Source: a virus
IMG/VR virus record: IMGVR_UViG_3300025154_000049
Coordinates: 64,001-128,000 of that record
Strand: one strand, 5' to 3'
Length of the DNA stretch: 64,000 bases
Below the pieces are notes generated by a model that was not told the DNA's origin, ran no database searches, and saw nothing but the letters and a program-made list of their open reading frames with translations. The position numbers were made by a program, and so were the translations under genes. Below, one piece after another: positions 1 to 64,000 of this stretch; the stretch's first letter is position 1; the number at the start of each line of letters is the position of its first letter.

Positions 1-286
1 AGCATTCTTCTATATTAGCTTCTATTCTATTCTCATATTGATAATAGAGACTTCCACAATCCCCACATTTTACCATTTCTTTTTCTACTTCTGAAATATT
101 GTAGCAAATTTTACATTTAGGACAGATTATAAGCATACTCTCAAAATCCTTATTAGTATATCTAATCTATAAGACAAATAAAAATTTATACTACCAATGA
201 ATATGTTTAAGAGCAACAACATAATTAAGAAGGTACTTAAATTTTTCTCTATTATATTCATTTTTCCATTTTATAAATAAGTATGT

Positions 287-302
287 CTATTTATAATTTA
301 AA
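287..302 (-). promoter_or_regulatory. late-type promoter motif
   Basis: TTTAAATTATAAATAG on minus strand; contains T4-late-like TATAAATA. Confidence 0.55.
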
Positions 303-590
303 TTTTGAATATAATAATTCGATGAATTCGTCAGATTTTATTTCTTTTATTGAAAATGTTGTCTCTTCTTCATTAGCATGTTTAAAAACTACATTTTTAC
401 CCTGTTTACTCATGGAAGATGTTATATTGAATGATTTAATATAATCATTTATAGAGTTCCATATATAGTTTTCTGCATCTTCGTAGCTAAAAAATGCTCC
501 TAGGAAAGATTCCTCTGTATAGAACTCGGAACCCATAGGATGAGTTCTATAGTCTATGGTAGTATCTTCTTTAATTACACAATAAATCAT
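291..590 (-). CDS. hypothetical protein
   Basis: 99 aa ORF, ATGA-coupled to upstream gene. Confidence 0.7.
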   Translation of the reverse strand: MIYCVIKEDTTIDYRTHPMGSEFYTEESFLGAFFSYEDAENYIWNSINDYIKSFNITSSMSKQGKNVVFKHANEEETTFSIKEIKSDEFIELLYSKFKL

Positions 591-940
591 AATAATTCCT
601 CTATGTATTTGACCTCTTCGTAGTAATCAGACCCATTTATAATACATCCTTTCATTTTTTGGATGTACTTCTTAAGAAAAAATTTAACTTTGGGATTTAA
701 TCTTATGAATTCTTCTAAACTAAGACTTTTCTTTTTAACGTTATTACAGAGAGTACAACAAATTAACAAATTATTTAAAAATGTATTCCCTCCCGATGAT
801 TTTGGAATCACGTGGTCTAAGCTTATCTTTCTTTTTTCGTCAAAAGACCTACCACAATAGCAACATTTAGCATTTACTTTACGTGCGTAGTCCTTTAACT
901 GTTTCTTAAGAGATTTTATTGGCTTTTTTGGTGTTGTCAT
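587..940 (-). CDS. HNH endonuclease
   Basis: CCYCG...SLDHVIPKSSGG...NLLICCTLCNNVK motif. Confidence 0.9.
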   Translation of the reverse strand: MTTPKKPIKSLKKQLKDYARKVNAKCCYCGRSFDEKRKISLDHVIPKSSGGNTFLNNLLICCTLCNNVKKKSLSLEEFIRLNPKVKFFLKKYIQKMKGCIINGSDYYEEVKYIEELL

Positions 941-1509
941 TCTACTAATTCCTTGAATACATTATATTGATTCCAAGATTCTTTTTGCATAGTAACTTTA
1001 CTCTCTACATTCCAAGAAGAAAAAGCTGTCTCTGGGGAATAGGAATAACTAACAGCACCTGTATTATTTTTAATATCCTTTAAAACACTCTCAAAAATAT
1101 ATAACTTATCCCACCATTTATTTTTTTCTATTAATTTACCTATTTCTTCTGCAACTAATCTTTTCTCCCTGCTATGATTTTCCAAGATAGTTAAATAGGA
1201 GGAACTAGATTTATTATTAAGTTTTTTTATGAAAGGAATTAAATCCTTTCTAATATTAGCTCTTTTCTTTCTTAGAACATCTCCAGACCTGTATTGTATT
1301 AATTCTCCCTTATCTAGTTTATCTATAAATTGAGGAGGAGTTAAATCACAATCAACAGCCTTCCAAATGTATCCCCCAGATTCGTGAATATTTTCTAATC
1401 TTATTACATTAAAGTCTAATGTACTTAAAGATTTTCTTATAGAACTAAGAGAGGAATATATAACATATCTAATTTTATTATTTTTGGAATATTTATATAT
1501 TTTTCTCAT
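937..1509 (-). CDS. hypothetical protein with C-terminal MxEL-type tag
   Basis: ends VFKELVE. Confidence 0.75.
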   Translation of the reverse strand: MRKIYKYSKNNKIRYVIYSSLSSIRKSLSTLDFNVIRLENIHESGGYIWKAVDCDLTPPQFIDKLDKGELIQYRSGDVLRKKRANIRKDLIPFIKKLNNKSSSSYLTILENHSREKRLVAEEIGKLIEKNKWWDKLYIFESVLKDIKNNTGAVSYSYSPETAFSSWNVESKVTMQKESWNQYNVFKELVE

Positions 1510-1904
1510 GATACTAATTCCCTTAACATTTTTAATCCGTTAATATCTTCTTCAGAAAGATAAGGGAGAGTATTATAGTTAGTAAGATATCCACTAAATA
1601 TTAAACATCTTACCAATTCTTTTCTAAGTTGTTTCAATGTTGTCCTGTTAGTTATTTCATAATCGGTAAATATTAATTCTGAAGAGTTAATATGGGAATC
1701 ATGATATATCTTATCTTTGAAGGATAATTTAAATTTATTATTAATATCAAAAACTATACTTTCCAATTCAGTAGTTCTATATTGGAAAGTTCCATAATGG
1801 TCAAATATCTTTTTTAATTCCTTAAAGACATTAAAATCTTTAAGTTGTCTGGAGAACAGTCTCTGACCGTTAATATTTAAAAGTATAAAATCCCTTAACT
1901 GCAT
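1506..1904 (-). CDS. hypothetical protein with C-terminal MxEL-type tag
   Basis: ends MLRELVS. Confidence 0.75.
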   Translation of the reverse strand: MQLRDFILLNINGQRLFSRQLKDFNVFKELKKIFDHYGTFQYRTTELESIVFDINNKFKLSFKDKIYHDSHINSSELIFTDYEITNRTTLKQLRKELVRCLIFSGYLTNYNTLPYLSEEDINGLKMLRELVS

Positions 1905-2158
1905 AATTCCTTCATACTTCTTTTAGTGTAGTATTCTAAACATTCATCCTTTTCAAAGTATTCTCTATGACCAGATACTAATAATTTTCCTAAGTATTGT
2001 AACTTGTTATCACAAAATTCAATAGGAAAATCTTTTTGTTTAAATCTGTCATGAAAATTATTTATATAAGTACATCTACAATTATCAGGTACTAAGGGAT
2101 AAATATTATTTAACTTGTTTCCATGTTTTTCTAAATAAACTCTACCCATTTGAAACAT
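1895..2158 (-). CDS. hypothetical protein with C-terminal MxEL tag
   Basis: ends SMKELCS; start may be further upstream. Confidence 0.7.
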   Translation of the reverse strand: MFQMGRVYLEKHGNKLNNIYPLVPDNCRCTYINNFHDRFKQKDFPIEFCDNKLQYLGKLLVSGHREYFEKDECLEYYTKRSMKELCS

Positions 2159-2260
2159 TTGTATATACCCACATAGCGACTAACCATAAATAATCTCCTT
2201 ATATGCTACATATTAAATATAGCATACGTTGATTTGAATTACAAGGGTTATTAACTTTTA

Positions 2261-2434
2261 TTAATCTAAACAATTGGGATTAAAGTCTCTAGGTATGATT
2301 AAATTGCAAGGTTTTATCATTCTTCTTTTGACAGTTCCACATTTTTTACAAGTTATTATAGGGTCTTCCATCATACCATGAACAATTTCTTCTTCAGTCT
2401 CACATTCGGGACACCAATAAGAATAAGTAGCCAT
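2261..2434 (-). CDS. FmdB-family zinc-ribbon protein (57 aa, not in ORF track)
   Basis: MATYSYWCPECETEEEIVHGMMEDPIITCKKCG...KRRMI. Confidence 0.8.
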   Translation of the reverse strand: MATYSYWCPECETEEEIVHGMMEDPIITCKKCGTVKRRMIKPCNLIIPRDFNPNCLD

Positions 2435-2656
2435 TTATTTACTTCTCCTCTTTAAATAAAATAATTTTATTGTATATAATAAGGTAGTTAAAGCATATAT
2501 AACTAAAGGGGCATCAGATAAAACCAATGCTAAACACAAAATATTTAAGGTAGGGTCAATATTTAAAGTATAAATAACGAAACTTCCTAACATAATATTA
2601 GTAGAAACTGTTAATAAAATAATTAACAATATAATAGATAAAATAAGACTTATCAT
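2435..2656 (-). CDS. small membrane protein
   Basis: hydrophobic 73 aa, AGGAG RBS. Confidence 0.65.
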   Translation of the reverse strand: MISLILSIILLIILLTVSTNIMLGSFVIYTLNIDPTLNILCLALVLSDAPLVIYALTTLLYTIKLFYLKRRSK

Positions 2657-2664
2657 GCTTCTCC

Positions 2665-2838
2665 TTAGTAGTAGAGATTATCATGTAATATGTCTATTAA
2701 TACATCTCTATCGTGTATTAATTCCTTTACTAAACCATCATCCAAGATATCCTTGTTGTTTTCAATGTTTAGAGTTAATTCTTCGATTTCTTCTTTCAAC
2801 ACTTCAATTTGTCTTAATTCATCTCTGGTAAGTTCCAT
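2665..2838 (-). CDS. small hypothetical protein (57 aa, not in ORF track)
   Basis: MELTRDELRQ..., AGGAGG RBS. Confidence 0.65.
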   Translation of the reverse strand: MELTRDELRQIEVLKEEIEELTLNIENNKDILDDGLVKELIHDRDVLIDILHDNLYY

Positions 2839-2920
2839 AAAATCCTCCTATTCACATGTATATTCATTATACTACACTTTTATTCAATATTCAAGGATTT
2901 ATGAATTTATGTAACAAAGT

Positions 2921-2950
2921 AAAATACCCCTTTTATAACTAGGGGTATTT
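2921..2950 (-). terminator. intrinsic terminator
   Basis: AAATACCCC/GGGGTATTT hairpin after tail protein gene. Confidence 0.7.
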
Positions 2951-2987
2951 CTATATGAACATCCTTGAGAGGGGAGACTAATATAAT

Positions 2988-5201
2988 CTAGTAATAGAAT
3001 ATGTTAGCCACTACAGAAGAGACAGGTAATGTTATTTGAGTATTAAACTTTTCAGTAATTGCGGAATTGGCTCCAGTCCAACCACCCATAGCTAATCCAG
3101 AGTTTTGACCACCACATCCAGATAAGGTGATTCTAGCAGTTCCTAAAGAACTTGTGTTAGTCCAAAGAATACCATTAAATTTTTCTGTATTAGCAACATA
3201 AGAACCAGTGCTACCCCCAAAGTTTAAAGCGGAGGATTGTGTTCCACATCCGCTTAAATTAGTTCTTGCAGATACTAACGAAGAAGCGATAGACCAAGTA
3301 GCCCCATTGAATTTTTCCGTATTGGCTAAGACATCAGAACCAGTAGTAGTTCCTCCAGAACTTAATCCAGAGTTTTGACCTCCGCACCCTGCTAATACAT
3401 GTCTAGCCGTGTTCATATTACCAGTGGCAGACCAAGCAGTTCCATTAAATTTTTCAGTTACGTTAGATGTAGAGCCAGTGTTTCCTCCGAAGCTTAATCC
3501 AGAATTTTGAGTACCTGCCCCACCAAGTCCGTGTCTGGCGGTATTTAAATTACCAGTAGAAGACCAAGTAGAACCATTAAACTTTTCAGTTGCATTAGAA
3601 ACAGAACCAGTGTTACCTCCAAAACTTAACCCCACTGTCTGGGTTCCACAACCTGCTAGTAGATAACGAGTAGTGTTCAAATTCCCGCTATTAGCCCAAG
3701 TACTTCCATTAAACTTTTCAGTATTATTTAATATAGTGGAAGCGTTATATCCTCCAAAGCATGTTCCACTATTTTCAAATCCACAACTTCCCATAGCATA
3801 TCTAGCAGTATTTAAGTTACCTGAGCTAGTCCACACACCACCTATTACATCATCTAGGAAACCTAATGATGCTAAATCATTATGTTCTTCTTCTGTTAAT
3901 CCATTAGATAAAGGTCTTACTTCTACTGCTAAATAACAAGGACAATATATTTCAAAAGTATTTAAATCGTCTTTTAAGGTATCTACTTCTATTATGTCAT
4001 TATTACTACTTAGTAGATAATAAGAGAATAAAGGTTCTCCATTGAATTTTTCCGTATTGGCTAAGACACCAGAACCCGTATTACCTCCTCCAAAACTTAA
4101 TCCAGAGTTTTGTGTACCTGCTCCTCCAAGCCCGTTTCTAACTGTATTTAAGTTACCTGTATTAGACCAAGTATCTCCATTAAACTTCTCAGTTGCTCCT
4201 ACATAAGTAGTTGTATATCCTCCAAAACTTAATCCAGAGTTTTGTGTACCTGCCCCACCAAGTCCATCTCTAGCAGTATTTAAGTTACCTGTATTAGACC
4301 AAGTACTTCCATTAAACTTCTCTGTTACAGCAAAAACAGAACTAGTACTACCCCCAAAACTCAATCCAGAATTTTGAGTACCTGCTCCTCCAAGCCCACG
4401 TCTAGCAGTATTTAAAGAACCCGTGTTAGCCCAAGTAGAACCATTAAACTTTTCAGTTGTTGCTGAATAGGAACCAGCATATCCTCCAAAACTTAATCCA
4501 GAGTTTTGAGTTCCACATCCAACTAACTGATGTCTAGCAGTATTTAAGTTACCTGTATTAGACCAAGTATCTCCATTAAACTTCTCAGTTGCTCCTACAT
4601 AAGTAGTTGTATATCCTCCAAAACTTAATCCAGAGTTTTGAGTTCCACACCCAGCTAAAGCACGTCTAGCAGTATTTAAGTTACCTGTATTAGACCAAGT
4701 ACTTCCATTAAACTTCTCTGTTACAGCAGAAACAGAACCTGTGTTACCCCCAAAAGATAATCCAGAGTTTTGTGTTCCACATCCAGATAAGGAGACTCTA
4801 GTTGTATTTAAATTTTCGCTAGAAGACCATATATTTTTTACTAGGTTAGTTCCAGTATAGTTAGTTAAATTTATATACCTGTTACCAGAATCTGAAATAT
4901 AGAATTCTTTATACATAGCATCTACATCTAAAGATGTTATAGTTAAACTTCCCCCACCAGTTCCAGTATTTACTTGAGTCCATCCAGTATTTCCGCCATC
5001 GGATGTTTTTCTATATACATATCCAGTAGCAGTGTCTTCGTACAAGATACCTATATTGGCAGTAACGGCACCTTCAGGTGCCCCAGAATCTCTCAGAAAT
5101 GTAGCATTAATACCATTATATAAAGTATCAAAATCACTGTTTACCTGAGCAGATAAACTTATTGTATTTCCAGTAAAATCGTATGGTTTACTTAAAGTCA
5201 T
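2988..5201 (-). CDS. tail/virion protein with two six-bladed Kelch-like beta-propellers
   Basis: 2x6 repeats of ~44 aa (W-x-x-TGNLNTAR-x3-GCGTQNSGLSFGG-x8-TEKFNG); tail-fibre-like N-terminus; late promoter. Confidence 0.75.
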   Translation of the reverse strand: MTLSKPYDFTGNTISLSAQVNSDFDTLYNGINATFLRDSGAPEGAVTANIGILYEDTATGYVYRKTSDGGNTGWTQVNTGTGGGSLTITSLDVDAMYKEFYISDSGNRYINLTNYTGTNLVKNIWSSSENLNTTRVSLSGCGTQNSGLSFGGNTGSVSAVTEKFNGSTWSNTGNLNTARRALAGCGTQNSGLSFGGYTTTYVGATEKFNGDTWSNTGNLNTARHQLVGCGTQNSGLSFGGYAGSYSATTEKFNGSTWANTGSLNTARRGLGGAGTQNSGLSFGGSTSSVFAVTEKFNGSTWSNTGNLNTARDGLGGAGTQNSGLSFGGYTTTYVGATEKFNGDTWSNTGNLNTVRNGLGGAGTQNSGLSFGGGNTGSGVLANTEKFNGEPLFSYYLLSSNNDIIEVDTLKDDLNTFEIYCPCYLAVEVRPLSNGLTEEEHNDLASLGFLDDVIGGVWTSSGNLNTARYAMGSCGFENSGTCFGGYNASTILNNTEKFNGSTWANSGNLNTTRYLLAGCGTQTVGLSFGGNTGSVSNATEKFNGSTWSSTGNLNTARHGLGGAGTQNSGLSFGGNTGSTSNVTEKFNGTAWSATGNMNTARHVLAGCGGQNSGLSSGGTTTGSDVLANTEKFNGATWSIASSLVSARTNLSGCGTQSSALNFGGSTGSYVANTEKFNGILWTNTSSLGTARITLSGCGGQNSGLAMGGWTGANSAITEKFNTQITLPVSSVVANIFYY

Positions 5202-5207
5202 ATATTA

Positions 5208-5660
5208 TTAACTCCACATAGCATTTGATACAATATGCCAGTTATCCCCATCGCTAACAACCCTCATATAGGCATATTGACCACCTATAGTTTTATTTAA
5301 ACTTCCATCCAGAGTGTCTGTTAAATCGCCTTCTATTATCACGTTACCTGTTCCAGAATCAACTTTTTTAACAATTACTTCTTTGCCAGTAACATTAGCA
5401 GCGGGGGGTAGGGTTATGGTTCTATCCGAACTTCCAGTAGTAACAGTAGCGAAACTTTCATTGTTAGCCATACTATAGTCAGTACTACTTACTACTACAA
5501 AAGTAAAACCAGAACTCCCTGTCTGACCTAGTATATTAGTCCAAGACCCACCATTATCCTGTCCTTGTAAAACTCCAGAGTTAGACCTGATACCTACTTT
5601 ATTAGTTCCTTTTCCGATAGTAAATGTGTCTATCAAAGTACCAAGAATATTAAGTAACAT
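5208..5660 (-). CDS. putative tail-fibre/virion structural protein
   Basis: TITLPPAA...GKEVIVKKVD...IIEG..DTLDG...VVSDG.NW module typical of fibre proteins. Confidence 0.65.
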   Translation of the reverse strand: MLLNILGTLIDTFTIGKGTNKVGIRSNSGVLQGQDNGGSWTNILGQTGSSGFTFVVVSSTDYSMANNESFATVTTGSSDRTITLPPAANVTGKEVIVKKVDSGTGNVIIEGDLTDTLDGSLNKTIGGQYAYMRVVSDGDNWHIVSNAMWS

Positions 5661-5711
5661 TATTATTAATTTCCTTAAATTAAATTACGTGCTTATTCAT
5701 CATAAAGTTCT

Positions 5712-5727
5712 CTATTTAAAATATAAA
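5712..5727 (-). promoter_or_regulatory. late-type promoter motif
   Basis: TTTATATTTTAAATAG upstream of structural genes. Confidence 0.65.
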
Positions 5728-5775
5728 AGTCCCAGTAAATAACTGAGACTTTTTTAGGTATATTTTTATAGATTT

Positions 5776-6846
5776 TTAAATTAATTCATATAACTTATTT
5801 TTTATAAGGAAATCAGCTATTCCACTTTCTCTCCCCACATATAAATTCATAGCTAGGGACATCTTATTATTTAATTCAGAAGTAGCTTTTATGGCATAAT
5901 CTTTTCTAGGTAAATTTTTATTAGTAGCATAGAAATTATCTATTTCCTGAATCAGTTCGTTGTACAAAACTACTAATTTTACCCTGAATTCTTCTAAATA
6001 CTTTAATAAATCTTTATCTTCTTTGAATAAAGGAAGTACATCGTCTAAACCATTACTTAAAATAAGTTCAGATAAGTGTTTTTTATTAGAAATACTATCT
6101 TTTACTCGATGTTTACGTACGTAAACATCGAGTAAAAGATAAATTCTCTGACCATTATCGAAAACTATTACAAACCCTTCTCTGCCAGAGGCAGTCTCTT
6201 GTAATTTAGCAACATCTTCTAAACTTATATTATATTCTTTTACAATTTCAAAAGGGCATCCCCCTAAGTCATGTACTGAATGATATTCTCCAGTAAACAT
6301 ATTTCTAAGAGCCAATAAAACCAATTTTTCTTCGGGATAAAATAAAACTATTTGGTTAGTGGGTGCTACATATTCCATAAGTGGGGTATAACCTTGATTA
6401 ATCCAGTAAGTACAAAAATCCTTAAACTCTTTACTGTTATTGATAATCTCAGTAGCTCTTTTAGATTGCTCCGATTCTATTGTTGATTTTGTCTTAGCAA
6501 GTATTTCACCGTCTGGAAGCATTCCGACGGTTATTAAAGAACCATCTACCTTCTCTGTGATGGATATAGGGGTCAATTTAGATACTAATAACTTGTCTGT
6601 GAAAGGATTTTCCTCATAATTAAAAAATTTTTCAAAATTAGTACAAAATAGTTCTATGTTTCCTTCTTTATCTTTTATAAATGTTTTACCTCTAGCTTCC
6701 AAAGCATTAGGAAGTAAGAAATCAGAATAAGAAGCTAATCTATAGTTAAAAGAAGTTAATTCGTAATCTTTATAAACCTGAACTGACTTTATAAAATTTT
6801 CATTAGTATCTACTAAATTTTGAAAAGAGTTGTAGTAATCTTTCAT
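5776..6846 (-). CDS. rnlA: RNA ligase 1 (T4 Rnl1-like), motif V altered
   Basis: EARG, KFFNYEE, EKVDGSL (motif I), EYVAPTNQIV, EGFV; expected KxK motif V reads IYLLL. Confidence 0.88.
   Translation of the reverse strand: MKDYYNSFQNLVDTNENFIKSVQVYKDYELTSFNYRLASYSDFLLPNALEARGKTFIKDKEGNIELFCTNFEKFFNYEENPFTDKLLVSKLTPISITEKVDGSLITVGMLPDGEILAKTKSTIESEQSKRATEIINNSKEFKDFCTYWINQGYTPLMEYVAPTNQIVLFYPEEKLVLLALRNMFTGEYHSVHDLGGCPFEIVKEYNISLEDVAKLQETASGREGFVIVFDNGQRIYLLLDVYVRKHRVKDSISNKKHLSELILSNGLDDVLPLFKEDKDLLKYLEEFRVKLVVLYNELIQEIDNFYATNKNLPRKDYAIKATSELNNKMSLAMNLYVGRESGIADFLIKNKLYELI
6096..6141. repeat. perfect 46-bp palindrome inside RNA ligase gene
   Basis: TATCTTTTACTCGATGTTTACGT|ACGTAAACATCGAGTAAAAGATA. 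Confidence 0.95.
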
Positions 6847-6857
6847 CTAGTTTTCCT

Positions 6858-7334
6858 TTATGTTGTTAATTCCCGCATTGACAATCTTGTTAATAACCTA
6901 TTATAACATGGTAGATATGTTAAGTCAATATCTTTCTCTTGAATACATTTAAAATCTTTAACATTAATTAATATCTTGTCAAAACTATTAATTAATAGAA
7001 ATTCCAAGAAAGTATTTGTTATAGTTTCGTAGGATATATCATTTTTGAATACTGTTTTCCATATTTCTCTATCTTCAAAAGATAAACATCTCTCATTAAA
7101 ATAGTGTATTTCATAAGTAAAACTATTCCTATTTGCATTATTGAATATTTGATAGAGTATAAAAGGGTATTGGCTTACTCCCAATTCTTGGCATCTCATA
7201 CATTCAGTTAAGAAATCACCACAGTAATGTATTTTCTTAAATTGTTTTTCTGTTCTATAATTTTCATACTTGTACTTCAAAAATGAATATAGAATACCTA
7301 TAATTCCGCCTACTATAATTCCATTAAAAATCAT
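6858..7334 (-). CDS. membrane-anchored hypothetical protein with MxEL tag
   Basis: N-terminal TM; ends SMRELTT. Confidence 0.75.
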   Translation of the reverse strand: MIFNGIIVGGIIGILYSFLKYKYENYRTEKQFKKIHYCGDFLTECMRCQELGVSQYPFILYQIFNNANRNSFTYEIHYFNERCLSFEDREIWKTVFKNDISYETITNTFLEFLLINSFDKILINVKDFKCIQEKDIDLTYLPCYNRLLTRLSMRELTT

Positions 7335-8281
7335 ATAAAATTTTTACCATTAGTAGCAATTGCTATAAGTTTATCTACATCGTACAGTCTTGTAGATATA
7401 GCCAAAGTTTCTAATTCTTTATACATATCCCCATCATTAAAGGGTAGCATTAAATCAGATATATTATCGGTTCCTATTCCTACTTGTATTTCGTACTCCA
7501 ACATCTCGTCTACTGGTGTTATAGAATTATGTACTGGTTGTAAGTCTTCTTTTCTGGGAGAATCCAACCATGCCCTAGGACAACAGATAATAGAAGTTCC
7601 CGTCTCTTTTAAATAGTCGTAGATAAAATTTCTATAATTTCTGGGATGACTAGAAAGAGAAATACAATGGATTAAAGATACTTGACCCTCTAACCCGTGT
7701 TCTACTACCTTGTCTAACACTAACTCTGTTTCTTTTTCTTCAGAAGAATTGAATTGGTCTACATGAACATGAACTTTCTTAGATAATTGTTTAGCTCTTT
7801 TAAATACTATATCCAAATGAGCCTTTGAGTCTACATCTCTAGCTGGCAAAGAACCTATAATATCACAATAAGCAGAACCCATATCAAAGTAGTATCTATT
7901 TTTCTCGTCTAAGATACCTTTTAGAGTTTGGTTAGCACATTTTAGGTCTATTAAAGCTCCAAAATTTCCTTTAACATTTTCAAAAGCTTCATAAGGTTTA
8001 GATTCTGACACTTCATCAAAGTCTAAAAAGGTGCATATTCCTTTAGCTCCATTCATTTTTTGATAAGTAACAGCATTCATCATATTGGTAGTTAGTTGTT
8101 TTAAAGTTATTTCTTTCTTTATACTATCTACTAGATGCCATTTTTGTTTTAAATCCTTATTAGACACGTTAAAATTTTCATCTGTAAGAGTATAAGCTCT
8201 ATCCAAATGAGCATGACAATTATAAAATCCGCCTTTTTTTTCTATAAGGTCTCTAAAATACCCTTCTACATTAAAAAACAT
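7331..8281 (-). CDS. amidohydrolase / cytosine deaminase-like metalloenzyme
   Basis: HAHLD, HVHVDQ, LIHCIS, GTDN motifs. Confidence 0.85.
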   Translation of the reverse strand: MFFNVEGYFRDLIEKKGGFYNCHAHLDRAYTLTDENFNVSNKDLKQKWHLVDSIKKEITLKQLTTNMMNAVTYQKMNGAKGICTFLDFDEVSESKPYEAFENVKGNFGALIDLKCANQTLKGILDEKNRYYFDMGSAYCDIIGSLPARDVDSKAHLDIVFKRAKQLSKKVHVHVDQFNSSEEKETELVLDKVVEHGLEGQVSLIHCISLSSHPRNYRNFIYDYLKETGTSIICCPRAWLDSPRKEDLQPVHNSITPVDEMLEYEIQVGIGTDNISDLMLPFNDGDMYKELETLAISTRLYDVDKLIAIATNGKNFI

Positions 8282-8289
8282 ACTACTCC

Positions 8290-8877
8290 TTAAAATTTAA
8301 CTTTACAAGACTTATCTATTCTAGTTAAAATACTAGCTCCACTAAATTTTTCATCTCCATTTAAGTTAATAAGAGCTTCTACTATACCTACTGCCTCTCC
8401 TTTACTATTTAATACTGGACTACCAGACCATCCTTTAGCTATAAAAGAGTCTGAGATAAGATAGTTGTTGGCAACTCCGAATATTTGACCAGAAGAAGAA
8501 CTAACACAATTATTAATTTTTATCCTATCTCCTTTTTTAATGGTACCTATAGGATAAGGAGCTATTCCTTCTGTATTTATATTTATAGTAGTTATAGTAT
8601 TAGTTAAATATTTAACTTGGTTCTGACTTATTAATCTAGCTTTGCCTTTAATATCTATAAAAACATATTTAAAATTATTATTTAATATATGGGTAGCTGT
8701 TATTATTTTATTTTTTCCAACAATAAAACCATGACCGTAGGCTATATGATTCTTATCTGCTACTCCTATAATTAGAACAATTCTATCGTCCTGACATCTT
8801 TTTAGAAGAATATCTTTGGCACAACATTGGGTAGTTAATAAAAAACAAAATAAAATAGACAGTAAAATTCTAAACAT
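8290..8877 (-). CDS. secreted trypsin-like serine protease
   Basis: signal peptide, GHGFIVG, TATH, GWSGSPV; catalytic Asp not obvious. Confidence 0.75.
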   Translation of the reverse strand: MFRILLSILFCFLLTTQCCAKDILLKRCQDDRIVLIIGVADKNHIAYGHGFIVGKNKIITATHILNNNFKYVFIDIKGKARLISQNQVKYLTNTITTININTEGIAPYPIGTIKKGDRIKINNCVSSSSGQIFGVANNYLISDSFIAKGWSGSPVLNSKGEAVGIVEALINLNGDEKFSGASILTRIDKSCKVKF

Positions 8878-8898
8878 AAAAATATCTCCTTTTATTTG

Positions 8899-8927
8899 AT
8901 TATACCAAACAAGGAGATAAAAGTCAA
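8899..8927 (-). promoter_or_regulatory. sigma70-type early promoter
   Basis: TTGACT-17-TATAAT with extended TG. Confidence 0.8.
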
Positions 8928-8928
8928 G

Positions 8929-9840
8929 CTAAAAATTCATGAATTTTTGTAAAGCCTTCTCTACGTCATCTACTTCAGAATCGTCTAATTCCTTGTCATC
9001 TATTAAATCTTCTAAATCAGATACTAATCTATTATATAAAAATCGGGATAATAATTTATATTGAGCATTGTCATCTTCCCACTCTGGAGTATCCGCACTG
9101 TGCTTTCTTCTTATCTCTTTCCAATGTTTTTTATCTTGAGAAAGAGATGCTATTTCTTGTTCCATAGAATCTAATTTATCTTGTAGTAAATCTCTCAATT
9201 GTATTTTAGTTTCTTCAGGAACTCTTCCCATAACACTTCTAAGATACCTATAATCTATCAAATCTCTCCTTAATTTACCAATATCTAAATCTGCATCTTT
9301 AGTGAGATACTCTATTTTAGAAAACACGTCTTTAAATACTTCATAGGGATTATACGTGTCTTGTTTTAGTATTGGTTTTTTAATCCAAGTATTTTGTAGG
9401 AGTGAATAAACTCCTATACTTTTTAAATCCGACTCTTCATCAAACTCCACATATACTTCAAAAGGATGAATACCAGCATACCAATTATTTTCATCTCTAT
9501 TGTCTTTATACCATTTCATTACTTTTTTAGTAAATTCTAAATTATCTTCTCCCTCTATTTGGTCAACATTAGGAATTATATGAATATCTATATCCGATTC
9601 ATCATCGTATATATTGGATGTTATAGAACCTATGATATAAATATCTCTGGCTAATTCTATAAGGTTATAGTATGGATAAGCTCTTAGTGCTCTAAATATT
9701 TTGTTTTTTACATCTTTTCTTAGGACGTAATCCCCACTATCTTTAAAAAGCCAAACATCCTCAGAAGGTTTCTCATGAGGAAAATCTATGGAGGACTCAT
9801 TTAATCCGCCAATAATGTTTTTAATCTTTTTTAATGACAT
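8929..9840 (-). CDS. nucleotidyltransferase (Pol beta superfamily) with N-terminal KKI-E leader
   Basis: IIGS...YDDESDIDIH; starts MSLKKIKNIIGGLNE. Confidence 0.8.
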   Translation of the reverse strand: MSLKKIKNIIGGLNESSIDFPHEKPSEDVWLFKDSGDYVLRKDVKNKIFRALRAYPYYNLIELARDIYIIGSITSNIYDDESDIDIHIIPNVDQIEGEDNLEFTKKVMKWYKDNRDENNWYAGIHPFEVYVEFDEESDLKSIGVYSLLQNTWIKKPILKQDTYNPYEVFKDVFSKIEYLTKDADLDIGKLRRDLIDYRYLRSVMGRVPEETKIQLRDLLQDKLDSMEQEIASLSQDKKHWKEIRRKHSADTPEWEDDNAQYKLLSRFLYNRLVSDLEDLIDDKELDDSEVDDVEKALQKFMNF

Positions 9841-9977
9841 TATTTCTTTTCTTCTGTAAGAGGTCTAAGCTCTTTACTTTTCTTCTCATCTACCAAACTG
9901 CTAATGTTCATTAATAATTGTTTAATTTTTTCTAATCCCTGTTCCATACCAAATTTCCAGAATTAATTGTACTCTAT

Positions 9978-9993
9978 CTATTTATAATTTAAA
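9978..9993 (-). promoter_or_regulatory. late-type promoter motif
   Basis: TTTAAATTATAAATAG. Confidence 0.65.
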
Positions 9994-10009
9994 ATAAGTA
10001 TGTAACAAA

Positions 10010-10372
10010 CTAATCTATCAGTTCTTTTAGTACGAGATATTTATTGATATCCTCTTCATTTATATGCAACAGCTCAGTGGAGAACCTGTATCTAGTATAC
10101 GTTTTTATCATTTCTTTACCCAATAGCTCATTGTCTAACATAAATACAATTATTTTATTAAAAATATCCTGAATATCATCGTTTCTGACCTTATAGTAAC
10201 TAATCTCTATGTTATTCCCCCAGCTAAATCTTAGGGATACTTCAAAATTATCTATATCTAACCTATGTAGTATTATATCATACTTTCTATCGAGAGCTTT
10301 TATGGAATATAACAATTTGCTTAATGTAGGATTTTCTATAACAGTTGAAATCTCTATCTCATTAGGGTACAT
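10010..10372 (-). CDS. hypothetical protein with MxEL-type tag
   Basis: ends VLKELID. Confidence 0.75.
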   Translation of the reverse strand: MYPNEIEISTVIENPTLSKLLYSIKALDRKYDIILHRLDIDNFEVSLRFSWGNNIEISYYKVRNDDIQDIFNKIIVFMLDNELLGKEMIKTYTRYRFSTELLHINEEDINKYLVLKELID

Positions 10373-10374
10373 AA

Positions 10375-10959
10375 TTAATTGCCTGTGAGTTCTAGTAACA
10401 TACCTAATCTACATTTTAAATCCTCTGATAAATTTGAATTTTCTAAGATATTCTTTAATTGATAATTTTCTATTTGGTCATATCCTTCATTATCTAAAAT
10501 ATATTGAACTAACTCAGTAGGACACTGACCTATAAAAAATGTAAAAAAATTACTAAACGAGAAATCCATCAATCTAACATCAAACTTTGCTTTATTAAAC
10601 GCAAATCTATTTATTATTATATGAAGGATATCCTTTTCTGTTATATTGGTTCTTTTTAATTTTCCATGAAAAACTGTCCTAGTTATGAAACATTGAAATT
10701 CTTTATAATTCACTTTTTCTTTTGGAATATGTATTGTATGATTAGGTAACTCTATGTAATAATACCCAAGAGCTATTATCTCCGTAGCTTTGTTTGGTAT
10801 TATTAACTCAGAAGGGTCATTGTTATAATACTTTATCTCTTCTATCTGCATGGAAGATTCTAATATTCTTATATTTTTAGTATTACCTTTTATAGCATTA
10901 TTTCCATAATCCCTTGGTTTAATATTATACTTTTCCATAAAAGAAGCTAGGTTACTCAT
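10375..10959 (-). CDS. hypothetical protein with MxEL-type tag
   Basis: ends MLLELTGN. Confidence 0.75.
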   Translation of the reverse strand: MSNLASFMEKYNIKPRDYGNNAIKGNTKNIRILESSMQIEEIKYYNNDPSELIIPNKATEIIALGYYYIELPNHTIHIPKEKVNYKEFQCFITRTVFHGKLKRTNITEKDILHIIINRFAFNKAKFDVRLMDFSFSNFFTFFIGQCPTELVQYILDNEGYDQIENYQLKNILENSNLSEDLKCRLGMLLELTGN

Positions 10960-10963
10960 ATTA

Positions 10964-11248
10964 TTAATTTTTCATATCCTCAAGAATACTTATAAATTTA
11001 TCTATTTCTTTCTTTTCTATAAGACCACATTCATAGTCTCCAACATCCTTATTAAAAGCATATCTAACACCTAGCCATAGTCTTTTAAAGAAGTTATGCT
11101 GTTTTGGATTAAGTCTGACATCTGCATAAACAGTATCATCTCCCTCTACGGTATAGAAACGCAGTACATGGTGAGCACAACAACATTCACATTCAACATA
11201 TCCGACTTTAAAGGTACAATTATTAGCACCTTCGTATTTATTAATCAT
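10964..11248 (-). CDS. hypothetical protein
   Basis: Cys/His-rich, FFKRLWLGVRY motif. Confidence 0.7.
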   Translation of the reverse strand: MINKYEGANNCTFKVGYVECECCCAHHVLRFYTVEGDDTVYADVRLNPKQHNFFKRLWLGVRYAFNKDVGDYECGLIEKKEIDKFISILEDMKN

Positions 11249-11250
11249 AT

Positions 11251-11577
11251 TTATTTCTCCTCTTCCTCTTTGTTTCCCTTTTGTTCATCTAAAAGTTTAA
11301 AATAGTCTTCTTTAGTGGGAGCTAACATAGCTATACTTCCATTAGTTATTATATAAACTAGGTAATAATTAAAATTTCTTACTATGTCGTTGAATATTCC
11401 CTTATTATATCTATAAAAGACACTAACACATAAAATAGAAAGAACTCCATTAAGTACTAGGTTAGTTCCTCCCAGAATACCCATTAAATGGTATAATAGA
11501 GATATAGGAAAAATATATAAAACTGCTATATTTAGTAAAGTTACCACTAAGGATATTGCTACAAATCTGGGATTCAT
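11251..11577 (-). CDS. membrane protein
   Basis: two hydrophobic segments. Confidence 0.7.
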   Translation of the reverse strand: MNPRFVAISLVVTLLNIAVLYIFPISLLYHLMGILGGTNLVLNGVLSILCVSVFYRYNKGIFNDIVRNFNYYLVYIITNGSIAMLAPTKEDYFKLLDEQKGNKEEEEK

Positions 11578-11652
11578 TAAAGTTCTCCGATAATCTCTTT
11601 TAACGTATTATACCACTTAAAATAATATTTTTCAACAATATGTTAAGTTTAT

Positions 11653-12168
11653 TTAACTCCAGATTTGAGTTAAATATTTTTCTAAAGATTTAAAAAATCC
11701 CTTATAGTTTTTTTCTTCAAACTTAATCATTCCTTTTATATACTCTTTTTGTTCTGGGGTAGATTCTTTCATTCTCAAATGACCTTCCTCTGTTCTCTCG
11801 AACCAGTCATCTACCTCTCCTCTACTAGGCATATCTCCTATGTATTTCTCAGAATTTAGAAACCTGTCCATACGACCACGAATTACATCTATTTTCTTAA
11901 CTGTCCAAGGAGCATCATAATGGATATCATCTTCAGCTATTACTTTTCTTAATCTCCCTAATTTAAAATCTATAATTTTTAAGAGATACCAAAAATCCCA
12001 ATCCTCGTCATTATATAAAACAGGAATCCATTTAATTAATCTTTCCAAAAATCTAAATTGTTTATTTATAGCATAAACAAAATCATTGTGGAATACAAAA
12101 TCGTCCACTTTTGTAAAAATAGTTTCTTCTCTAGGTTCAAAACTTTTAATTGCTTTTGGGCTTAACAT
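11653..12168 (-). CDS. conserved phage hypothetical protein
   Basis: KWIPVLYNDEDWD..YLL motif. Confidence 0.75.
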   Translation of the reverse strand: MLSPKAIKSFEPREETIFTKVDDFVFHNDFVYAINKQFRFLERLIKWIPVLYNDEDWDFWYLLKIIDFKLGRLRKVIAEDDIHYDAPWTVKKIDVIRGRMDRFLNSEKYIGDMPSRGEVDDWFERTEEGHLRMKESTPEQKEYIKGMIKFEEKNYKGFFKSLEKYLTQIWS

Positions 12169-12185
12169 AATTTATTCTCCTAATA

Positions 12186-12404
12186 TTAATCTAATAATTC
12201 TCTCATAGATATTAAACTTTGTACATTATCACTAAATATTCTACCCTCTGTCTCAAATATTTTCTTTAGTTCTTTTAATGACGTATTATTTATAACAGAA
12301 TAATTAGTACTTGGAATTTCCTCCATAATTACTGTTTTATGTAAAGTTCCAGTTTCAGTTAATTTATAGATATCCAACTTATCTAGCATATAAATAGTTT
12401 TCAT
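12186..12404 (-). CDS. hypothetical protein with MxEL tag
   Basis: ends SMRELLD. Confidence 0.75.
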   Translation of the reverse strand: MKTIYMLDKLDIYKLTETGTLHKTVIMEEIPSTNYSVINNTSLKELKKIFETEGRIFSDNVQSLISMRELLD

Positions 12405-12967
12405 GTTAATTCTCTCATCATTTTAAGTTTAAATTGAGCTTGTGTTGGCAGATGGGATAATTTTAGATATTTAATATCCAATAAGTCTAAATTCTTTAAA
12501 ATGAATTCTTCAGACAGCTTTTGAAATTTAGAAAGCATCCTAGAAACTTCTTTAAAATTCTCGGGGCACTCCAATTTTATTAATTCTAATAAATGAATAC
12601 AGGAATATTCAGATAACTTTTGTATTTTTAGTAAGGGGATTACAGTACTTATATCTATTATGTTATCATTTTTTGAACGTATTAGGATATCTAAATGGCT
12701 ATCTAAAAATCTTTCTGTATAATTTAATTTAACATAAGTAATTTCGGTATAGTTATGAGGGTCTCCAAACACCTGTTTAACTAAAGCATTCAATAAAATA
12801 CCTTCTTCAAGTTCTAACTCTTTTTCTACTCTACCCATTTTTAGTTTTCTACAAGAATGACCGTGGGTAAGAGAAAACCACCTATATTTATTATCTTCTA
12901 TATCAGAAAAAATTTTAGTGTAGTCGTACCACTTAGATAGTTTTACTTCTTTAGTTATCTTTTTCAT
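12401..12967 (-). CDS. hypothetical protein with MxEL tag
   Basis: ends MMRELT. Confidence 0.75.
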   Translation of the reverse strand: MKKITKEVKLSKWYDYTKIFSDIEDNKYRWFSLTHGHSCRKLKMGRVEKELELEEGILLNALVKQVFGDPHNYTEITYVKLNYTERFLDSHLDILIRSKNDNIIDISTVIPLLKIQKLSEYSCIHLLELIKLECPENFKEVSRMLSKFQKLSEEFILKNLDLLDIKYLKLSHLPTQAQFKLKMMRELT

Positions 12968-13400
12968 CTTCTGACAGAACTATCTCCTCTACTAATTCTC
13001 CCTTATCATCGTAAAGAATAACTTTTATACTTCCTTTAAAGTCGTTCATTTCTTTCATAGCTTTTAAGAAATCTTTATCTTGCTCCCCCTCTTTTTTAAA
13101 TCCATCAAGTATTATATCAAAATCTTCCAAATCTTCTTTTTTTACTTCTGGGTCTATCTTATACAAGGATAGATAATTTTTAATCCTAGTAACAAATTCT
13201 TCTTTAAGTCTTACCATACCGTATAATGTGGTTATTTGCCCCCTCAGTTGTTCCGAGGGTTGGTAGGTTTCTTCATCTATACTATTTTCTTCCACACATT
13301 TTAAATGTTCTTTCATAGTATCTTTTCTTAAATCATTTATTTGTTCTACTAGAGTTTCTAATCTTGAAAGATACAGAAGTACTTTTTCTCCAGCTAACAT
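12951..13400 (-). CDS. hypothetical protein
   Basis: 149 aa, GGAGG RBS. Confidence 0.75.
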   Translation of the reverse strand: MLAGEKVLLYLSRLETLVEQINDLRKDTMKEHLKCVEENSIDEETYQPSEQLRGQITTLYGMVRLKEEFVTRIKNYLSLYKIDPEVKKEDLEDFDIILDGFKKEGEQDKDFLKAMKEMNDFKGSIKVILYDDKGELVEEIVLSEDEKDN

Positions 13401-13458
13401 AATTCCTCCATTTATATCACTCTCTTATTATAACAAATATTTATAATAATTTCAACTT

Positions 13459-14055
13459 TTAGTCTTCGGTAAGTTCTTGCATTAACTTTATTCTTATCTT
13501 AAAATCTTCTGGTATATTCTTGAAATCCCCACTCAGCATGTATTCTCTATTATGATGCTTAGGACATATAGAGTGAAACATTTTCCAAAAAAGGTCTTCA
13601 TATAAGTACATATATTTACAATGTCTTAGATAATTTTCTACTAATATACTATCATCTATATATTTTAACCAAAAGGATTCAGGTAAAGGAGGTATCTCGT
13701 CTTTAAATAAAAAATTTAATACTATCATATCTCTATCACAAGTATGTAAAGTATCTAATAACATCTCTAATGCAAAAACATCTCTATGTGCTTTATACAT
13801 AAAATAGAAATATACTATATTTTCTTTATCATGCCCCATATAAGCATTTATAACGGCTTGCTGGAAGACATATTCTGGTATCTTTTCCACTAATTGAGGA
13901 TGCAATGGTAAAACATCTCTGTAAATGCTAGGAGCTTGGTTGTTTTTTATTAAGTTTATTACTATATCTAGGCATACATCTTCTCGATAGTAATTCCTAT
14001 TTAAAAAGTCATTTAACTTTTGATAATCTACACATGTTATAAAATCAAAATTCAT
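13459..14055 (-). CDS. hypothetical protein with MxEL tag
   Basis: ends LMQELTED. Confidence 0.75.
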   Translation of the reverse strand: MNFDFITCVDYQKLNDFLNRNYYREDVCLDIVINLIKNNQAPSIYRDVLPLHPQLVEKIPEYVFQQAVINAYMGHDKENIVYFYFMYKAHRDVFALEMLLDTLHTCDRDMIVLNFLFKDEIPPLPESFWLKYIDDSILVENYLRHCKYMYLYEDLFWKMFHSICPKHHNREYMLSGDFKNIPEDFKIRIKLMQELTED

Positions 14056-14058
14056 ATA

Positions 14059-14352
14059 TTAATCACACAATTCCGATAGGGCAAGATACCTGTGTGTAAT
14101 CTCGTCCATATCTTCCGATTTATATATAACGTCTGTATTCTTTTCATAGTCTTCTAAGGCTTTAGAGAAATTAATGTATTTAAAATTCTGTCCCATATCT
14201 ACAAATCTACCACTATTAGAAATAAAACCATGACTGACACCATCTATGGGAGTCTTCAGACCTGCATGGATTACGCTAATCTCATTTATGTATTTTAGGG
14301 ATAACCCTTTGTTATCCCTAATTATATAATACATAGTCTTTTTACGTTTCAT
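14059..14352 (-). CDS. hypothetical protein with MxEL-type tag
   Basis: ends ALSELCD. Confidence 0.7.
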   Translation of the reverse strand: MKRKKTMYYIIRDNKGLSLKYINEISVIHAGLKTPIDGVSHGFISNSGRFVDMGQNFKYINFSKALEDYEKNTDVIYKSEDMDEITHRYLALSELCD

Positions 14353-15396
14353 CTATTCCTCGTTCTTTAGCAGGTATTTATTACTGATAGCTTTAAAACT
14401 TATTACTTGTCCGTTAATAAGATTTTTAGCTTTGAATACCAGACCTTCTCTTTCAGAGCCAGATATGACAGATTTACCTTCAGCCATCTTTAATAAATCG
14501 GCTACTGTTAAATTATCCAAATTAGTATAACCTAAGATAGGAACATGAGGTATTTCTATCCCATCAATAGTATTTAATTCTTTAAGAGTATTTAATCTCT
14601 CTTCAGGAGTCATATATCTTTTTTTGTCAATGTCAAAGATATCAAAGAGCTTGAAGTGATGTCCTTTGTATTTACCTCTATTCTTTTGTATACCTTCTCC
14701 TACTAATTCTCCCTGTAGGGATATATTTTTACCGTAAATTTCTAACTTTTCCAGTATTCTTAAACTTCTAACAGTATCCCAGAAAGTATTTCCCTGAGTC
14801 TCCTTCAACTCATAGTTCCTAGAACAAACACCTTGTTCTCCATCTTTTCTAAAGATAGTACAAGAACTACCATCTTCTTTTTCAGTTATTTCAAATTCCT
14901 CATACTTATATTTTTCTAAGTAGTCGGGTAAATTCTGAATTCTTTCTTGGTCTGTTTTTGATATCCCAGAAGGAAAATTACCTTTTATATTACCTGCTAA
15001 GTTAGCTGGAAGAGGAGGCTCGTATTTTAGTATACCTAAGTTCTCAGTAACATCATCTCCTACCTGTAAACCAGAAACAAATTCATGACTAAATAATTTA
15101 TGGGGGTCTAACACTAATCCTTGGCTGAGTTGACCACGCAATTTCACTGTTCTGAGACGTTCTCCCCTTACACCTTCATATTCTTTAGGTTCATATCCTT
15201 CTCTGGTAAGAAAGGGAGCTATTTCAGTAGGTATAAAAGAATCTATCTCAAAATAACAAACTTTGTCGGCTTCTTTAAATTCATTTTTCTTAGCTACGAC
15301 AATCCAACCACCTAAATGTAGAGCCTCGATAGCATCTGCTCCTTCTATAGGGGTTATTTTGTCTATCTGTCTTATAGTTGCTAATTTTCTTTCCAT
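14353..15396 (-). CDS. RNA ligase, DRB0094/Rnl2-like family
   Basis: RKLATIR...PIEGADAIE, LRGQLSQGL, KTDQERIQN, EKEDGSS, QGEL, REGLVFK, SFKAIS. Confidence 0.92.
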   Translation of the reverse strand: MERKLATIRQIDKITPIEGADAIEALHLGGWIVVAKKNEFKEADKVCYFEIDSFIPTEIAPFLTREGYEPKEYEGVRGERLRTVKLRGQLSQGLVLDPHKLFSHEFVSGLQVGDDVTENLGILKYEPPLPANLAGNIKGNFPSGISKTDQERIQNLPDYLEKYKYEEFEITEKEDGSSCTIFRKDGEQGVCSRNYELKETQGNTFWDTVRSLRILEKLEIYGKNISLQGELVGEGIQKNRGKYKGHHFKLFDIFDIDKKRYMTPEERLNTLKELNTIDGIEIPHVPILGYTNLDNLTVADLLKMAEGKSVISGSEREGLVFKAKNLINGQVISFKAISNKYLLKNEE

Positions 15397-15428
15397 GTTA
15401 ATATTTCTCCTTATTATATACTAATAAA

Positions 15429-15457
15429 ATTATACCAAAGAAATATCTAAAAGTCAA
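15429..15457 (-). promoter_or_regulatory. sigma70-type early promoter
   Basis: TTGACT-17-TATAAT with TG. Confidence 0.8.
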
Positions 15458-15478
15458 GCTATGTTAAGAAATGTGTAG

Positions 15479-15494
15479 CTTATATTATAAGTAG
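15479..15494 (+). promoter_or_regulatory. late-type promoter motif
   Basis: CTTATATTATAAGTAG before the only credible plus-strand gene. Confidence 0.5.
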
Positions 15495-15516
15495 AGGTAG
15501 ATACAGGAGATAGATT

Positions 15517-15828
15517 ATGTTCAACTTCATTAAAAAATTCTTTGAGAAAACTAACGAAGTACAAACTAAAATTGACGAAGTACAAATACTTGCACAAAAT
15601 AAAATAGATACTGCTGAAGACATTAAAAAATCTTTAGAAACCGAACTTGAGGAGACTAAAGAACAATTAATTACTTATAAAAATTTCTATTCCAATGTTA
15701 CCACAATGGTAAAAGATATCCCAATAGCTCTTACTAGCAATATAAAAGATGAAACTATGGCTAAACTTCAACATATTGTAAATTTTTATAATGCTCAATT
15801 AGCTAAAGTAAAAGCTCCACGGTCTTAG
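15517..15828 (+). CDS. coiled-coil hypothetical protein
   Basis: AGGAG RBS, lies in intergenic space; MFNFIKKFFE start. Confidence 0.75.
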   Translation: MFNFIKKFFEKTNEVQTKIDEVQILAQNKIDTAEDIKKSLETELEETKEQLITYKNFYSNVTTMVKDIPIALTSNIKDETMAKLQHIVNFYNAQLAKVKAPRS

Positions 15829-16114
15829 TACATTTAGTGCATACATAAACAGCTCTAAGTTTATAGGGAGGAGAGAATTCTTTACAACCATTACCTCCTC
15901 TTATAGAAGAGATGGTAGAAGATACCTTACAATAAGTTCTATGGTAGGCACATTTTTCAAATTGGAATTCCCTTTCCATTTCACCTCTTAGAGTTTCACG
16001 ATATTTTTTTATTAGGTGTTTACATACTCCACAATTGGAAGTAGGATACTCTTCTTTTTCGTATACTTTTTCATAATTATGATTACAGAATACTTTCCTT
16101 ATCCTATCTAACAT
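15803..16114 (-). CDS. Cys-rich hypothetical protein
   Basis: FCNHNY...CTKCTK. Confidence 0.7.
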   Translation of the reverse strand: MLDRIRKVFCNHNYEKVYEKEEYPTSNCGVCKHLIKKYRETLRGEMEREFQFEKCAYHRTYCKVSSTISSIRGGNGCKEFSPPYKLRAVYVCTKCTKTVELLL

Positions 16115-16752
16115 ACCAATCCCTCCAGAATCTTGGCTTCCTCCGAGATTCTTTCTTTATATTTGGATATAAAGTGCCCATGATAGTCTCTATTGTAGGT
16201 TTCGTAGTCGTCTCTTACTGAACTATTATAATATTTATCTCTATCTTTGAAGTACCCTTTAAGCTGTTCAAAGGATACGGGAGTATAATTCCACTTATCC
16301 ACTCCCACGTCAGTGGATAATCCATAATCGGGACAGGTATTGTGTACATGACCATAGAGATGCCAAGCACCGTGGAAAGAACGATTCCAGCTTCTATGTG
16401 GATAGTGGGAGAGGTAAATATATTGACCTTCTACCGTTATACTCTTACCTTTATACATACCTTGGATTAAACCGTCTATCTGCATCTTTTTATATACTTG
16501 TTCCGTATCGTGGTTTCCAAGAATTAAAAATTTCTGTCCGTTTAGCATGGGTAGGATGTGCCTATAATTCTGATGTCCCCATATCATGTCTCCCAGCATC
16601 CAAATAGTATCTTTTTTCGTAACAACAGAATTCCAGTTATTTATTAAAGCTTCGTCCATCTCCTCGACACATTTATAAGGTCTGTTGCAATACCCTATAA
16701 TATTTTTACTTCTTATGTGAGTATCTGCTATAAAAAATACATTAGGTTTCAA
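16108..16752 (-). CDS. calcineurin-like metallophosphoesterase
   Basis: ADTH, LGD, GNHD, SHYP, GHVH, DVGVD. Confidence 0.92.
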   Translation of the reverse strand: MKPNVFFIADTHIRSKNIIGYCNRPYKCVEEMDEALINNWNSVVTKKDTIWMLGDMIWGHQNYRHILPMLNGQKFLILGNHDTEQVYKKMQIDGLIQGMYKGKSITVEGQYIYLSHYPHRSWNRSFHGAWHLYGHVHNTCPDYGLSTDVGVDKWNYTPVSFEQLKGYFKDRDKYYNSSVRDDYETYNRDYHGHFISKYKERISEEAKILEGLVC

Positions 16753-17039
16753 GATATTAACTCCTCCATCATTATTTTTGTATTTATATAGTCTTTTGCT
16801 TCTTTAACAGTATTAAATTCATACCAAGTACTATTCTCGTCAGTATCCAAAGAATAGTTTATAGTAAACATAAACACAGAAAATGGTATTTTAATATAAT
16901 CCATCCGATTACTTTTATAGTATTCCTCATGGAATACTTGTTTATCGTATCTATAGAGTAGTTCTAATGGAGAATCGTCTTTAGATTCTCTTACGTATGT
17001 TTTATTAGGGTTTATATTTCCTACTTCAGCAAGTTTCAT
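16749..17039 (-). CDS. hypothetical protein with MxEL tag
   Basis: ends MMEELIS. Confidence 0.75.
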   Translation of the reverse strand: MKLAEVGNINPNKTYVRESKDDSPLELLYRYDKQVFHEEYYKSNRMDYIKIPFSVFMFTINYSLDTDENSTWYEFNTVKEAKDYINTKIMMEELIS

Positions 17040-17403
17040 CCGTTAATTCCACCATAGTTAGCACGGACAACATTTTATCTTCGTCTATCCCACCATGTCT
17101 TTCTAATAGAGTATTAATTATATTACAAGGAACGTACCCATATACGTCTTGAACAGGTTCATTTAATGTTTCTGCTAACCAGTTATCAAAAGGTTCTGGA
17201 AATCCTATCTCTAAATGGGAATACTCCACATTTTCATCTTTGGGGGTACAGTAGTGATGAGAACTACCTTGGATGCTAACAGTAAACCCATCTTTACAAA
17301 CTATAGCAGGTCTGGGTAGACTATATTCCAAAAGGGGAGAGCGTTTATATGATGATTTAAGGTATTCTTTTAAATTCATGCTAGATACCGTTTTCTTGTA
17401 CAT
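17026..17403 (-). CDS. conserved phage hypothetical protein with MxEL tag
   Basis: CKDGFTVSIQGS..HYCTP...VYGYVP...HGGI; ends TMVELTDETC. Confidence 0.8.
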   Translation of the reverse strand: MYKKTVSSMNLKEYLKSSYKRSPLLEYSLPRPAIVCKDGFTVSIQGSSHHYCTPKDENVEYSHLEIGFPEPFDNWLAETLNEPVQDVYGYVPCNIINTLLERHGGIDEDKMLSVLTMVELTDETC

Positions 17404-17566
17404 GTTTTAATAATCTTTTAACTTCTATAGCGGGAACAGTTATATTTTTTAATAACTCGTCATTAGTATTTAATAAGTCCTCTACCGATAAATTTATTAT
17501 ATCTTCTTTTACATAATATTGTGGCGATAACAATTTTTCTAATAATGAATTTTTTGTTTTTGACAT
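17381..17566 (-). CDS. hypothetical protein
   Basis: first gene after early promoter, AGGAG RBS. Confidence 0.65.
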   Translation of the reverse strand: MSKTKNSLLEKLLSPQYYVKEDIINLSVEDLLNTNDELLKNITVPAIEVKRLLKHVQENGI

Positions 17567-17587
17567 ATAATTTCTCCTTTTACATCC

Positions 17588-17623
17588 ATTATAATAAATA
17601 AAAGGGTTGTTGTCAACCCTTTT
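17588..17623 (-). promoter_or_regulatory. early promoter with -35 inside a terminator-like hairpin
   Basis: TTGACA-17-TATAAT; AAAAGGGTTG/CAACCCTTTT stem. Confidence 0.75.
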
Positions 17624-17635
17624 GTAAAGAAATAT

Positions 17636-17878
17636 TTATCTGTCTTTAGTTACTTTAATTTGTACGATATGGTTAGGAGCAATTACTGACCAATCTTGAA
17701 TCTGTACAGTTACCCAAGGATGACGAAGATAAGTATAACTGGGTTCCTCTACCACATCCTGTGTGAGTTCTCTCATAGTTTCTCTAACTAAATGTTTCTC
17801 ATAAGCTTCCATGTAGCATTTCTTAGGAGCTAATTGAAATTGTTTAGGTTGTTTAGTTTTTTCCCAACGTTTACTCAT
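17636..17878 (-). CDS. hypothetical protein, internal MxEL motif
   Basis: ETMRELTQD internal. Confidence 0.65.
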   Translation of the reverse strand: MSKRWEKTKQPKQFQLAPKKCYMEAYEKHLVRETMRELTQDVVEEPSYTYLRHPWVTVQIQDWSVIAPNHIVQIKVTKDR

Positions 17879-18465
17879 TATTTTAAATGCACTATAACTC
17901 TTCCAGAACCTTGAGTTGGACTTCCAGTAAAATATATTCTTATATCTGAATTATAAGAATATTCAAAACCGCTTGCTTTCTCATATAAGTTTGGCACTGT
18001 TAGTTCTGAATCTGTAGCATCCGTGAATAGGTCAGCAGTGAGGGAATCACCTACTGTTACGGTACCTTCATCAAAAGCACTTTCTACTTCTATTACTACT
18101 CTATCCACAAAATACCCGTCATAAGTATTTCCTATAGAGAGGTATCCCGAACCAAAATCGATATGGCTAAAATCTCCTACAATTTTACCTATTTCATCAT
18201 ATACTTCTTTTATTGCATTCTGTACGTTAGTGGATGTTAAGTTACCTGTAGGAGTGAAAGGTAAATCAGTAGCAGTAGCACTTCCAGACACATCTCCCGT
18301 AGTGCTTTTCAGTATACCAGCAAGAGTACCAATTTTTAAATTAGGAACTATAGTCTTTTTATCGATGGTTAATCCACTTGCATCTGAGGTAAGGGTAGTT
18401 TTGTTAGCTTTACCAATAGAAAATACTCCACTAAGGGTACCAATAATGTTTTCAATTAATCCCAC
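17878..18465 (-). CDS. putative virion structural protein
   Basis: N-terminus paralogous to 5208..5660 (NI.GTL...F.IGK); TNVQNAIKE fibre-like motif. Confidence 0.65.
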   Translation of the reverse strand: MGLIENIIGTLSGVFSIGKANKTTLTSDASGLTIDKKTIVPNLKIGTLAGILKSTTGDVSGSATATDLPFTPTGNLTSTNVQNAIKEVYDEIGKIVGDFSHIDFGSGYLSIGNTYDGYFVDRVVIEVESAFDEGTVTVGDSLTADLFTDATDSELTVPNLYEKASGFEYSYNSDIRIYFTGSPTQGSGRVIVHLK

Positions 18466-18531
18466 GACAAATTTCTCCTTTTATGAATACTATACGATAT
18501 CTTTTTAATTAATTATATCATGATAACAGGA

Positions 18532-19533
18532 TTATGTCAAGCTATTATAAATTTTATCTATCATATCTTCTATCTTAGTATCTCCAGAGAACTCAAAAGA
18601 TAATCTTTTCTTATCTCCAGTTTTACCTATTTTAATATCTACCTGAATATCAGAATATTCTTGATATTCTTTGTGTTCCTTCCCAGCATTATAATAAATA
18701 GTAATCATGCCACCAAAAAGTTTCCCTTTAAACCCAATTGTAGTTCTAAGAAACTTTTCTCCGTAAGGATAATTTCTAACTATTTTGAACTTATCCCTTA
18801 ATTTATTAGATAACATTCCTAACATTTTTTCTACTATGTTAGTTTCTAAATATTCATCTCTTTTTTGAGTTATCTTTCCAGTAGCTTTTTCTTGCCTTAG
18901 TTCAAAAGTTTCTATTATCTCAAAAGAATCCCTAGTCAAAAATATAGCTTGGTGAGGTTCGTCTGGGTGTATAATGGATTTACTTTTTTCTTCAGCATTG
19001 TCAACTAAAACTTTTATCCCCGCTTTTACCAACAACTGATTACTTATTTTGGGACTCAATACTTTTTTATTGGTTAAACCCACAGTTATCATCCTATAAA
19101 ATTGGTATCCAGCTCTTACTCCCCTATTAACTACATAGTTTTGATAGATGACATCCCATCTTTCTTCTGGAAACATTATACTTAGATAATGAATAAATTG
19201 GTCTTTACTCATATCTTGTAAGTATAGAGTTTGGTTAGGAACAATATTTTTAACAACCGCTAAATACCTTCTATTTGTTCCAAATCCTATGTCAGAAGGA
19301 TGATGCACAACATAGTCAGCGGGAAAAGCATATACTCCAGCAGGGTCTTCATGAGTTCCAGCGGGGTCGTAGACTATCCTTTTATCTAAAACATCCGATT
19401 TAAAATTAGAAAAATGAATATACAGATTATCTAAGTTCTGAGTTTTGTACTTCTCCACAAAATTAACGAACTGCTTTGGATAATAATCAGTATAGTGTAT
19501 TTCATTTATTAAATTAATTATTTTATTGAACAT
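18532..19533 (-). CDS. hypothetical protein with KKI-E leader, possibly ART-like
   Basis: starts MFNKIINLINE; YIHFS...PAGVYAFP. Confidence 0.7.
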   Translation of the reverse strand: MFNKIINLINEIHYTDYYPKQFVNFVEKYKTQNLDNLYIHFSNFKSDVLDKRIVYDPAGTHEDPAGVYAFPADYVVHHPSDIGFGTNRRYLAVVKNIVPNQTLYLQDMSKDQFIHYLSIMFPEERWDVIYQNYVVNRGVRAGYQFYRMITVGLTNKKVLSPKISNQLLVKAGIKVLVDNAEEKSKSIIHPDEPHQAIFLTRDSFEIIETFELRQEKATGKITQKRDEYLETNIVEKMLGMLSNKLRDKFKIVRNYPYGEKFLRTTIGFKGKLFGGMITIYYNAGKEHKEYQEYSDIQVDIKIGKTGDKKRLSFEFSGDTKIEDMIDKIYNSLT

Positions 19534-19945
19534 CTCTTCCTACTATTTTAATTTGATTAGCATCATAAACCACATAATTATCATCTAATTTTATCCCGTC
19601 AAATCCCATAGAACGAATTTCTTGTAATGAATACCTATCATATTCACTCCAACCTGCTAATTTATTAACCCTCAGATAACAATTTAATAAAATTTTACTA
19701 GAGTTAGCCCCAGACTCGCCTCTAAGGATAACATCTTTATCACTACTAAACCAATGAACCCCTTGAGCAGAAAACCTCCAATTAAAACGATTAAAATCCT
19801 TACTTGTCCCGTGGTATACCATCAGGGGATTTCCATGTTCGTCTATTATTTTAGAATCTCCGAACCATTTTTTAAAAGAACTTGTTTGAGCGATGTCTTT
19901 AACTTCCGTTATTTTGTTAGATAACTTTAATATTTTTCTAAACAT
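19523..19945 (-). CDS. ADP-ribosyltransferase-like protein (ART-PolyVal type) with KKI-E leader
   Basis: FKKWFGDSKIIDEHGNPLMVYHGT...WFS...GFDGI...YVVYDANQIK. Confidence 0.8.
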   Translation of the reverse strand: MFRKILKLSNKITEVKDIAQTSSFKKWFGDSKIIDEHGNPLMVYHGTSKDFNRFNWRFSAQGVHWFSSDKDVILRGESGANSSKILLNCYLRVNKLAGWSEYDRYSLQEIRSMGFDGIKLDDNYVVYDANQIKIVGRDVQ

Positions 19946-19967
19946 ACCTCAGCCCCAATAAACATCT

Positions 19968-19983
19968 TCGTTTATAATATAAA
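19968..19983 (-). promoter_or_regulatory. late-type promoter motif
   Basis: TTTATATTATAAACGA. Confidence 0.55.
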
Positions 19984-20484
19984 TTAATCTTCGTCATCCA
20001 AATTAAATATATTCAGGTTAATTCCGAATTCAGGAATTAAATAGGGTAATCCTCCATTAATGATTAGAGGCATGTAGGGAGCATGTATTATACCTTTAAG
20101 CATATCTTCCAAAGTATCTTTTTCAGTATTATCTACTAGCTCTGCCATAACTCTTGACGATAAGTATATGCTATCAAGATATTCTACTAAAGATTCTTTA
20201 TTTTCAAAATGAATGGGTTTAAAATTATTAGCTTCAAGTTCTTCTAATTCTAGGCAATAGTTACCATCAAAAATACCATAACCTTCTTGATTAGCTAGAT
20301 AGTTATAATATAGTTCTCCTTTATCGTGATAAAGAATATTGTCCGACAAAAATACTATTTTATCGGCTCTCTGCTTATCTTCAGATTTTAATAGTATGAA
20401 ACCTCCTTCGATAGAGAGTTTTTCTACTAGAGTTGTAGCCAATATTAGATTGTCCAAATCTTTTAATTTTAAATAGGTACTCAT
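19984..20484 (-). CDS. hypothetical protein, internal MxEL motif
   Basis: VMAELVD followed by extension. Confidence 0.7.
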   Translation of the reverse strand: MSTYLKLKDLDNLILATTLVEKLSIEGGFILLKSEDKQRADKIVFLSDNILYHDKGELYYNYLANQEGYGIFDGNYCLELEELEANNFKPIHFENKESLVEYLDSIYLSSRVMAELVDNTEKDTLEDMLKGIIHAPYMPLIINGGLPYLIPEFGINLNIFNLDDED

Positions 20485-20492
20485 ATTAATCC

Positions 20493-21698
20493 TTAGGTAG
20501 ATTTAAAGTTATAAAGGGGTTTTATAATATCTAATATTTCTACAGTGTCCTGTACGAGCATAATTATCTCCTCTGCTGGTTTATAAGCCATGGGAGCCTC
20601 ATCTAAAGTGGACTGTTTAACAGAAGTAGAATAAACATTAGCCATTTCTTTTTCAAAATCTTCTAATTTTAAAGTATCCTTGGCTTTAGACCTAGACATC
20701 AATCTTCCAGCACCATGAGGAGCAGAATAATTCCAATCTTTATTACCTTTACCTACAGCTAAGATAGAACCGTCTCTCATATTTAGAGGAATTAAAACTA
20801 ATTCCTCTAACTCTGCCGAAATGGCACCTTTTCTTATTATACCATTTTCATCAATATAGTTATGAATAGTTTCAAATCTTTCTATCTCGTTTAAACCCAT
20901 AGATTTTACTATTCTATTAGCCATATTGTGTCTACTGATAGAAGCATATTTTTGAGCAACTTTTAAATCATAAAGGTACTCGTCCTTAAATTCTCCTTCT
21001 AGGAAACATAAATGTTTAGGAGTTTTATATTTTTCATTATACTGTTTAGTCTCTTCTATATAACTCTGTAGCTCTTCAAATTTACCTGCTTGTTTGAAAG
21101 ACTCCATTTTTTCTTTATGGAAATCTTTTACTTTACTAGCACAATATTTCTCAGCTATTCTTTGATGATACTCGGCAACACATTTACCAAAATTCCTAGA
21201 ACCACTATGAATTACTAGGTATTTATCCCCGTAAGTGCCCTCGTTAAGTTCGATAAAGTGATTTCCTCCTCCTAAAGAGCCTATTCCCTTAAGGAAATCC
21301 CCAAAGTCTCTCCCAAGTTTCTTACCTATCTTCTTAACATCGTCCTCTATATTAGAAACATTAGCAACAACTTTATTGTTATTTTTAAATCCGTGGGGGA
21401 TATTATGTCTTATATAATCATCTATGTTCGAGAGATTTAATTCCGATTTATCTAACTTAACTGTAAGCATACCACAACCAATATCTACTCCTATTAAATT
21501 AGGGACAACCCTATCTTTCATAAGAGCAGTAAAACCTATCACACATCCCTTACCAGCATGAGTATCGGGCATGATTCTTACGTTAGTATCTACGAAAGCA
21601 GGAGTATTTATAAGTTCTATTACTTGACCTAACGCTTCCTTCTCTATATTATCAGTATAAACTATAGCATTACTGTATTTACCTTCTAAATTTATCAT
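20493..21698 (-). CDS. rtcB: RNA-splicing ligase RtcB
   Basis: MPDTHAG, GVDIGCG, GGGNHFIE, HSGSR, HNY, RKGA, SAPHGAGR, DEAPMAYK. Confidence 0.97.
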   Translation of the reverse strand: MINLEGKYSNAIVYTDNIEKEALGQVIELINTPAFVDTNVRIMPDTHAGKGCVIGFTALMKDRVVPNLIGVDIGCGMLTVKLDKSELNLSNIDDYIRHNIPHGFKNNNKVVANVSNIEDDVKKIGKKLGRDFGDFLKGIGSLGGGNHFIELNEGTYGDKYLVIHSGSRNFGKCVAEYHQRIAEKYCASKVKDFHKEKMESFKQAGKFEELQSYIEETKQYNEKYKTPKHLCFLEGEFKDEYLYDLKVAQKYASISRHNMANRIVKSMGLNEIERFETIHNYIDENGIIRKGAISAELEELVLIPLNMRDGSILAVGKGNKDWNYSAPHGAGRLMSRSKAKDTLKLEDFEKEMANVYSTSVKQSTLDEAPMAYKPAEEIIMLVQDTVEILDIIKPLYNFKST

Positions 21699-21757
21699 TA
21701 TTTTTCTCCAATTATCTATATATTACAAGCATAACATAAATTTTTATATATTTCAAG

Positions 21758-22348
21758 CTATTTTCTTAAATCATAAAGATATGTTACTTTAGGTTTAGTT
21801 TTTACATATACGGCTTCTCCCGTTTCTAAGGCTTTTTTAATTTCTTTAGCGAAAGGTTTAAGCTCTCCTTTATTTTTTGTTCTTATACATTTATCGTGGT
21901 ACCTTTTATCTTTATACAAGATAACTCTTCCAGCACTGGTATATCCTATATGCTTAAAATTAGTAGCTTTATATATTATTCCAGTATGACCAAAAGTTTG
22001 GTCTGCATAGGAAATTACTTTTTTAATGTCTGTATTCTTCTTTAACCATTTTAATGTTTTACCTATGAAATAACTCTCTGTATTTCTGGGAGTATCGTCT
22101 ATACAACATAATCTTCTTAACTCTATCACATCTTTCTCTTCGTCAGCATACTTCTTCCAACAATTAGCCATAGCCATTTTACCATAAATCATGGCACCAA
22201 TCATCTCATTACCATTCATTAATTTAAAACAGTAATCTATTCTTAGTCCATTTATGCTTTGGCTATAATGCCATTTTTCTACAAAGTCTTTTATGTCTTT
22301 TCTAGCACACAATTCTACTTTATAGTTTCTTACGGAAGTTTCTTTCAT
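21758..22348 (-). CDS. mom: Mom-family DNA-modifying acetyltransferase
   Basis: WHYS, ELRRL...PRNTESYFI, VISYAD..GH.GIIYKATNF. Confidence 0.8.
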   Translation of the reverse strand: MKETSVRNYKVELCARKDIKDFVEKWHYSQSINGLRIDYCFKLMNGNEMIGAMIYGKMAMANCWKKYADEEKDVIELRRLCCIDDTPRNTESYFIGKTLKWLKKNTDIKKVISYADQTFGHTGIIYKATNFKHIGYTSAGRVILYKDKRYHDKCIRTKNKGELKPFAKEIKKALETGEAVYVKTKPKVTYLYDLRK

Positions 22349-22509
22349 TAGGCTAATATATTTCTTTCTGGAAAATTTATTATTTTCTTATCCCTATTTA
22401 TCTTAGAGTTCATTAATTTTTTACAAAGCTTTGCACAATCCGTACAGATTAATAAATCTCCATCTCCTATAAAGTTGTCTTTTTCTTCTTTACAAAATCT
22501 ACATTTCAT
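22348..22509 (-). CDS. stand-alone ClpX-type C4 zinc-finger protein (53 aa, not in ORF track)
   Basis: MKCRFCKEEKDNFIGDGDLLICTDCAKLC resembles ClpX CSFC...IAGP..YICDECVDLC; AGGAG RBS. Confidence 0.6.
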   Translation of the reverse strand: MKCRFCKEEKDNFIGDGDLLICTDCAKLCKKLMNSKINRDKKIINFPERNILA

Positions 22510-22519
22510 ATTCATCTCC

Positions 22520-22750
22520 TTAATTAACTAATTCATCCATCATCTCAAATCTAAATTCATCTAAAGCTATAAAATTTTTATTTTTTAGTATATACTCTTT
22601 TAACTCTTTTCTATTCATTCCATGCTTATTATGAAACATCTCATGGAAATTTCCTGTTTGAGGTATTTTATTTCGAGATTGAAGTTTCCAACCATCATAT
22701 CCTTCTACCAATAGATATCCAGTTTTAAGTAACCTATTCCAGAATATCAT
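22520..22750 (-). CDS. hypothetical protein with MxEL tag
   Basis: ends MMDELVN. Confidence 0.75.
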   Translation of the reverse strand: MIFWNRLLKTGYLLVEGYDGWKLQSRNKIPQTGNFHEMFHNKHGMNRKELKEYILKNKNFIALDEFRFEMMDELVN

Positions 22751-23055
22751 CCGACTAACTCCTCCATAGTTATTGAAGGAATAATAAAATCGTGTACTAT
22801 TTCGTTTGCCAATATTCTTTCTTTAAGACAACGAAGTAACTTAGTTACAGGAGTATCTTCAGAAATTAATTCATTTAATTCTTTTATTATTTCGCAGGGA
22901 CAATTTCTAAGATAAAAAATATTTATTATACGGGACAATCTGTCATAAACATGGGAACTCTTAGCTTGTTGTTTATAATACCTACGTACCTCACCCCGAT
23001 ATTTTTCCATATCATCCAACATAATATTTAGAATAACCCATTTATCTATTATCAT
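22747..23055 (-). CDS. hypothetical protein with MxEL tag
   Basis: ends TMEELVG. Confidence 0.75.
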   Translation of the reverse strand: MIIDKWVILNIMLDDMEKYRGEVRRYYKQQAKSSHVYDRLSRIINIFYLRNCPCEIIKELNELISEDTPVTKLLRCLKERILANEIVHDFIIPSITMEELVG

Positions 23056-23309
23056 GAGATTAACTCTATCATAGTTTTTATAGTATCTAGTTCTTCTGTT
23101 ACTATTTCAAAAGGATTGGCACAACAATTTTTATAGAGGTCATCAAAATCAGTAGCTTGAAATTTCATACCCCATTCTCTATAATAGCAATCGTATTCTA
23201 TAGTATAAACTCCTAAGCCAAATTTTAAAACTTGACATAAATGTTTTATTTCTTTATGATATACAAAGAATTTTTCTAGCATAGTATATTTCCTTAAATA
23301 AAATCGCAA
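23052..23309 (-). CDS. hypothetical protein with MxEL tag
   Basis: ends TMIELIS; true start probably the internal ATG (MLEKFF). Confidence 0.7.
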   Translation of the reverse strand: MRFYLRKYTMLEKFFVYHKEIKHLCQVLKFGLGVYTIEYDCYYREWGMKFQATDFDDLYKNCCANPFEIVTEELDTIKTMIELIS

Positions 23310-23380
23310 GGTGGGGGAATCGAACCCAAATACCGTCTTGAGTTTTGGAGACTCTTATTCTACCATTGAACTAACCCTGC
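23305..23380 (-). tRNA. tRNA-Trp(CCA), atypical T-arm
   Basis: acceptor GCAGGGT/ACCTTGC, loop CTCCAAA, 5 extra nt in T stem, no encoded CCA. Confidence 0.75.
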
Positions 23381-23594
23381 ATATTTAAATAATATCATAT
23401 ATCGGAAATAATTTCAAGTATTTATTAAGTAATGTTAATTATCTTAAGACCACAACAGATACATCTTGTTTTTCTACATTCATGACATATTTTAATAAAA
23501 GAATTACTTTTTAAAAATTCTTCTCCACATACAATACATTTAGATTTAGCCACACAAGGGAAACCTATCCTTCTAGCACATCTTATACAAAACA

Positions 23595-23879
23595 TTATCC
23601 TATTAACTCCTGCATTATTACCACACTTTGAATATCTGAGAAATTCTCTATCTCGTATAAATCTTGTCTTCGTATACCCAAAATAAGACTATCTTTCCAT
23701 TTTCTATAATTTATTTTATAGACATATTTGAATAAATCTGACAAGTTAGTTCTCATACTAAACATTTGACTTCTATAGATAATATTATCTATAGAATATA
23801 ATAAGATAAAATACCTATTCCTTTTAATAATATATTTTTTATCTATAGACAGGTCATTTTTATTTAATATTATTTTCAT
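23595..23879 (-). CDS. hypothetical protein with MxEL tag
   Basis: ends IMQELIG. Confidence 0.75.
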   Translation of the reverse strand: MKIILNKNDLSIDKKYIIKRNRYFILLYSIDNIIYRSQMFSMRTNLSDLFKYVYKINYRKWKDSLILGIRRQDLYEIENFSDIQSVVIMQELIG

Positions 23880-23880
23880 G

Positions 23881-24648
23881 TTACCCTACTGTAAGTTCTA
23901 TCATAGTTCTTAAGGATTGCAATTTTTCAGTAACTTTGTCAAAGTCATTTGAAATATCATATATTGTTTTGTATAGCTCTATATCATTATATTGAGCTAT
24001 ACTATCCTCTTGCATAAAATCTTTACCCATTACAACTTCTACTTTTATCGCATAATCTAATTTTAATTTACCATCAGAACCCATAGGAAAACCCTGCCTA
24101 GCGTTACCCTGATAGGAAAAGTAACTCAACTCCCGATTAACATTAATAATATTAATAGTACTTTTTATTTTTTCCCAATCCTTAGCATGTACGACTCTTA
24201 GGTCTAAAGGAGTATCCCAAGGGAATTTTTTGATATCTCGTTCTGACAAAGTTAAATAAAAATCTTTTCCGTTGTTATTTAAGATTAGAGGGTTAGATAG
24301 TGTATCTGATTGGATACTTAAGGTAGAGGGAGACCCCAAACTCCCAGAGGAACAACTGTACACACGGATAATTGGACTATCCCAATAGAATCTATGTTTT
24401 TGAGAGTCAAATATTTGAAATTCTTTAAGATTCCCTAAATCTCCTCTTATACAAGAAGGAAGAGTAAAATTTATAGGATTATTTGTATTCTGAAAGGGTA
24501 CGAATAAGAAATTAGATATATTTTCTTCTAAAGAATCACATTTGTATTCTTTATAAAAATTTAAATAAGTTATCCTGTAGTAATATACAATACCTGTACC
24601 TCCCAAAGATTCATTATAAGTATCTATTATCTCTCTTATATTTTCCAT
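23881..24648 (-). CDS. hypothetical protein with MxEL tag
   Basis: 255 aa; ends TMIELTVG. Confidence 0.8.
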   Translation of the reverse strand: MENIREIIDTYNESLGGTGIVYYYRITYLNFYKEYKCDSLEENISNFLFVPFQNTNNPINFTLPSCIRGDLGNLKEFQIFDSQKHRFYWDSPIIRVYSCSSGSLGSPSTLSIQSDTLSNPLILNNNGKDFYLTLSERDIKKFPWDTPLDLRVVHAKDWEKIKSTINIINVNRELSYFSYQGNARQGFPMGSDGKLKLDYAIKVEVVMGKDFMQEDSIAQYNDIELYKTIYDISNDFDKVTEKLQSLRTMIELTVG

Positions 24649-24683
24649 AGCCTACTCACCCTTAAAAACATTAGCTATTTTAT

Positions 24684-25055
24684 TCATTCTGATAACTCCT
24701 TCATTACTAAAAGGGACTCAAACTCTTCTTTATCTTCAAATTCATGTATTTTAAACTCTCTATAGCTAGTAAAATTAGTTAAATTTAATAAAACATTAGA
24801 TATTCCAAAGCAGGTGGCACTATGCCAACCATTATCTCCTATACTATCGACATCAAAAGCTCTAACATATTGGTACTGTTTCCATTTATCTCCTATGGTT
24901 AGATGAAAATATTTTTTGATATGACAGATACGATGGGTTCCCTCTATAACATAGAATTTTCCAGAGTCTAATGTTTTCAAAGTAAATACAGTATCCCTTC
25001 GGAGACTGTTTTTTCCATTAGGAACCATAGCATATATAGGTAAATCTAGTCTCAT
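24684..25055 (-). CDS. hypothetical protein with MxEL tag
   Basis: ends VMKELSE. Confidence 0.75.
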   Translation of the reverse strand: MRLDLPIYAMVPNGKNSLRRDTVFTLKTLDSGKFYVIEGTHRICHIKKYFHLTIGDKWKQYQYVRAFDVDSIGDNGWHSATCFGISNVLLNLTNFTSYREFKIHEFEDKEEFESLLVMKELSE

Positions 25056-25450
25056 TAATTTGTCAACTCTTCCATAACTTTATGCTTTTCATAACTTTCT
25101 ATTAAATATCCCATAATTAAAGGTTTATCTCCTCCCTCTAACTTCTCATCTATAATTTTTAATGCCCGATAGAAAACTTTTTCAGTGGTGTTGTGGTCAT
25201 AGAACATAAATTCTACAATTCTATCTATTAGAGAATATTCATTATAGAACTTTTCATAGCATCTCGATTTGATACAATCATTTATTATATAATATTCTTC
25301 TGGATTATCTGGTCGTATAACACCTAATTCACTATCTAGTATTCCTACAAAACGTTCTCTTACAAAAATAACTTCCATATTCCACAAAGCCATATATTTT
25401 AATATGCTATTTATGGTTTCTCCAAAAGGTTTTATGATATTTAAATTCAT
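25055..25450 (-). CDS. hypothetical protein with MxEL tag
   Basis: ends VMEELTN. Confidence 0.75.
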   Translation of the reverse strand: MNLNIIKPFGETINSILKYMALWNMEVIFVRERFVGILDSELGVIRPDNPEEYYIINDCIKSRCYEKFYNEYSLIDRIVEFMFYDHNTTEKVFYRALKIIDEKLEGGDKPLIMGYLIESYEKHKVMEELTN

Positions 25451-25767
25451 CCTACTAGCTCCTCCATACTTTTAACAGCATGAAGTTCATCCAAACTATC
25501 AAGTTCATAAACTTTCTCCTTTGAGAAGTAAGGACGTTTTATATAAGTTAAATAGATATTTATCTCTTGTAATAATTCCCTCTCCCACAAACCGTGGTCA
25601 AAGTGGATATTACCATAAGGATATCCAGAACTATCTTCTTGATAAAATTTCCACAATTTTTCATCTTTATCGAATAGGTACCAGTGGTAATTCTTTCCAG
25701 ATTTAAAAAGATAAATCTTATCTTGATATATGCTATTTATTTTAACATGCTTCTCTAATATTATCAT
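25447..25767 (-). CDS. hypothetical protein with MxEL tag
   Basis: ends SMEELVG. Confidence 0.75.
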   Translation of the reverse strand: MIILEKHVKINSIYQDKIYLFKSGKNYHWYLFDKDEKLWKFYQEDSSGYPYGNIHFDHGLWERELLQEINIYLTYIKRPYFSKEKVYELDSLDELHAVKSMEELVG

Positions 25768-26120
25768 GATACAAGTTCCTGCATACTGAAATAAGTATCT
25801 AAAAGTCCTACAATTTCTTCGTCTTCTAAGGGGATTAATAATTTAGCATATAATCTACTATAACCTTCTGAACCTCTATGTTGCAGGTTAAAGGGGAATG
25901 AATACTTTAATTCCTTAGTTTCTTTTTCCAATATACTGATATGGCTAAACACATAATCGGTATTACTTTTTATATATAATATTTCATACTTATAGGTACG
26001 ATGGAATAGGGCAGTGATTATATTTGTTATTTCTAAAATTTCCATAAATTTTAGTTCTAATCTAAGGGGTTCAAATATTTCATATATTTTACATTCGTAG
26101 GATGGTTTTACTAATTTCAT
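25764..26120 (-). CDS. hypothetical protein with MxEL tag
   Basis: ends SMQELVS. Confidence 0.75.
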   Translation of the reverse strand: MKLVKPSYECKIYEIFEPLRLELKFMEILEITNIITALFHRTYKYEILYIKSNTDYVFSHISILEKETKELKYSFPFNLQHRGSEGYSRLYAKLLIPLEDEEIVGLLDTYFSMQELVS

Positions 26121-26199
26121 ATTACTCCTAAAGAAAAAGGAAGAGGTTAGTGAAAAGTAAGGTTAAAGGTCAAGACAGGAAAAACTAACCTCTGTTACG

Positions 26200-26442
26200 T
26201 TAATTGTTAATGTAGAATGTTGCTGTAACTATGACATCAAGTATATCGCTGTAGGACAGCATGCCGTTGTCGTGCATTGTTTCTCCTATTATACAAAAAT
26301 CTTTATTAAAGAAAGCATCTGCTATTTTTTCAAATCCACGTATTTTAAGATACTGAACTAAGTCTGATTTTTCTACGTCTTCAGCATATATTTCTAATTC
26401 TAATCTTTTAAGGACTTTATTTATTTTAGTTGTGGTACTCAT
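26200..26442 (-). CDS. hypothetical protein
   Basis: AGGAG RBS. Confidence 0.7.
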   Translation of the reverse strand: MSTTTKINKVLKRLELEIYAEDVEKSDLVQYLKIRGFEKIADAFFNKDFCIIGETMHDNGMLSYSDILDVIVTATFYINN

Positions 26443-26531
26443 AATTTTCTCCTTGACTTAACCTTATATAATTATCATAACAGAAAAAGAACTATATTTC
26501 AAGTTCTTCGTTAATAATTATTAAGATATTG

Positions 26532-26581
26532 TTACACTTTTCGTAAGGAGTTTTACGATATTTTTACACTTTTCGTAAGGA
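26532..26581. repeat. 18-bp direct repeat x2
   Basis: TTACACTTTTCGTAAGGA at 26532 and 26564. Confidence 0.85.
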
Positions 26582-26584
26582 ATC

Positions 26585-26833
26585 CTATAAAACCACACTA
26601 TTTCTAGGTCTTATCTTATATTTTGGTAGATATACTTGTACTTCCTTGCCATTAAGAATATATTTTACATTAACTTCATTTTCAGAAGGGCTAGAATCAC
26701 TCACTACCTCTGCATCGATACCTGTTTTTACCTCTGGAACAGTACTATGCTCGTCTTGTACCATGACCTTCATCCCTTTTTTAAATGTTTCATTTAAAAA
26801 ATTACATAAATAGATAGTTTTATTTAATTTCAT
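26585..26833 (-). CDS. SH3-like hypothetical protein under late promoter
   Basis: FLNETFKKGMKVMV...; late motif at 26858-26873. Confidence 0.65.
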   Translation of the reverse strand: MKLNKTIYLCNFLNETFKKGMKVMVQDEHSTVPEVKTGIDAEVVSDSSPSENEVNVKYILNGKEVQVYLPKYKIRPRNSVVL

Positions 26834-26880
26834 TGTTTTAGTCTCTAACTAGATAATCTAATTATAATGTAAAATAAAAG

Positions 26881-27222
26881 TTATCCAGTTAGTTCAGACA
26901 TGGACCTTCTTATCAAATTCTCATTAGATACTCTAATACGTTCTTTTTCTAGGTATTCAGACATTCCTTCTATGGAAACTATTTCCTTCTGAAGATTTAT
27001 GTATAATTGTTTTTCTTTTCCCTTAGAAGTATTTATATCGTGGGGAATTCCGTTTCCATATACAATATCTACCGCTCTTCCAATCATCCAATATTCAGAA
27101 GTATCGTAAAGAAAACTTGTTTTGGCATTGACTGGAACAAGCCATGAATTTTTAACCTTAGTTCTATATTCTTTCAGTATATTGAAGATGATTTCCATAG
27201 CTTTATTTTCATTAATCATCAT
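26881..27222 (-). CDS. hypothetical protein with MxEL tag
   Basis: ends SMSELTG. Confidence 0.75.
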   Translation of the reverse strand: MMINENKAMEIIFNILKEYRTKVKNSWLVPVNAKTSFLYDTSEYWMIGRAVDIVYGNGIPHDINTSKGKEKQLYINLQKEIVSIEGMSEYLEKERIRVSNENLIRRSMSELTG

Positions 27223-27454
27223 TACCTAATCCATCTTTTAGATTCCAAGCAACTGTACCGTCTTTTTGTTTTATACCAAAAATAAGAGCATGTTTTATTA
27301 GTTCCGATACACTACTCATACCGAGTTCTTTAGCATATAACTTCATTCTTAACATCTCGTCTTTATCAAATCCGTCAAAACTAACCCTAAACAATTTCCC
27401 TTTCAGAACCTTTTTGGCTCTACGTTGTCTTTTGCTTTTTTTCCAAGTTTTCAT
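27212..27454 (-). CDS. possible ribbon-helix-helix DNA-binding protein
   Basis: FRVSF...MKLYAKELGMSSVSELIKHAL. Confidence 0.55.
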   Translation of the reverse strand: MKTWKKSKRQRRAKKVLKGKLFRVSFDGFDKDEMLRMKLYAKELGMSSVSELIKHALIFGIKQKDGTVAWNLKDGLGNDD

Positions 27455-27696
27455 TTTATCAATTCCTCCATTATTATTTCTAAATATTTTTTATCATCGT
27501 AATAGTATTTGTTTATATAATCTAATTCTACTCCATATCCATAATCTTTTTCCGTCTCTTTGTATACCCCACATTTTTGACATTGGTAGAATACATGGTC
27601 ATCTGGAGATAAGAAAGGCTCGCTCATATTTTTTACGATTATCCAGTCATGAAAACAAAATTTCTTTTTAAAGTAATTAATTATTTTATTTTTCAT
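27451..27696 (-). CDS. zinc-ribbon protein with MxEL tag
   Basis: FCFHDW...CQKCG; ends IMEELIK. Confidence 0.75.
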   Translation of the reverse strand: MKNKIINYFKKKFCFHDWIIVKNMSEPFLSPDDHVFYQCQKCGVYKETEKDYGYGVELDYINKYYYDDKKYLEIIMEELIK

Positions 27697-28144
27697 ATTT
27701 CTCTTTAAGCTTTAAATATAATTTATGTTCTTCCTCTGCTTTTTTAGTTTCATCTTCCTCTTTTTTCTTTTTTAATCTATCATCTATAATTTTCCTATTT
27801 TCTCTAATAATTTTTAATTCTTCTTCATATTTATCAGCTAGTTCTTTTTCAAAATCTTCATAGAAAAATCTTATTGGAAAACCTATTATTCTAGTGTCTT
27901 CATCTCCGTCTTGTTGAGTGAGTTCTACATATTCTTCTATATCATCGACGGGATATAAATCTACACTGACTCTATTGTCATCATTGAACTCAAAGCCATA
28001 ATCCTGAAAACTCCAATGGTCAAAATTCTTTTCAGCACAAGCTTTATCCTGCTCAAATTTTCTTTCGGCATTAAGTACTTTATTTCCTATCTCAACAGCC
28101 TTCGTTCTAAATCTTTTGAAACCTTCTAAAATTTCTTTACTCAT
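27686..28144 (-). CDS. hypothetical protein
   Basis: ends YLKLKEKYEK. Confidence 0.75.
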   Translation of the reverse strand: MSKEILEGFKRFRTKAVEIGNKVLNAERKFEQDKACAEKNFDHWSFQDYGFEFNDDNRVSVDLYPVDDIEEYVELTQQDGDEDTRIIGFPIRFFYEDFEKELADKYEEELKIIRENRKIIDDRLKKKKEEDETKKAEEEHKLYLKLKEKYEK

Positions 28145-28153
28145 AACATTCTC

Positions 28154-28480
28154 CTAATTTATTAATTCTTTCATTGTATCGTATACTTTCTTCTGGTCTT
28201 CTGTAAAATATTCTCTAAGACTCAATTTTTCAATAAATCCTTTTTCTTTTTCTTCTCTATCCATGCTCATTTTAAAAGCTATATCGGGATTAGTGGTGAA
28301 AACTAAGGATAACATAAATCCAGTTTTTAATTCTTCTATCTTTGTTTGAGCATCTACGTAATCTTTTGTAGCCACATCGCTCCAAGACGTACCGTTTATT
28401 GCTTGTACCGTATTTAAATTTACGTTGGAGGTGGTAATTACCTGACCCGCTGTAAAACCATAAGGATTATTTAGGGACAT
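28154..28480 (-). CDS. hypothetical protein with MxEL tag
   Basis: contains fibre-like DVATKDYVD; ends TMKELIN. Confidence 0.75.
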   Translation of the reverse strand: MSLNNPYGFTAGQVITTSNVNLNTVQAINGTSWSDVATKDYVDAQTKIEELKTGFMLSLVFTTNPDIAFKMSMDREEKEKGFIEKLSLREYFTEDQKKVYDTMKELIN

Positions 28481-28482
28481 TC

Positions 28483-28884
28483 TTAATTCACCAATTCATT
28501 CATTACTAATAATTCATGATAGTACTCATTTGGATATTTTTCTAGCACTTCCAGTATACCTGTTTTTAATTTTTTGTTATTTAATAATTTTAGCATATCT
28601 TCCTTATTAAGTAAAGTATGCAATTCTGAAGAATCTTTAAATTGAGTTTCGTTCAGAAGTACGAAAACTATATGGTTTCCCAGATACTTTATTTGAGAAC
28701 GGATACATAGTTTTCTACCAGTATTTGTATTAACTATATTTCTTTTAACTAACATGAGAAAATAGCTAATCTCATCTAAATTTCTATGCCCCATATTATA
28801 CCCTATAGAATTTTTTGGGAACCATTCTTTATTAAGCCATACAGGGTCTAGGTAATAATATTCATTTATTATTTTAGTTGTCAT
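28483..28884 (-). CDS. hypothetical protein with MxEL tag
   Basis: ends VMNELVN. Confidence 0.75.
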   Translation of the reverse strand: MTTKIINEYYYLDPVWLNKEWFPKNSIGYNMGHRNLDEISYFLMLVKRNIVNTNTGRKLCIRSQIKYLGNHIVFVLLNETQFKDSSELHTLLNKEDMLKLLNNKKLKTGILEVLEKYPNEYYHELLVMNELVN

Positions 28885-29215
28885 TAGTTAATTCTCTCAT
28901 TATTAAATAAGGCTCTATGTCTGGATACTCAGTACATTTGAATTTACTATATTCCAAATCTGACAATCCATAATTTATCATGTAGTCATAACAACCTGCC
29001 ATAGAATGAAAATCTTTGGGTTCTATTGTTTTCTTCTTGACCTTGCCCTCGGAGGATATATAATTACTTACGGTTTCTATTGATAAGTTATCTCCTTCTC
29101 TGTATATGAATTTAGATTTCCAGAAGCATCTATCGTATCTTTCCTTAATAGGTTCTATAAGATAACATTTATTATTTTCATATACTTCACGTATTACATA
29201 ACTTTTAAAATCCAT
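28874..29215 (-). CDS. hypothetical protein with MxEL tag
   Basis: ends IMRELTNDN. Confidence 0.75.
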   Translation of the reverse strand: MDFKSYVIREVYENNKCYLIEPIKERYDRCFWKSKFIYREGDNLSIETVSNYISSEGKVKKKTIEPKDFHSMAGCYDYMINYGLSDLEYSKFKCTEYPDIEPYLIMRELTNDN

Positions 29216-29514
29216 TAAGTGGTTAGCTCCAACATTGTAAATAATTTAGTTGCTTCATCTTTAGCTAGGATAGCAAATCCTATAAAGAACTCTTCTATGG
29301 CTTCTTTTGGTATTCTGGGAAATGTTCTAATAATTCCTTTGACGACCTCTCTTATTAAATTATCATCCGTAGCGTACCAAATTTGATAATGCCCCATCAT
29401 GTCAGAGAATAATATAAATTTTCTATCGTCATTTATGTATAGTTTTATACTAGAATGGGGATAATACCTCGATATTAATATATTAACTATGCTAGTTAAT
29501 TTTTCAGGATTCAT
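29215..29514 (-). CDS. hypothetical protein with MxEL tag
   Basis: ends TMLELTT. Confidence 0.75.
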   Translation of the reverse strand: MNPEKLTSIVNILISRYYPHSSIKLYINDDRKFILFSDMMGHYQIWYATDDNLIREVVKGIIRTFPRIPKEAIEEFFIGFAILAKDEATKLFTMLELTT

Positions 29515-29897
29515 ATTTTAAATTTCTCCAAAGATTCCCACTGCTCATCATCAAAAGCAGATATAACGGGAAGACCATCATAATTAAAAAATAAAAAAGG
29601 ATAACTTTTATGACCTTTATCTAAGTTTGGATTAGCATTATTAAAAACAGTACACACTGCTCTCATGTGAGGAATCCAAAAGTCTCCCACATATTTGTTA
29701 TCCCCCTCTAGGTTCTCTGCTAATTCCTCCCTAGTTGCATATCTCTTTTGTCCTTTTAGCTTAAATTTGTTTTTAGTGCTTCTCCTAACTGTTTCATTTT
29801 TAAGGAATTGCTCAAAAGTCATACCTTCATTTATTCCCTCTATTTGACAGCTATAGAAGGCTTCTTTGAGAAGCAATATCTCACGTAAATTCATCAT
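29511..29897 (-). CDS. hypothetical protein
   Basis: 128 aa coupled ORF. Confidence 0.7.
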   Translation of the reverse strand: MMNLREILLLKEAFYSCQIEGINEGMTFEQFLKNETVRRSTKNKFKLKGQKRYATREELAENLEGDNKYVGDFWIPHMRAVCTVFNNANPNLDKGHKSYPFLFFNYDGLPVISAFDDEQWESLEKFKI

Positions 29898-30985
29898 TGA
29901 TTATATCTCCCGTATTCATTTGAAAATGAGTACATCCAATACCCTACTTGGGTCAGTAAAACTATTATGAAAGTAACTAAATAAGCCCAAGAGGGAGGGT
30001 CTATTTGCATATAATTAAACTTACTGAAGTCTTTTATCTGATAATTTTCTTGTACCTCCTTCTTTATTAAAGGGATTATACCGTCATTCATCTTATTGTC
30101 TAGTATTATAGATTCTAAATTTCTTTTCACTAGAGATTTTTCAGTCCATCCGAAAACATAAGACCATCTATTTCCTTCTATTCCCCCATAACAAATCACT
30201 AAGTCATTCTTCTTACCCCCAACCCAAGCAGATTCTTGGTACATAGCCTGTTCTTTATCTTTGTTTCCAAAGTAAATCATAATTAAGTTGATTTTTTTAG
30301 TAGCTCCAAGCTCAGTATTCAAAACATCCCAAGCATGGGGAGTTATAGTAGACACGTTGATAAGTCTATCACTTTGAAACCAATTATTATTTTGAGGATA
30401 CTCGAGGGTCTTCATATTTTTAGGAATTTCTACGAAGGAGAAGTTAGATTTAGTTGCTTTTATAATATTAGTCCAACTTCTTGTGGTAGTTGTAGGAAAG
30501 TAAATTTGACCCGTTCTATTATAGGTAGCATAAATGTTGGGGTCTCCTCCGTCAAATCCCGACTTATTACCATCTTCTGTATTATAATTTCCAAAAATAT
30601 TAGATATCTGTTTAAATGTGGCTTCCTCTATCTTGTTACTTTCCCCAGTAGAAGAATCAGCTTCCCAATATCTTTCATGAGTTCTATGTTCGGTAGTGTA
30701 ATAGGTAGTACAAACTTCGTTCTTACCGCTACCCGAGCAAGATGTATGGGCTTCTTGATATTCTTCTATCCACTCTGGATAATAGGTAGCTCTTATTATA
30801 TGACCCGACCAAGTTTCTGTATCGGAGGTCATTCCAGCATATAAACATCCGTGAATAATTCCAACTGTTGCGAATCCTATTAAAACACTAAGTAGCCACT
30901 CCCACCAAACTATTTCTTTTTGTGTTATCCAAAGATAAAATCCTACTATAAGAGGGATAAAACAAATCAAATATAATGCACCCAT
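29894..30985 (-). CDS. conserved membrane protein with large extracytoplasmic domain
   Basis: 2 N-terminal TM + 1 C-terminal TM; W.GGKKNDLVI motif. Confidence 0.8.
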   Translation of the reverse strand: MGALYLICFIPLIVGFYLWITQKEIVWWEWLLSVLIGFATVGIIHGCLYAGMTSDTETWSGHIIRATYYPEWIEEYQEAHTSCSGSGKNEVCTTYYTTEHRTHERYWEADSSTGESNKIEEATFKQISNIFGNYNTEDGNKSGFDGGDPNIYATYNRTGQIYFPTTTTRSWTNIIKATKSNFSFVEIPKNMKTLEYPQNNNWFQSDRLINVSTITPHAWDVLNTELGATKKINLIMIYFGNKDKEQAMYQESAWVGGKKNDLVICYGGIEGNRWSYVFGWTEKSLVKRNLESIILDNKMNDGIIPLIKKEVQENYQIKDFSKFNYMQIDPPSWAYLVTFIIVLLTQVGYWMYSFSNEYGRYNQ

Positions 30986-31070
30986 TATTGTCTCCTTATT
31001 ATATGCAATAATATCATATTAGCACACAATTAATTAAATATCAACTATTTCGTTATAAAAATTTACAAAT

Positions 31071-31298
31071 AAAAAGAGTAGTCCAGCTCGACTACTCTCT
31101 AAATTAAAAGGAATCCCTCAGTCTAAGATTCCTTTGGCTACTAATAGAGTACCCGTAGTCTGCCACACTACACGGAACCAGAGTATTTATAACAGCACGT
31201 AATTGACTGATGACGTACTGTTTTTATTTACCTCCGAAACGCAACTTAGCTTTCGTGGATAGCTACTCCCTACTTGCTGGGAAGAATACGTCTCACAT
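31071..31298 (-). ncRNA. putative structured non-coding RNA (~230 nt)
   Basis: ORF-free, GC-richer, own promoter (31305-31333) and terminator (31071-31100), several stems. Confidence 0.6.
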
Positions 31299-31304
31299 GA
31301 TATT

Positions 31305-31333
31305 ATTATACCACAACCGTATTATTTTGTCAA
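31305..31333 (-). promoter_or_regulatory. sigma70-type promoter
   Basis: TTGACA-17-TATAAT with TG. Confidence 0.85.
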
Positions 31334-31337
31334 GGGG

Positions 31338-32150
31338 CTAACCCCATTCCCATTCAATTTGTTCTTTAGTATATCCAAGTCTTTTTATGTCTGGGTCATT
31401 ACAGAAGGATTCTGCTAATTCGTCGGTATCTTCTTCCTTTAAAAATTCTTCTTCATCCCTATAACCGAAAGAGTTCATATAGATAGAAATAGAATCTGGG
31501 AATATTTTACCTTTATATTCTCCGTCCATTTTGCTATAGTCGTCAGCTAAAATATCAGCATGTAGTCCTAATCCGTTCCAAACGTATAAAGCATCACCCA
31601 TAGAAAATCTTAGATACCTAAATTCTTTGAGCAACTTAGCAAGTTCTTGTCTTGAAGGATTTTTAAAAACATCTATATTTGTTCCGCCATAATCTTTTCT
31701 CCAACCAAGAGGAGGTAATACTACACTTTTGTAGTACTCTTCTTTTAAACCGTGTTTTATATATAAGTTAAGTATCATACCACCTTTTTGTATCTTTTTG
31801 GGAGTATTACTAAAAGTCATGTTATCCCAGTCAGCTACATATTTTCCATCTTTTAGTTCTATAACTCCTCCGACAAGATATTTCCAATTTAACTTTTCTC
31901 CAGCTTTATTTAATTTATCTACAACGGGTTGGTGAAGAGCTGTTACATCCCAAACATAGACATCTTCATTTTCTAAATCTACAACAAATCTCATTCTAAA
32001 TTTTTTATCAAAATATCCTCTATTATCTTTTATGTGATTTATATCTGATATAGTAGGATTTTTGAACACATCTGTTTCGTCATGTGTCCAAGGAAATTTA
32101 TAGGAAGTTACATATTCTTCTTTTATTAATTTTAATATCTTATTAAACAT
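31338..32150 (-). CDS. KKI-E leader protein with two copies of KNP-RF-VW-LH domain
   Basis: MFNKILKLIKEEY; DVFKNP..RF..YVW...LH twice. Confidence 0.8.
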   Translation of the reverse strand: MFNKILKLIKEEYVTSYKFPWTHDETDVFKNPTISDINHIKDNRGYFDKKFRMRFVVDLENEDVYVWDVTALHQPVVDKLNKAGEKLNWKYLVGGVIELKDGKYVADWDNMTFSNTPKKIQKGGMILNLYIKHGLKEEYYKSVVLPPLGWRKDYGGTNIDVFKNPSRQELAKLLKEFRYLRFSMGDALYVWNGLGLHADILADDYSKMDGEYKGKIFPDSISIYMNSFGYRDEEEFLKEEDTDELAESFCNDPDIKRLGYTKEQIEWEWG

Positions 32151-32608
32151 TATCTTCTATCACTCACATCTACGATTAAAACTTTAGGTTTAACCCCTAG
32201 GATAAAAGCAGTATCTAATCTAGTATTACCCGACATAATTCTATACCCTCTGCTGAATTTTAGTACTATTGGGACAGGCATAGCTTCGTTGTTTTTAAAT
32301 CCTTTTACTATCCTATTGACATCTCTTGGAAATTTATAGTGGCTCACAAGCTCTTTGAGGTCTTCTATAGAACTGGTTTGACTTCTATAATCTATTTTAT
32401 CATCAAAGCTTTTATCTATCTCTACAAGTTTTCCTTCTTTAGCTTTCTTTATAAACTCTTTCTCGTTATCAAAGAGGCTCCAATTTTTAATATTTCTTAT
32501 TTCATATTCCCAGTGATATTCCTGACTCAATTCTTTATCGTCAGGAAGTCTCCAAGAATTGTAGTCTAAGAAATTTTCTTTTATTATCTTTAGAATCTTC
32601 TTAAACAT
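32150..32608 (-). CDS. ParB/Srx-like protein with KKI-E leader
   Basis: MFKKILKIIKE; MPVPIVL...IMSGNTRL. Confidence 0.7.
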   Translation of the reverse strand: MFKKILKIIKENFLDYNSWRLPDDKELSQEYHWEYEIRNIKNWSLFDNEKEFIKKAKEGKLVEIDKSFDDKIDYRSQTSSIEDLKELVSHYKFPRDVNRIVKGFKNNEAMPVPIVLKFSRGYRIMSGNTRLDTAFILGVKPKVLIVDVSDRR

Positions 32609-32609
32609 G

Positions 32610-33395
32610 TTATTTTCCAGTCATTCCTTTAACACGTTCTTCTATTTCATTATTAACCCAGTTAAAGTCTACTGTATTATATTTATCTAGTAATTTTCCG
32701 TTATAATGACTTAAATCCTTCAGTTTATCAAACTTAACTACTAAATCTTTTATGTCGTCAATATCTATTCCTTCTTTTATTTCTTTTATAGCATCTGTAA
32801 AAGATTCAGCCATTTCCATAAAAGCAGAATCGTTTTGAACTTGTTCTCCTTTTAATTCGTTTAATATATCAAATAAATCGTCATCATCAGCGTTTAAGTA
32901 TTTTGTAGAGGAAACACCCTCTTCGGTATCTTCATAGTTGTCTTCTTCGTATATATAAGGCTCAACTAACTCTCTTAATTTATTTTCGTCGACACTACCA
33001 AAGTAGTGTTTTCCGCCAAGCACGTCTGTTATAGTATCTAGTAGACTAGGAGAGTATTCCTCATCCCTAATAGCTTCCTCTAAGTATTCCCTGAGTGAAT
33101 CCAATTGATAAAATTCTGAATACTCTTCCCTAAAATTTTCATAATCTCCTCCAACCGACTCTCCCCTATTTCTGAGACCGTGTTCAAATAACCACTTACT
33201 TATTACATCCTCAGATATTTGTTCTGTTGCTTCTAGGATATATTCTCTTAGTTGGTTTTCTTTACTATCGTTAAGTTTTCCAGCCTGAGCTAGATATGTT
33301 AAAACTCCTATCTCTACTAGCATATTATCCAAGTCGAGGTAGTCTTCCAATAAACTTTCTGTAAGTTGTTTTAATTTTTTAAAATAGTTACTCAT
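32610..33395 (-). CDS. acidic hypothetical protein with KKI-E leader
   Basis: MSNYFKKLKQLTE. Confidence 0.75.
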   Translation of the reverse strand: MSNYFKKLKQLTESLLEDYLDLDNMLVEIGVLTYLAQAGKLNDSKENQLREYILEATEQISEDVISKWLFEHGLRNRGESVGGDYENFREEYSEFYQLDSLREYLEEAIRDEEYSPSLLDTITDVLGGKHYFGSVDENKLRELVEPYIYEEDNYEDTEEGVSSTKYLNADDDDLFDILNELKGEQVQNDSAFMEMAESFTDAIKEIKEGIDIDDIKDLVVKFDKLKDLSHYNGKLLDKYNTVDFNWVNNEIEERVKGMTGK

Positions 33396-33693
33396 AAAAA
33401 TGCTCTATTCCACTATGCTGAAAATAATAAATCCTGCCATCTTCACTTCTACCATATTGATAATCATTGGGGTATTTTTTCATGTCCAACAATACATTTT
33501 TATCTACATTACATTTACTAAAGAATTCTTCTTTAGTGATATCTTCCCCATAATAAGTAGCCTCATAATACCTCTTTTGGTCTTTTTTACATATACCAAC
33601 ACAGGTTTGAGTGAAATCTAATTTTTCTATTAAACTAATAATTTTTTTAAACATGTTACTTTCTCGAATATAATTCCCTAAGTTTTGATTCAC
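33388..33693 (-). CDS. hypothetical protein with KKI-E leader
   Basis: probable start at internal MFKKIISLIE; YYFQHSGIEHFY. Confidence 0.7.
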   Translation of the reverse strand: MNQNLGNYIRESNMFKKIISLIEKLDFTQTCVGICKKDQKRYYEATYYGEDITKEEFFSKCNVDKNVLLDMKKYPNDYQYGRSEDGRIYYFQHSGIEHFYE

Positions 33694-33937
33694 CCCTCTT
33701 AGTGAGATAATATTTACCTTTCATATCTTTAGTTATGTACTGATTAGCTATAGCAGAATGAAGTTGCATTCTTATATCATTTATAGTTTTAAATCCTTCT
33801 TCTGGGCTTCTATGGGAGGCTATATTATAAAGGAGGGTTGTCATTCCTAAGCCTGTTCTATTTTTTGCAATATCCATAGGAATAACTGCTTCCCCCAAAA
33901 TGTCTTCTGTTATTTTCTTTAATCTCTCAAGGGACAT
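33656..33937 (-). CDS. winged-helix-like protein with leader
   Basis: MSLERLKKITE; GKYYLTKRGE. Confidence 0.65.
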   Translation of the reverse strand: MSLERLKKITEDILGEAVIPMDIAKNRTGLGMTTLLYNIASHRSPEEGFKTINDIRMQLHSAIANQYITKDMKGKYYLTKRGESKLRELYSRK

Positions 33938-34275
33938 TATTCTCCTCCTCCGTCTCCACCATCCCCGTCTCCGTCATTATCATCATCCCCATAATGCCCT
34001 AAATAAGGGAATCCAATAATCCCCTTACGAGATTTTCTTTTCTTATGTTTTTTCTTTTTTCTCTTCTCGTCTATCTCTTGAGGAACTTCTACAGAATTAC
34101 ATAAAGCAATTATAGTATCAAAGGATTCTTTTTTTGAACTATATGCAATACCACTAGCTATCTCCTGAGCATGTTTCATATCCCTAGGAGTAGTATTTCC
34201 TATTTTTCCAGTACGTTCATATTTATCTAAAAGTTCTTTTATTATCACATCTTTAGATTTTCTTTTGTCTATCAT
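33937..34275 (-). CDS. basic/acidic low-complexity protein
   Basis: KRKKKKHKKRKSRK and GDDDNDGDGDGGDGGGE tracts. Confidence 0.7.
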   Translation of the reverse strand: MIDKRKSKDVIIKELLDKYERTGKIGNTTPRDMKHAQEIASGIAYSSKKESFDTIIALCNSVEVPQEIDEKRKKKKHKKRKSRKGIIGFPYLGHYGDDDNDGDGDGGDGGGE

Positions 34276-34294
34276 TTTTACTTTCCTTACTAAT

Positions 34295-34450
34295 TTAAAC
34301 TAAAGCTTCTTGAGAGTAGGGCATTAGATTTTTTCTAGCATTTTTTATGTATAATTTGTCAGAAGAGATAAATGTTTCTAAATTTCCATATTTTTTACTT
34401 TTAATGAATATGGTAATCTTATCACTATCCATTAAATATTCATTTTTCAT
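34295..34450 (-). pseudogene. internally deleted HNH-AP2 homing endonuclease relic
   Basis: MKNEY..D..TIFIKSKKYGNLETFI joined directly to ARKNLMPYSQEAL. Confidence 0.45.
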
Positions 34451-34454
34451 AATA

Positions 34455-35969
34455 TTATTCTTCATCCTCTTTGTGTATAAAATTAGTAATAGAATATTTA
34501 ACAGCAGATAATGTTTCGTCTGCAAAATATTCTTCATCAAAACCATCAAAACCATAATAAGGTTCACTGATTCTAATCATGTCCCCCTTATTCCTAGATT
34601 TAACATAGGAAGTTAGAAATCCATCATACTCCATGTCTTCATAACTACCAAAGTAATCTATAGTATCTTTTATATCGTCTAGGGTAAAATGGAAAATAAA
34701 ATTATCGTCTTCACGAACTATATCGGGGAAATCATCTTTTATAGCACTCATTATTCCGTTGTAGGCTTCTGATTCAGTACCAGAGGTCTTAGCGTTTCTA
34801 GCACTACTGCTTATCTCGTCTAGCATTTCCTCTATATCATCAAATCCTGATTTCTCTTTAAGCTCTTCGAGGATATCATCGTCTCTTCTTTCATCAAAAT
34901 AATTAATTATATCTTTCAGGGATAAATCAATTTTATACAGATACTCGTCTATGTTTGCATATCTTTCACTTTTTAAGTATTTTAGAGCATGTCCAATACT
35001 ACTATCGTCTATATCTATATCGTAAAAAATGTTGGATTCTCCCGTCAATATTTCAGTGGCTGAGTCAGGGCTTACGTAATCTCCTCTTCCGCTTTCTGTA
35101 ACGGTACTTTCTATGAACGAAGGGATATTTTCTTTATATGCTATTTTTTTAGTTTCTGGGTCGTATTGTAAATTACTATCAACACCTTGTACAAATTTAT
35201 ATATCTCTTCATCAGTATGTTCTTCTATCAGAAAGAACAATTGAGGAGCATGCTCTAGTATCTCTGGTTTTTCTTTAGTCAGATTAGCATAGAACATTTT
35301 AAGTGATGGGTTATAGTCTAAGAAATCCATAAGTTCTATACTACGGTCATCACTGTCCATAAAAGAACTTGTTTCAAAATGGAACTGATATTTATCTTCT
35401 GGGTCTTCTTTATTTATCATTATATACAAGGTTCCATTCCTTGTATAGTCGTCGTAGTATCCGCTATGTTTTCCACTAGCGGTACACCAAGCAGTTCCAG
35501 CCCCCAACTTACAAGATGCTTCATAGGAAGTAGGAGTCCAGACTTGCCACTTTTCATCTTCAAATAAAAGCTTGGCATCTTTCATGCCTTGCTTTTTTAA
35601 TTCTCTTTGTTGTTGTCTGGCTGATAGTTCAGTATCTTCTCCAGATATTTGTTGTATAGCATTATACAAATCAGGAAGAGATTTAAATTGGAATATATCT
35701 TTGTTAGTAAATTTCTTTTTATTTTCTTCAAAAGTATTTAAATAATCTGTTACTTTATAGAAATCTTCTTCCTTTAAATTTCCTTTATTGTATATAGAAA
35801 GAATCCACCTACCGTAATTACCCAAATTCTCATTACCCCTATAGGTAGGGTCTAAGGCTATAAGCTTTCTAATCATATCTTCCTCTATGTTAGGAAAATA
35901 TTTTTTAATCTCCGCAATACCCTCATATATTAATTTATCGACTAACTTTGTAATCTTATTAAAGTTCAT
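34455..35969 (-). CDS. leader-bearing protein with GTxWCT (PcfJ-like) domain
   Basis: MNFNKITKLVDKLIYE; P.SYEASCKLGAGTAWCTA; paralogous to 43760..45766. Confidence 0.8.
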   Translation of the reverse strand: MNFNKITKLVDKLIYEGIAEIKKYFPNIEEDMIRKLIALDPTYRGNENLGNYGRWILSIYNKGNLKEEDFYKVTDYLNTFEENKKKFTNKDIFQFKSLPDLYNAIQQISGEDTELSARQQQRELKKQGMKDAKLLFEDEKWQVWTPTSYEASCKLGAGTAWCTASGKHSGYYDDYTRNGTLYIMINKEDPEDKYQFHFETSSFMDSDDRSIELMDFLDYNPSLKMFYANLTKEKPEILEHAPQLFFLIEEHTDEEIYKFVQGVDSNLQYDPETKKIAYKENIPSFIESTVTESGRGDYVSPDSATEILTGESNIFYDIDIDDSSIGHALKYLKSERYANIDEYLYKIDLSLKDIINYFDERRDDDILEELKEKSGFDDIEEMLDEISSSARNAKTSGTESEAYNGIMSAIKDDFPDIVREDDNFIFHFTLDDIKDTIDYFGSYEDMEYDGFLTSYVKSRNKGDMIRISEPYYGFDGFDEEYFADETLSAVKYSITNFIHKEDEE

Positions 35970-35994
35970 ATAACATACCCATCAAACATTTATC

Positions 35995-36010
35995 CTATTT
36001 ATAATTTAAA
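35995..36010 (-). promoter_or_regulatory. late-type promoter motif
   Basis: TTTAAATTATAAATAG. Confidence 0.65.
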
Positions 36011-36012
36011 AG

Positions 36013-36049
36013 AAATGTAGTAGAATTGTTCAAAAACTACTACATTTTA
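36013..36049 (-). terminator. intrinsic terminator
   Basis: AAATGTAGTAG/CTACTACATTT hairpin. Confidence 0.65.
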
Positions 36050-36229
36050 TTTATTAAGTTTACAGCTACTATTTATGGGTTATTGTAGCTATCCTTAAGC
36101 CTCCATCAGTGGTAAGTCTCACATCATATACTTCAGGGTCTCCACCTTTTTTTAAATAGTCTTCTATGTAACCATTAACTTTCTCTTCTAATACATCTAA
36201 TTGTAGGCTAGTTTGAAAAAATTTTACTC

Positions 36230-36424
36230 TCACTTTCTTTCTCCTTTTATAACTTTTGTTAAGTGTTTAATAAAGTCGTAAGTATCTTGTAAGAAATCTA
36301 AGGTTACTACTGGGAATAGTATTCCTTCATTTCCGTGTGCATCCGTTGTTCTGGCGAATACTTTCATCTCTTTACTTTCATCATCAATCTCGATGATGTA
36401 GCAGGAATCTTCGTAATATTTCAT
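36230..36424 (-). CDS. hypothetical protein
   Basis: 64 aa coupled ORF. Confidence 0.65.
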   Translation of the reverse strand: MKYYEDSCYIIEIDDESKEMKVFARTTDAHGNEGILFPVVTLDFLQDTYDFIKHLTKVIKGERK

Positions 36425-37065
36425 TAAGGTAAGTTACCTCCTGTTATTAATTGTCCCGAACAAGCCCAACCAGTTCCATTCTTCTGACAATCATTAGTGT
36501 AACCTTTTAAGTATATAGGGTAAGCATCGTTAGGAGAATCAACTCTATTAGCAACAATACCCGTAGATGTAATCCAGAAATAGAACACATCTTCTCCTGC
36601 AACACTTCTACCTTTAGCTCCATCTACGTTTACTATGATATCTCCACAAATATTATTCATGTGTTGTTGAGCGTAATCACAATTAGGGAATATCATTCTA
36701 GGCATTATGACTATACCATTAGCCAGAGCATACTTCTCATTATTAAATGTCTCTGGGAACATACTTCCGTCTTGTAATGATACATTTCTTAATCCAAGAC
36801 TGTTATCATTACCTGAAGCTGTTTTAAGGACTATTAAGTATTTTTTTAAGAAATCACTATTTAGATTTTTTAAACTTCCGCCATTTTCGTTGGAAGCCAA
36901 ACTTCCAGCATTACTTAATACACTAGCTATAACTTGAACCTGACTTCTTCTTTTAATGTCTCTTATTTTTGTTATTGTCGTGGGAATTGTTAAAGCACAT
37001 ACAACTCCTATAATAACTAGAACCAATAATGTCTCTGCTAAAGTAAATCCGCTTCTTCTTTTCAT
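36424..37065 (-). CDS. type IV pilin / pseudopilin, Melainabacteria-like family
   Basis: G|FTLAETLLVLVIIGVVCALTIP N-methylation motif; VNVDGAKGRSVAGEDVFYF. Confidence 0.88.
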   Translation of the reverse strand: MKRRSGFTLAETLLVLVIIGVVCALTIPTTITKIRDIKRRSQVQVIASVLSNAGSLASNENGGSLKNLNSDFLKKYLIVLKTASGNDNSLGLRNVSLQDGSMFPETFNNEKYALANGIVIMPRMIFPNCDYAQQHMNNICGDIIVNVDGAKGRSVAGEDVFYFWITSTGIVANRVDSPNDAYPIYLKGYTNDCQKNGTGWACSGQLITGGNLP

Positions 37066-37098
37066 TTTATAATCTCCTTTTATTTAACCTTACTTAAA

Positions 37099-37133
37099 TA
37101 GTATAGCAAAGAAAAAGGACTTTTTCAAGTCCT
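37099..37133 (-). promoter_or_regulatory. terminator-promoter cassette, identical to 41018-41052
   Basis: AGGACTTGAAAAAGTCCTTTTT hairpin containing -35; TATACT -10. Confidence 0.8.
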
Positions 37134-37163
37134 GAGTTACATAAGGTTAAGCTATTGTTACAA

Positions 37164-37445
37164 TTAAATTAATTCTACTAACTTACTAAATCTATAGATG
37201 AATATTAAATCTTTAGGATTCTCTACTCCTTCAAAGTCGGGGAAATCTTTAAATAAATTTTTAATCTCCACTATCTGACTTCTACTAGGTATACCGTGGA
37301 TAGAAAAACTTATAGTTACTTCGTAGTTTTCTTCTTCTGCATTAGTTATCTCTATGCCATGTTCTTTTAGTTTATCCTTGAGTTCGTCTACATATATTTT
37401 TAAGTAACCGTCTTCAAGTATACTTTTTAATTTCTTGTAGGACAT
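37164..37445 (-). CDS. hypothetical protein with KKI-E leader
   Basis: MSYKKLKSILE. Confidence 0.7.
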   Translation of the reverse strand: MSYKKLKSILEDGYLKIYVDELKDKLKEHGIEITNAEEENYEVTISFSIHGIPSRSQIVEIKNLFKDFPDFEGVENPKDLIFIYRFSKLVELI

Positions 37446-37455
37446 CGGTTCTCCC

Positions 37456-38004
37456 CTATTTATTGAATACTTTAACGTCGTCGTCTTTTCCAGTTTTGAA
37501 TGAATTGTCCGTTCTAGTTGATGTTACTATAGTTACTTCTATTTCATGTCTTCCTAATAAACTTAAGAATAGTCCGCTTGGAAATTGTCTTAAAAGTTGT
37601 TTATGTTGTCTATTCAAGTCAAGTAATTCCTTTTGTCTCATCGTGAAAGAATCTCTCGAAGAGGTAATAATATTTTGCAAGTTCTGAAAGGTTTTTGTAT
37701 CTATGGTAGGACAACTCTCTTGAACCCAGTTCATAATAGCTTGACCAGAATCTTTACCCTTTCTTGCATCGGCATACCCTACGATAATTTCTTTAAGAGC
37801 ATCTTTTTGACCCTGAGTTACCTGAGCCACTTGGCTAATCTTTTTCCACATATTATCATACTCACTAGAATTATCTTCTTGTTTAGTTTCAATAGCTGTT
37901 CTAAGGGTTACTTCTTGATTTGAATAATTTACAAACATGCTTCCGATAAAAAATACAGCCACTATAACTATAGTAATAATACCTAATAAAATTCTAACTA
38001 ACAT
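37456..38004 (-). CDS. LemA-like membrane-anchored protein
   Basis: N-terminal TM, helical body, FPSGLFL. Confidence 0.65.
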   Translation of the reverse strand: MLVRILLGIITIVIVAVFFIGSMFVNYSNQEVTLRTAIETKQEDNSSEYDNMWKKISQVAQVTQGQKDALKEIIVGYADARKGKDSGQAIMNWVQESCPTIDTKTFQNLQNIITSSRDSFTMRQKELLDLNRQHKQLLRQFPSGLFLSLLGRHEIEVTIVTSTRTDNSFKTGKDDDVKVFNK

Positions 38005-38233
38005 AATTTCTCCTTCTTTTAATTCTTTATATACTATAACATGATTTAATTTATTTTTAAAGTACTTGTTAAGAAATATTAATCTAGGTAATTCTCATGT
38101 CCTTTTTGAATTGCCTTTCTGGTTGTTTCATTATTTAAATAAACTAATCCACATCCAGAACAAACCATCCAAGGAATACATTTTAATTTTCTAGGCTTAT
38201 GAGGTTCCCATTTTATCTTAGGTTGTTCATTCA

Positions 38234-38476
38234 TTAATCTTTACCCGTATAAAAATATAAGGATGTTTCTATGGTAAAGGGTATTTCTAAGTTGAATAAA
38301 AACATATCGCAACATTTACACCCGTTTACATACCTAAACCAAAAGTCATCTACAGATATTGGTACAAGATATAATTTAAATTGAGCTTCCTTAAAGGGGA
38401 TACTAATAGAAAACCCAAATAAACAATACTTAAATAAATATATTCTTAAAAAATCAAATATTTCCAGTTCAAACAT
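38234..38476 (-). CDS. hypothetical protein
   Basis: 80 aa. Confidence 0.55.
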   Translation of the reverse strand: MFELEIFDFLRIYLFKYCLFGFSISIPFKEAQFKLYLVPISVDDFWFRYVNGCKCCDMFLFNLEIPFTIETSLYFYTGKD

Positions 38477-38480
38477 CTTG

Positions 38481-38783
38481 TTACTCCGTTAGTTCTATCA
38501 AAGACCTTATTACTTCTATAGATATATCTCTATATTCTTCTGTATTTTTAGGGTTAAAACAATCAGCTACCAAATTTAATACTTTATTAAATTTTGAATA
38601 GGATTTCTCTCGTGTGTTGTCTATCATGTCTACAGGAATAAATAGTTTAGCAGAAGATTTAAAAGTAAATTCTATGCCAATCCACTCACTTTCTGAGTTT
38701 TCACTAAATTTACTTATCTTGATAACATATCCAGCTACTTCTTTAGTATCTATTATTCCGTTCCCTATTATATTTATTATCAC
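38481..38783 (-). CDS. hypothetical protein with MxEL-type tag
   Basis: ends SLIELTE. Confidence 0.75.
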   Translation of the reverse strand: MIINIIGNGIIDTKEVAGYVIKISKFSENSESEWIGIEFTFKSSAKLFIPVDMIDNTREKSYSKFNKVLNLVADCFNPKNTEEYRDISIEVIRSLIELTE

Positions 38784-39229
38784 AGCACAAGTTCTCTCAT
38801 CATAGTGTATGTTGTTTTGACTCCTTTACATCTTAAGTATATTTCAAACTTATCATTTATATTAGTTGTAGAGTCATACCTATATTTTATAAATCCTACT
38901 CCAACACCATAAATAACACTAGAAGTGTGTTGAAGGAATAAAGGTACGTTATTATTTTTCAATACTACTAACACTTTAGAAGCAGGTTTATTAGCTTGTA
39001 GTGTCTTCATCAATTCTCTGGTATCTTTACCATACTCTTTTATCTTTTCTGCATTAGGTTTTTTCCAATCCTCTTTAAATAGAACTACATCAAAAGAATT
39101 ATAAGCCTCAGAGGATATGTCTGAATTTTCCACGTATGGATTTATATAGGTAACTACATTACCTTCCCAGATAGATTCTTCGACTTTTAAAAATTCTATT
39201 AAAGAATATAATTCTAATTCTATGTTCAT
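38780..39229 (-). CDS. hypothetical protein with MxEL tag
   Basis: ends MMRELVL. Confidence 0.75.
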   Translation of the reverse strand: MNIELELYSLIEFLKVEESIWEGNVVTYINPYVENSDISSEAYNSFDVVLFKEDWKKPNAEKIKEYGKDTRELMKTLQANKPASKVLVVLKNNNVPLFLQHTSSVIYGVGVGFIKYRYDSTTNINDKFEIYLRCKGVKTTYTMMRELVL

Positions 39230-39525
39230 CCAATAAGTTCCCTCATAGCTACAAACTTAATCATGAACTCGCCATAACTTTTTATATCTTTGAATATTTT
39301 TAATTTACAACCATCTTTTATATTACTGTTTATAAAGTTTTCTGCATCCCAATTATTCATAGTATTCACTAATTCACAGTTATGGTCATAAGCTACATAA
39401 CATAATGATGTTACGTTCTTAATAACGTAATAAGTTTCTTCGTCATATACCAAGTAGTAATAACTAGGGTTTATATCTTTTATTTTACGCATTGATTCTC
39501 CTAATAAAAATAGAGTTGTTGCCAA
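39226..39525 (-). CDS. hypothetical protein with MxEL tag
   Basis: ends AMRELIG; true start likely MRKIKD. Confidence 0.7.
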   Translation of the reverse strand: MATTLFLLGESMRKIKDINPSYYYLVYDEETYYVIKNVTSLCYVAYDHNCELVNTMNNWDAENFINSNIKDGCKLKIFKDIKSYGEFMIKFVAMRELIG

Positions 39526-39550
39526 CTCTGGGGAAAGGGAAAGGGATTTA

Positions 39551-39805
39551 TTATCTTATTAATTCTTTCATCACTCTCTCTCTATTCACACAATCTTGAT
39601 TATGGTATCTTTTGCTACTGTACCACATTCCTGTTTTTTCTTTGATATTAATACAACTGCTTCCTTTATCTATCCATTTTTTGCACCCATCACACACAAA
39701 TGATTTTCTACTTTTCTTTACGTAGATTACCTGTCTTCCGTCAGTATCCATTAAAGTTTCTCTCCACATAATATACAATGATGATTCATTTGACAAGTGT
39801 AACAA
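39551..39805 (-). CDS. zinc-binding hypothetical protein with MxEL tag
   Basis: CDGC...H..C; ends VMKELIR. Confidence 0.7.
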   Translation of the reverse strand: MLHLSNESSLYIMWRETLMDTDGRQVIYVKKSRKSFVCDGCKKWIDKGSSCINIKEKTGMWYSSKRYHNQDCVNRERVMKELIR

Positions 39806-39992
39806 ACATTAGTAAAGCTAGTTTTAAATTTTTTCTTACATACTTTACATTTTATCTCTATAGCTTTATCTCTTTTTATCTCTTTGTCTTTACACTTAGA
39901 ACACTTCATGATGTCTGCTTTCTTTTTTGTTATGTTATTAATATACCACAGCTTATTAATTTTTACAAGGGGTTTGTTAATAAATTGTTACA

Positions 39993-40505
39993 TTATTCAA
40001 CAAGTTCTATCATAGTTTTCCTAACACGGTTTAATTTTTCCATAGTGCTCTTAGCTCTTCTTTTTACTTTTGCCCTGTCGTACCCAGTAAAAGTTATAAA
40101 TGTTTTATCTTTAGAAGCAATACTCTTATGTAATTCTATCTCTTCTATCTTTCTGATGTCTCTGGTTGGTACAAGTTTAGGGAAGTCTTCGTCTTCTTCT
40201 AGTTTTATCCCGTCTTTGTCTTCACTTGCTTTTATAGTACAAGGAACTCCTACAGAATAATCAGAGTATTCATCAGGTATAAAATATTCTACTCTAGCTA
40301 TAGAAGGAATTTCCTCCTCTTCAAATTTAGCATTGTATTCATCTCTGAGTCTATTAGCTTCGTAGCCAGAGGTGAATACTCCAACAACCTCTATACTGCT
40401 GGCAGAGTAAGAACCGTAGTTAGATTTATAGCTACCCATAGTAATCCACATGTTACGAACATCTTCATGGATTAGATATAAAGTATAAATAAGATTATCT
40501 TTCAT
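39993..40505 (-). CDS. hypothetical protein with MxEL tag
   Basis: ends TMIELVE. Confidence 0.75.
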   Translation of the reverse strand: MKDNLIYTLYLIHEDVRNMWITMGSYKSNYGSYSASSIEVVGVFTSGYEANRLRDEYNAKFEEEEIPSIARVEYFIPDEYSDYSVGVPCTIKASEDKDGIKLEEDEDFPKLVPTRDIRKIEEIELHKSIASKDKTFITFTGYDRAKVKRRAKSTMEKLNRVRKTMIELVE

Positions 40506-40996
40506 TATTCTACCAGCTCCTGCATTGTTTCATAGTGTGGAAAAGCATCTAAAAATATTTCAGAATGCCATATAATCATACTTACTAATTGTTCGTATTC
40601 TATTTTATTCATGAATTCTTCTTTAGCTTCTTCTAACATCTCTGCCTTATATAAAGCTCTTGACATCACGGGGGTTAAATTCGCTTCTGTTTCAAAAACC
40701 TTATCGGGGAGTAACTTAAGATTCTTAAAAACATCTTGAGCTATTAAATTAGCCGTAGCTTTAGTAGCCTCTCTACAACTGGCTACTTTCATTTGGGGAT
40801 ACCCTCCAACAAATCTTGTTCTTACCTTAACTTCCATACCCCATATATTACGCATTGCCATATCAATACCCATAACGTACTCAGAAGATTTTGTAGTTTT
40901 TACTATAGGCTTGGGAATATTATTTTTACCGTACAAGTTATTATTGTGAACGTGCCCTAATTTATTTAAGTGCATTCCAAAAGGCTTTTTACCCAT
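40505..40996 (-). CDS. hypothetical protein with MxEL tag
   Basis: ends TMQELVE. Confidence 0.75.
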   Translation of the reverse strand: MGKKPFGMHLNKLGHVHNNNLYGKNNIPKPIVKTTKSSEYVMGIDMAMRNIWGMEVKVRTRFVGGYPQMKVASCREATKATANLIAQDVFKNLKLLPDKVFETEANLTPVMSRALYKAEMLEEAKEEFMNKIEYEQLVSMIIWHSEIFLDAFPHYETMQELVE

Positions 40997-41017
40997 ATAT
41001 TATTTCCTTTCTAAAAT

Positions 41018-41052
41018 TAGTATAGCAAAGAAAAAGGACTTTTTCAAGTCCT
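41018..41052 (-). promoter_or_regulatory. terminator-promoter cassette, identical to 37099-37133
   Basis: 35-bp exact duplicate. Confidence 0.8.
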
Positions 41053-41082
41053 AGGTCATGAGTATTAAATTATTGTTACAAA

Positions 41083-41403
41083 TTATCCTTTAAATCTTTT
41101 TTCTTCTTTTAATTCATGTATCATATCGTATTTAAGCATTATATCTTTCCATTCTTCATTACCCTCAAACATTTCACATCCTATACCATGTCTTCCAGAT
41201 AACATAAAACTCTCTGTTTCGTTATATGTGAAAGAACATACATAACAATAGGGAGTAGAAATGGATTTTCCGTTGTGCCACGGGTGCCCGCACACAAGTC
41301 TGTGGTGAGTACATTGACAACAACAGCCTATACAAGGTGCCCCTGTTGAAGGCTCGTAAGTATAGTGAGGAAATTTATCTATATTATATTTTTCTACACC
41401 CAT
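41083..41403 (-). CDS. Cys-rich protein with degenerate MxEL tag
   Basis: CCCQC...CEMF; MIHELKE. Confidence 0.65.
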   Translation of the reverse strand: MGVEKYNIDKFPHYTYEPSTGAPCIGCCCQCTHHRLVCGHPWHNGKSISTPYCYVCSFTYNETESFMLSGRHGIGCEMFEGNEEWKDIMLKYDMIHELKEEKRFKG

Positions 41404-41741
41404 AATCGTAATCTCGCTAAAGATTTTGGTAATAAACTTTCTTCTATAGGATAAATAACTATTCCTGTGAGAGTTCTACCATTAAATTCGGTAAATCCTT
41501 CATCAATAATGTCATTATATGCGATATTATTGTCTTCTAAAGTTTTTCTAAGATTGTTTAGTTTCTCCAAAGAAGAAACTTTTAATAATATTTTTCTTCT
41601 ATATGATTCTTGCACCCACTTAGCGTGGTTATCCTTTGCACCAGACCAAATAAGGTCAGTTCCATGTCCAACTTGTATTCCCAACTTTGAGATGGACATA
41701 TTTAAGTCTTCTCTTAATAAAAAATATGCTTTAACGACCAT
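41394..41741 (-). CDS. pth2: peptidyl-tRNA hydrolase type 2
   Basis: LREDLNMS.SKLGIQVGHG, KILLKV, IIDEGFTEF...TLT, L.RLRL. Confidence 0.85.
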   Translation of the reverse strand: MVVKAYFLLREDLNMSISKLGIQVGHGTDLIWSGAKDNHAKWVQESYRRKILLKVSSLEKLNNLRKTLEDNNIAYNDIIDEGFTEFNGRTLTGIVIYPIEESLLPKSLARLRLWV

Positions 41742-41773
41742 AAGATACTCCTAAAGACATTCTTTTATAAACA

Positions 41774-42910
41774 TCATATCTTGGTATAATTTTGTAAGTT
41801 TTCTTCATATTTTATCCTATATGGGTTATTTAATCTACCTACGTACTCATGGGAGTAACATAATCTTCTGGTATCTAGTTTCATGTGATGCCATAAATCT
41901 TTTTTACTTTGTTTTTGAGACTTCTCCCTACTTTTTAAATTTGTGGAAGTGGGTCTCCACAAACTACTCGTTTGTCTATACTCCCCCATTCTTATATGAG
42001 CTGTTTTAGAAAAATATCTATATCCCTTATTTAGAAACATTTCTCCAATGCTATCAGAGAATCGGGTACCTATTCCCATTCCTTGATAATCAGGGAGAAC
42101 TACCAATCTACTTTCTCTAAATTTATTCCTATTATCTCCTTCGTATAGAGGAGGAATTCTACTAGGTAAAGATAAATTACCAGAAAACACTATTTCTTGA
42201 TTTCCCCACAATCCCACATAACACTTCGCTGCTATATTCATATCATTATTTAGATAATGATGTTTTGAGAACAAGTTCCAAGTTTTATAATCTGTCTCAT
42301 ATATGTCGATTTTGATTTGAGGTCTACATCGAAGTAACCTCCGTTCGGTTAGTTGTCCAGAATCAGTATCAAAAATCCAATCTGGGTCTAACCACTCCAC
42401 TATATCTCTATGACAACTTGATATAGTTATGTTCTTTAAATTATTCTTCCTTATATACTTAGATATCGCAACAGAACAAGCCTTAGCTACATTTCTATCT
42501 ACTACTGAAGTGAATTCATCTATAATAGCATTATCTCTTAAAGACATAGCTAACTCAGCCCTGAATTTTTCTCCATTAGATAAAACATAGTAAGGTTTTG
42601 TCCAAGAAGGTATGGTGTTTAGACCAACTGCTGATAATTTATCTATAGCTTCTTCAGGAGTATCAAAATGACTCGCAATACATCTATCATAATCCCACAC
42701 ACTATGGAGTTCTTTCCCGAATTCTCTAAGAAGCGTAGTCTTCCCACTACCCGAAGAACCCACTATTAAACCTACATTATAGTTATTATCGCTTAGATTA
42801 GGTTTTTCCCAACAATTAAATATATTAACACCACTAAATTCATAATCAAAACATTTCGATATTTTTTCAGTGTATTCATCAGTTTTAACAGTACATTTAA
42901 CTTGTCTCAC
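41774..42910 (-). CDS. ABC-type ATPase fused to GNAT acetyltransferase
   Basis: GSSGSGKTT, LSNGEKFR, IDEFTSVVDR; HHYL, RLVVLPDYQGMGIG. Confidence 0.88.
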   Translation of the reverse strand: MRQVKCTVKTDEYTEKISKCFDYEFSGVNIFNCWEKPNLSDNNYNVGLIVGSSGSGKTTLLREFGKELHSVWDYDRCIASHFDTPEEAIDKLSAVGLNTIPSWTKPYYVLSNGEKFRAELAMSLRDNAIIDEFTSVVDRNVAKACSVAISKYIRKNNLKNITISSCHRDIVEWLDPDWIFDTDSGQLTERRLLRCRPQIKIDIYETDYKTWNLFSKHHYLNNDMNIAAKCYVGLWGNQEIVFSGNLSLPSRIPPLYEGDNRNKFRESRLVVLPDYQGMGIGTRFSDSIGEMFLNKGYRYFSKTAHIRMGEYRQTSSLWRPTSTNLKSREKSQKQSKKDLWHHMKLDTRRLCYSHEYVGRLNNPYRIKYEENLQNYTKI

Positions 42911-42913
42911 CGA

Positions 42914-43159
42914 TTAACCTCTCTCATCAAACTCTTCAGTCATCTCTTCATAGAACTCACAATCTTCCATGGATTCTAATATCTCTTCACAAAATTGTTT
43001 TCTTTTGATACAGAAGAACTCTAAATCGAAGGAGTAACCTCCATTATCCGTACTTCCTTCTCCAATTGTTTTTAATTCAGAGTAGCTACAATTAGAACAA
43101 TATTTTACTTCCAAACAATCTCTATCTCCACACATGAATATACTCCTTTTTAAAAACAT
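42914..43159 (-). CDS. Cys-rich hypothetical protein
   Basis: true start likely MCGDRD (annotated ATG lies in a -10 box). Confidence 0.6.
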   Translation of the reverse strand: MFLKRSIFMCGDRDCLEVKYCSNCSYSELKTIGEGSTDNGGYSFDLEFFCIKRKQFCEEILESMEDCEFYEEMTEEFDERG

Positions 43160-43186
43160 TATACCATGAGATATTTAAAATGTCAA
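43158..43186 (-). promoter_or_regulatory. sigma70-type early promoter
   Basis: TTGACA-17-TATAAT with TG. Confidence 0.8.
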
Positions 43187-43309
43187 GCAATAAAAAAGTA
43201 GTTAAGTTTGTAGGGCAAACAGCTACATTTTTAACTACTATAAGAGAAAAGGCAAAAAATGTGTATACTTTTATTATACCACTATTTAGTTATTTGTCAA
43301 GTGATAATA

Positions 43310-43627
43310 TTATTCTAATTCTATTAAAGTTATATCATAGTCTTTATTAGTCTTTTGAATTCTTATTTCGTAATCTGGCTGAGATTGCTTAATAGTGTCT
43401 AGCATATCTTTATTATTTAATTCCGCTTCAAAGTCAGGTTCATTTCTTTTATAGAGACTTTTGGCTACGTGAAAGGTATCCCCATCTACTCTGGTATAAA
43501 CAAAATCAGTATCTCCCTTTGTATTTAAATAAAATACATTCTGCACTTCTGGAAATACATAATCTAGTCCTCGAGGAGGAACATCTGATTTTATATAATC
43601 TAATAGTTCTAAAATTCTTTTTAACAT
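43310..43627 (-). CDS. hypothetical protein with KKI-E-like leader
   Basis: MLKRILELL; late motif at 43672-43687. Confidence 0.7.
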   Translation of the reverse strand: MLKRILELLDYIKSDVPPRGLDYVFPEVQNVFYLNTKGDTDFVYTRVDGDTFHVAKSLYKRNEPDFEAELNNKDMLDTIKQSQPDYEIRIQKTNKDYDITLIELE

Positions 43628-43759
43628 AGTTTACCCACCACTTCTCCAATACATTCTACCAATGTTTCTTCTCATTTAAAATATAAAAGAAACGTCATTT
43701 ATCATGACGTTTCGATAACCCATTACACCTATAGTGTAAGTACTCATGGCACTTGGGAA

Positions 43760-45766
43760 TTAGTCTTCCATTAGGTCTAATTGTTTGAGAATAGCTTTTA
43801 TACTTTCATGACCTAATTTTAATTTTTGTTGTTTATTTCTCTTGTCTGTTAATATGTCTTTATATTTTTGGAATACTTTCATAACATCATTAAAGAATTC
43901 TTCAGACTCCTCGAAAGGCTTTTTAAAGTCTTCCATTATATCTTCTATCTTCTCTTCTTGGTTTTCGTCTAAATATATCTCATTGTATCTTAGATTCTCT
44001 TCCGCCATCCACTGTGCATTACTTTTTATACTTTCCCCAATATCTCCAAAGTCAGATTTTAATTCATAGTATTGAAAAGGAACCCATAAGTATTTAAGAT
44101 AAGAACCATGAAAATCTTTTTTCTCATATCCTACTATATCTTCTATCTGTTTTATAGTTTCCGAACTTATAACACCATATCTATGTAGTAAATTAACTAA
44201 ATCTCCGTGCATACTTGGATACAGAGTTAAGAAAGAATCGAGGGACTGTTCTCTCATATTAACATCAAAGAATTTTTTAACATAACTGGATATTTCTTCA
44301 TTCTGAGTTAAAGACCTCCAGATAGATTCTTTAGTTTCGTCTGCATAAACAATATCTATAAAATCTGCTATATCACTATCCATCTCTTTCAAAAATTCTT
44401 TGATCTGAACTTCTTGATAAACCCAATTATCTTTTACTTTGAAAGCATATCCAGTAAGTTTGTTCATCCCCTCGGATATAGCTTCACTAGAGGGGTTATC
44501 TACTAACATAAACAGTTCAGGGTGCTCTTCCAGATGTGCTTCTGCCACCTCGGAGAAGAAATCTTTAAGACCTTTATGTTCTGATAAAAACTCTAATAGA
44601 TTTATCTTCCTATCATCTTTATCCATAAAGGAACCTGTTTCAAACTGAAATTGATATTTTTCAGAAGGGTTTTGATTATTTATTATTACGTATAGAATAC
44701 CTTGTCCACTATAAGTATCATAATAAGACCTATCAGAAGTAGAAGCAGTACACCACCTAGTTCCAGAGCCTAGGTTACAAGATGCTTCATAACTGTTAGG
44801 ATTCCAAACTTGCCACTCTTCGTCCTCATAAGCTTTTTCTGCCCTTTGAAAACCTTGTTTTTTAATTTGTCTTTGTCTTTGTTTATTAGATAAAGCTAGT
44901 TCTTGGTCTTGAACAGAATCCAATCCTACAGCTAAGTCGGGTAATGTCTTGAATTGGAATATATCTTTATTAGGAAATTTCTTTTTATTAGCTTCAAAAT
45001 CATTTAAGTACTCAGTAACTTTATAGAAATCTTCTTCCTTTAAATTATTAGTAGTCCAAAGTTTTAATATCCATCTGGCATAATTTCCAGCGATATCTCC
45101 TCCTCTGTAGGTAGGGTCGAGATTAACAAGTTTCCAAAACAACCCATTATCAATAGCTGAATAGTACTTGTTGTACATATCAGATAAACCTTCATTCATG
45201 GATTCGTCTTGGGAATTATTCGAGTTAGTTATTTCTACAGTAGTATCGTTTTGAAAGGATACTTCTTTTACTCCTAATTTGAGAGCTATCTCTTTTATAA
45301 AATAGGAATCCATCAGTTGAGAGATAAATTTATTTTTAAATTCTTCTACATCTGAATCTGAATAGTAACCATCAACATCTAAAATTAAATCTTTTTTCCA
45401 ATAATATAGATGCAATTGGATTCCTTCTAATCCTAATTGTTCCATTACGTCATGATGTAATGCTTTAGCATTCCACACGTAGTAGTCATTATCCCAGACT
45501 AACAGTCTAATAGCTCTATTCTTATAAAGCATATTCTTTATTAAATACAAATCTGGATTATGTTCTACTGGATAGAGTTCACCATCTACGTCAGCCTCAA
45601 CGTAATCAAAGAATTCTTCAGTTACCTGTTTCAGTTTCTTCTTTTTCTTTTTATGTTTCTTAGGAGATTCTGGATAAATAGCAAGATTAGTAGCAGGAGG
45701 ATATGATATTTCCACATCTCCCTTTAAGATACCCTCAACTATTTTTTTAACTTTATCCAAGCCCAT
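43760..45766 (-). CDS. leader-bearing multidomain protein (KNP-RF-VW-LH domain + GTxWCT domain)
   Basis: MGLDKVKKIVE; poly-K tract; paralogy to 31338 and 34455. Confidence 0.8.
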   Translation of the reverse strand: MGLDKVKKIVEGILKGDVEISYPPATNLAIYPESPKKHKKKKKKLKQVTEEFFDYVEADVDGELYPVEHNPDLYLIKNMLYKNRAIRLLVWDNDYYVWNAKALHHDVMEQLGLEGIQLHLYYWKKDLILDVDGYYSDSDVEEFKNKFISQLMDSYFIKEIALKLGVKEVSFQNDTTVEITNSNNSQDESMNEGLSDMYNKYYSAIDNGLFWKLVNLDPTYRGGDIAGNYARWILKLWTTNNLKEEDFYKVTEYLNDFEANKKKFPNKDIFQFKTLPDLAVGLDSVQDQELALSNKQRQRQIKKQGFQRAEKAYEDEEWQVWNPNSYEASCNLGSGTRWCTASTSDRSYYDTYSGQGILYVIINNQNPSEKYQFQFETGSFMDKDDRKINLLEFLSEHKGLKDFFSEVAEAHLEEHPELFMLVDNPSSEAISEGMNKLTGYAFKVKDNWVYQEVQIKEFLKEMDSDIADFIDIVYADETKESIWRSLTQNEEISSYVKKFFDVNMREQSLDSFLTLYPSMHGDLVNLLHRYGVISSETIKQIEDIVGYEKKDFHGSYLKYLWVPFQYYELKSDFGDIGESIKSNAQWMAEENLRYNEIYLDENQEEKIEDIMEDFKKPFEESEEFFNDVMKVFQKYKDILTDKRNKQQKLKLGHESIKAILKQLDLMED

Positions 45767-45769
45767 TAA

Positions 45770-45976
45770 TTATTCTCTTCCATCAATAAAAGATTTTAAC
45801 TTGTTAATAAAGGGTTTTAATATTCTTCTTACTTCCTCGGAGTCAGAATCGGTACTCATAGAATAGTATAGACCGTCTTCTATCTCCTCTAATTCTTTTA
45901 CTAAGTCAGACAACTCCGAGCTGTCTTCGTAGTTGTATCCCTCATTTACTATCTTTTGTATTTTTTTAAACGACAT
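45770..45976 (-). CDS. small acidic protein with KKI-E leader
   Basis: MSFKKIQKIVNE. Confidence 0.7.
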   Translation of the reverse strand: MSFKKIQKIVNEGYNYEDSSELSDLVKELEEIEDGLYYSMSTDSDSEEVRRILKPFINKLKSFIDGRE

Positions 45977-45985
45977 TTTAAAACC

Positions 45986-46255
45986 TCAAACTATTCTATT
46001 CTTAGTATACTCTTTTTTAATACGTTCCCTCATTATACCAAATTTGGATTCTCCAAGAGAGGATATCAGGGCATCTTGTATACCCCTTAAATAATATTTA
46101 TTCTTTTCTGATTTATGCTCTCGATAATCATAGTATGCTTTTCTATATAAGCTTATTGCGGATTTATCCATAGCATCTCTAGTAGGAGTACCCTTATTTG
46201 ATATCTCCTCGAACAGCTTTGTGTTTTCTACATTTTCCAATATCTTCTTGAACAT
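45986..46255 (-). CDS. hypothetical protein with KKI-E leader
   Basis: MFKKILENVE. Confidence 0.7.
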   Translation of the reverse strand: MFKKILENVENTKLFEEISNKGTPTRDAMDKSAISLYRKAYYDYREHKSEKNKYYLRGIQDALISSLGESKFGIMRERIKKEYTKNRIV

Positions 46256-46256
46256 T

Positions 46257-46661
46257 TTAATATCTCAGTATCATTACCGCTTGTTTTACTTTAGCATTAA
46301 AGTAATTTCTACAATACTCTTCTGCCATTTTTTCGTCATAATTTTTACAGGAGTAAATATTTAATGAAACCCTATTAAGATTATCAAAGGTGTGTATAGT
46401 TATATTAGATGTTTTTAAGAATAATACAGTGGAACATCCTTTAAGGTGCTCAAACTCTTCAGGTGTTTTATCAGGGTCTTGTACTGTGTATTCCCAAGTA
46501 TGTATTTCTACCGAAGTCATATCTATGAAATCACATAAATCTTGGGTAAACTTCTCTACTCTGTCTTTATTGAAATCTTTTAAATTACAATTGTGTAAAT
46601 CCAAAATTAATTCTTTTCCAAGTATCTCCCCCGAATTTATTTTATCTTGTATTTCCGACAT
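46257..46661 (-). CDS. speD: S-adenosylmethionine decarboxylase proenzyme-like
   Basis: GKELILDLHNC, GCS...LKTSNITIHTF, LNIYSCK. Confidence 0.8.
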   Translation of the reverse strand: MSEIQDKINSGEILGKELILDLHNCNLKDFNKDRVEKFTQDLCDFIDMTSVEIHTWEYTVQDPDKTPEEFEHLKGCSTVLFLKTSNITIHTFDNLNRVSLNIYSCKNYDEKMAEEYCRNYFNAKVKQAVMILRY

Positions 46662-46700
46662 TTTAGTATTCCCTCAACTAATGCTAAAAACAATAATTAT

Positions 46701-46716
46701 CTATTTAAAATATAAA
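46701..46716 (-). promoter_or_regulatory. late-type promoter motif
   Basis: TTTATATTTTAAATAG. Confidence 0.65.
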
Positions 46717-46737
46717 TTAATCAATTGTTTTTTAACA

Positions 46738-47058
46738 CTAATTTACTAATTCGTGCATGGTGCCAAATATCTCTACATCTTCTTTAGAGTATACATCTAC
46801 TTCATAGACACTTCCCGTATTTCTACTAAGCCAAACTTTTATCCTACTTTTCCAACAGGGTCTAACTCTATCGTTTACTAAATTAATAACACTGCGGAAA
46901 TAGTTGTATATATCATTTATGTTTTCAAATTCCCATACCCAATAGTTATTATTAGGCATAGTTTTAATAACTAAATAAGAATTCCCCAAAAAATTCCTAG
47001 ATATTCTTATGTAATATTTATTTTCCGTAGCCTCATCTATGGAAGTTATTCTTTTCAT
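46738..47058 (-). CDS. hypothetical protein with MxEL tag
   Basis: ends TMHELVN. Confidence 0.75.
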   Translation of the reverse strand: MKRITSIDEATENKYYIRISRNFLGNSYLVIKTMPNNNYWVWEFENINDIYNYFRSVINLVNDRVRPCWKSRIKVWLSRNTGSVYEVDVYSKEDVEIFGTMHELVN

Positions 47059-47396
47059 TTTATTAATTCATCCATCATCTTTATACTGATTATCTCATCT
47101 ATATTATCCAATTCAAATATTTTAATGTCATAGCTTCTTAATCTAAATCCATACTCAAAATATCCTATCTTACCCTTAAATACGTCTATCAGGAGACCTT
47201 CTGTTAAAATAGTATTATCCTGTCTGGGATTTCCGTAACGATATTCTCTCCATTTACTTTTCTTTCCTCCGCAGGTGTAAAAGAATCTATACTCAGGAAA
47301 CTTGGAGAGAGAAGAATCCCAATGATGCACTCCAGTTTTCTTATAACAGTATACTTTAAGGGGATTTAATTTTTCAGGAGGGTCTATAAGTCTCAT
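47055..47396 (-). CDS. hypothetical protein with MxEL tag
   Basis: ends MMDELIK. Confidence 0.75.
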   Translation of the reverse strand: MRLIDPPEKLNPLKVYCYKKTGVHHWDSSLSKFPEYRFFYTCGGKKSKWREYRYGNPRQDNTILTEGLLIDVFKGKIGYFEYGFRLRSYDIKIFELDNIDEIISIKMMDELIK

Positions 47397-47605
47397 TATT
47401 GGATTAACTCCTGCATATACTTTCTAGCTTCCCTAAATTTATAGGATAATCTAAACCTATGGCACTTCTGGGCATTTCTTTCATATCTGGCATTATGGCA
47501 AGGCTCGGATTTACTTTCATTATGCTCACATATTCTACACGTCCTATAGATACATCTACTTGCATTACACTTAGCTTTTCCTCCGTTACAGTTTACACAA
47601 CTCAT
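47396..47605 (-). CDS. Cys-rich protein with MxEL tag
   Basis: ends YMQELIQ. Confidence 0.7.
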   Translation of the reverse strand: MSCVNCNGGKAKCNASRCIYRTCRICEHNESKSEPCHNARYERNAQKCHRFRLSYKFREARKYMQELIQ

Positions 47606-47865
47606 CCTATAAGTTCCTTTATCATTAGATGATTTTTATATTCAGTATAGGTCATACATTCGTAAGATATTAATCCCCCATCTTCAGAGTAGACATCAAT
47701 TACCTCTTGTATACTTGTGTATCGGGTATCGTGAAACTTACCTTGGTAATTGTACAAAACATACAAATATTTACTCCTACTCTTCTGTTTATAAATAGCA
47801 ACATCGTCAGCTTCATCACTGCTGAACCAAGGAGCACGTACTCTTAATTTGTGATATACCGTCAT
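47602..47865 (-). CDS. hypothetical protein with MxEL-type tag
   Basis: ends MIKELIG. Confidence 0.75.
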   Translation of the reverse strand: MTVYHKLRVRAPWFSSDEADDVAIYKQKSRSKYLYVLYNYQGKFHDTRYTSIQEVIDVYSEDGGLISYECMTYTEYKNHLMIKELIG

Positions 47866-48176
47866 GATGTTAATTCTTCCATAGTACCCATCGTCAATAC
47901 ATAGTCGTCCAATTCTTCTTCACTATCAAATTCAAATAGCTTTACCCTAGAATCGTATACCTGTTCCTCTACGAACCATCTTTCTAATTCAGAAATTCCA
48001 GAGAACTCAGTTCTTCTAAACTTATCTGGTTTCGTTTGTTGTTTATAGAATACTTTACCTTTCTTACTTATCTTATAAGTAGCCCAAGTATTACCGCTAA
48101 GTATTCTACTATCGGGGCAATATATTAAAGTATAGGAATTTAATTTTAGAAATCCTCTTATCTTTATTTCTTTCAT
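47862..48176 (-). CDS. hypothetical protein with MxEL tag
   Basis: ends TMEELTS. Confidence 0.75.
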   Translation of the reverse strand: MKEIKIRGFLKLNSYTLIYCPDSRILSGNTWATYKISKKGKVFYKQQTKPDKFRRTEFSGISELERWFVEEQVYDSRVKLFEFDSEEELDDYVLTMGTMEELTS

Positions 48177-48394
48177 GATATGAGTTCTCTCATAGTTTTA
48201 TAGTTATCTACCGCTTCCCAGAATTCCTCTTTGGTTATTTTAGTCCAATTCCTTTTAGCCAACTCACTGGAACCTGTTGTAGTTAGAGTATAATATTTTT
48301 TAGTAAATATCTCATTGATATGATAGCTATGTGTTAGCCCCCAGTCATTTATTAAATGGACATATCCATAAGGGTCTCTGTAATACTCCGACAT
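48173..48394 (-). CDS. hypothetical protein with MxEL tag
   Basis: ends TMRELIS. Confidence 0.75.
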   Translation of the reverse strand: MSEYYRDPYGYVHLINDWGLTHSYHINEIFTKKYYTLTTTGSSELAKRNWTKITKEEFWEAVDNYKTMRELIS

Positions 48395-48406
48395 TATTTC
48401 CTCTTA

Positions 48407-48520
48407 ATTGTAACCTATAGGTTACATTTTACTCTACTGATTGTAACCTATAGGTTACATTTTACTTTATTATCTATAGGTTATATTTATTATTTAAAAA
48501 CATAATAGATAGGTTATAAT
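48407..48520. repeat. tandem 18-bp palindromes plus degenerate copies
   Basis: TGTAACCTATAGGTTACA at 48409 and 48442; partial ATAGGTTATA copies downstream. Confidence 0.9.
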
Positions 48521-48521
48521 T

Positions 48522-48905
48522 TTAAGATACCAACTCCTTCATCATAAAGTAACTATTGTAGTGAGACTCGTTTTCAAACTCTAATAAGTCCATGTGAGGT
48601 TTTTCATAATAAACATGAGCGTACCCAAAATGCTTAGTTAGATAAGAAACCAGATGATTTACTTTTAAGCAATGCCATCTACCCTTATCGTCTTTAAGAT
48701 AGATACCGCTCTTATCTCTTTTTATAGCCAATTCTTTAAAGTCGTCATTTTTAAATAATGTGGTAGGGAAAGCTATAGCATAGAATTTACCTTCCTTGAA
48801 TAGCTCACTAGGAATTTTATAATTCTTAGTTATGTTAGATAGTTTAATCTTTTTGACTTTATTAGTAATTTTACTCATTCCGTTAGTTCCCGTATATGTT
48901 TCCAC
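48522..48905 (-). CDS. hypothetical protein with MxEL tag
   Basis: ends MMKELVS; true start likely MSKITN. Confidence 0.75.
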   Translation of the reverse strand: METYTGTNGMSKITNKVKKIKLSNITKNYKIPSELFKEGKFYAIAFPTTLFKNDDFKELAIKRDKSGIYLKDDKGRWHCLKVNHLVSYLTKHFGYAHVYYEKPHMDLLEFENESHYNSYFMMKELVS

Positions 48906-49111
48906 TTAGCCATACTTTCGTCATCTATCGTAAGACAATCATAGGGACAATGTTCTACTGCCTTTATTATCTTTAGTTCATTACCTTCTATGTTCTGCTC
49001 CTTTATCTCTATCAAGAAGAAAGAACGAGGGCTATCTATTAGAAAAACTTCAGGACAATAATACTCACAATGCTTACATAGTTGGCATTCATCTCCTATG
49101 TATATTATCAT
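48875..49111 (-). CDS. ferredoxin (single Fe-S cluster type) with MxEL-type tag
   Basis: CQLCKHCEYYCPEVF...AVEHCPYDCL; ends HIRELTE. Confidence 0.8.
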   Translation of the reverse strand: MIIYIGDECQLCKHCEYYCPEVFLIDSPRSFFLIEIKEQNIEGNELKIIKAVEHCPYDCLTIDDESMAKWKHIRELTE

Positions 49112-49458
49112 CTGACAAGTTCTTCCATAACTTTGATTTTATCTATCTCTTGCTGAATCATAAAATCGGGCATGTCGTGAAGTTTCTGAAAATCTTCTCC
49201 GCATAGATTATAAATTCGTTCTATTATCTTGAATTTTATTGCATCGGAAGTTATCCTAGATACATGAGAGTATAGAAAGGCTGTGCTTATACAATTAAAT
49301 ATCTCTTCCTCGTAGGTCTTCTGAACTATCAATTTTAATAGTTCAGTTCGTAAAGGGTCTGAAATACAATCATCTGTAAAGAATTCAATATTTATACTAC
49401 ATTGAATTTCACCATGTATACTATTAGTTATTTCTATATCTATCCTTGGATTTATCAT
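49108..49458 (-). CDS. hypothetical protein with MxEL tag
   Basis: ends VMEELVR. Confidence 0.75.
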   Translation of the reverse strand: MINPRIDIEITNSIHGEIQCSINIEFFTDDCISDPLRTELLKLIVQKTYEEEIFNCISTAFLYSHVSRITSDAIKFKIIERIYNLCGEDFQKLHDMPDFMIQQEIDKIKVMEELVR

Positions 49459-49462
49459 GTTT

Positions 49463-49840
49463 CTATTTCATTCTTAAAACTAGAATTATTCCTGTAACTG
49501 TGAATATTGAGAAGAAGGCATACGAGAATAAAAACAATCCTACGGAGTTTATTAATCCTGAGGATATTCCCCAGAATAGAGACATTATAGGAAAGGCTAT
49601 AAGAGCAATAATAGTATACACTATTCCAACAATCTTATGGGTTCTTATCTCATTTTTTATTCTTATTATTAGTTGTTCCTTAGAAGACCACCCATTTCCT
49701 ACAAACCCTTCCACACTTTTAGCTATGGACAGAATCTTAAAAGCTTTCTCTTCTATTTTCTTTTCGTCTACAATTTTGGATTTCAGAAATTCCATTATTT
49801 CTGCTATTTTTTGTACTACTATTAAAGATAGTTTAATCAT
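49463..49840 (-). CDS. membrane protein
   Basis: two C-terminal TM helices, AGGAG RBS. Confidence 0.7.
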   Translation of the reverse strand: MIKLSLIVVQKIAEIMEFLKSKIVDEKKIEEKAFKILSIAKSVEGFVGNGWSSKEQLIIRIKNEIRTHKIVGIVYTIIALIAFPIMSLFWGISSGLINSVGLFLFSYAFFSIFTVTGIILVLRMK

Positions 49841-49910
49841 TTTATTCTCCTTTTTAATTACCTACCTACATAATATCATAAATGTTATTATTTATCAAGT
49901 GTCTTCGAGA

Positions 49911-50153
49911 TTAATTACTTAACTCTAACATGACTAAAATACTTTCTAGTTCATCTAAACTTTCAAATTCTTTTATTATATTACATCTCCAATCCTTTTT
50001 AATAGTTGATAACACGTCTTCTCTACTTTGACCCTCTAATAAAGTATTTGCTTCCTTATTTAAACCAACATCTAATGCTAAATAAACCTTGTTATCTTTA
50101 AATTCATAAACAACCATAGCATCATTTAACCAACCTGTTAGTAAATAGCTCAT
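49911..50153 (-). CDS. hypothetical protein with MxEL tag
   Basis: ends VMLELSN. Confidence 0.75.
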   Translation of the reverse strand: MSYLLTGWLNDAMVVYEFKDNKVYLALDVGLNKEANTLLEGQSREDVLSTIKKDWRCNIIKEFESLDELESILVMLELSN

Positions 50154-50416
50154 AGTGTCAATTCTTTCATTACATAGTATTTAAATATACATTCTTCAAT
50201 TTCTTCCTTAGCTAGGAAAGACCAATCTATTAGTTGTTCCAAGCTTCGTTTACCATTACCACATTCAAGTAATTTATCTAGTCTTTCATCAGAAATACTC
50301 CAATTATTTTTACCTAAATAACACGACAATATCCCAGACCAAACATTTAATCTATAAAAGGACTTATAATTATAACCATTGTCAAATAAATAATATACGT
50401 AGTCTATAGGTTTCAT
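50150..50416 (-). CDS. hypothetical protein with MxEL tag
   Basis: ends VMKELTL. Confidence 0.75.
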   Translation of the reverse strand: MKPIDYVYYLFDNGYNYKSFYRLNVWSGILSCYLGKNNWSISDERLDKLLECGNGKRSLEQLIDWSFLAKEEIEECIFKYYVMKELTL

Positions 50417-50652
50417 AAAGTTAGTTCCAACATAGTAAGCATGATATTTACTCTATTCTCATCTTCTATTACTTCTCTTTTAATACCCTTTTTAGCCAGA
50501 TATAACATATCATCATAAGATTTTACCCACATTCCATCATCCTGCAATTTTTTATTAGAATAACGCTCAAAGAATACATATTTACCTTTTTCGTAAAAAT
50601 ATGTAGTATGCTTGATTCCTTCTATTATTTCTATAGTAATAAATCTTCTCAT
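50413..50652 (-). CDS. hypothetical protein with MxEL tag
   Basis: ends TMLELTL. Confidence 0.75.
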   Translation of the reverse strand: MRRFITIEIIEGIKHTTYFYEKGKYVFFERYSNKKLQDDGMWVKSYDDMLYLAKKGIKREVIEDENRVNIMLTMLELTL

Positions 50653-50882
50653 TTTATCATCTTATTCAAATTATCTAACAAGGATTTTATAACTGGGTCT
50701 TCATCTCTTTCGTTATCATTTTCTTGAATTAATTCTTTCATCATATCTGTTTTCAGCTTGATATTCTTCTCCCTAATATCGATATAGATATTTATAACGA
50801 GGGGTACCCCAACACAAGCCAATGTCATTATTATATAAACAGCAACTCCTATTCCGAAAGCTTCCATCATCTCCAATACCAC
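50649..50882 (-). CDS. membrane protein, sub-terminal MxEL motif
   Basis: TM then MMKELIQ. Confidence 0.7.
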   Translation of the reverse strand: MVLEMMEAFGIGVAVYIIMTLACVGVPLVINIYIDIREKNIKLKTDMMKELIQENDNERDEDPVIKSLLDNLNKMIK

Positions 50883-51148
50883 TCATCCCAGACTTCTGAT
50901 TCGTCTTGTGTCAATTCATTCATCATTCTTCTCTTAAGCATATCATTTTTGTATTTTCTTTCTTGTATCCAAAAATTAAGCATACTTATTCCCACAGTAG
51001 TAAAACATACTACCCAAGCCCCTATATGAGCTTTTTCACTATGCAGAGAATTAAGATATGCTATTATGGTACAACTAATAACACATTGTATTAAATTACC
51101 GTATTTCTTTATTTTTTCAATTTGTTTTTCGTTGAAAGTTCGTAACAT
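50867..51148 (-). CDS. membrane protein, sub-terminal MxEL motif
   Basis: 2 TM then MMNELTQ. Confidence 0.7.
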   Translation of the reverse strand: MLRTFNEKQIEKIKKYGNLIQCVISCTIIAYLNSLHSEKAHIGAWVVCFTTVGISMLNFWIQERKYKNDMLKRRMMNELTQDESEVWDEWYWR

Positions 51149-51408
51149 GTTTTAATTAATTCTAACTCCTTCTGTTTTTTCTCATAAAGGTATTTAATAA
51201 ATTCCAGAGTATTTTTATCACTTGAAACTATGTTGACGTGAATACCAAATCCATCCGAACAAAATGGTTCGTAGTCATAAACCACATAACTATTGTATTT
51301 ACTTTTCCATTCAACTTTTTCTATACTTGCATTTTCTTGACCCACTAGATTAATCAAATCATCAAGAACTTTCTTATCGGGCACTTCAATTTCTAAACTA
51401 TGTGTCAT
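51109..51408 (-). CDS. hypothetical protein
   Basis: 99 aa, GAGG RBS. Confidence 0.7.
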   Translation of the reverse strand: MTHSLEIEVPDKKVLDDLINLVGQENASIEKVEWKSKYNSYVVYDYEPFCSDGFGIHVNIVSSDKNTLEFIKYLYEKKQKELELIKTCYELSTKNKLKK

Positions 51409-51577
51409 TTAAATACCTCTTATCTCATATACCTTTTTGAATATAAGATATAGGATACGAAAGAATAGCTCCTACTATATGAGGTATCGTTGCGTATCCC
51501 CTACCTATTTATAATACTACCATAAAAAGAGAGAGCCGTCAAGACTCTCACTGTAAATATTAAATTATTGTTACAAT

Positions 51578-51826
51578 TTATTTTAATGTGGCTATTCGGG
51601 AACCATCACTGAAACCAAATTTCTTTTCTTCATTATTCTTAGTTGCTTCTTCGACTTGTCTTTTCTCTGCCTTCTCCGCAAAGAAAATCATTTCGTCTAA
51701 CAACTGTTCCGCATATCCTCCCTCTTTAGCCTCTAGTAGCCACTTTGAAATTTTCTTATCATAAGCTTCAATCTCGCTGGAAGCTCTGAATTCTAATATT
51801 CCTTTTAGAAAATCCGACAATTCCAA
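51578..51826 (-). CDS. hypothetical protein
   Basis: TTG start, AGGAG RBS. Confidence 0.65.
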   Translation of the reverse strand: MELSDFLKGILEFRASSEIEAYDKKISKWLLEAKEGGYAEQLLDEMIFFAEKAEKRQVEEATKNNEEKKFGFSDGSRIATLK

Positions 51827-51832
51827 TCTCCT

Positions 51833-52099
51833 TTAACTATTAATCTGTTTCAATTCTTTTGGAGGATTTTTAAGAGTCTCCAGTTTTGTACTGTATCTGT
51901 TGAAGGGGTGAGAACGAAACACAGTCTTACCTTCTTTAAGTTCTTCCACATTATCTATCTTAGTGAATCTTGTCCAAGTACCATCACTATTTTCATAGAT
52001 AACCATGTCGTCGAGATTTTCTTCTAATCTTGATTTTTCTTCTCCGAGTTTATCCATCTCATCTTTTATTTGTTTTAATCTTTCAACTTTATCTTTCAT
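51833..52099 (-). CDS. hypothetical protein
   Basis: coiled-coil N-terminus. Confidence 0.7.
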   Translation of the reverse strand: MKDKVERLKQIKDEMDKLGEEKSRLEENLDDMVIYENSDGTWTRFTKIDNVEELKEGKTVFRSHPFNRYSTKLETLKNPPKELKQINS

Positions 52100-52240
52100 G
52101 TTCTTCCTCTACTTTTTTGTAGGGTTTGCTTCCGAGCATCTTATGAAATAACCAAGGAGCTAGACCCCAAGGTAAACTTATTTTATAAAATTCACAAAAG
52201 TCCCAAATATATGACCAGATATTATTCTTAAAAGTAAACA

Positions 52241-52540
52241 TTAATCTCTTAATATTCCTATAATATCTCTTTCAGTAATAATCTTATATGGTTTATGGTC
52301 TACTTTTATTTCAACACCAGCCATTCTATTAAATACAACTGTATCTCCTACCGAGACTTCAGGTTCAATTCTAGCACCATTGCTAAGAACTAGACCAGTT
52401 CCTACAGCTATAACTTTAGCTTTCTGAGTTGTTTCTCTTTTATTTGTAGATTCTGGTAGAACAATTCCACCTTGGGAGACAGCTTCGCCATCAAAAGGTT
52501 CAATAATAATTCTATCACCTATTGGTTGTAATTCTGACAT
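52241..52540 (-). CDS. groES: co-chaperonin GroES
   Basis: LQPIGDRIII, GGIVLPE, VIAVGTG, VSVGDTVVF, ERDIIG. Confidence 0.95.
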   Translation of the reverse strand: MSELQPIGDRIIIEPFDGEAVSQGGIVLPESTNKRETTQKAKVIAVGTGLVLSNGARIEPEVSVGDTVVFNRMAGVEIKVDHKPYKIITERDIIGILRD

Positions 52541-52572
52541 AGTAATTTCCTTTCATACTAATATACTTCTAC

Positions 52573-52601
52573 ATTATACCATTTTGTGATTCTATTGTCA
52601 A
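52573..52601 (-). promoter_or_regulatory. sigma70-type early promoter
   Basis: TTGACA-17-TATAAT with TG. Confidence 0.8.
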
Positions 52602-52603
52602 TC

Positions 52604-52993
52604 CTATAATTCTTCTATCTTTAGTTTAAATTTTTCTTCAAACCAATCAGCAAATATTCTTCTATGACAAAATTTATTCTTACCCTCATAGCAAAGAAAA
52701 AGATAAAGAGTTTTCTCCTTGTGCATTTGTTTTATTATATTTAATACTGCTCTGCCATCAGTAGAAGTTTCAAAATATTTTTCAATTCCTTTTATATACA
52801 TTTCTTTAAATTTATCTTTATTTATTGCTTCTGCTTTATGTAGATTAAATAAGGTTTCAGAAGGGTATAAACAGGGAAGTTTCCTAGCTTTATCTGTAAT
52901 TTCTCCTCTAGGGAAAGTCCTAGAAATTATAAATAATATTGTTTCTTTTGGAAATTTTCTCCAGTTAGCGTAATAGGATGTACAGATAGTCAT
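52604..52993 (-). CDS. DUF488-family protein
   Basis: TSYYA...ISR..P, LYPS, LCYE...FCHRRI. Confidence 0.8.
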   Translation of the reverse strand: MTICTSYYANWRKFPKETILFIISRTFPRGEITDKARKLPCLYPSETLFNLHKAEAINKDKFKEMYIKGIEKYFETSTDGRAVLNIIKQMHKEKTLYLFLCYEGKNKFCHRRIFADWFEEKFKLKIEEL

Positions 52994-52996
52994 GGA

Positions 52997-53245
52997 TTAG
53001 TCCTTATGAAATTTATTACAATTACCACAATATTTATGTTGTACGTCCATTGGATGATAAGAAGTTTTATTGCAGATTAGACAAGTTATCCTAGGCATAA
53101 ATCTTAGGGTAGAACCTGCCATATCTATGAAATATGTTTTTTTATTTTCCACAGCTCTTCTCCTAGGAATATTATATATCCACGATATTAGATATAAAAA
53201 TGATATAGAAAATATTAATAAGAATAGTATAAAACTAGATATCAT
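52997..53245 (-). CDS. membrane-anchored zinc-finger protein
   Basis: TM + ITCLIC..TSYHPMDV..KYCGNC. Confidence 0.7.
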   Translation of the reverse strand: MISSFILFLLIFSISFLYLISWIYNIPRRRAVENKKTYFIDMAGSTLRFMPRITCLICNKTSYHPMDVQHKYCGNCNKFHKD

Positions 53246-53445
53246 GATACTAACTCCCTTAATGTCATATAAGATAAGAAATGGTCTTCATCTATTTCCT
53301 CTAACGACGTATAGGCTGATTTCATTGGTATACCAGAATGCTCCCAACTATGTTTAACTTCGTCCCAAAAGTATAGAAATCCAGTTGGAGAAGTCCTATA
53401 ATAGGAGGAGCCTAAATTAGTTGTATATTTAAAATATTTAGCCAC
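53242..53445 (-). CDS. hypothetical protein with MxEL-type tag
   Basis: ends TLRELVS. Confidence 0.75.
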   Translation of the reverse strand: MAKYFKYTTNLGSSYYRTSPTGFLYFWDEVKHSWEHSGIPMKSAYTSLEEIDEDHFLSYMTLRELVS

Positions 53446-53728
53446 TCACAAGTTCTCTCATTATTTTTAATTTTTCTATATCATGAGTATTGTCTATTAT
53501 TTTATAACCCATGTGAACTTCTAAAAAATTTCTTTTACCATAATTTTTAATATCACCGTTATGATTAATTATATACCAACCATTAGATGTATAGTTTCCA
53601 GTATAACTACTTACATTACATTTAATTAACCTAGCTAAATAATTTCCTTCTATCTTAATTATCATGACTTTACCATCTGGGTCATGAACTAAGTAGAAAG
53701 GTTTTCTTCTAAGACTTTCATCAGGCAT
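53438..53728 (-). CDS. hypothetical protein with MxEL tag
   Basis: ends IMRELVSG. Confidence 0.75.
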   Translation of the reverse strand: MPDESLRRKPFYLVHDPDGKVMIIKIEGNYLARLIKCNVSSYTGNYTSNGWYIINHNGDIKNYGKRNFLEVHMGYKIIDNTHDIEKLKIMRELVSG

Positions 53729-53987
53729 TTATATCACCTACTAATTCTTTCATAGCATGATAAGCTCGTATCTCATCTTTACACTGTTCTCTTGTAAGTT
53801 CTACAACGTGTCTATCTCCGAGAGGAGGAACACTATGAAAAGAAGTACACCAGCCGTTTAAATCATAACGATACATCATAGTATCAAATATCTTAGGATA
53901 CTTTTCTCGGTCGTCTGGATAAATCATATAATATTCCCAGATACCCCAGATGGTACAATATCTTTTACAGAATCTAACTCTGTCCAT
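53721..53987 (-). CDS. hypothetical protein with MxEL tag
   Basis: ends AMKELVGDINA. Confidence 0.75.
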   Translation of the reverse strand: MDRVRFCKRYCTIWGIWEYYMIYPDDREKYPKIFDTMMYRYDLNGWCTSFHSVPPLGDRHVVELTREQCKDEIRAYHAMKELVGDINA

Positions 53988-54504
53988 CTTTTTTCTTTCT
54001 AGTTCTTTTAGGCTTAGGAGGATTATCTCTTTTCCAAAGATACTCTGACAAAGAATAATAATCTCTACAGTATACTTGGTCTGGGTCTATTTCTTTCTTT
54101 TCACAATCTTTTATAAATTCTTTAATACAATTTTCATAAAATTGAAATTCTCTGGGATATTTCTCTTGTTTATATCTAAACATTTCTATGTGGGTGGGAA
54201 TTTTAACATCTATTGGTTTTGCATCCATTATTATTTCCACTTCGACTATTTCTAGTTCATCTGCTTTGTAATAATGAGTAGGAGTAGCATAGTCAGCATT
54301 ATACCACTCAGTAGAGTTATGTCTTACCCATTCTGCATGTTCAGGAGTCATAGACATCCAACAATTTATATTGTCATTATCCACTTCTAGGATATATTGA
54401 AATTCTCCACAGAAATCTCCTCCTTCGTTAGAGGATAATCTTACTTTTAAGAATTCGTTCTTAGCTTTATGTCTTAATCTATATTCTTTCACGGTTCCTG
54501 CCAA
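53974..54504 (-). CDS. hypothetical protein
   Basis: STEWYNADYATP motif. Confidence 0.75.
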   Translation of the reverse strand: MAGTVKEYRLRHKAKNEFLKVRLSSNEGGDFCGEFQYILEVDNDNINCWMSMTPEHAEWVRHNSTEWYNADYATPTHYYKADELEIVEVEIIMDAKPIDVKIPTHIEMFRYKQEKYPREFQFYENCIKEFIKDCEKKEIDPDQVYCRDYYSLSEYLWKRDNPPKPKRTRKKKDGQS

Positions 54505-54600
54505 TCTTCACAAAACTCTTGTTCTGGGTCAGTAACATTGTCGCCCACAGAACAAGTACCATCTAAATAGTATTTACAATTTTTACAACAAAGTTTCATA

Positions 54601-54807
54601 CTATTCCTTGTAAGTAATAAAGAAAGTTACGATATAGGAGTTAGCTTGATTGTAAGGAGATTTAATTCCTTCTATATTACTTTGTATTCCCAGTATCGAT
54701 TCCTCTGGGATATTAAATCTAGTTAATATTTCGTTCAAAGTCTCCGTAAGATTTTCATTATTAACATGATTCTTTACATTTACCGCTTCTTTTACAACTT
54801 TAATCAC
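54601..54807 (-). CDS. hypothetical protein
   Basis: 68 aa. Confidence 0.6.
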   Translation of the reverse strand: MIKVVKEAVNVKNHVNNENLTETLNEILTRFNIPEESILGIQSNIEGIKSPYNQANSYIVTFFITYKE

Positions 54808-55076
54808 AGGGTCTCCTCTATTAATTCACTCATAACTCTTTGTACATCACGTTTTTCATATTGAGATGCTTTGATATCTACTACCTCATCGAGAATTCCA
54901 TACATCCACATTTCATTAAACAAGTCTAATCCATAATAATCGAGCTGGTATCTCATAGCTTCTGCTATGTGTTCTTTTTCTCTTGGAGGAAGAGTTTTAT
55001 AATCTTCAGAGAAACTATTCATATTACTTATTGTGATTAACGGTAACACTATAACTAAACATCTCCGATAGAACAA
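54804..55076 (-). CDS. hypothetical protein with MxEL tag
   Basis: ends VMSELIEETL; start likely MNSFSE. Confidence 0.7.
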   Translation of the reverse strand: MFYRRCLVIVLPLITISNMNSFSEDYKTLPPREKEHIAEAMRYQLDYYGLDLFNEMWMYGILDEVVDIKASQYEKRDVQRVMSELIEETL

Positions 55077-55210
55077 ACATTGCTAAGAAGGGATGTAAGT
55101 TAAAATAATGGAATAGTCCATTTACTGTTAAACCATTAAAACTTAAAGTACTGTCAAATGCTATTATCAACAATAAGATAAACATTTTTACTCCTTTTAA
55201 TTAGTACTCT

Positions 55211-55687
55211 CTATAGTATAATAGCTACGATACTAAATGTCAATACTAAAACTATAAATATTAAGATAAGTGAAGCTATAATTTTAGCAGGTTTATTTTC
55301 TATTCTATAATCTTCCTCTTCTACCACAATATGTCCTCTGACCTCCTCGGCATGTTTTCTTTTTTGTTCCAATATATCTAAATGTTTTTGTTCTAACTTA
55401 TAAGTAGTTACAAAATATCTAGTATCACCTTTGCCCTTACAGACAATAACAATATCCTTGTTTCTACATTTAACTTTATATATTCTAGTTGTCTTACCAA
55501 ATCTATTTATTAATTCGGCATTCCCAGTATCAATCTGGGAGAACATATCATCAATGTCTAATTTAGATAAATTGATTCCGTGTCTTCCTTGAAATCGATT
55601 CATAAGGTGAAGAAGTCGATTTCTTTGGGGGGTCTTATCCTTATTAGCGAATAAGTACTGTGAATTTGTTTTTCTCTTGTTGCTCAT
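55211..55687 (-). CDS. tail-anchored hypothetical protein
   Basis: H...RF..RHGI...FVTTY fold, C-terminal TM. Confidence 0.7.
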   Translation of the reverse strand: MSNKRKTNSQYLFANKDKTPQRNRLLHLMNRFQGRHGINLSKLDIDDMFSQIDTGNAELINRFGKTTRIYKVKCRNKDIVIVCKGKGDTRYFVTTYKLEQKHLDILEQKRKHAEEVRGHIVVEEEDYRIENKPAKIIASLILIFIVLVLTFSIVAIIL

Positions 55688-55731
55688 GATACCAACTCTT
55701 TCATATATAAAAATCTACCTATTTCTTTCAA
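55684..55731 (-). CDS. 15-aa mini-ORF consisting only of the MxEL tag
   Basis: TTG-KEIGRFLYMKELVS-TGA, overlapping both neighbours by 4 nt. Confidence 0.5.
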   Translation of the reverse strand: MKEIGRFLYMKELVS

Positions 55732-55964
55732 GCTGTTAGCTCCCTTATCATTTTTACAGAATCTATAAAGATTAGACATTCTTCTTCTGTTATTTCATTA
55801 ACATACATATCGGGAATATAATTAGATATAGTCTTTTCAATATTATTTATAAAACACCACTCTTCATATTTAAAGTTGTAAAAATAAAGAAACTTATTAT
55901 CTCCATATAATTTATAGAAGACTTCAGGATTCGCTTTACTTTTAAAATATTTTATATGACTCAT
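55728..55964 (-). CDS. hypothetical protein with MxEL-type tag
   Basis: KYFK...EITEEE...MIRELTA. Confidence 0.75.
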   Translation of the reverse strand: MSHIKYFKSKANPEVFYKLYGDNKFLYFYNFKYEEWCFINNIEKTISNYIPDMYVNEITEEECLIFIDSVKMIRELTA

Positions 55965-56263
55965 CCGATTAGTTCATTCATAGCTAATAAACTGTCTATC
56001 TCTTCTTCTGTTATTTCATACATATCGTCGTTATCTATTAAACTGTTTATAAAACATTTATACAAGTCTTTACTAACTTCATTGTTGTATATTTCAATAC
56101 CACATCTTTTACCTTTGACATAATATCCAACACCGACCCATTCGTCTGTTTTGGGATTAAAGACTATAGCCACTTTACTATTCGTGGCAGGTTCATAATA
56201 GAATTTACTGTTAAACTCGTCCCTTTTAGGAATATGATTAAGTTTTATCATTATCTTCTCCAA
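55961..56263 (-). CDS. hypothetical protein with MxEL tag
   Basis: EITEEE...AMNELIG. Confidence 0.75.
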   Translation of the reverse strand: MEKIMIKLNHIPKRDEFNSKFYYEPATNSKVAIVFNPKTDEWVGVGYYVKGKRCGIEIYNNEVSKDLYKCFINSLIDNDDMYEITEEEIDSLLAMNELIG

Positions 56264-56603
56264 ATAAATATCTTATTGGAATTTTAACAGCATCCGCTAT
56301 ACCTTCACGTATTTTATTTAATTGACTGAGTTCAAAAAAGTTTTCTTCTTTAGGTTTGGATACTAATTCTACCATTACAAGAACAGCTTCTATTTCCTCT
56401 TCGGTTAGTTCAAAAGTAGTCAATGGATTAGCTTGTAAAAAATTTACAAACTCGTAATCCATATAAGATGACCTACACCATTCACCGTCTTTAAGAATAC
56501 ATATTGTATTAGAAGTACGAAAGTTAGCCCCACATCTTCTATAGAAGACGGGACTATCTTCATCATTGTTATATACACTTTTATAATATTTATATTCTTC
56601 CAT
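56238..56603 (-). CDS. hypothetical protein, internal MxEL motif
   Basis: ELTEEE...VMVELVS plus extension. Confidence 0.75.
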   Translation of the reverse strand: MEEYKYYKSVYNNDEDSPVFYRRCGANFRTSNTICILKDGEWCRSSYMDYEFVNFLQANPLTTFELTEEEIEAVLVMVELVSKPKEENFFELSQLNKIREGIADAVKIPIRYLFGEDNDKT

Positions 56604-56754
56604 TAAATTTAGTTCTCATCTTATTATTCAGAATCCAATTCTTTTCTTACTTTTTCTACCAAGGGTTTAACCAAGTGATACACTCCCATCTTCTTAGCCA
56701 TTGATTCTAATTCACTTACTAAAACTCGGATAACTCTTTCTAACTTTTCTACGT

Positions 56755-57021
56755 TCATCCTATTAACTCCATCATACTTTGTTGTACTATACATTCTTCT
56801 TCAGTTATAAGCTCTGAGGTATAACTAGAATGATAATGTTTATTATATCCAGCCTCTGCTAATAAGTCAAACAAATTATACCACTCAAAACAAATAGCCC
56901 ATTGTTTACCCGTCCATACACGAAATATACTTTTATGGATAGTTGGGGTATATTGTATTAATTTAATCTTATTTATTTTATAATCTACCATAGTAACTTT
57001 AAAATATTTAACCACAGACAT
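56755..57021 (-). CDS. hypothetical protein with MxEL tag
   Basis: ends SMMELIG. Confidence 0.75.
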   Translation of the reverse strand: MSVVKYFKVTMVDYKINKIKLIQYTPTIHKSIFRVWTGKQWAICFEWYNLFDLLAEAGYNKHYHSSYTSELITEEECIVQQSMMELIG

Positions 57022-57116
57022 TAGTTGCTACCTAATAATTTTATTAAAAATAACATTCCTACAATACATGCCATCATACCCAACATCTGTAATGGTACTA
57101 AGATTAATGCTTCCAT

Positions 57117-57323
57117 TTATTCTTTCTCCAATTCTTTTGTTATATTTTCTAAGAGTTCTGAGTCCTCTATATTAAACACATTTCTTTTAGGGTCGAGATT
57201 AGAAATTATTTGTCCGACTCTCAGATAGGGATGCTTGCGTTTGTACTGTCTCAATTTATTGAACAGTTCGTCTATCTTCTCTTCATTGAATCTAAAGTTG
57301 TAATCTTCTTCGTGTTTTTTCAT
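57117..57323 (-). CDS. hypothetical protein
   Basis: HPYLRVGQIISN...FNIEDSELL. Confidence 0.7.
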   Translation of the reverse strand: MKKHEEDYNFRFNEEKIDELFNKLRQYKRKHPYLRVGQIISNLDPKRNVFNIEDSELLENITKELEKE

Positions 57324-57640
57324 TCTTCACAAGCTCCGTTTTCCCAGTCGGCTATTATTAGTTTACTTCCAACTTTATTTTTGACACAAGTACTTGTATG
57401 AGATTCTGTATAGACATCTTTATCGGTAGCTATAACACAGTAATCTCCATCTAGGAAAGAACGACCATAGGTTATAGACTTAACAATTTCTGGATAAGTT
57501 CTTTCTTTTAATATTAGACATTCTTTAGGCACGTGCTCTATCCCGAAATTGTTAAGTCTATAACCTAATAGAAAAAATATTAACCCAAGTATAACACTAG
57601 CTCCACTGTCATCATTTCCGATATTTCTTTTAATTCCCAT
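57320..57640 (-). CDS. membrane-anchored hypothetical protein
   Basis: N-terminal TM, AGGAG RBS. Confidence 0.7.
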   Translation of the reverse strand: MGIKRNIGNDDSGASVILGLIFFLLGYRLNNFGIEHVPKECLILKERTYPEIVKSITYGRSFLDGDYCVIATDKDVYTESHTSTCVKNKVGSKLIIADWENGACEE

Positions 57641-57702
57641 AGTATTTCTCCTTTTATATAATCATAGCATAATTATAACAATAAGTAAAGTATTTATTAA
57701 GA

Positions 57703-57993
57703 TTAATTTACAAGTTCCTCCATACTACGGACAGCAACCATTTCGTCTTCAGACATTTCAAATACCATGAAATCGTTCCAGAACCAATAGAAATTCCCTA
57801 GAGTTTTACTTCTTTCAAAGTCGTGGGGCTTATCAAAAGTTTCACTAAGGTTTACATAGTGTTTTTGTTCTTTTCCAGTTATAAAAATATTTTTATAAAA
57901 GCCATGTTTATGTTGGACGTAATAGTATTTATCGTCCCGCATGTCATACTTATAACCTTTTTCTTTACTGTCGTCAGAATATATTCTTATCAT
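57703..57993 (-). CDS. hypothetical protein with MxEL tag
   Basis: ends SMEELVN. Confidence 0.75.
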   Translation of the reverse strand: MIRIYSDDSKEKGYKYDMRDDKYYYVQHKHGFYKNIFITGKEQKHYVNLSETFDKPHDFERSKTLGNFYWFWNDFMVFEMSEDEMVAVRSMEELVN

Positions 57994-58220
57994 GAAGTTA
58001 GCTCCTGCATAGCTAAATAAGCAAAGTATTCTTCTTCTGTAGCTTCCCTGTATTGACCATAATAGTGTTTTAATAATTCTTCTAGGGTATAGCTGTTACT
58101 TTTATGTAAGTAACCTATTTCATTTGCATAGTAGAGTCTGCCATCCTTTTCAACATAAAATTCAAAATATCTGGCACCTTCATCAATAGGGAAGTCTTCT
58201 CTTATCCTAGCATATCTCAT
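57990..58220 (-). CDS. hypothetical protein with MxEL tag
   Basis: ends AMQELTS. Confidence 0.75.
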   Translation of the reverse strand: MRYARIREDFPIDEGARYFEFYVEKDGRLYYANEIGYLHKSNSYTLEELLKHYYGQYREATEEEYFAYLAMQELTS

Positions 58221-58549
58221 GATATTAATTCTCTCATCATTAATAAAGAACGTAACTCTTCTTCTGGATTATCCGTTTCTGGTTCGTAAAGAACTCCCTC
58301 ATATTTTTGACATTCGTGTGGATGATTACTGTCATGAAGATAGCATTCCCAATTGTCTTCATTTATAAATTTGAAAGTTCCTGTCTGATGCCAAATACCA
58401 TTATAGTCTCTCTTAGACTCTATTTGATAAGAAACTAATTTGAGTCTTTTTATTAAGATGGCTTTTTCAAACTCTTCATACAAAAGATAATATGTTTTAT
58501 TATAATCAAAGCTCCAAGCCTTTCTTAATAAGTCATCTATCTTTTTCAT
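58217..58549 (-). CDS. hypothetical protein with MxEL tag
   Basis: ends MMRELIS. Confidence 0.75.
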   Translation of the reverse strand: MKKIDDLLRKAWSFDYNKTYYLLYEEFEKAILIKRLKLVSYQIESKRDYNGIWHQTGTFKFINEDNWECYLHDSNHPHECQKYEGVLYEPETDNPEEELRSLLMMRELIS

Positions 58550-58779
58550 TTTGTAAGTTCTTTCATATATCTTCCTAAGTCTACTTTAGCATTTATCTCT
58601 TCAGAAGTCAATCCCCTATCAATAAGTTCTTTTTCTATAATCTCATAGTAACATTCTAAATCATAGTACTCTCTATTCATATAAGAACTCATACCAGATA
58701 ACTCATTATCTATCCAAACTAAATCAGATAATAAACTATCACTTGTCTGTTCTTCTATGTCTTGTAACATATTAGGCAC
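58546..58779 (-). CDS. hypothetical protein with MxEL tag
   Basis: ends YMKELTK. Confidence 0.75.
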   Translation of the reverse strand: MPNMLQDIEEQTSDSLLSDLVWIDNELSGMSSYMNREYYDLECYYEIIEKELIDRGLTSEEINAKVDLGRYMKELTK

Positions 58780-59317
58780 CTATAAGTTCTTCCATAGCAT
58801 GAAGACTTCTTAGAGCATCCTCGAATTTACAATATATTCTAGGAAGAGTCTTTATAAAATTAAAAACCTCAGACCCAGCTAAACTTGGATGACTAAAAGC
58901 ATAATCCCAACTATTCATATACCTGTCATTATTTCTACCAGTATAATATTCTATATTTTTACCATAAGAATCAAACCTAACTAGGTAATTTTTATCTTTA
59001 ATGTTAGCTAGAATATACTCTTCTCCAAGACCTAATTTTCTAGCAATATCATGTTCACATTCTACCCTATAGTATATATTCCAAATGTTATTAATGCCAG
59101 ATAACCATTCATCTAATTCTTTAGAAGTCTTGTTAGGTTTATAAATATTATCCATAGTACTGTCCCTATCGATAGAAGTATCAGAGACATTACCCTCTTT
59201 ATCATATAAATAATGAGATGCAATAGCAGAGAACTCAAGACCTTTTTCATTCTTAATTAATTCGTAGTATTCTTGGTCTACTGTGTATATGTTATGTACT
59301 ACACGAGAACTTTTCAT
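58772..59317 (-). CDS. hypothetical protein with MxEL tag
   Basis: ends AMEELIGA. Confidence 0.75.
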   Translation of the reverse strand: MKSSRVVHNIYTVDQEYYELIKNEKGLEFSAIASHYLYDKEGNVSDTSIDRDSTMDNIYKPNKTSKELDEWLSGINNIWNIYYRVECEHDIARKLGLGEEYILANIKDKNYLVRFDSYGKNIEYYTGRNNDRYMNSWDYAFSHPSLAGSEVFNFIKTLPRIYCKFEDALRSLHAMEELIGA

Positions 59318-59415
59318 TAGTTAGTAAGCTCCAACATCATGTATGTCCGACCAATGTATAGTAGCTTCGATGGGTTCCTCATATTCTTCTTCGTTATTAA
59401 TCATAGCTTATCTCC

Positions 59416-59664
59416 TTAGCGTATTAACTCTGTCATGGTTATTATTTTAGTACAGTCTTCTTCTGTTATTTCTTGTACCTGATTTACTTTTACCAATCTT
59501 TTTATTTTATCTGATATCCTATCATAAGGAACCGACTCTGCAAGAACTGTCCAATTATTTCTTTTATAATCATACATATAGGTATAGTCATCTTCATCTA
59601 CTTTATATAAGTAGTATCCAAATTCTAAATGGAAACTATTTCTTGGTTCTTTATAATATCTCAT
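59416..59664 (-). CDS. hypothetical protein with MxEL tag, probably leaderless mRNA
   Basis: ends TMTELIR; ATG 6 nt below -10 box. Confidence 0.75.
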   Translation of the reverse strand: MRYYKEPRNSFHLEFGYYLYKVDEDDYTYMYDYKRNNWTVLAESVPYDRISDKIKRLVKVNQVQEITEEDCTKIITMTELIR

Positions 59665-59670
59665 AATTTT

Positions 59671-59711
59671 AGTATAACAAAAATAGAGAAGGCAGTCAAT
59701 ACCTTCTCTTT
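59671..59711 (-). promoter_or_regulatory. terminator-promoter cassette
   Basis: AGAGAAGG-TATTGACTG-CCTTCTCT hairpin, TTGACT-17-TATACT. Confidence 0.75.
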
Positions 59712-59790
59712 AATAATTAATATAATGTTACAAACTTTGGAGGAAGCACAATAAGCTAATTTTAGTAAAACACAATAAGCTAATAAAAAA

Positions 59791-59864
59791 TGGAGCGGGT
59801 AGGGAGAATCGAACTCCCTTCATCAGCTTGGAAGGCTGAGGCACAACCTATATACCATACCCGC
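59791..59864 (-). tRNA. tRNA-Gly(TCC)
   Basis: cloverleaf, loop CTTCCAA, CCA end. Confidence 0.95.
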
Positions 59865-59871
59865 TTAATAA

Positions 59872-59954
59872 TACAGGTGAGAGGATTTGAACCTCCACGC
59901 TTTTTAAGGCACGAGTGTCTAAAACTCGCATGTCTACCATTCCAACACACCTGC
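59872..59954 (-). tRNA. tRNA-Leu(TAG)
   Basis: long variable arm, loop TTTAGAC. Confidence 0.92.
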
Positions 59955-59966
59955 ATAATATATAAA

Positions 59967-60040
59967 TGGCTGAGGAGATAGGAATCGAACCCATATTCAC
60001 TGAGTCAAAGTCAGGTGTCCTGCCGTTAGACGACTCCTCA
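59967..60040 (-). tRNA. tRNA-Gln(TTG)
   Basis: loop CTTTGAC, CCA end. Confidence 0.93.
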
Positions 60041-60051
60041 ATAATTAAAAA

Positions 60052-60126
60052 TGGCTCCCTCGGCAGGACTCGAACCTACAGCCATTCGATTAACAGTCGA
60101 ACGCTCTACCATTGAGCTACGAGGGA
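60052..60126 (-). tRNA. tRNA-Asn(GTT)
   Basis: loop CTGTTAA, GCCA end. Confidence 0.95.
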
Positions 60127-60132
60127 ATAAAA

Positions 60133-60204
60133 AGCCCTTTGTCAGATTTGAACTGACAACCTTCATCTTACAAGGATGTTGCTCTACCATTGAGCTAAAA
60201 GGGC
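60133..60204 (-). tRNA. tRNA-Thr(TGT)
   Basis: loop CTTGTAA. Confidence 0.92.
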
Positions 60205-60207
60205 AAG

Positions 60208-60282
60208 TGGGTGGAAGGACGGGACTCGAACCCGCTTTGCTTCGTTCACAGCGAAGGATATTACCCATATATGACCGACCAC
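60208..60282 (-). tRNA. tRNA-His(GTG)
   Basis: loop CTGTGAA, G-1:C73; two acceptor-stem mismatches. Confidence 0.85.
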
Positions 60283-60283
60283 A

Positions 60284-60357
60284 TGGCGGAACTATGGGGA
60301 TTTGAACCCCAGACTTCTCGCAGACAACGAGTAGTTTTACCCCTAAACTATAGTTCC
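60284..60357 (-). tRNA. tRNA-Asp(GTC)
   Basis: loop TTGTCTG, G73, CCA. Confidence 0.88.
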
Positions 60358-60364
60358 AAATATA

Positions 60365-60437
60365 TAGATACTGAGAGACTCGAACTCCCGACTTCCTCCG
60401 TGTAAGAGAGGCACTCTACCGACTGAGTTAAGTATCC
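60365..60437 (-). tRNA. tRNA-Val(TAC)
   Basis: loop CTTACAC. Confidence 0.93.
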
Positions 60438-60438
60438 A

Positions 60439-60514
60439 TGGTCTAGGTGGAGGGACTTGAACCCCCGACTCCCTACGTCCAAGGTAGGATTTCTACCAAC
60501 TGAATTACACCTAG
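60439..60514 (-). tRNA. tRNA-Pro(TGG)
   Basis: loop CTTGGAC, CCA. Confidence 0.93.
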
Positions 60515-60525
60515 ATTATAATTAA

Positions 60526-60599
60526 TGGTGTTTCCTAGAAGAGTCGAACTTCTGTCTAACGCTTATGAGGCGACCGCTCTGCCGTTGAGCTAAGGAAAC
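60526..60599 (-). tRNA. tRNA with CAT anticodon (elongator Met or Ile2)
   Basis: loop CTCATAA, paired 1:72. Confidence 0.88.
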
Positions 60600-60600
60600 A

Positions 60601-60678
60601 TGGTAGCAGGAGTTGGATTTGAACCAACGACCCCCAGCTTATGAGACTGGTGAGCTAACCAGACTGCTCTATCCTGCG
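60601..60678 (-). tRNA. tRNA-fMet-like (CAT)
   Basis: C1:U72 mismatch, A11:U24, loop CTCATAA. Confidence 0.88.
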
Positions 60679-60684
60679 ATAATA

Positions 60685-60758
60685 AGTACCTGATTGGATT
60701 TGAACCAACGACTACAGAGGTTGCAACTCTGCCCCTTAGACCACTTGGGTACAGGTAC
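60685..60758 (-). tRNA. tRNA-Cys(GCA)
   Basis: loop TTGCAAC, U73. Confidence 0.92.
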
Positions 60759-60759
60759 A

Positions 60760-60834
60760 TGGTGGGAGTAGTAGGTACCGAGCCTACCTCTGGTGCTTTT
60801 CAGGCACCCGCTAATCCATCTCAGCTATTCTCCC
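60760..60834 (-). tRNA. tRNA-Phe(GAA)
   Basis: loop CTGAAAA; atypical T-loop CTCGGTA. Confidence 0.85.
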
Positions 60835-60838
60835 ATAA

Positions 60839-60912
60839 TGGTGGAGCTTGGGAGAGTCGAACTCCCGACAAATGGTTGCAAACCAATCGTTTTACCACTA
60901 AACTAAAGCCCC
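60839..60912 (-). tRNA. tRNA-Ala(TGC)
   Basis: G3:U70, loop TTTGCAA, CCA. Confidence 0.93.
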
Positions 60913-60916
60913 ATAA

Positions 60917-61175
60917 TGGGAGGAGTTACCCTCCCCGACTTCTAGGCTACGAGAGCCATTTTACGTCCGAAGTCTAAAGACACTGTGTTGTTTCCGTTTG
61001 TTGTTTTTTGCTATTTTTAAAGAGAATGCCCTCTTACTTGCGAGTTTATCCCTACCTACCACGTCTAAACCTGGCGACCCCATGGTGGAATCGGTGGGAA
61101 TCGAACCCACGTCCGCAACAGACATCAATAAACCTTCTACAAGTTTAGTCCTATTTGTAAGAGTTAGACTTCTCA
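60917..61175 (-). ncRNA. ssrA: circularly permuted (two-piece) tmRNA
   Basis: acceptor piece ending GGTTCGATTCCCACCGATTCCACCA (61083) precedes GGGGTCG...GAC 5' piece (61081); G3:U70; helix 2 pairs; tag ORF 60995-60942 GNNTVSLDFGRKMALVA; outer ends approximate. Confidence 0.9.
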
Positions 61176-61194
61176 TTTAAGTTTTCAAGGTGCA

Positions 61195-61500
61195 ATAAAA
61201 AGAGGTTCTTTTTGTGAGAACCTCTTGAAGAATTTTTTCTTTTATCGTTGGAGCCTATTAAACTCCTCCGTCAGAGGTTCTTGTTCTCATGCCTGTGCAA
61301 TCCACGCTATGTCCTTCAAAATTAATTGACGGATTCGCTATGGTATAGTTTTGTTGTAGCATGAGTTCCATTTTATTTTCTTTCTGACCCGTTAAGGATA
61401 TCATCTTTTCTAATTTGAGTCCTAAGTATTTGTTACTCGGTATGAACTTAGGGATAACCGAAGATAGTTTTTAGTTGCATAGCTATCATAACAACAAATA
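61195..61500 (-). ncRNA. putative structured non-coding RNA (~300 nt)
   Basis: no long ORF; late motif 61510-61525; pseudoknot and stems; terminator hairpin 61201-61225. Confidence 0.5.
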
Positions 61501-61571
61501 TTTGATTTTCTAATTATAATATAAAGTAGTGTAGAAAAAACTATTATATTTTTTCTTTACCCTATGTAAAC

Positions 61572-61600
61572 ATTATACCATGAGATGAATTCTTTGTCAA
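61572..61600 (-). promoter_or_regulatory. sigma70-type promoter upstream of RNA gene cluster
   Basis: TTGACA-17-TATAAT with TG. Confidence 0.8.
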
Positions 61601-61609
61601 GTGTTTAAA

Positions 61610-62119
61610 TTAAATTTCTTTTATGGTAACTCCGAAAGATTTTAATTCTTCTATTAATTCCTTATAAGACCATTTGTATTTTTTATACAATGCTGATTTT
61701 TTATATTCTTTAGGATATAAAATTATTTCTTTTATATAATCTTTAAAGTTTTCTATTCCTCCCTCATCATCTTTGAAGCTTATTCTTTCTTCAGACTCTT
61801 TAGCTTCTGGGTTGGGAGATATTCCTCTCTGGGTATAATAATATTCTATCGGATATATCTTATATTTTTCCGATAACTTATCTCCATCCACTACTATTGT
61901 ACATTCTAGGGGAATATTGTACACATAACCTTTTTTAAAATTTTTATTTCTCGTAAAAGAAATAGAGTAATTATGAGTGTCCATAGACCATTGAGATTTT
62001 AATTTATTATCTCTGAGAATTAAAATAAGATTATTTAACCAAGTGTAGTGATATAAAGTTCCTACCTGTTTGGCTTCGTCTAATTCTTCTGTTATCTTTT
62101 TAATTTTCTTTAAACTCAT
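61610..62119 (-). CDS. ADP-ribosyltransferase-like protein with KKI-E leader
   Basis: MSLKKIKKITEE; LYHYT / ISFTR / ESEERI (H-S-ExE pattern). Confidence 0.7.
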   Translation of the reverse strand: MSLKKIKKITEELDEAKQVGTLYHYTWLNNLILILRDNKLKSQWSMDTHNYSISFTRNKNFKKGYVYNIPLECTIVVDGDKLSEKYKIYPIEYYYTQRGISPNPEAKESEERISFKDDEGGIENFKDYIKEIILYPKEYKKSALYKKYKWSYKELIEELKSFGVTIKEI

Positions 62120-62595
62120 AGGACTTCCTCGGCTTGAACAGTTGCTTCTCTTCCTAAGTTATCTGTTAATTTTCTTATATTACTATTTTTCTTAAACTGT
62201 TTAGTAAATTTATTAATTTCTTTCCAATCCGATTCTCTGTCATTATCCAGATTTTCTCTTCCGATATCGAGTCTTATATTTATACCACCGTAAGGATTAA
62301 CTCTCAAAATACCGTAGTAGCCTCCTCCATATAATTCTGGTAATTCATTTTCTACTTCGTGGTGAAGGATATTAGAATCCCATACGAATAACCCAGAGTT
62401 GTTTAGTATAAATCTAAAACTGTCATACTTTCCACCCCTACCCTCTTTCCACAATTTTTGAAGCTCTGAGTAGGAAGGATTTTTAAATATCTCAACATAA
62501 GCATCTTCGTCGGTTACTAAACGCTCTGCACTAATAGTTATACCTTTATAAAATTCTTCTGTTATCTTTTTAATTTTCTTTAAACTCATAACCAA
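62116..62595 (-). CDS. KKI-E leader protein with one KNP-RF-VW-LH domain
   Basis: MSLKKIKKITEEFY; EIFKNPS...FRF...FVWDSNILH. Confidence 0.78.
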   Translation of the reverse strand: MVMSLKKIKKITEEFYKGITISAERLVTDEDAYVEIFKNPSYSELQKLWKEGRGGKYDSFRFILNNSGLFVWDSNILHHEVENELPELYGGGYYGILRVNPYGGINIRLDIGRENLDNDRESDWKEINKFTKQFKKNSNIRKLTDNLGREATVQAEEVL

Positions 62596-63947
62596 GACCC
62601 TACCACTACTTCATTTATCCCCGCTCTTTTTAAACTCTGATACATGTGGGTTTTTAAAAATTGTTCTTTAACATACTTGGTATTTTCTTCAGTACCACTA
62701 CCCCAAGGAGTCAGCATGGGAGCATTTATGTTGTAGAATTCATTAGCAGACCCGTAATAAATATAAACACAAGGTTCTTTAACTTCCTTATAACCTGTAT
62801 TAGAAGTTGAGAAAACTATCCCAAGTAAATCTAATTTGATATCAAATTCATTTCCTAACTTAGCATGTTTAATAGCACTACTATGAATCATTTTATCCGC
62901 ATCCCATAAGATATAATCCTCGGAAGAATTCATAGAAAATCTAAGATTACCTCTTTTAGATTCTTTAATAAGCCTTGCTATTTCTGGATAAGAACTATTT
63001 TTATACACATCTACTTCTAGTTTTCTATTAACCAGACTCTGTGGATTATACCAAGTTGCAGTAGCTACGTAGTCTTCATCTACTACTTCTTCTTCCCAAT
63101 CCTCATCTCCATATTCCATATTTTTTATTTTAGTGTTATGTATAAAGAAGGATTCTCTAAATTCGTCTTCGTTAGAATCATCCTCTTCGTCTAAGAAGAT
63201 AGCAGATAGATTATCCTCTTCCTTGTATATTATAATTCTAGTATAATCTCTTAACTTTAATATTTTTTCAATAAAAGGATGAACGGCTTTTGTAGCTAAC
63301 CAAACATAATAATCATCCGTACTTTCTGGAGATGCTGGAATTAGTGCTCTAAGCTCTCTTCTTCCTTCAGAATCAGGTTCTGCCATCTTAAGCAATTTCA
63401 TTATTTCAAAATAATTTGAATTCTTATAGACATCCATGGGAGGATGTTCTATTGAAGTAAAATAATCTTCGTTTTCTATTCTTGCTACATTTTCTTTAAC
63501 ATTAAATATAATATAATTAACTATACCATCTTCCAATATTTTAGCTGAATCAAACCCCTCTATGCCTAAATTTGGAATAGTGTCTAAAAATTGTTCCGTA
63601 ATTTCCCAAGAGTTTCCAGAATTTGCAATTATGGAAGGGTCTTGTATATCTATAAATTGAGATAAATATTCGTCGTCCTCTTCTCCGTATGCGTAAGGGT
63701 CTGTTATCTCTCCAACAGTATCCTTTAACATCCTAAAATGTTCAGGATTAGTTATGTCAAAAGTTCTTCCTAAGTCAACTTTGTATTTTTTAACATTTCC
63801 TTTTTTACTATATAACTTCGCAAAATCATAATTAGTGGAGAAATAATTTCCCACTCCAAACTCGTCGTCAAAATCAGAACCTCTAAATAAAAGAACAGGA
63901 TTGTTCTCCATCTTTTCCACTATCTTTTTAATTTTCTTTAAACTCAT
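62586..63947 (-). CDS. leader-bearing polyprotein: ART-like domain + two KNP-RF-VW-LH domains
   Basis: MSLKKIKKIVE; LFRG..GNYFST...AKLY; DVYKNS twice. Confidence 0.78.
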   Translation of the reverse strand: MSLKKIKKIVEKMENNPVLLFRGSDFDDEFGVGNYFSTNYDFAKLYSKKGNVKKYKVDLGRTFDITNPEHFRMLKDTVGEITDPYAYGEEDDEYLSQFIDIQDPSIIANSGNSWEITEQFLDTIPNLGIEGFDSAKILEDGIVNYIIFNVKENVARIENEDYFTSIEHPPMDVYKNSNYFEIMKLLKMAEPDSEGRRELRALIPASPESTDDYYVWLATKAVHPFIEKILKLRDYTRIIIYKEEDNLSAIFLDEEDDSNEDEFRESFFIHNTKIKNMEYGDEDWEEEVVDEDYVATATWYNPQSLVNRKLEVDVYKNSSYPEIARLIKESKRGNLRFSMNSSEDYILWDADKMIHSSAIKHAKLGNEFDIKLDLLGIVFSTSNTGYKEVKEPCVYIYYGSANEFYNINAPMLTPWGSGTEENTKYVKEQFLKTHMYQSLKRAGINEVVVGSWL

Positions 63948-63970
63948 TAAATATATTTTCCAATAGTAAT

Positions 63971-63986
63971 CTATTTAAAATATAAA
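63971..63986 (-). promoter_or_regulatory. late-type promoter motif
   Basis: TTTATATTTTAAATAG. Confidence 0.65.
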
Positions 63987-64000
63987 TTAATCATGTTTAT

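Follow-up and report, generated by a model that had tools for sequence, protein, structure and literature searches.

A common C-terminal tail on otherwise unrelated small proteins of an uncultured groundwater phage

In an uncultured groundwater phage with a genome of 158.5 kb, about one gene in three encodes a small protein with the same tail of ~19 residues, although these proteins are otherwise unrelated. The tail occupies the extreme C-terminus, is acidic in its first half, contains no Pro or Gly, and has the core [T/V/S/M]-M-x-E-L-[V/I/T]-x-COOH. Its conservation is at the amino-acid level, maintained by selection acting on the protein. The explanation that we prefer, with our confidence evenly balanced between acceptance and doubt, is that the tail serves as a shared recognition handle bound by one common partner. 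Literature searches returned no published description of such a phage system, in agreement with an earlier, first-pass annotation of this DNA; the principle of shared terminal tagging has precedents elsewhere.

Extent of the tail

A strict tag was defined as M-x-E-L followed by 1-5 residues and a stop. The whole genome holds 73 such ORFs, 62 of them with exactly two residues after Leu, and ~100 tail carriers when L, I or F is allowed for Met; 200 shuffles gave 0.03 for the exact tags (62 observed), 0.23 for the strict (73) and 5.6 for the strict-or-loose (106). M-x-E-L occurs 83 times in all proteins, with exactly two residues after Leu in 62 of the 83, and only seven of the 83 are at least 15 residues away from the C-terminus. 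In the whole-genome tags Met is substituted only by L, I or F, Glu is never swapped for Asp or Gln, and Leu is never swapped. Tags are confined to ~60-150 kb of the genome, save one strict tag at 50 kb, and the structural region has none.

The stretch of DNA analysed here (the window) is 64,000 nucleotides long; coordinates below refer to it, and every ORF named is on the minus strand. The first-pass annotation had noticed about 60 small ORFs with a shared MxEL end, and the set is real and larger than claimed. The 151 called genes carry 46 strict and 15 loose tags (in the window count, L, I, V or K in place of Met), and 60 of the 122 minus-strand ORFs of up to 260 aa are tagged. Two further tagged ORFs, lost by the greedy gene caller and visible in the raw ORF list, stand beyond these called-gene counts: 27451..27696 (81 aa, strict) and 53242..53445 (67 aa, loose, Leu for Met).

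The tagged genes, similar in size, form tandem arrays on one strand. Strict tags close the ORFs at 1895..2158 (87 aa), 12186..12404 (72 aa), 12401..12967 (188 aa) and 16749..17039 (96 aa), then those at 22520..22750 (76 aa), 23052..23309 (85 aa), 23595..23879 (94 aa), 24684..25055 (123 aa), 25055..25450 (131 aa), 25447..25767 (106 aa), 25764..26120 (118 aa), 28154..28480 (108 aa) and 28483..28884 (133 aa). Further along they are found at 38780..39229 (149 aa), 39226..39525 (99 aa), 40505..40996 (163 aa), 47055..47396 (113 aa), 47862..48176 (104 aa), 48173..48394 (73 aa), 49108..49458 (116 aa), 50150..50416 (88 aa), 50413..50652 (79 aa), 56755..57021 (88 aa), 57990..58220 (76 aa), 58217..58549 (110 aa), 58546..58779 (77 aa) and 59416..59664 (82 aa). 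The distance to the stop varies: three residues follow Leu in the strict tags of 53438..53728 (96 aa) and 58772..59317 (181 aa), four in that of 28874..29215 (113 aa), five in those of 17026..17403 (125 aa) and 54804..55076 (90 aa), and six in 53721..53987 (88 aa).

Loose tags have Leu for Met at 1506..1904 (132 aa) and 38481..38783 (100 aa) and Ile for Met at 47602..47865 (87 aa) and 55728..55964 (78 aa); others end the ORFs at 10375..10959 (194 aa), 14059..14352 (97 aa), 37164..37445 (93 aa), 43310..43627 (105 aa) and 33656..33937 (93 aa), the last a weak case. All four in-frame sub-terminal copies described earlier are present, at 19984..20484 (166 aa; ~47 residues from the end), 50649..50882 (77 aa; 26 residues), 50867..51148 (93 aa; 14 residues) and 56238..56603 (121 aa; 41 residues), and another lies 42 residues from the end of the ORF at 17636..17878 (80 aa).

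Selection on the peptide

One alternative is that the motif acts at the level of translation, as an overlapping ribosome-binding site or through a nascent-peptide effect on termination or re-initiation, so that it serves the downstream gene and the peptide itself is functionless. Coupled junctions show some enrichment of tags (tagged genes: 82 coupled, 17 uncoupled; untagged small genes: 45 and 23; odds ratio 2.5, p = 0.017), the GAG codon of the tag is mildly enriched in G000 (26% to 36%), and in the related lineage G001 ~80% of tags have x-E codons that read GGAG, spaced as a Shine-Dalgarno sequence would be from an overlapping ATG. Against this, the DNA pattern was found 74 times in frame close to a stop, five times in frame +1 and never in frame +2 (nine times on the whole opposite strand), and the codons for the tag Leu, all six of them in use, follow background frequencies. 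Synonymous sites in the core are no more constrained than those elsewhere: in 21 pairs of tagged orthologues between G000 and the sister phage G004, dS is 0.556 for the core vs 0.555 for the bodies, and dN/dS is 0.079 vs 0.191. The conservation reaches 13 codons upstream of Met, GGAG is found inside only 16 of the 62 coupled tags, and 24 coupled junctions manage without a tag.

Moreover, 17 tagged genes lack any possible downstream start. Uncoupled strict tags are found at 13459..14055 (198 aa), 26881..27222 (113 aa), 39551..39805 (84 aa) and 48522..48905 (127 aa), and the loose tag of 10010..10372 (120 aa) is also without a coupled downstream start. The strict tags at the operon ends 39993..40505 (170 aa), 46738..47058 (106 aa), 49911..50153 (80 aa) and 57703..57993 (96 aa), which the earlier annotation had singled out as uncoupled, have no possible start at -23 to +20 nt, and at least one uncoupled tag, 39993..40505, keeps its tail in a G004 orthologue that is 58% identical. 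Tails are likewise kept in the G004 orthologues of 23881..24648 (255 aa, strict; only 59% identical) and 29215..29514 (99 aa, strict; 58% identical), and the strict-tagged protein of 22747..23055 (102 aa) has a G004 orthologue 69% identical. The ribosome-binding-site version is thus largely refuted, as the first annotation had argued; such overlap contributes no more than a minor bias and does not explain the tag, and we regard a translation-level signal of any kind as highly improbable. Under the handle reading, the x-E codons would double secondarily as the Shine-Dalgarno sequence of the next gene.

Unrelated bodies and concerted lineage variants

The evidence supports a short, modular tail attached to bodies that are unrelated. 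Conservation is limited to positions -13 to +5, counted from Met, BLAST among the bodies gave no clusters, and weak hits among the 106 bodies were not in excess of shuffled controls; ~95% of bodies match no Pfam or PHROG family. Their fold types differ, and include a ferredoxin, Cys-rich zinc-ribbon-like proteins (a Cys-rich body with a strict tag is at 47396..47605, 69 aa), a helical solenoid and a beta-rich prediction. The ferredoxin (48875..49111, 78 aa) illustrates the modularity, as its 4Fe-4S domain (residues 6-65) stops 13 residues before the stop codon and the tail, with Ile for Met, follows. The earlier statement that recognisable enzymes lack the tag holds for most; the ferredoxin is one exception, with a tail clearly appended, and the others are three with loose tag-like ends: an Rnl1-type RNA ligase (5776..6846, 356 aa), where the resemblance is probably chance, and an HNH endonuclease (587..940, 117 aa) and a DUF488-like protein (52604..52993, 129 aa), where it may be.

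The tail also differs between lineages. G000 and G004 end in E-L-[VIT]-x, G001 in ..K-[YF]-L-M-x-x-E-L-L-K (26 of the 49 ORFs sampled over 18 kb) and L026 in M-x-x-E-L-x-K. It had been proposed to ask whether homologues elsewhere lack the tag; true orthologues in related lineages instead carry the variant of their own lineage. Comparison of these endings shows that the tail changes in concert between lineages, true orthologues included.

A second alternative is a family relic with no reader. Here the tagged genes would be duplicates of one or a few small ancestors whose bodies have diverged beyond recognition, the C-terminal helix would stay because every protein needs it to fold or to self-associate, and the endings would mirror the founder that expanded in each lineage. 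The tandem arrays fit this view, as do two weak paralogue pairs among the tagged genes of G001 and the mutual likeness, as of tandem paralogues, between the two tagged genes that adjoin a von Willebrand factor A (vWA) gene. No orthologues are detectable between the early regions of G000 and G001, which fits very fast turnover; since these early proteins are without detectable homology, lineage expansion from different founders could mimic part of the co-variation, and only two orthologous families argue against it. Only one tagged protein was modelled with confidence (pLDDT 94.9); it is a helical solenoid whose ordered last helix is the tail, which may therefore pack on its own body instead of hanging free; the 100-aa strict-tagged protein of 55961..56263, modelled alone, gave a poor model. 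However, the bodies show neither similarity above shuffles nor a common fold type, and their dN/dS is that of ordinary purifying selection, not runaway divergence. A helix on unrelated cores would have no reason to retain an identical Met, Glu and Leu across 100 proteins, and orthologues older than the lineage split still take their lineage's ending. We consider a relic of this kind possible, though unlikely.

A candidate for the proposed common partner

Protein-level conservation, the failure of a Shine-Dalgarno explanation, modularity and concerted change are what a shared address with a common partner predicts. A single partner, encoded by the phage or by its host, would bind by contacting the invariant Glu-Leu of the tail and neighbouring hydrophobic residues, and a third of the proteome could then be handled as one class, e.g. 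for timed removal, remodelling or recruitment. The earlier proposal of a peptide address onto one hub therefore is supported in part, and is weakened by the ordered helix of the sole confident model and by the search for a reader: among the untagged proteins scanned, no TPR, PDZ, Clp or Lon-type domain was found and no partner was identified.

The tagged proteins appear to be mostly orphan, soluble and cytoplasmic, with the tail on the cytoplasmic side. Transmembrane (TM) segments are rarer among them (3/106 vs 11/82, p = 0.0096), and in those that have one the tail is on the K/R-rich side; in the strict-tagged protein of 6858..7334 (158 aa) an N-terminal TM segment is followed by a K/R-rich stretch, which would place the tail in the cytoplasm. 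The description of the acidic helix as amphipathic was not borne out, as the tails have the same helical hydrophobic moment as other 15-mers. The tagged genes lie in dense operons with promoter-like sequences of sigma-70 type upstream, and their proteins are therefore probably early.

These promoters bear on a third alternative, processing or packaging of the T4 kind, in which M-x-E then Leu would be the cleavage site of a Glu-specific prohead (or other) protease and the tail would direct proteins to the procapsid for delivery to the next host. In its favour are the T4-type capsid protein and S77 prohead protease of the phage, the [LIV]-x-E with which late-protein leaders of both lineages end, a core of six conserved positions, as long as a P4-P2' protease site, and a trypsin-fold peptidase within the window. 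Yet the tagged genes stand behind sigma-70-type and not TATAAATA late promoters, a cut after Glu would take off just three residues, with the tail still in place, and ~100 cargo species are implausible for one capsid. In G001 the P3-equivalent is mostly Thr, although its late leaders keep [LIV]-x-E, and the trypsin-like peptidase is missing. We judge this alternative very unlikely.

For the handle reading, the identity of the partner is speculative, and the only lead is positional. Two tagged genes stand immediately upstream of a conserved metallopeptidase-vWA/MoxR pair, and their synteny extends to all lineages seen; no other tagged gene was found to be conserved across lineages, and one of the two carries the only strict tag within 0-60 kb of the genome. 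The sixth ligand of a MIDAS site is supplied by the target protein (PMC13036017), and vWA domains have been proposed to catch peptides for MoxR (PMC7159879). In print, the vWA/MoxR pair has been proposed to act in virion assembly (PMC7824862). The pair is also present in an N4-like phage and in Bacillus phage G, whose samples, unlike this phage, show no proteome-wide C-terminal conservation. The module of metallopeptidase-vWA protein, with an intact MIDAS, and MoxR ATPase is a candidate reader that we think rather improbable. The vWA protein is conserved in G001, and its HExxH and all MIDAS residues are invariant in 78 homologues.

Extent of the tag and selection on its residues

The shared ending is visible directly in the full listing of minus-strand ORFs. 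Across the whole phage genome (G000), M-x-E-L followed by exactly two residues and a stop closes 62 ORFs, and M-x-E-L followed by one to five residues (the strict tag) closes 73. When L, I, V or K is permitted in place of Met (the loose tag) the count becomes 106 of 324 ORFs; shuffled proteins give 0.03, 0.23 and 5.6 respectively. The window itself holds 46 strict and 15 loose tags, in agreement with the figure of about 60 put forward in the first-pass annotation. A motif-independent measure, the residue occupancy at C-terminal positions of the 207 proteins of up to 260 aa encoded between 60 and 150 kb of the genome, finds Leu at position -3 in 98, Glu at -4 in 93 and Met at -6 in 64, while the same measure finds nothing in the structural region (0-60 kb). 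Near-tags show L, I or F as the only substitutes for Met, no Asp or Gln in place of Glu, and no substitute at all for Leu.

The spacing between the Glu codon of the tag and the overlapping ATG of the following gene is that of a Shine-Dalgarno sequence, and 83% of tagged genes are coupled to the following gene, compared with 66% of comparable untagged small genes (p = 0.017). The motif could therefore be read as a signal acting on translation, a reading to which we give very little chance. A ribosome-binding cassette should be conserved as nucleotides in any frame, whereas the DNA pattern occurs near stops in 74 in-frame copies, with five in frame +1, none in frame +2 and nine on the opposite strand. 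A coupling cassette should also be restricted to starts at Shine-Dalgarno distance, yet for 17 tagged genes the interval from -23 to +20 nt contains no candidate start. GGAG is found in only 16 of the 62 coupled tags of G000, and 24 coupled junctions carry no tag. The tag Leu is spelt TTA, CTT, CTA, TTG, CTG and CTC at the frequencies of the background, and the share of GAG grows just modestly, from 26% to 36%. Overlap with the ribosome-binding site is stronger in G001, a genome of a second related lineage, where about 80% of tags spell GGAG, but there, too, four or five codons are in use at the two Leu positions. The x-E codons thus do double duty, and the ribosome-binding site is superimposed on the tag rather than being its cause, as the first-pass annotation had argued.

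Selection was measured in 21 tagged orthologue pairs between G000 and a sister phage, G004. Synonymous divergence (dS) is 0.556 in the six-codon core of the tag and 0.555 in the bodies (the proteins without the tail), and dN/dS is 0.079 in the core, 0.148 in the rest of the tail and 0.191 in the bodies. The tail is kept in G004 orthologues with an overall identity of only 58-59%. The comparison of amino acid with codon conservation proposed in the first-pass annotation therefore places the constraint on the protein: the motif is frame-specific, uses six Leu codons and has a core dS equal to that of the bodies. Shuffling of cassettes at a recombination junction, for which the promoter-stem-loop cassettes of T4 are the model, was rejected, as no more than about 10 of the 21 nucleotides are invariant and synonymous sites drift. 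Read-through of TGA into a polyprotein was also rejected, as the overlapping downstream genes lie in another frame.

The tail as a module and its lineage variants

With the Met as position 0, columns are conserved between -13 and +5, and conservation falls to zero farther upstream. This tail of about 19 residues contains no Pro or Gly, is acidic in its first half, and has hydrophobic residues at -6, -3, -2, -1, 0, +3 and +4; its pI is 4.4, compared with 7.8 for the bodies. The earlier description of the helix as amphipathic was not upheld, because the helical hydrophobic moment of the tails is ordinary. Searches of Pfam and PHROG found no family that models the tail.

The bodies form no BLAST clusters among themselves (only one of the 106 tagged proteins belongs to any BLAST cluster), their weak hits show no excess over shuffles, and some 95% are without a match in Pfam or PHROG. 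By sequence comparison they are thus unrelated, as had been claimed. A single paralogous family with sequence similarity detectable beyond the tail finds no support in the BLAST results, the weak-hit counts or the column conservation. In the one tagged 4Fe-4S ferredoxin, the domain can be aligned with a solved ferredoxin of 64 residues right up to the end of the latter, and 13 tail residues are appended beyond it.

Membrane segments are found in three of 106 tagged and 11 of 82 untagged proteins (p = 0.0096), and in the tagged proteins that have one the tail lies on the K/R-rich, cytoplasmic side. Tagged operons stand behind sigma-70-like promoters and structural genes behind TATAAATA late-type promoters, from which it is a fair inference that the tagged genes are early.

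Structure prediction gave one confident model. For the product of a typical tagged ORF (55961-56263), folding from the single sequence gave an unusable model with a mean pLDDT of 49, and the confident model (pLDDT 94.9) is an all-helical solenoid in which the tail is the ordered last helix. The main rival to a recognition role draws on this model: all tagged genes would descend from one ancestral gene of which only a structural terminal helix was preserved. It needs about 100 genes from one ancestor with the terminal helix alone kept, and we think it rather unlikely, although it too would be instructive, on the birth of phage orphan genes. The modelled protein (129 aa; L003:14431-14817, minus strand) consists of helical repeats of about 29 residues for which there is no Pfam model, and a Foldseek search of the PDB gave no match better than E = 2. 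The repeat occurs in about 990 database proteins, with 3-12 copies in hundreds of longer metagenomic proteins that have no tail.

The tail is also found in the relatives. G004 has 70 matches to the pattern on one strand. In an 18-kb sample of G001, 26 of 49 ORFs carry a terminal tail in register with that of G000, the two having in common E(-13), hydrophobic residues at -12, -9 and -8, E(-4) and L(-3). The G001 tail differs in having its fixed Met at -7 rather than -6 and in ending L-K rather than [VIT]-x. Only four of the 49 ORFs have BLAST matches in G000, and one of these four is tagged. In a third lineage (L026) the ending is E-L-[R/N/K/S]-K.

Two tagged genes are syntenic in all lineages and are the cleanest evidence for lineage variants: depending on the lineage, orthologues that were verified (29% identity, E = 7e-18) end Y-E-L-I-S, Y-E-L-V-S or Y-E-L-N-K. 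An exhaustive profile search for further orthologues found about a dozen, with pairwise identity below 50%. Nearly all end hydrophobic-hydrophobic-x-E-L-x-x with differing last pairs, and E-L-N-K closes both neighbouring paralogues of yet another lineage. As orthologues across lineages keep the core and take differing last pairs, the core of the tag is old and widespread in the clade, with an ending that changes in concert. Contigs of more distant lineages are mostly 1-3 kb, too short for tag counts. A scan of IMG/VR for one common DNA spelling of the tag with an overlapping start found, beyond the sister phage, just three isolated matches, due to chance and not accompanied by tagged ORFs. In Bacillus phage G (L029, 404-445 kb) four proteins of 135-191 aa have about 16 C-terminal residues in common, E-L-K/E-rich and ending L-V-G or similar. 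These are probably a small paralogue family, and no proteome-wide tag was found in the 404-445 kb sampled.

Possible readers and comparison with known systems

Purifying selection, the presence of the tail on some 100 unrelated cytoplasmic proteins, three invariant residues and the concerted lineage variants are best accounted for if the tail is a common recognition handle, with the tails either read by one partner or binding one another; we hold this to be about evenly balanced between right and wrong. A more specific form of it is possible but doubtful, namely an address code on the scale of a viral proteome, in which a dedicated reader would grip the invariant Glu-Leu and treat one-third of the proteins as one class. 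The whole early arsenal might, for example, be cleared or remodelled at a set time, and tag and reader would co-evolve, giving each phage lineage its private variant. The reader could possibly be the phage's own metallopeptidase-vWA/MoxR machine.

This pair lies in a module at 44-51 kb of the genome, just outside the window, which is syntenic in at least four lineages (L003:8000-15000, L026 and L028 among them). The module encodes a small Cys-rich zinc-ribbon protein, two tagged helical-repeat proteins, the metallopeptidase-vWA protein, a MoxR ATPase and a 350-aa protein of unknown function (PHROG 2319), and continues after the last with two small ORFs and a GGACT-like protein; it looks like a multi-part MoxR-vWA system. 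The HExxH and a complete MIDAS (DxSxS, T, D) of the vWA protein are invariant in 78 homologues. An AAA_3 ATPase gene adjoins that of the vWA protein, which is conserved in G001, and the only tagged genes found to be conserved across lineages flank the vWA/MoxR pair. MIDAS sites receive their sixth ligand from the target protein (PMC13036017), and vWA domains may capture peptides for MoxR (PMC7159879); against a part as reader stands the role in virion assembly that has been proposed for the MoxR/vWA pair of jumbo phages (PMC7824862). By analogy with NorQ-NorD and Rea1-MIDAS, where an acidic side chain completes the MIDAS (PMC13036017; PMC7159879), the tail Glu could serve as such a ligand, and its invariance, with no Asp or Gln in near-tags, is as expected for one. 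However, the clients of known pairs number one or a few rather than one-third of a proteome, and pair and tag do not co-occur across phages: the N4-like EC1-UPM and the sampled Bacillus phage G carry the pair, and neither the proteins of EC1-UPM nor those of the sampled part of phage G have a C-terminal tail in common. A complex prediction of the full vWA protein (with Mg and Zn) and a 36-residue tail alignment gave a score of 0.01 (mark 0.32), which is evidence neither way. We regard the pair as an unlikely reader, albeit the single lead, no reader having been found. No TPR, PDZ, Clp or Lon-type reader is among the 25 families listed of the 29 matched by 100 further untagged proteins. A trypsin-fold (S1) serine peptidase of 195 aa (window 8293-8877, minus strand), an unusual protein for a phage, has 93% conservation in the sister phage. 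It was rejected as reader because it is absent from the lineage with 73% capsid identity, of which the genome G001 is about 90% complete.

Common terminal tags recur in cell biology, as degrons, secretion signals, and organelle and encapsulin targeting peptides. The principle is thus known; what is new here is the scale (one-third of genes), the motif and the lineage-private variants. We know of no terminal tag covering one-third of the genes of a phage, and literature searches found no published description of an equivalent tail, in line with the first-pass statement that no such phage system has been described.

One parallel is offered by encapsulins, whose cargo peptides are C-terminal, occur on unrelated cargo including ferredoxin-like proteins, and dock onto an HK97-type partner. 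Here too a short peptide stands at the extreme C-terminus of unrelated proteins, and the phage has an HK97-type (Gp23-type) capsid protein. However, encapsulin peptides have a Gly/Ser/Leu-rich consensus and one to a few cargoes, whereas the tail is acidic with M-x-E-L and is carried by about 100 proteins whose genes look early. The capsid-targeting sequence of T4 is N-terminal, is carried by a handful of late internal proteins, and is removed whole at a gp21 cleavage site. It resembles the tail as a short terminal peptide with hydrophobic-x-Glu common to unrelated phage proteins, and the capsid and prohead protease are of the same type. The M-x-E of G000 also resembles the [L/I]-x-E cleavage motif, so that the tail might be a protease or packaging site of the prohead kind. 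This has only a slight chance in our view: the T4-type signal is N-terminal, late and internal to the virion, whereas the tail is C-terminal on about 100 probably early proteins behind sigma-70-type promoters, the would-be cut falls three residues from the end, and the tags of G001 are mostly T-x-E although its late leaders end [LIV]-x-E.

Among bacterial AAA+ proteases, the ssrA tag and the SspB tail are C-terminal degron and adaptor tails, with non-polar last residues and a free carboxylate. They likewise let one machine handle many unrelated proteins through a short C-terminal peptide, and timed removal of early proteins would suit such a role. A degron of the ssrA/ClpX type was nevertheless rejected, as the last residue of the tail is mostly S, N, G, E, D or T and the conserved residues lie at -6 to -2. 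The C-terminal tails of T7 gp2.5 and gp4, which dock on the polymerase, and the clamp-binding tails of T4 also join different phage proteins to a hub, but serve two to four functionally linked proteins, not about 100 orphans. In Legionella the Dot/Icm machine recognises hundreds of unrelated effectors by a C-terminal signal some 20 residues long, which combines a Glu-rich block with hydrophobic positions close to the terminus. That signal is loose and compositional, whereas the motif here is fixed. No secretion system came to light in the phage, and it is hard to see what it would gain by exporting its early proteins.

The orphan early proteins are probably host-takeover or counter-defence factors. 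If a reader exists, it would show a virus managing a large and fast-changing set of early orphans as a group, and the tail would flag in metagenomes a class of proteins that are otherwise unannotatable. Tail and reader could become a portable tagging pair, and the lineage variants are a natural co-variation experiment for locating the reader.

The phage, its relatives and its further genes

The source record is 158,517 bp long, and the window (bases 64001-128000) has about 30% G+C and nearly all of its genes on the minus strand. The phage encodes a distant T4-type Gp23 capsid protein and an S77 prohead protease, sheath and baseplate proteins, GroES, Pth2, SpeD, thymidine kinase, RtcB and two RNA ligases. 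The closest cultured capsid matches are only 37% identical. The capsid identity is 99% in the sister G004 and 73% in the second lineage (G001-G003), both from IMG/VR, and the DNA was found in sequencing runs of about ten groundwater, soil and sediment studies, with no RNA run among those listed. Because G004 measures 190 kb and has direct terminal repeats, the 158.5-kb record, which lacks them, is probably an incomplete genome. As, in addition, no DNA polymerase was seen among the families found in the record, some 30 kb may be absent from it, perhaps including replication genes or the reader.

An array of 14 tRNA genes is followed by a tmRNA, permuted according to ARAGORN (window 59791-61175, minus strand), and a lone tRNA-Trp lies at 23304-23381. 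A Mom-family protein (21761-22348, minus strand; E = 3e-35), encoded next to RtcB (20496-21698), suggests DNA base modification. A 213-aa protein (36427-37065, minus strand) has a prokaryotic N-terminal methylation (type IV pilin-like) motif, which is odd in a phage.

Six larger, untagged proteins form a paralogous family (window 43763-45766, 31341-32150, 34458-35969 and 62119-63947, minus strand; genome 23259-23690). For a quarter of its length, one member matches a 'structural protein' of the Pseudomonas phage PA5oct at about 33% identity, and one stands behind a TATAAATA late-type promoter; late genes are therefore interspersed among the tagged operons. Three paralogues of about 740 aa have no Pfam match (window 2991-5201, minus strand; genome 53050-57518); the window copy, the one covered by the PHROG scan, matches PHROG 27227, of unknown function. 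Lastly, a slightly longer plus-strand ORF (window 27414-27671) overlaps the tagged ORF at 27451-27696 (minus strand) and displaced it in the greedy gene call; its tag speaks for the minus-strand ORF as the genuine gene.

Follow-up and report, generated by a model that had tools for sequence, protein, structure and literature searches.

Two-piece tmRNAs are already known from phages. In a survey of phage tmRNAs (Buchholz et al., 2022, PMC9004378), two-piece forms accounted for 53 of 133 unique sequences, most of them found in marine phages. The OM43 phage Melnitz and pelagimyophages carry permuted ssrA genes of the alpha type, which are linked to a glutamine riboswitch and for which support of the hijacked translation machinery has been proposed (PMC9004378). 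The accepted model is that permuted tmRNAs are processed by tRNA enzymes (PMC11915505). In cyanophages, permuted tmRNAs of the cyano type (RF01851) are located directly ahead of tRNA genes. Their tiny acceptor loops (AUCAU, ACUCAU and others) do not encode CCA, so that trimming and CCA addition are needed; the loop of the cultured Synechococcus phage S-CAM1 (NC_020837, L172) comprises 6 nt. The S-CAM1 gene (L172 541-855; NC_020837.1 ~108,640-108,960) reaches 128 bits with RF01851 and directly precedes tRNA-Arg and tRNA-Val. It is unannotated in RefSeq, and in one GenBank copy a hypothetical protein is annotated over the locus. The beta type (RF01850) of Rhodocyclaceae/Azonexaceae (Dechloromonas, Azonexus, Accumulibacter) combines an encoded CCA with a very short spacer. 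In addition, the permuted tRNA-Tyr(GUA) gene of the archaeon Thermofilum pendens encodes CCA, and the intervening sequence in its acceptor loop is exactly one nucleotide long (Soma, 2014, PMC3978253).

The window analysed here comprises 64,000 nt (positions 64,001 to 128,000) of the IMG/VR virus record IMGVR_UViG_3300025154_000049. The record originates from a metagenome assembly and is 158.5 kb long, with 31.6% GC and an estimated completeness of 83%. It belongs to a myovirus, an uncultured tailed phage, with genes for tail sheath, major head protein, head protease and baseplate wedge. The closest cultured phages share only ~37% identity in the major capsid protein. Neither the record nor the complete genome of a relative (L164, see below) yielded an smpB gene, and a CCA-adding enzyme gene was not found in the record either. 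The phage encodes an Rnl1-like RNA ligase/tail-fibre attachment protein (window 5776-6846), a second RNA ligase (14353-15396) and an RtcB tRNA-splicing ligase (20493-21698), all on the minus strand. This RNA-repair set suits a big tRNA array plus tmRNA. The 453-aa ORF flanking the tmRNA has no relatives and no Pfam family.

The sequence-only reading of the window had proposed a permuted phage tmRNA gene with a one-nucleotide intervening segment, and this is confirmed by both ARAGORN and Rfam (Table 1). The ARAGORN call is a permuted tmRNA (tmRNA*) at 60851-61175 on the minus strand, and its tag of 17 residues is the one given by the earlier reading. The 3' bound of this call overruns into tRNA-Ala, the true end being the terminal hairpin. 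The Rfam model RF04321 (tmRNA_permuted, gathering score 47) is matched in full (model positions 1-213) at 61144-60942 with 93.8 bits (E 7.5e-17), and not a single non-canonical pair is flagged in the match. The order is permuted, in that the acceptor 5' strand and the tag frame follow downstream of the T arm, the acceptor 3' strand and CCA. The pairing across the two pieces that had been described before is all present: seven acceptor pairs form, among them G3:U70 and G4:U69, and helix 2 joins both pieces with three paired segments. The T loop is of the GGUUCGAnUCC type. Between the PK1 hairpin and the tag frame there is an A-rich stretch. The resume codon agrees in its position with the Rfam consensus, and the tag has the C-terminal end ...MALVA. 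PK2-PK4 are missing, only one terminal hairpin is present, and a second PK1 stem was not established. The canonical tmRNA fold was recovered by MFE folding neither from the complete precursor nor from the two pieces, as is usual for tRNA-like RNAs. Consequently, the structure is taken from covariance-model alignment and from covariation in just three sequences. Wherever it could be checked, the earlier description of the gene was accurate.

Table 1. Features of the permuted tmRNA gene, its RNA array and its flanks (window coordinates)
Feature	Position	Strand	Remark
Terminator-like hairpin ending the upstream small early gene	61200..61226	-	10-bp stem, then T run
Leader/promoter-like block ahead of the mature acceptor piece	61151..61196	-	Putative; assigned from alignments
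Acceptor piece, ~68 nt	61083..61150	-	5' end taken as the point where conservation becomes complete
Helix 2 strands, acceptor piece	61144-61139, 61133-61127	-	
T arm	61110-61094	-	
Acceptor 3' strand and encoded ACCA	61093-61083	-	Script coordinates
Intervening segment	61082	-	Single U between A76 (acceptor piece) and G1 (coding piece)
Coding piece, ~164 nt	60918..61081	-	
Acceptor 5' strand	61081-61075	-	Begins with G1 at 61081
D-loop analogue	61074-61063	-	
Helix 2 partner strands, coding piece	61050-61044, 61041-61036	-	
PK1 hairpin	61035-61020	-	
Tag frame	60942..60995	-	Resume codon GGA, 17 codons, UAG stop within helix 5; ARAGORN and translation
Helix 5	60974-60937	-	Encloses the stop codon
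Terminal hairpin	60935-60918	-	
tRNA-Ala(UGC)	60839..60912	-	Starts 5 nt past the tmRNA terminal hairpin
13 further tRNAs (Phe, Cys, Met, Met, Pro, Val, Asp, His, Thr, Asn, Gln, Leu, Gly)	59791..60834	-	
Terminator-like hairpin closing the array	59685..59709	-	

The tmRNA heads an RNA array of 14 tRNAs that is bounded by two terminator-like hairpins. Spacers between the tRNAs measure 1-11 nt (Pro>Val 0 nt by ARAGORN's own bounds), and CCA is encoded in most of them. The arrangement CCA-U-5' end found at the tmRNA break is repeated four times between tRNAs of the array (Phe>Cys, Met>Met, Pro>Val and Asp>His, the last of these with an encoded G-1). The earlier observation of an equal spacer between neighbouring tRNAs therefore holds.

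The locus shares features with each of the known types. Like the cyano type of cyanophages it is phage-borne, two-piece and directly ahead of tRNA genes, and its loop is similarly tiny. However, it encodes CCA (loop ACCAU) and lacks the three 3' hairpins/pseudoknots of RF01851. The earlier reading had called the tag cyanobacterial-like. The tag start is indeed alike: cyanophage tags begin N-N-(I/T)-V-x-...-F-x-R, and N-N-I-V-x-F-x-R is seen in those passing RF01851. The beta type has the same layout, comprising an acceptor piece, a coding piece with PK1 hairpin, the tag frame and a 3' terminal hairpin. It differs in its unrelated tag of the A-N-D-E-x-F-A-x-A-A type, in GC content (~60% vs 31%) and in spacer length (3-4 vs 1 nt). 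With the alpha-type genes of Melnitz and the pelagimyophages the sequence relationship is confined to the tRNA-like domain, and Rfam found no riboswitch at the window tmRNA; the role proposed for the RNA is alike. The Thermofilum tRNA gene likewise has a one-nucleotide segment, but it is archaeal and its halves are re-ligated via a circular intermediate, whereas tmRNA pieces stay separate.

Three relatives were compared. L148 is a 2.9-kb contig from a JGI metagenome of another project, obtained in a metagenome scan for 0-2 nt spacers. In the flanks it shares 80-89% identity with the window and has indels, while the tRNA-like domain with the junction, including the entire acceptor piece, is 100% identical. 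L164, found by a viral-contig scan in another IMG/VR sample, is a complete genome of 190,151 nt with terminal repeats. Depending on the region, window and L164 are 72-99.8% identical. Over 1.1 kb of the array the identity amounts to 99.8%; the L164 array contains an extra tRNA-Tyr and a different tRNA-Ala. The single U spacer is identical in window, L148 and L164. The tag peptide of window and L164 is the same, with one synonymous codon change. Of the 15 differences between the two tmRNAs, 13 fall within 43 nt of the tRNA-like domain (window 61063-61110; L164 ~1449-1500), among them double compensatory changes, two in the T stem and two in the acceptor stem. This tight clustering may reflect one recombination patch instead of stepwise compensation. 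With either origin, two distinct versions of the stem retain the one-base spacer. As a side observation, window and L164 seem to differ by a patchwise swap of tRNA-like modules, with tRNA-Ala replaced and tRNA-Tyr inserted, and not by uniform drift.

The third relative, L236, is more distant: a contig of 28% GC whose tmRNA is 69% identical to that of the window. It shares the acceptor and T arms, has a loop of 6 nt without CCA, and possesses its own terminator but no tRNA array. Its tag is co-linear with that of the window and has a similar end; the peptide is different. L164 and L236 score 98.2 and 77.6, respectively, with RF04321. In a covariation test on three sequences (window, L164, L236), using a structure that had been obtained from the window sequence itself, both partners differ in 10 of 52 pairs, compared to 3.3 +/- 1.5 in shuffles and 0-1 in slid controls. 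In this three-sequence structure 94% of the cells pair, and ~50% do so when it is slid. Helix 2 of L236 shows one double compensatory change. Its outermost segment contains breaks and a gap in the MAFFT alignment, read as loss of one base pair. A blastn search for relatives in cultured phages found none, and the exact junction pattern had no match in viral contigs.

The relatives also help to delimit the upstream region. The terminator-like hairpin sits 25 nt ahead of the conserved leader block. It is missing or replaced in L148 and L164, and conservation starts at 61196. A 15-nt block (61196-61182) is kept in all three relatives compared (own, L148 and L164 alignments). The leader may hold a weak sigma-70-like -35 (61188-61183) and a poor -10. 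The first ~50 columns of beta_tmRNA align here, and in our reading their consensus holds -35/-10-like hexamers. A promoter scan did not call the block and detected no convincing promoter directly ahead of the tmRNA. The conserved 15-mer was considered as a recurrent promoter and rejected, as it occurs only once in the genome. Two near-consensus sigma-70 promoters (12/12 and 11/12 matches) at 61600-61543 (-) are cut off from the array by the terminator-like hairpin. Behind both of them and ahead of this terminator, just upstream of the array, lies an ORF of 38 codons (61256-61372, -). L148 has an additional insert of ~245 nt between terminator and tmRNA, which contains a further small ORF.

The one-base spacer is the short end of a known range and not a new kind of gene. 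Spacers of 3-6 nt were found in 31 of 103 viral-contig matches with encoded CCA, and a second scan added 22 with 4-6 nt. In bacterial genomes, 26 genes of the Rhodocyclaceae/Azonexaceae type have spacers of 4 nt (25 genes) or 3 nt (one gene). Spacers of 3-5 nt behind the CCA are common both in viral contigs and in Rhodocyclaceae. Viral cyano-type tmRNAs scoring 100-170 bits on RF01851, in which CCA is not encoded, have 5-6 nt between acceptor position 72 and G1, as seen in 55 of 65 short-loop matches parsed. Compared with the ~13 loop columns in the bacterial consensus of RF01851, the phage versions are compact. The window loop ACCAU and the common viral loop AUCAU are equal in length and differ in one base. 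The tmRNA database counts the three positions after the discriminator as CCA position whatever their sequence (PMC11915505). By that convention, AUCAU-type cyano genes also have a one-base spacer.

Among the scans run, an encoded CCA together with a one-base spacer occurs only in the clade of the window. This gives a lower bound, since the scans for 0-2 nt spacers in genome contigs and metagenomes needed a GGTTTnGAC D-loop analogue and an encoded CCA. The scan of bacterial genome contigs yielded nothing but genes of the Rhodocyclaceae type, whose true spacers measure 3-4 nt, and the metagenome scan yielded one relative (L148) and two tandem-repeat oddities. The latter (L146 1-1042, L147 1-1039) are ~1-kb contigs with two to three head-to-tail copies of a one-piece tmRNA and 0 nt from CCA to G1, for which reason ARAGORN calls both standard and permuted genes. 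They could be assembly or cDNA artefacts; a tandem duplication arranged in this way could also give rise to a permuted gene.

Comparisons among other viral genes indicate that spacer length is labile in related tmRNA genes. Between L078 and L089 on the one hand and L013, L014, L097 and L107 on the other, an intervening hairpin of 26-30 nt has been cleanly lost, down to 4 nt. These genes are 75-84% identical overall, with an identical tRNA-like domain and the same or a near-identical tag. A further viral contig, L033, has a 4-nt-spacer permuted tmRNA heading a tRNA array; it also contains a match to a Type-P5 twister ribozyme (7310-7367, +; 42 bits, cut-off 37.6). A literature search on tmRNA intervening-segment lengths and cyanobacterial tag sequences returned nothing useful.

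Judged by their sequences, the genes of the window, L148, L164 and L236 form a divergent low-GC phage tmRNA clade that fails the three lineage models. The best of these, beta_tmRNA (RF01850), matches the window over its full length with 56.3 bits (gathering 84). The cyano_tmRNA model (RF01851) reaches 43 bits (gathering 70) over positions 36-138 only, i.e. the tRNA-like domain, and alpha_tmRNA (RF01849) 19 bits (gathering 50). The one-piece model RF00023 yields a local match of 36.4 bits (gathering 47). In trees, window, L164 and L236 group with support 99 on a long branch without a resolved sister, their placement being unreliable. The low scores, the well-supported long branch and the lack of PK2-PK4 with a single terminal hairpin would be expected if the clade were a fourth, independently permuted lineage that had arisen in phages or been captured by them, and did not descend from the alpha, beta or cyano type. 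Many other viral permuted tmRNAs, however, fail all three models too, so that failing them is not diagnostic. Furthermore, short spacers are labile among related genes, the break lies downstream of the tag frame at the same place as in every known lineage, and the gene resembles the cyano type in its tag start, its tiny loop and the terminal U. RNAs of ~300 nt at 57% identity cannot resolve the origin. A fourth lineage is therefore rather unlikely. The independent permutation proposed by the sequence-only reading is unsupported in view of spacer lengths that switch between 26-30 and 4 nt, the 3-4 nt of Rhodocyclaceae and the 6-nt loop without CCA in L236. It is likewise doubtful that the clade constitutes a separate phage-borne two-piece lineage in whose CCA-encoding members one RNase P cut within a closed 5-nt loop plus removal of one base would release both pieces. 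If true, it would be the minimal natural substrate on which to test if RNase P requires that leader and 3' CCA be free.

Maturation of the window tmRNA is probably ordinary, although we infer all of its enzymatic steps. The tmRNA would be transcribed as the first unit of the array of tmRNA and 14 tRNAs. The precursor is expected to fold in cis, forming helix 2, the T arm and the acceptor stem closed by the loop ACCAU. Host RNase P would then cut 5' of G1 (61082/61081). This single cut would split the pieces and leave ...ACCA-U on the acceptor piece, from which a host 3' exonuclease would trim the lone U, making CCA addition unnecessary. An RNase P cut at tRNA-Ala followed by trimming to the terminal hairpin would generate the 3' end of the coding piece. 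Encoded CCA with U as the sole spacer base fits a design needing the fewest host steps. The same CCA-U-5' end at the tmRNA break and at four tRNA boundaries suggests plain RNase P cleavage and one-base trimming.

The sequence-only reading had argued that a one-nucleotide linker cannot close the acceptor stem. This does not hold: the closing loop consists of ACCA plus U, i.e. 5 nt, the isolated hairpin folds with -7.7 kcal/mol, and 5-6 nt are normal in cyano-type phage tmRNAs. Nevertheless, the loop might be too tight for RNase P, so that it is first opened by a different endonuclease (host RNase E/G-like or a phage factor) or the strands come from separate precursors. When a tRNA is bound by RNase P, its 3' CCA and 5' leader run apart. 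One nucleotide cannot span this gap, so the usual CCA contact could not form. The phage has two RNA ligase genes and an RtcB gene. For RNase P cleavage within a closed 5-nt loop whose CCA cannot extend freely, no tmRNA precedent was found in the literature. In a review on permuted tRNAs, removal of a 1-nt intervening sequence is flagged as an open question and the Thermofilum pendens tRNA-Tyr is called unexplained (PMC3978253). Against such an unusual route, the equal loop size is standard in cyano-type phage tmRNAs, and loops of 7-8 nt occur across a bacterial family (Rhodocyclaceae-type), where the tmRNA is assumed to be functional. Moreover, the lone spacer base is U, which bacterial RNase P favours at position -1, the CCA-U design also occurs at four ordinary tRNA junctions of the array, and no candidate phage nuclease is linked to the tmRNA locus. 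Unusual maturation is thus unlikely, and the ordinary pathway by RNase P and trimming is preferred.

The gene is, in all likelihood, a functional two-piece phage ssrA in a small divergent low-GC phage clade. Host AlaRS would charge the base-paired two-piece RNA by virtue of G3:U70, and host SmpB would be used. Ala and the 17-residue tag ending ...ALVA would be added to proteins on stalled ribosomes. Tagging would free ribosomes during infection and mark the products for host proteases, with a presumable benefit for the phage. A decoy or relic, i.e. an RNA that is made but does not tag and, for instance, inhibits trans-translation in the host, as does the frame-less tmRNA of mycobacteriophage DS6A, is very unlikely. 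In favour of a decoy, phages are known to have inhibitory tmRNA-like RNAs (PMC11915505), an SmpB gene was found neither in the record nor in L164, and no more than one synonymous change speaks for selection on the peptide. However, the tag frame is intact with its resume codon at the consensus position and its stop within helix 5, L164 has an identical peptide, and L236 has a co-linear tag with a similar end. Furthermore, G3:U70 and the whole tRNA-like domain are kept through compensatory changes. The window tmRNA is, by these features, very probably functional.

The proteins of this phage frequently share a C-terminal tail. Of 303 ORFs in the whole record, 94 end with E-L-(V/I/T) plus 0-2 residues, usually M-x-E-L-V-x; within the window, the tails lie at 587-59664. 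Among 31 cyano-type viral tags (L177, L184, L210, L214, L224, L231, L256 and others), 12 end with (E/D)-L-(V/I/T/A) plus 0-2 residues, compared to 0.1% of shuffled tags; examples are ...R-E-L-V-A-A and ...R-E-L-A-T-A. The tail common to these proteins may be recognised by the same host machinery, as a handle resembling an ssrA tag. The idea that the tag of this phage copies the tail was rejected: with a position matrix 28 of 213 unrelated ORFs score equally, and only the last three residues agree. The window tag (...M-A-L-V-A) lacks the E of the shared tail and gives no score with the tail profile.

That the one-base junction is an assembly artefact or rearrangement, as might be suspected of a metagenome assembly and as the earlier reading had considered, is practically out of the question, because three assemblies of diverged genomes (source record, L148 and L164) contain the same junction.

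Since two-piece tmRNAs of phages are already known, what is new here is the divergent clade and the smallest CCA-encoding spacer among the scans run. Very short acceptor loops are typical of viral two-piece tmRNAs. Because of this, and because spacer length is labile, it should be used with caution as an indicator of origin. For the enzymology of RNase P, the junction offers a natural test of cleavage inside a tight loop. For the phage, the CCA-U-5' end junction shared by tmRNA and tRNAs suggests an array that needs little beyond RNase P and the trimming of one base.
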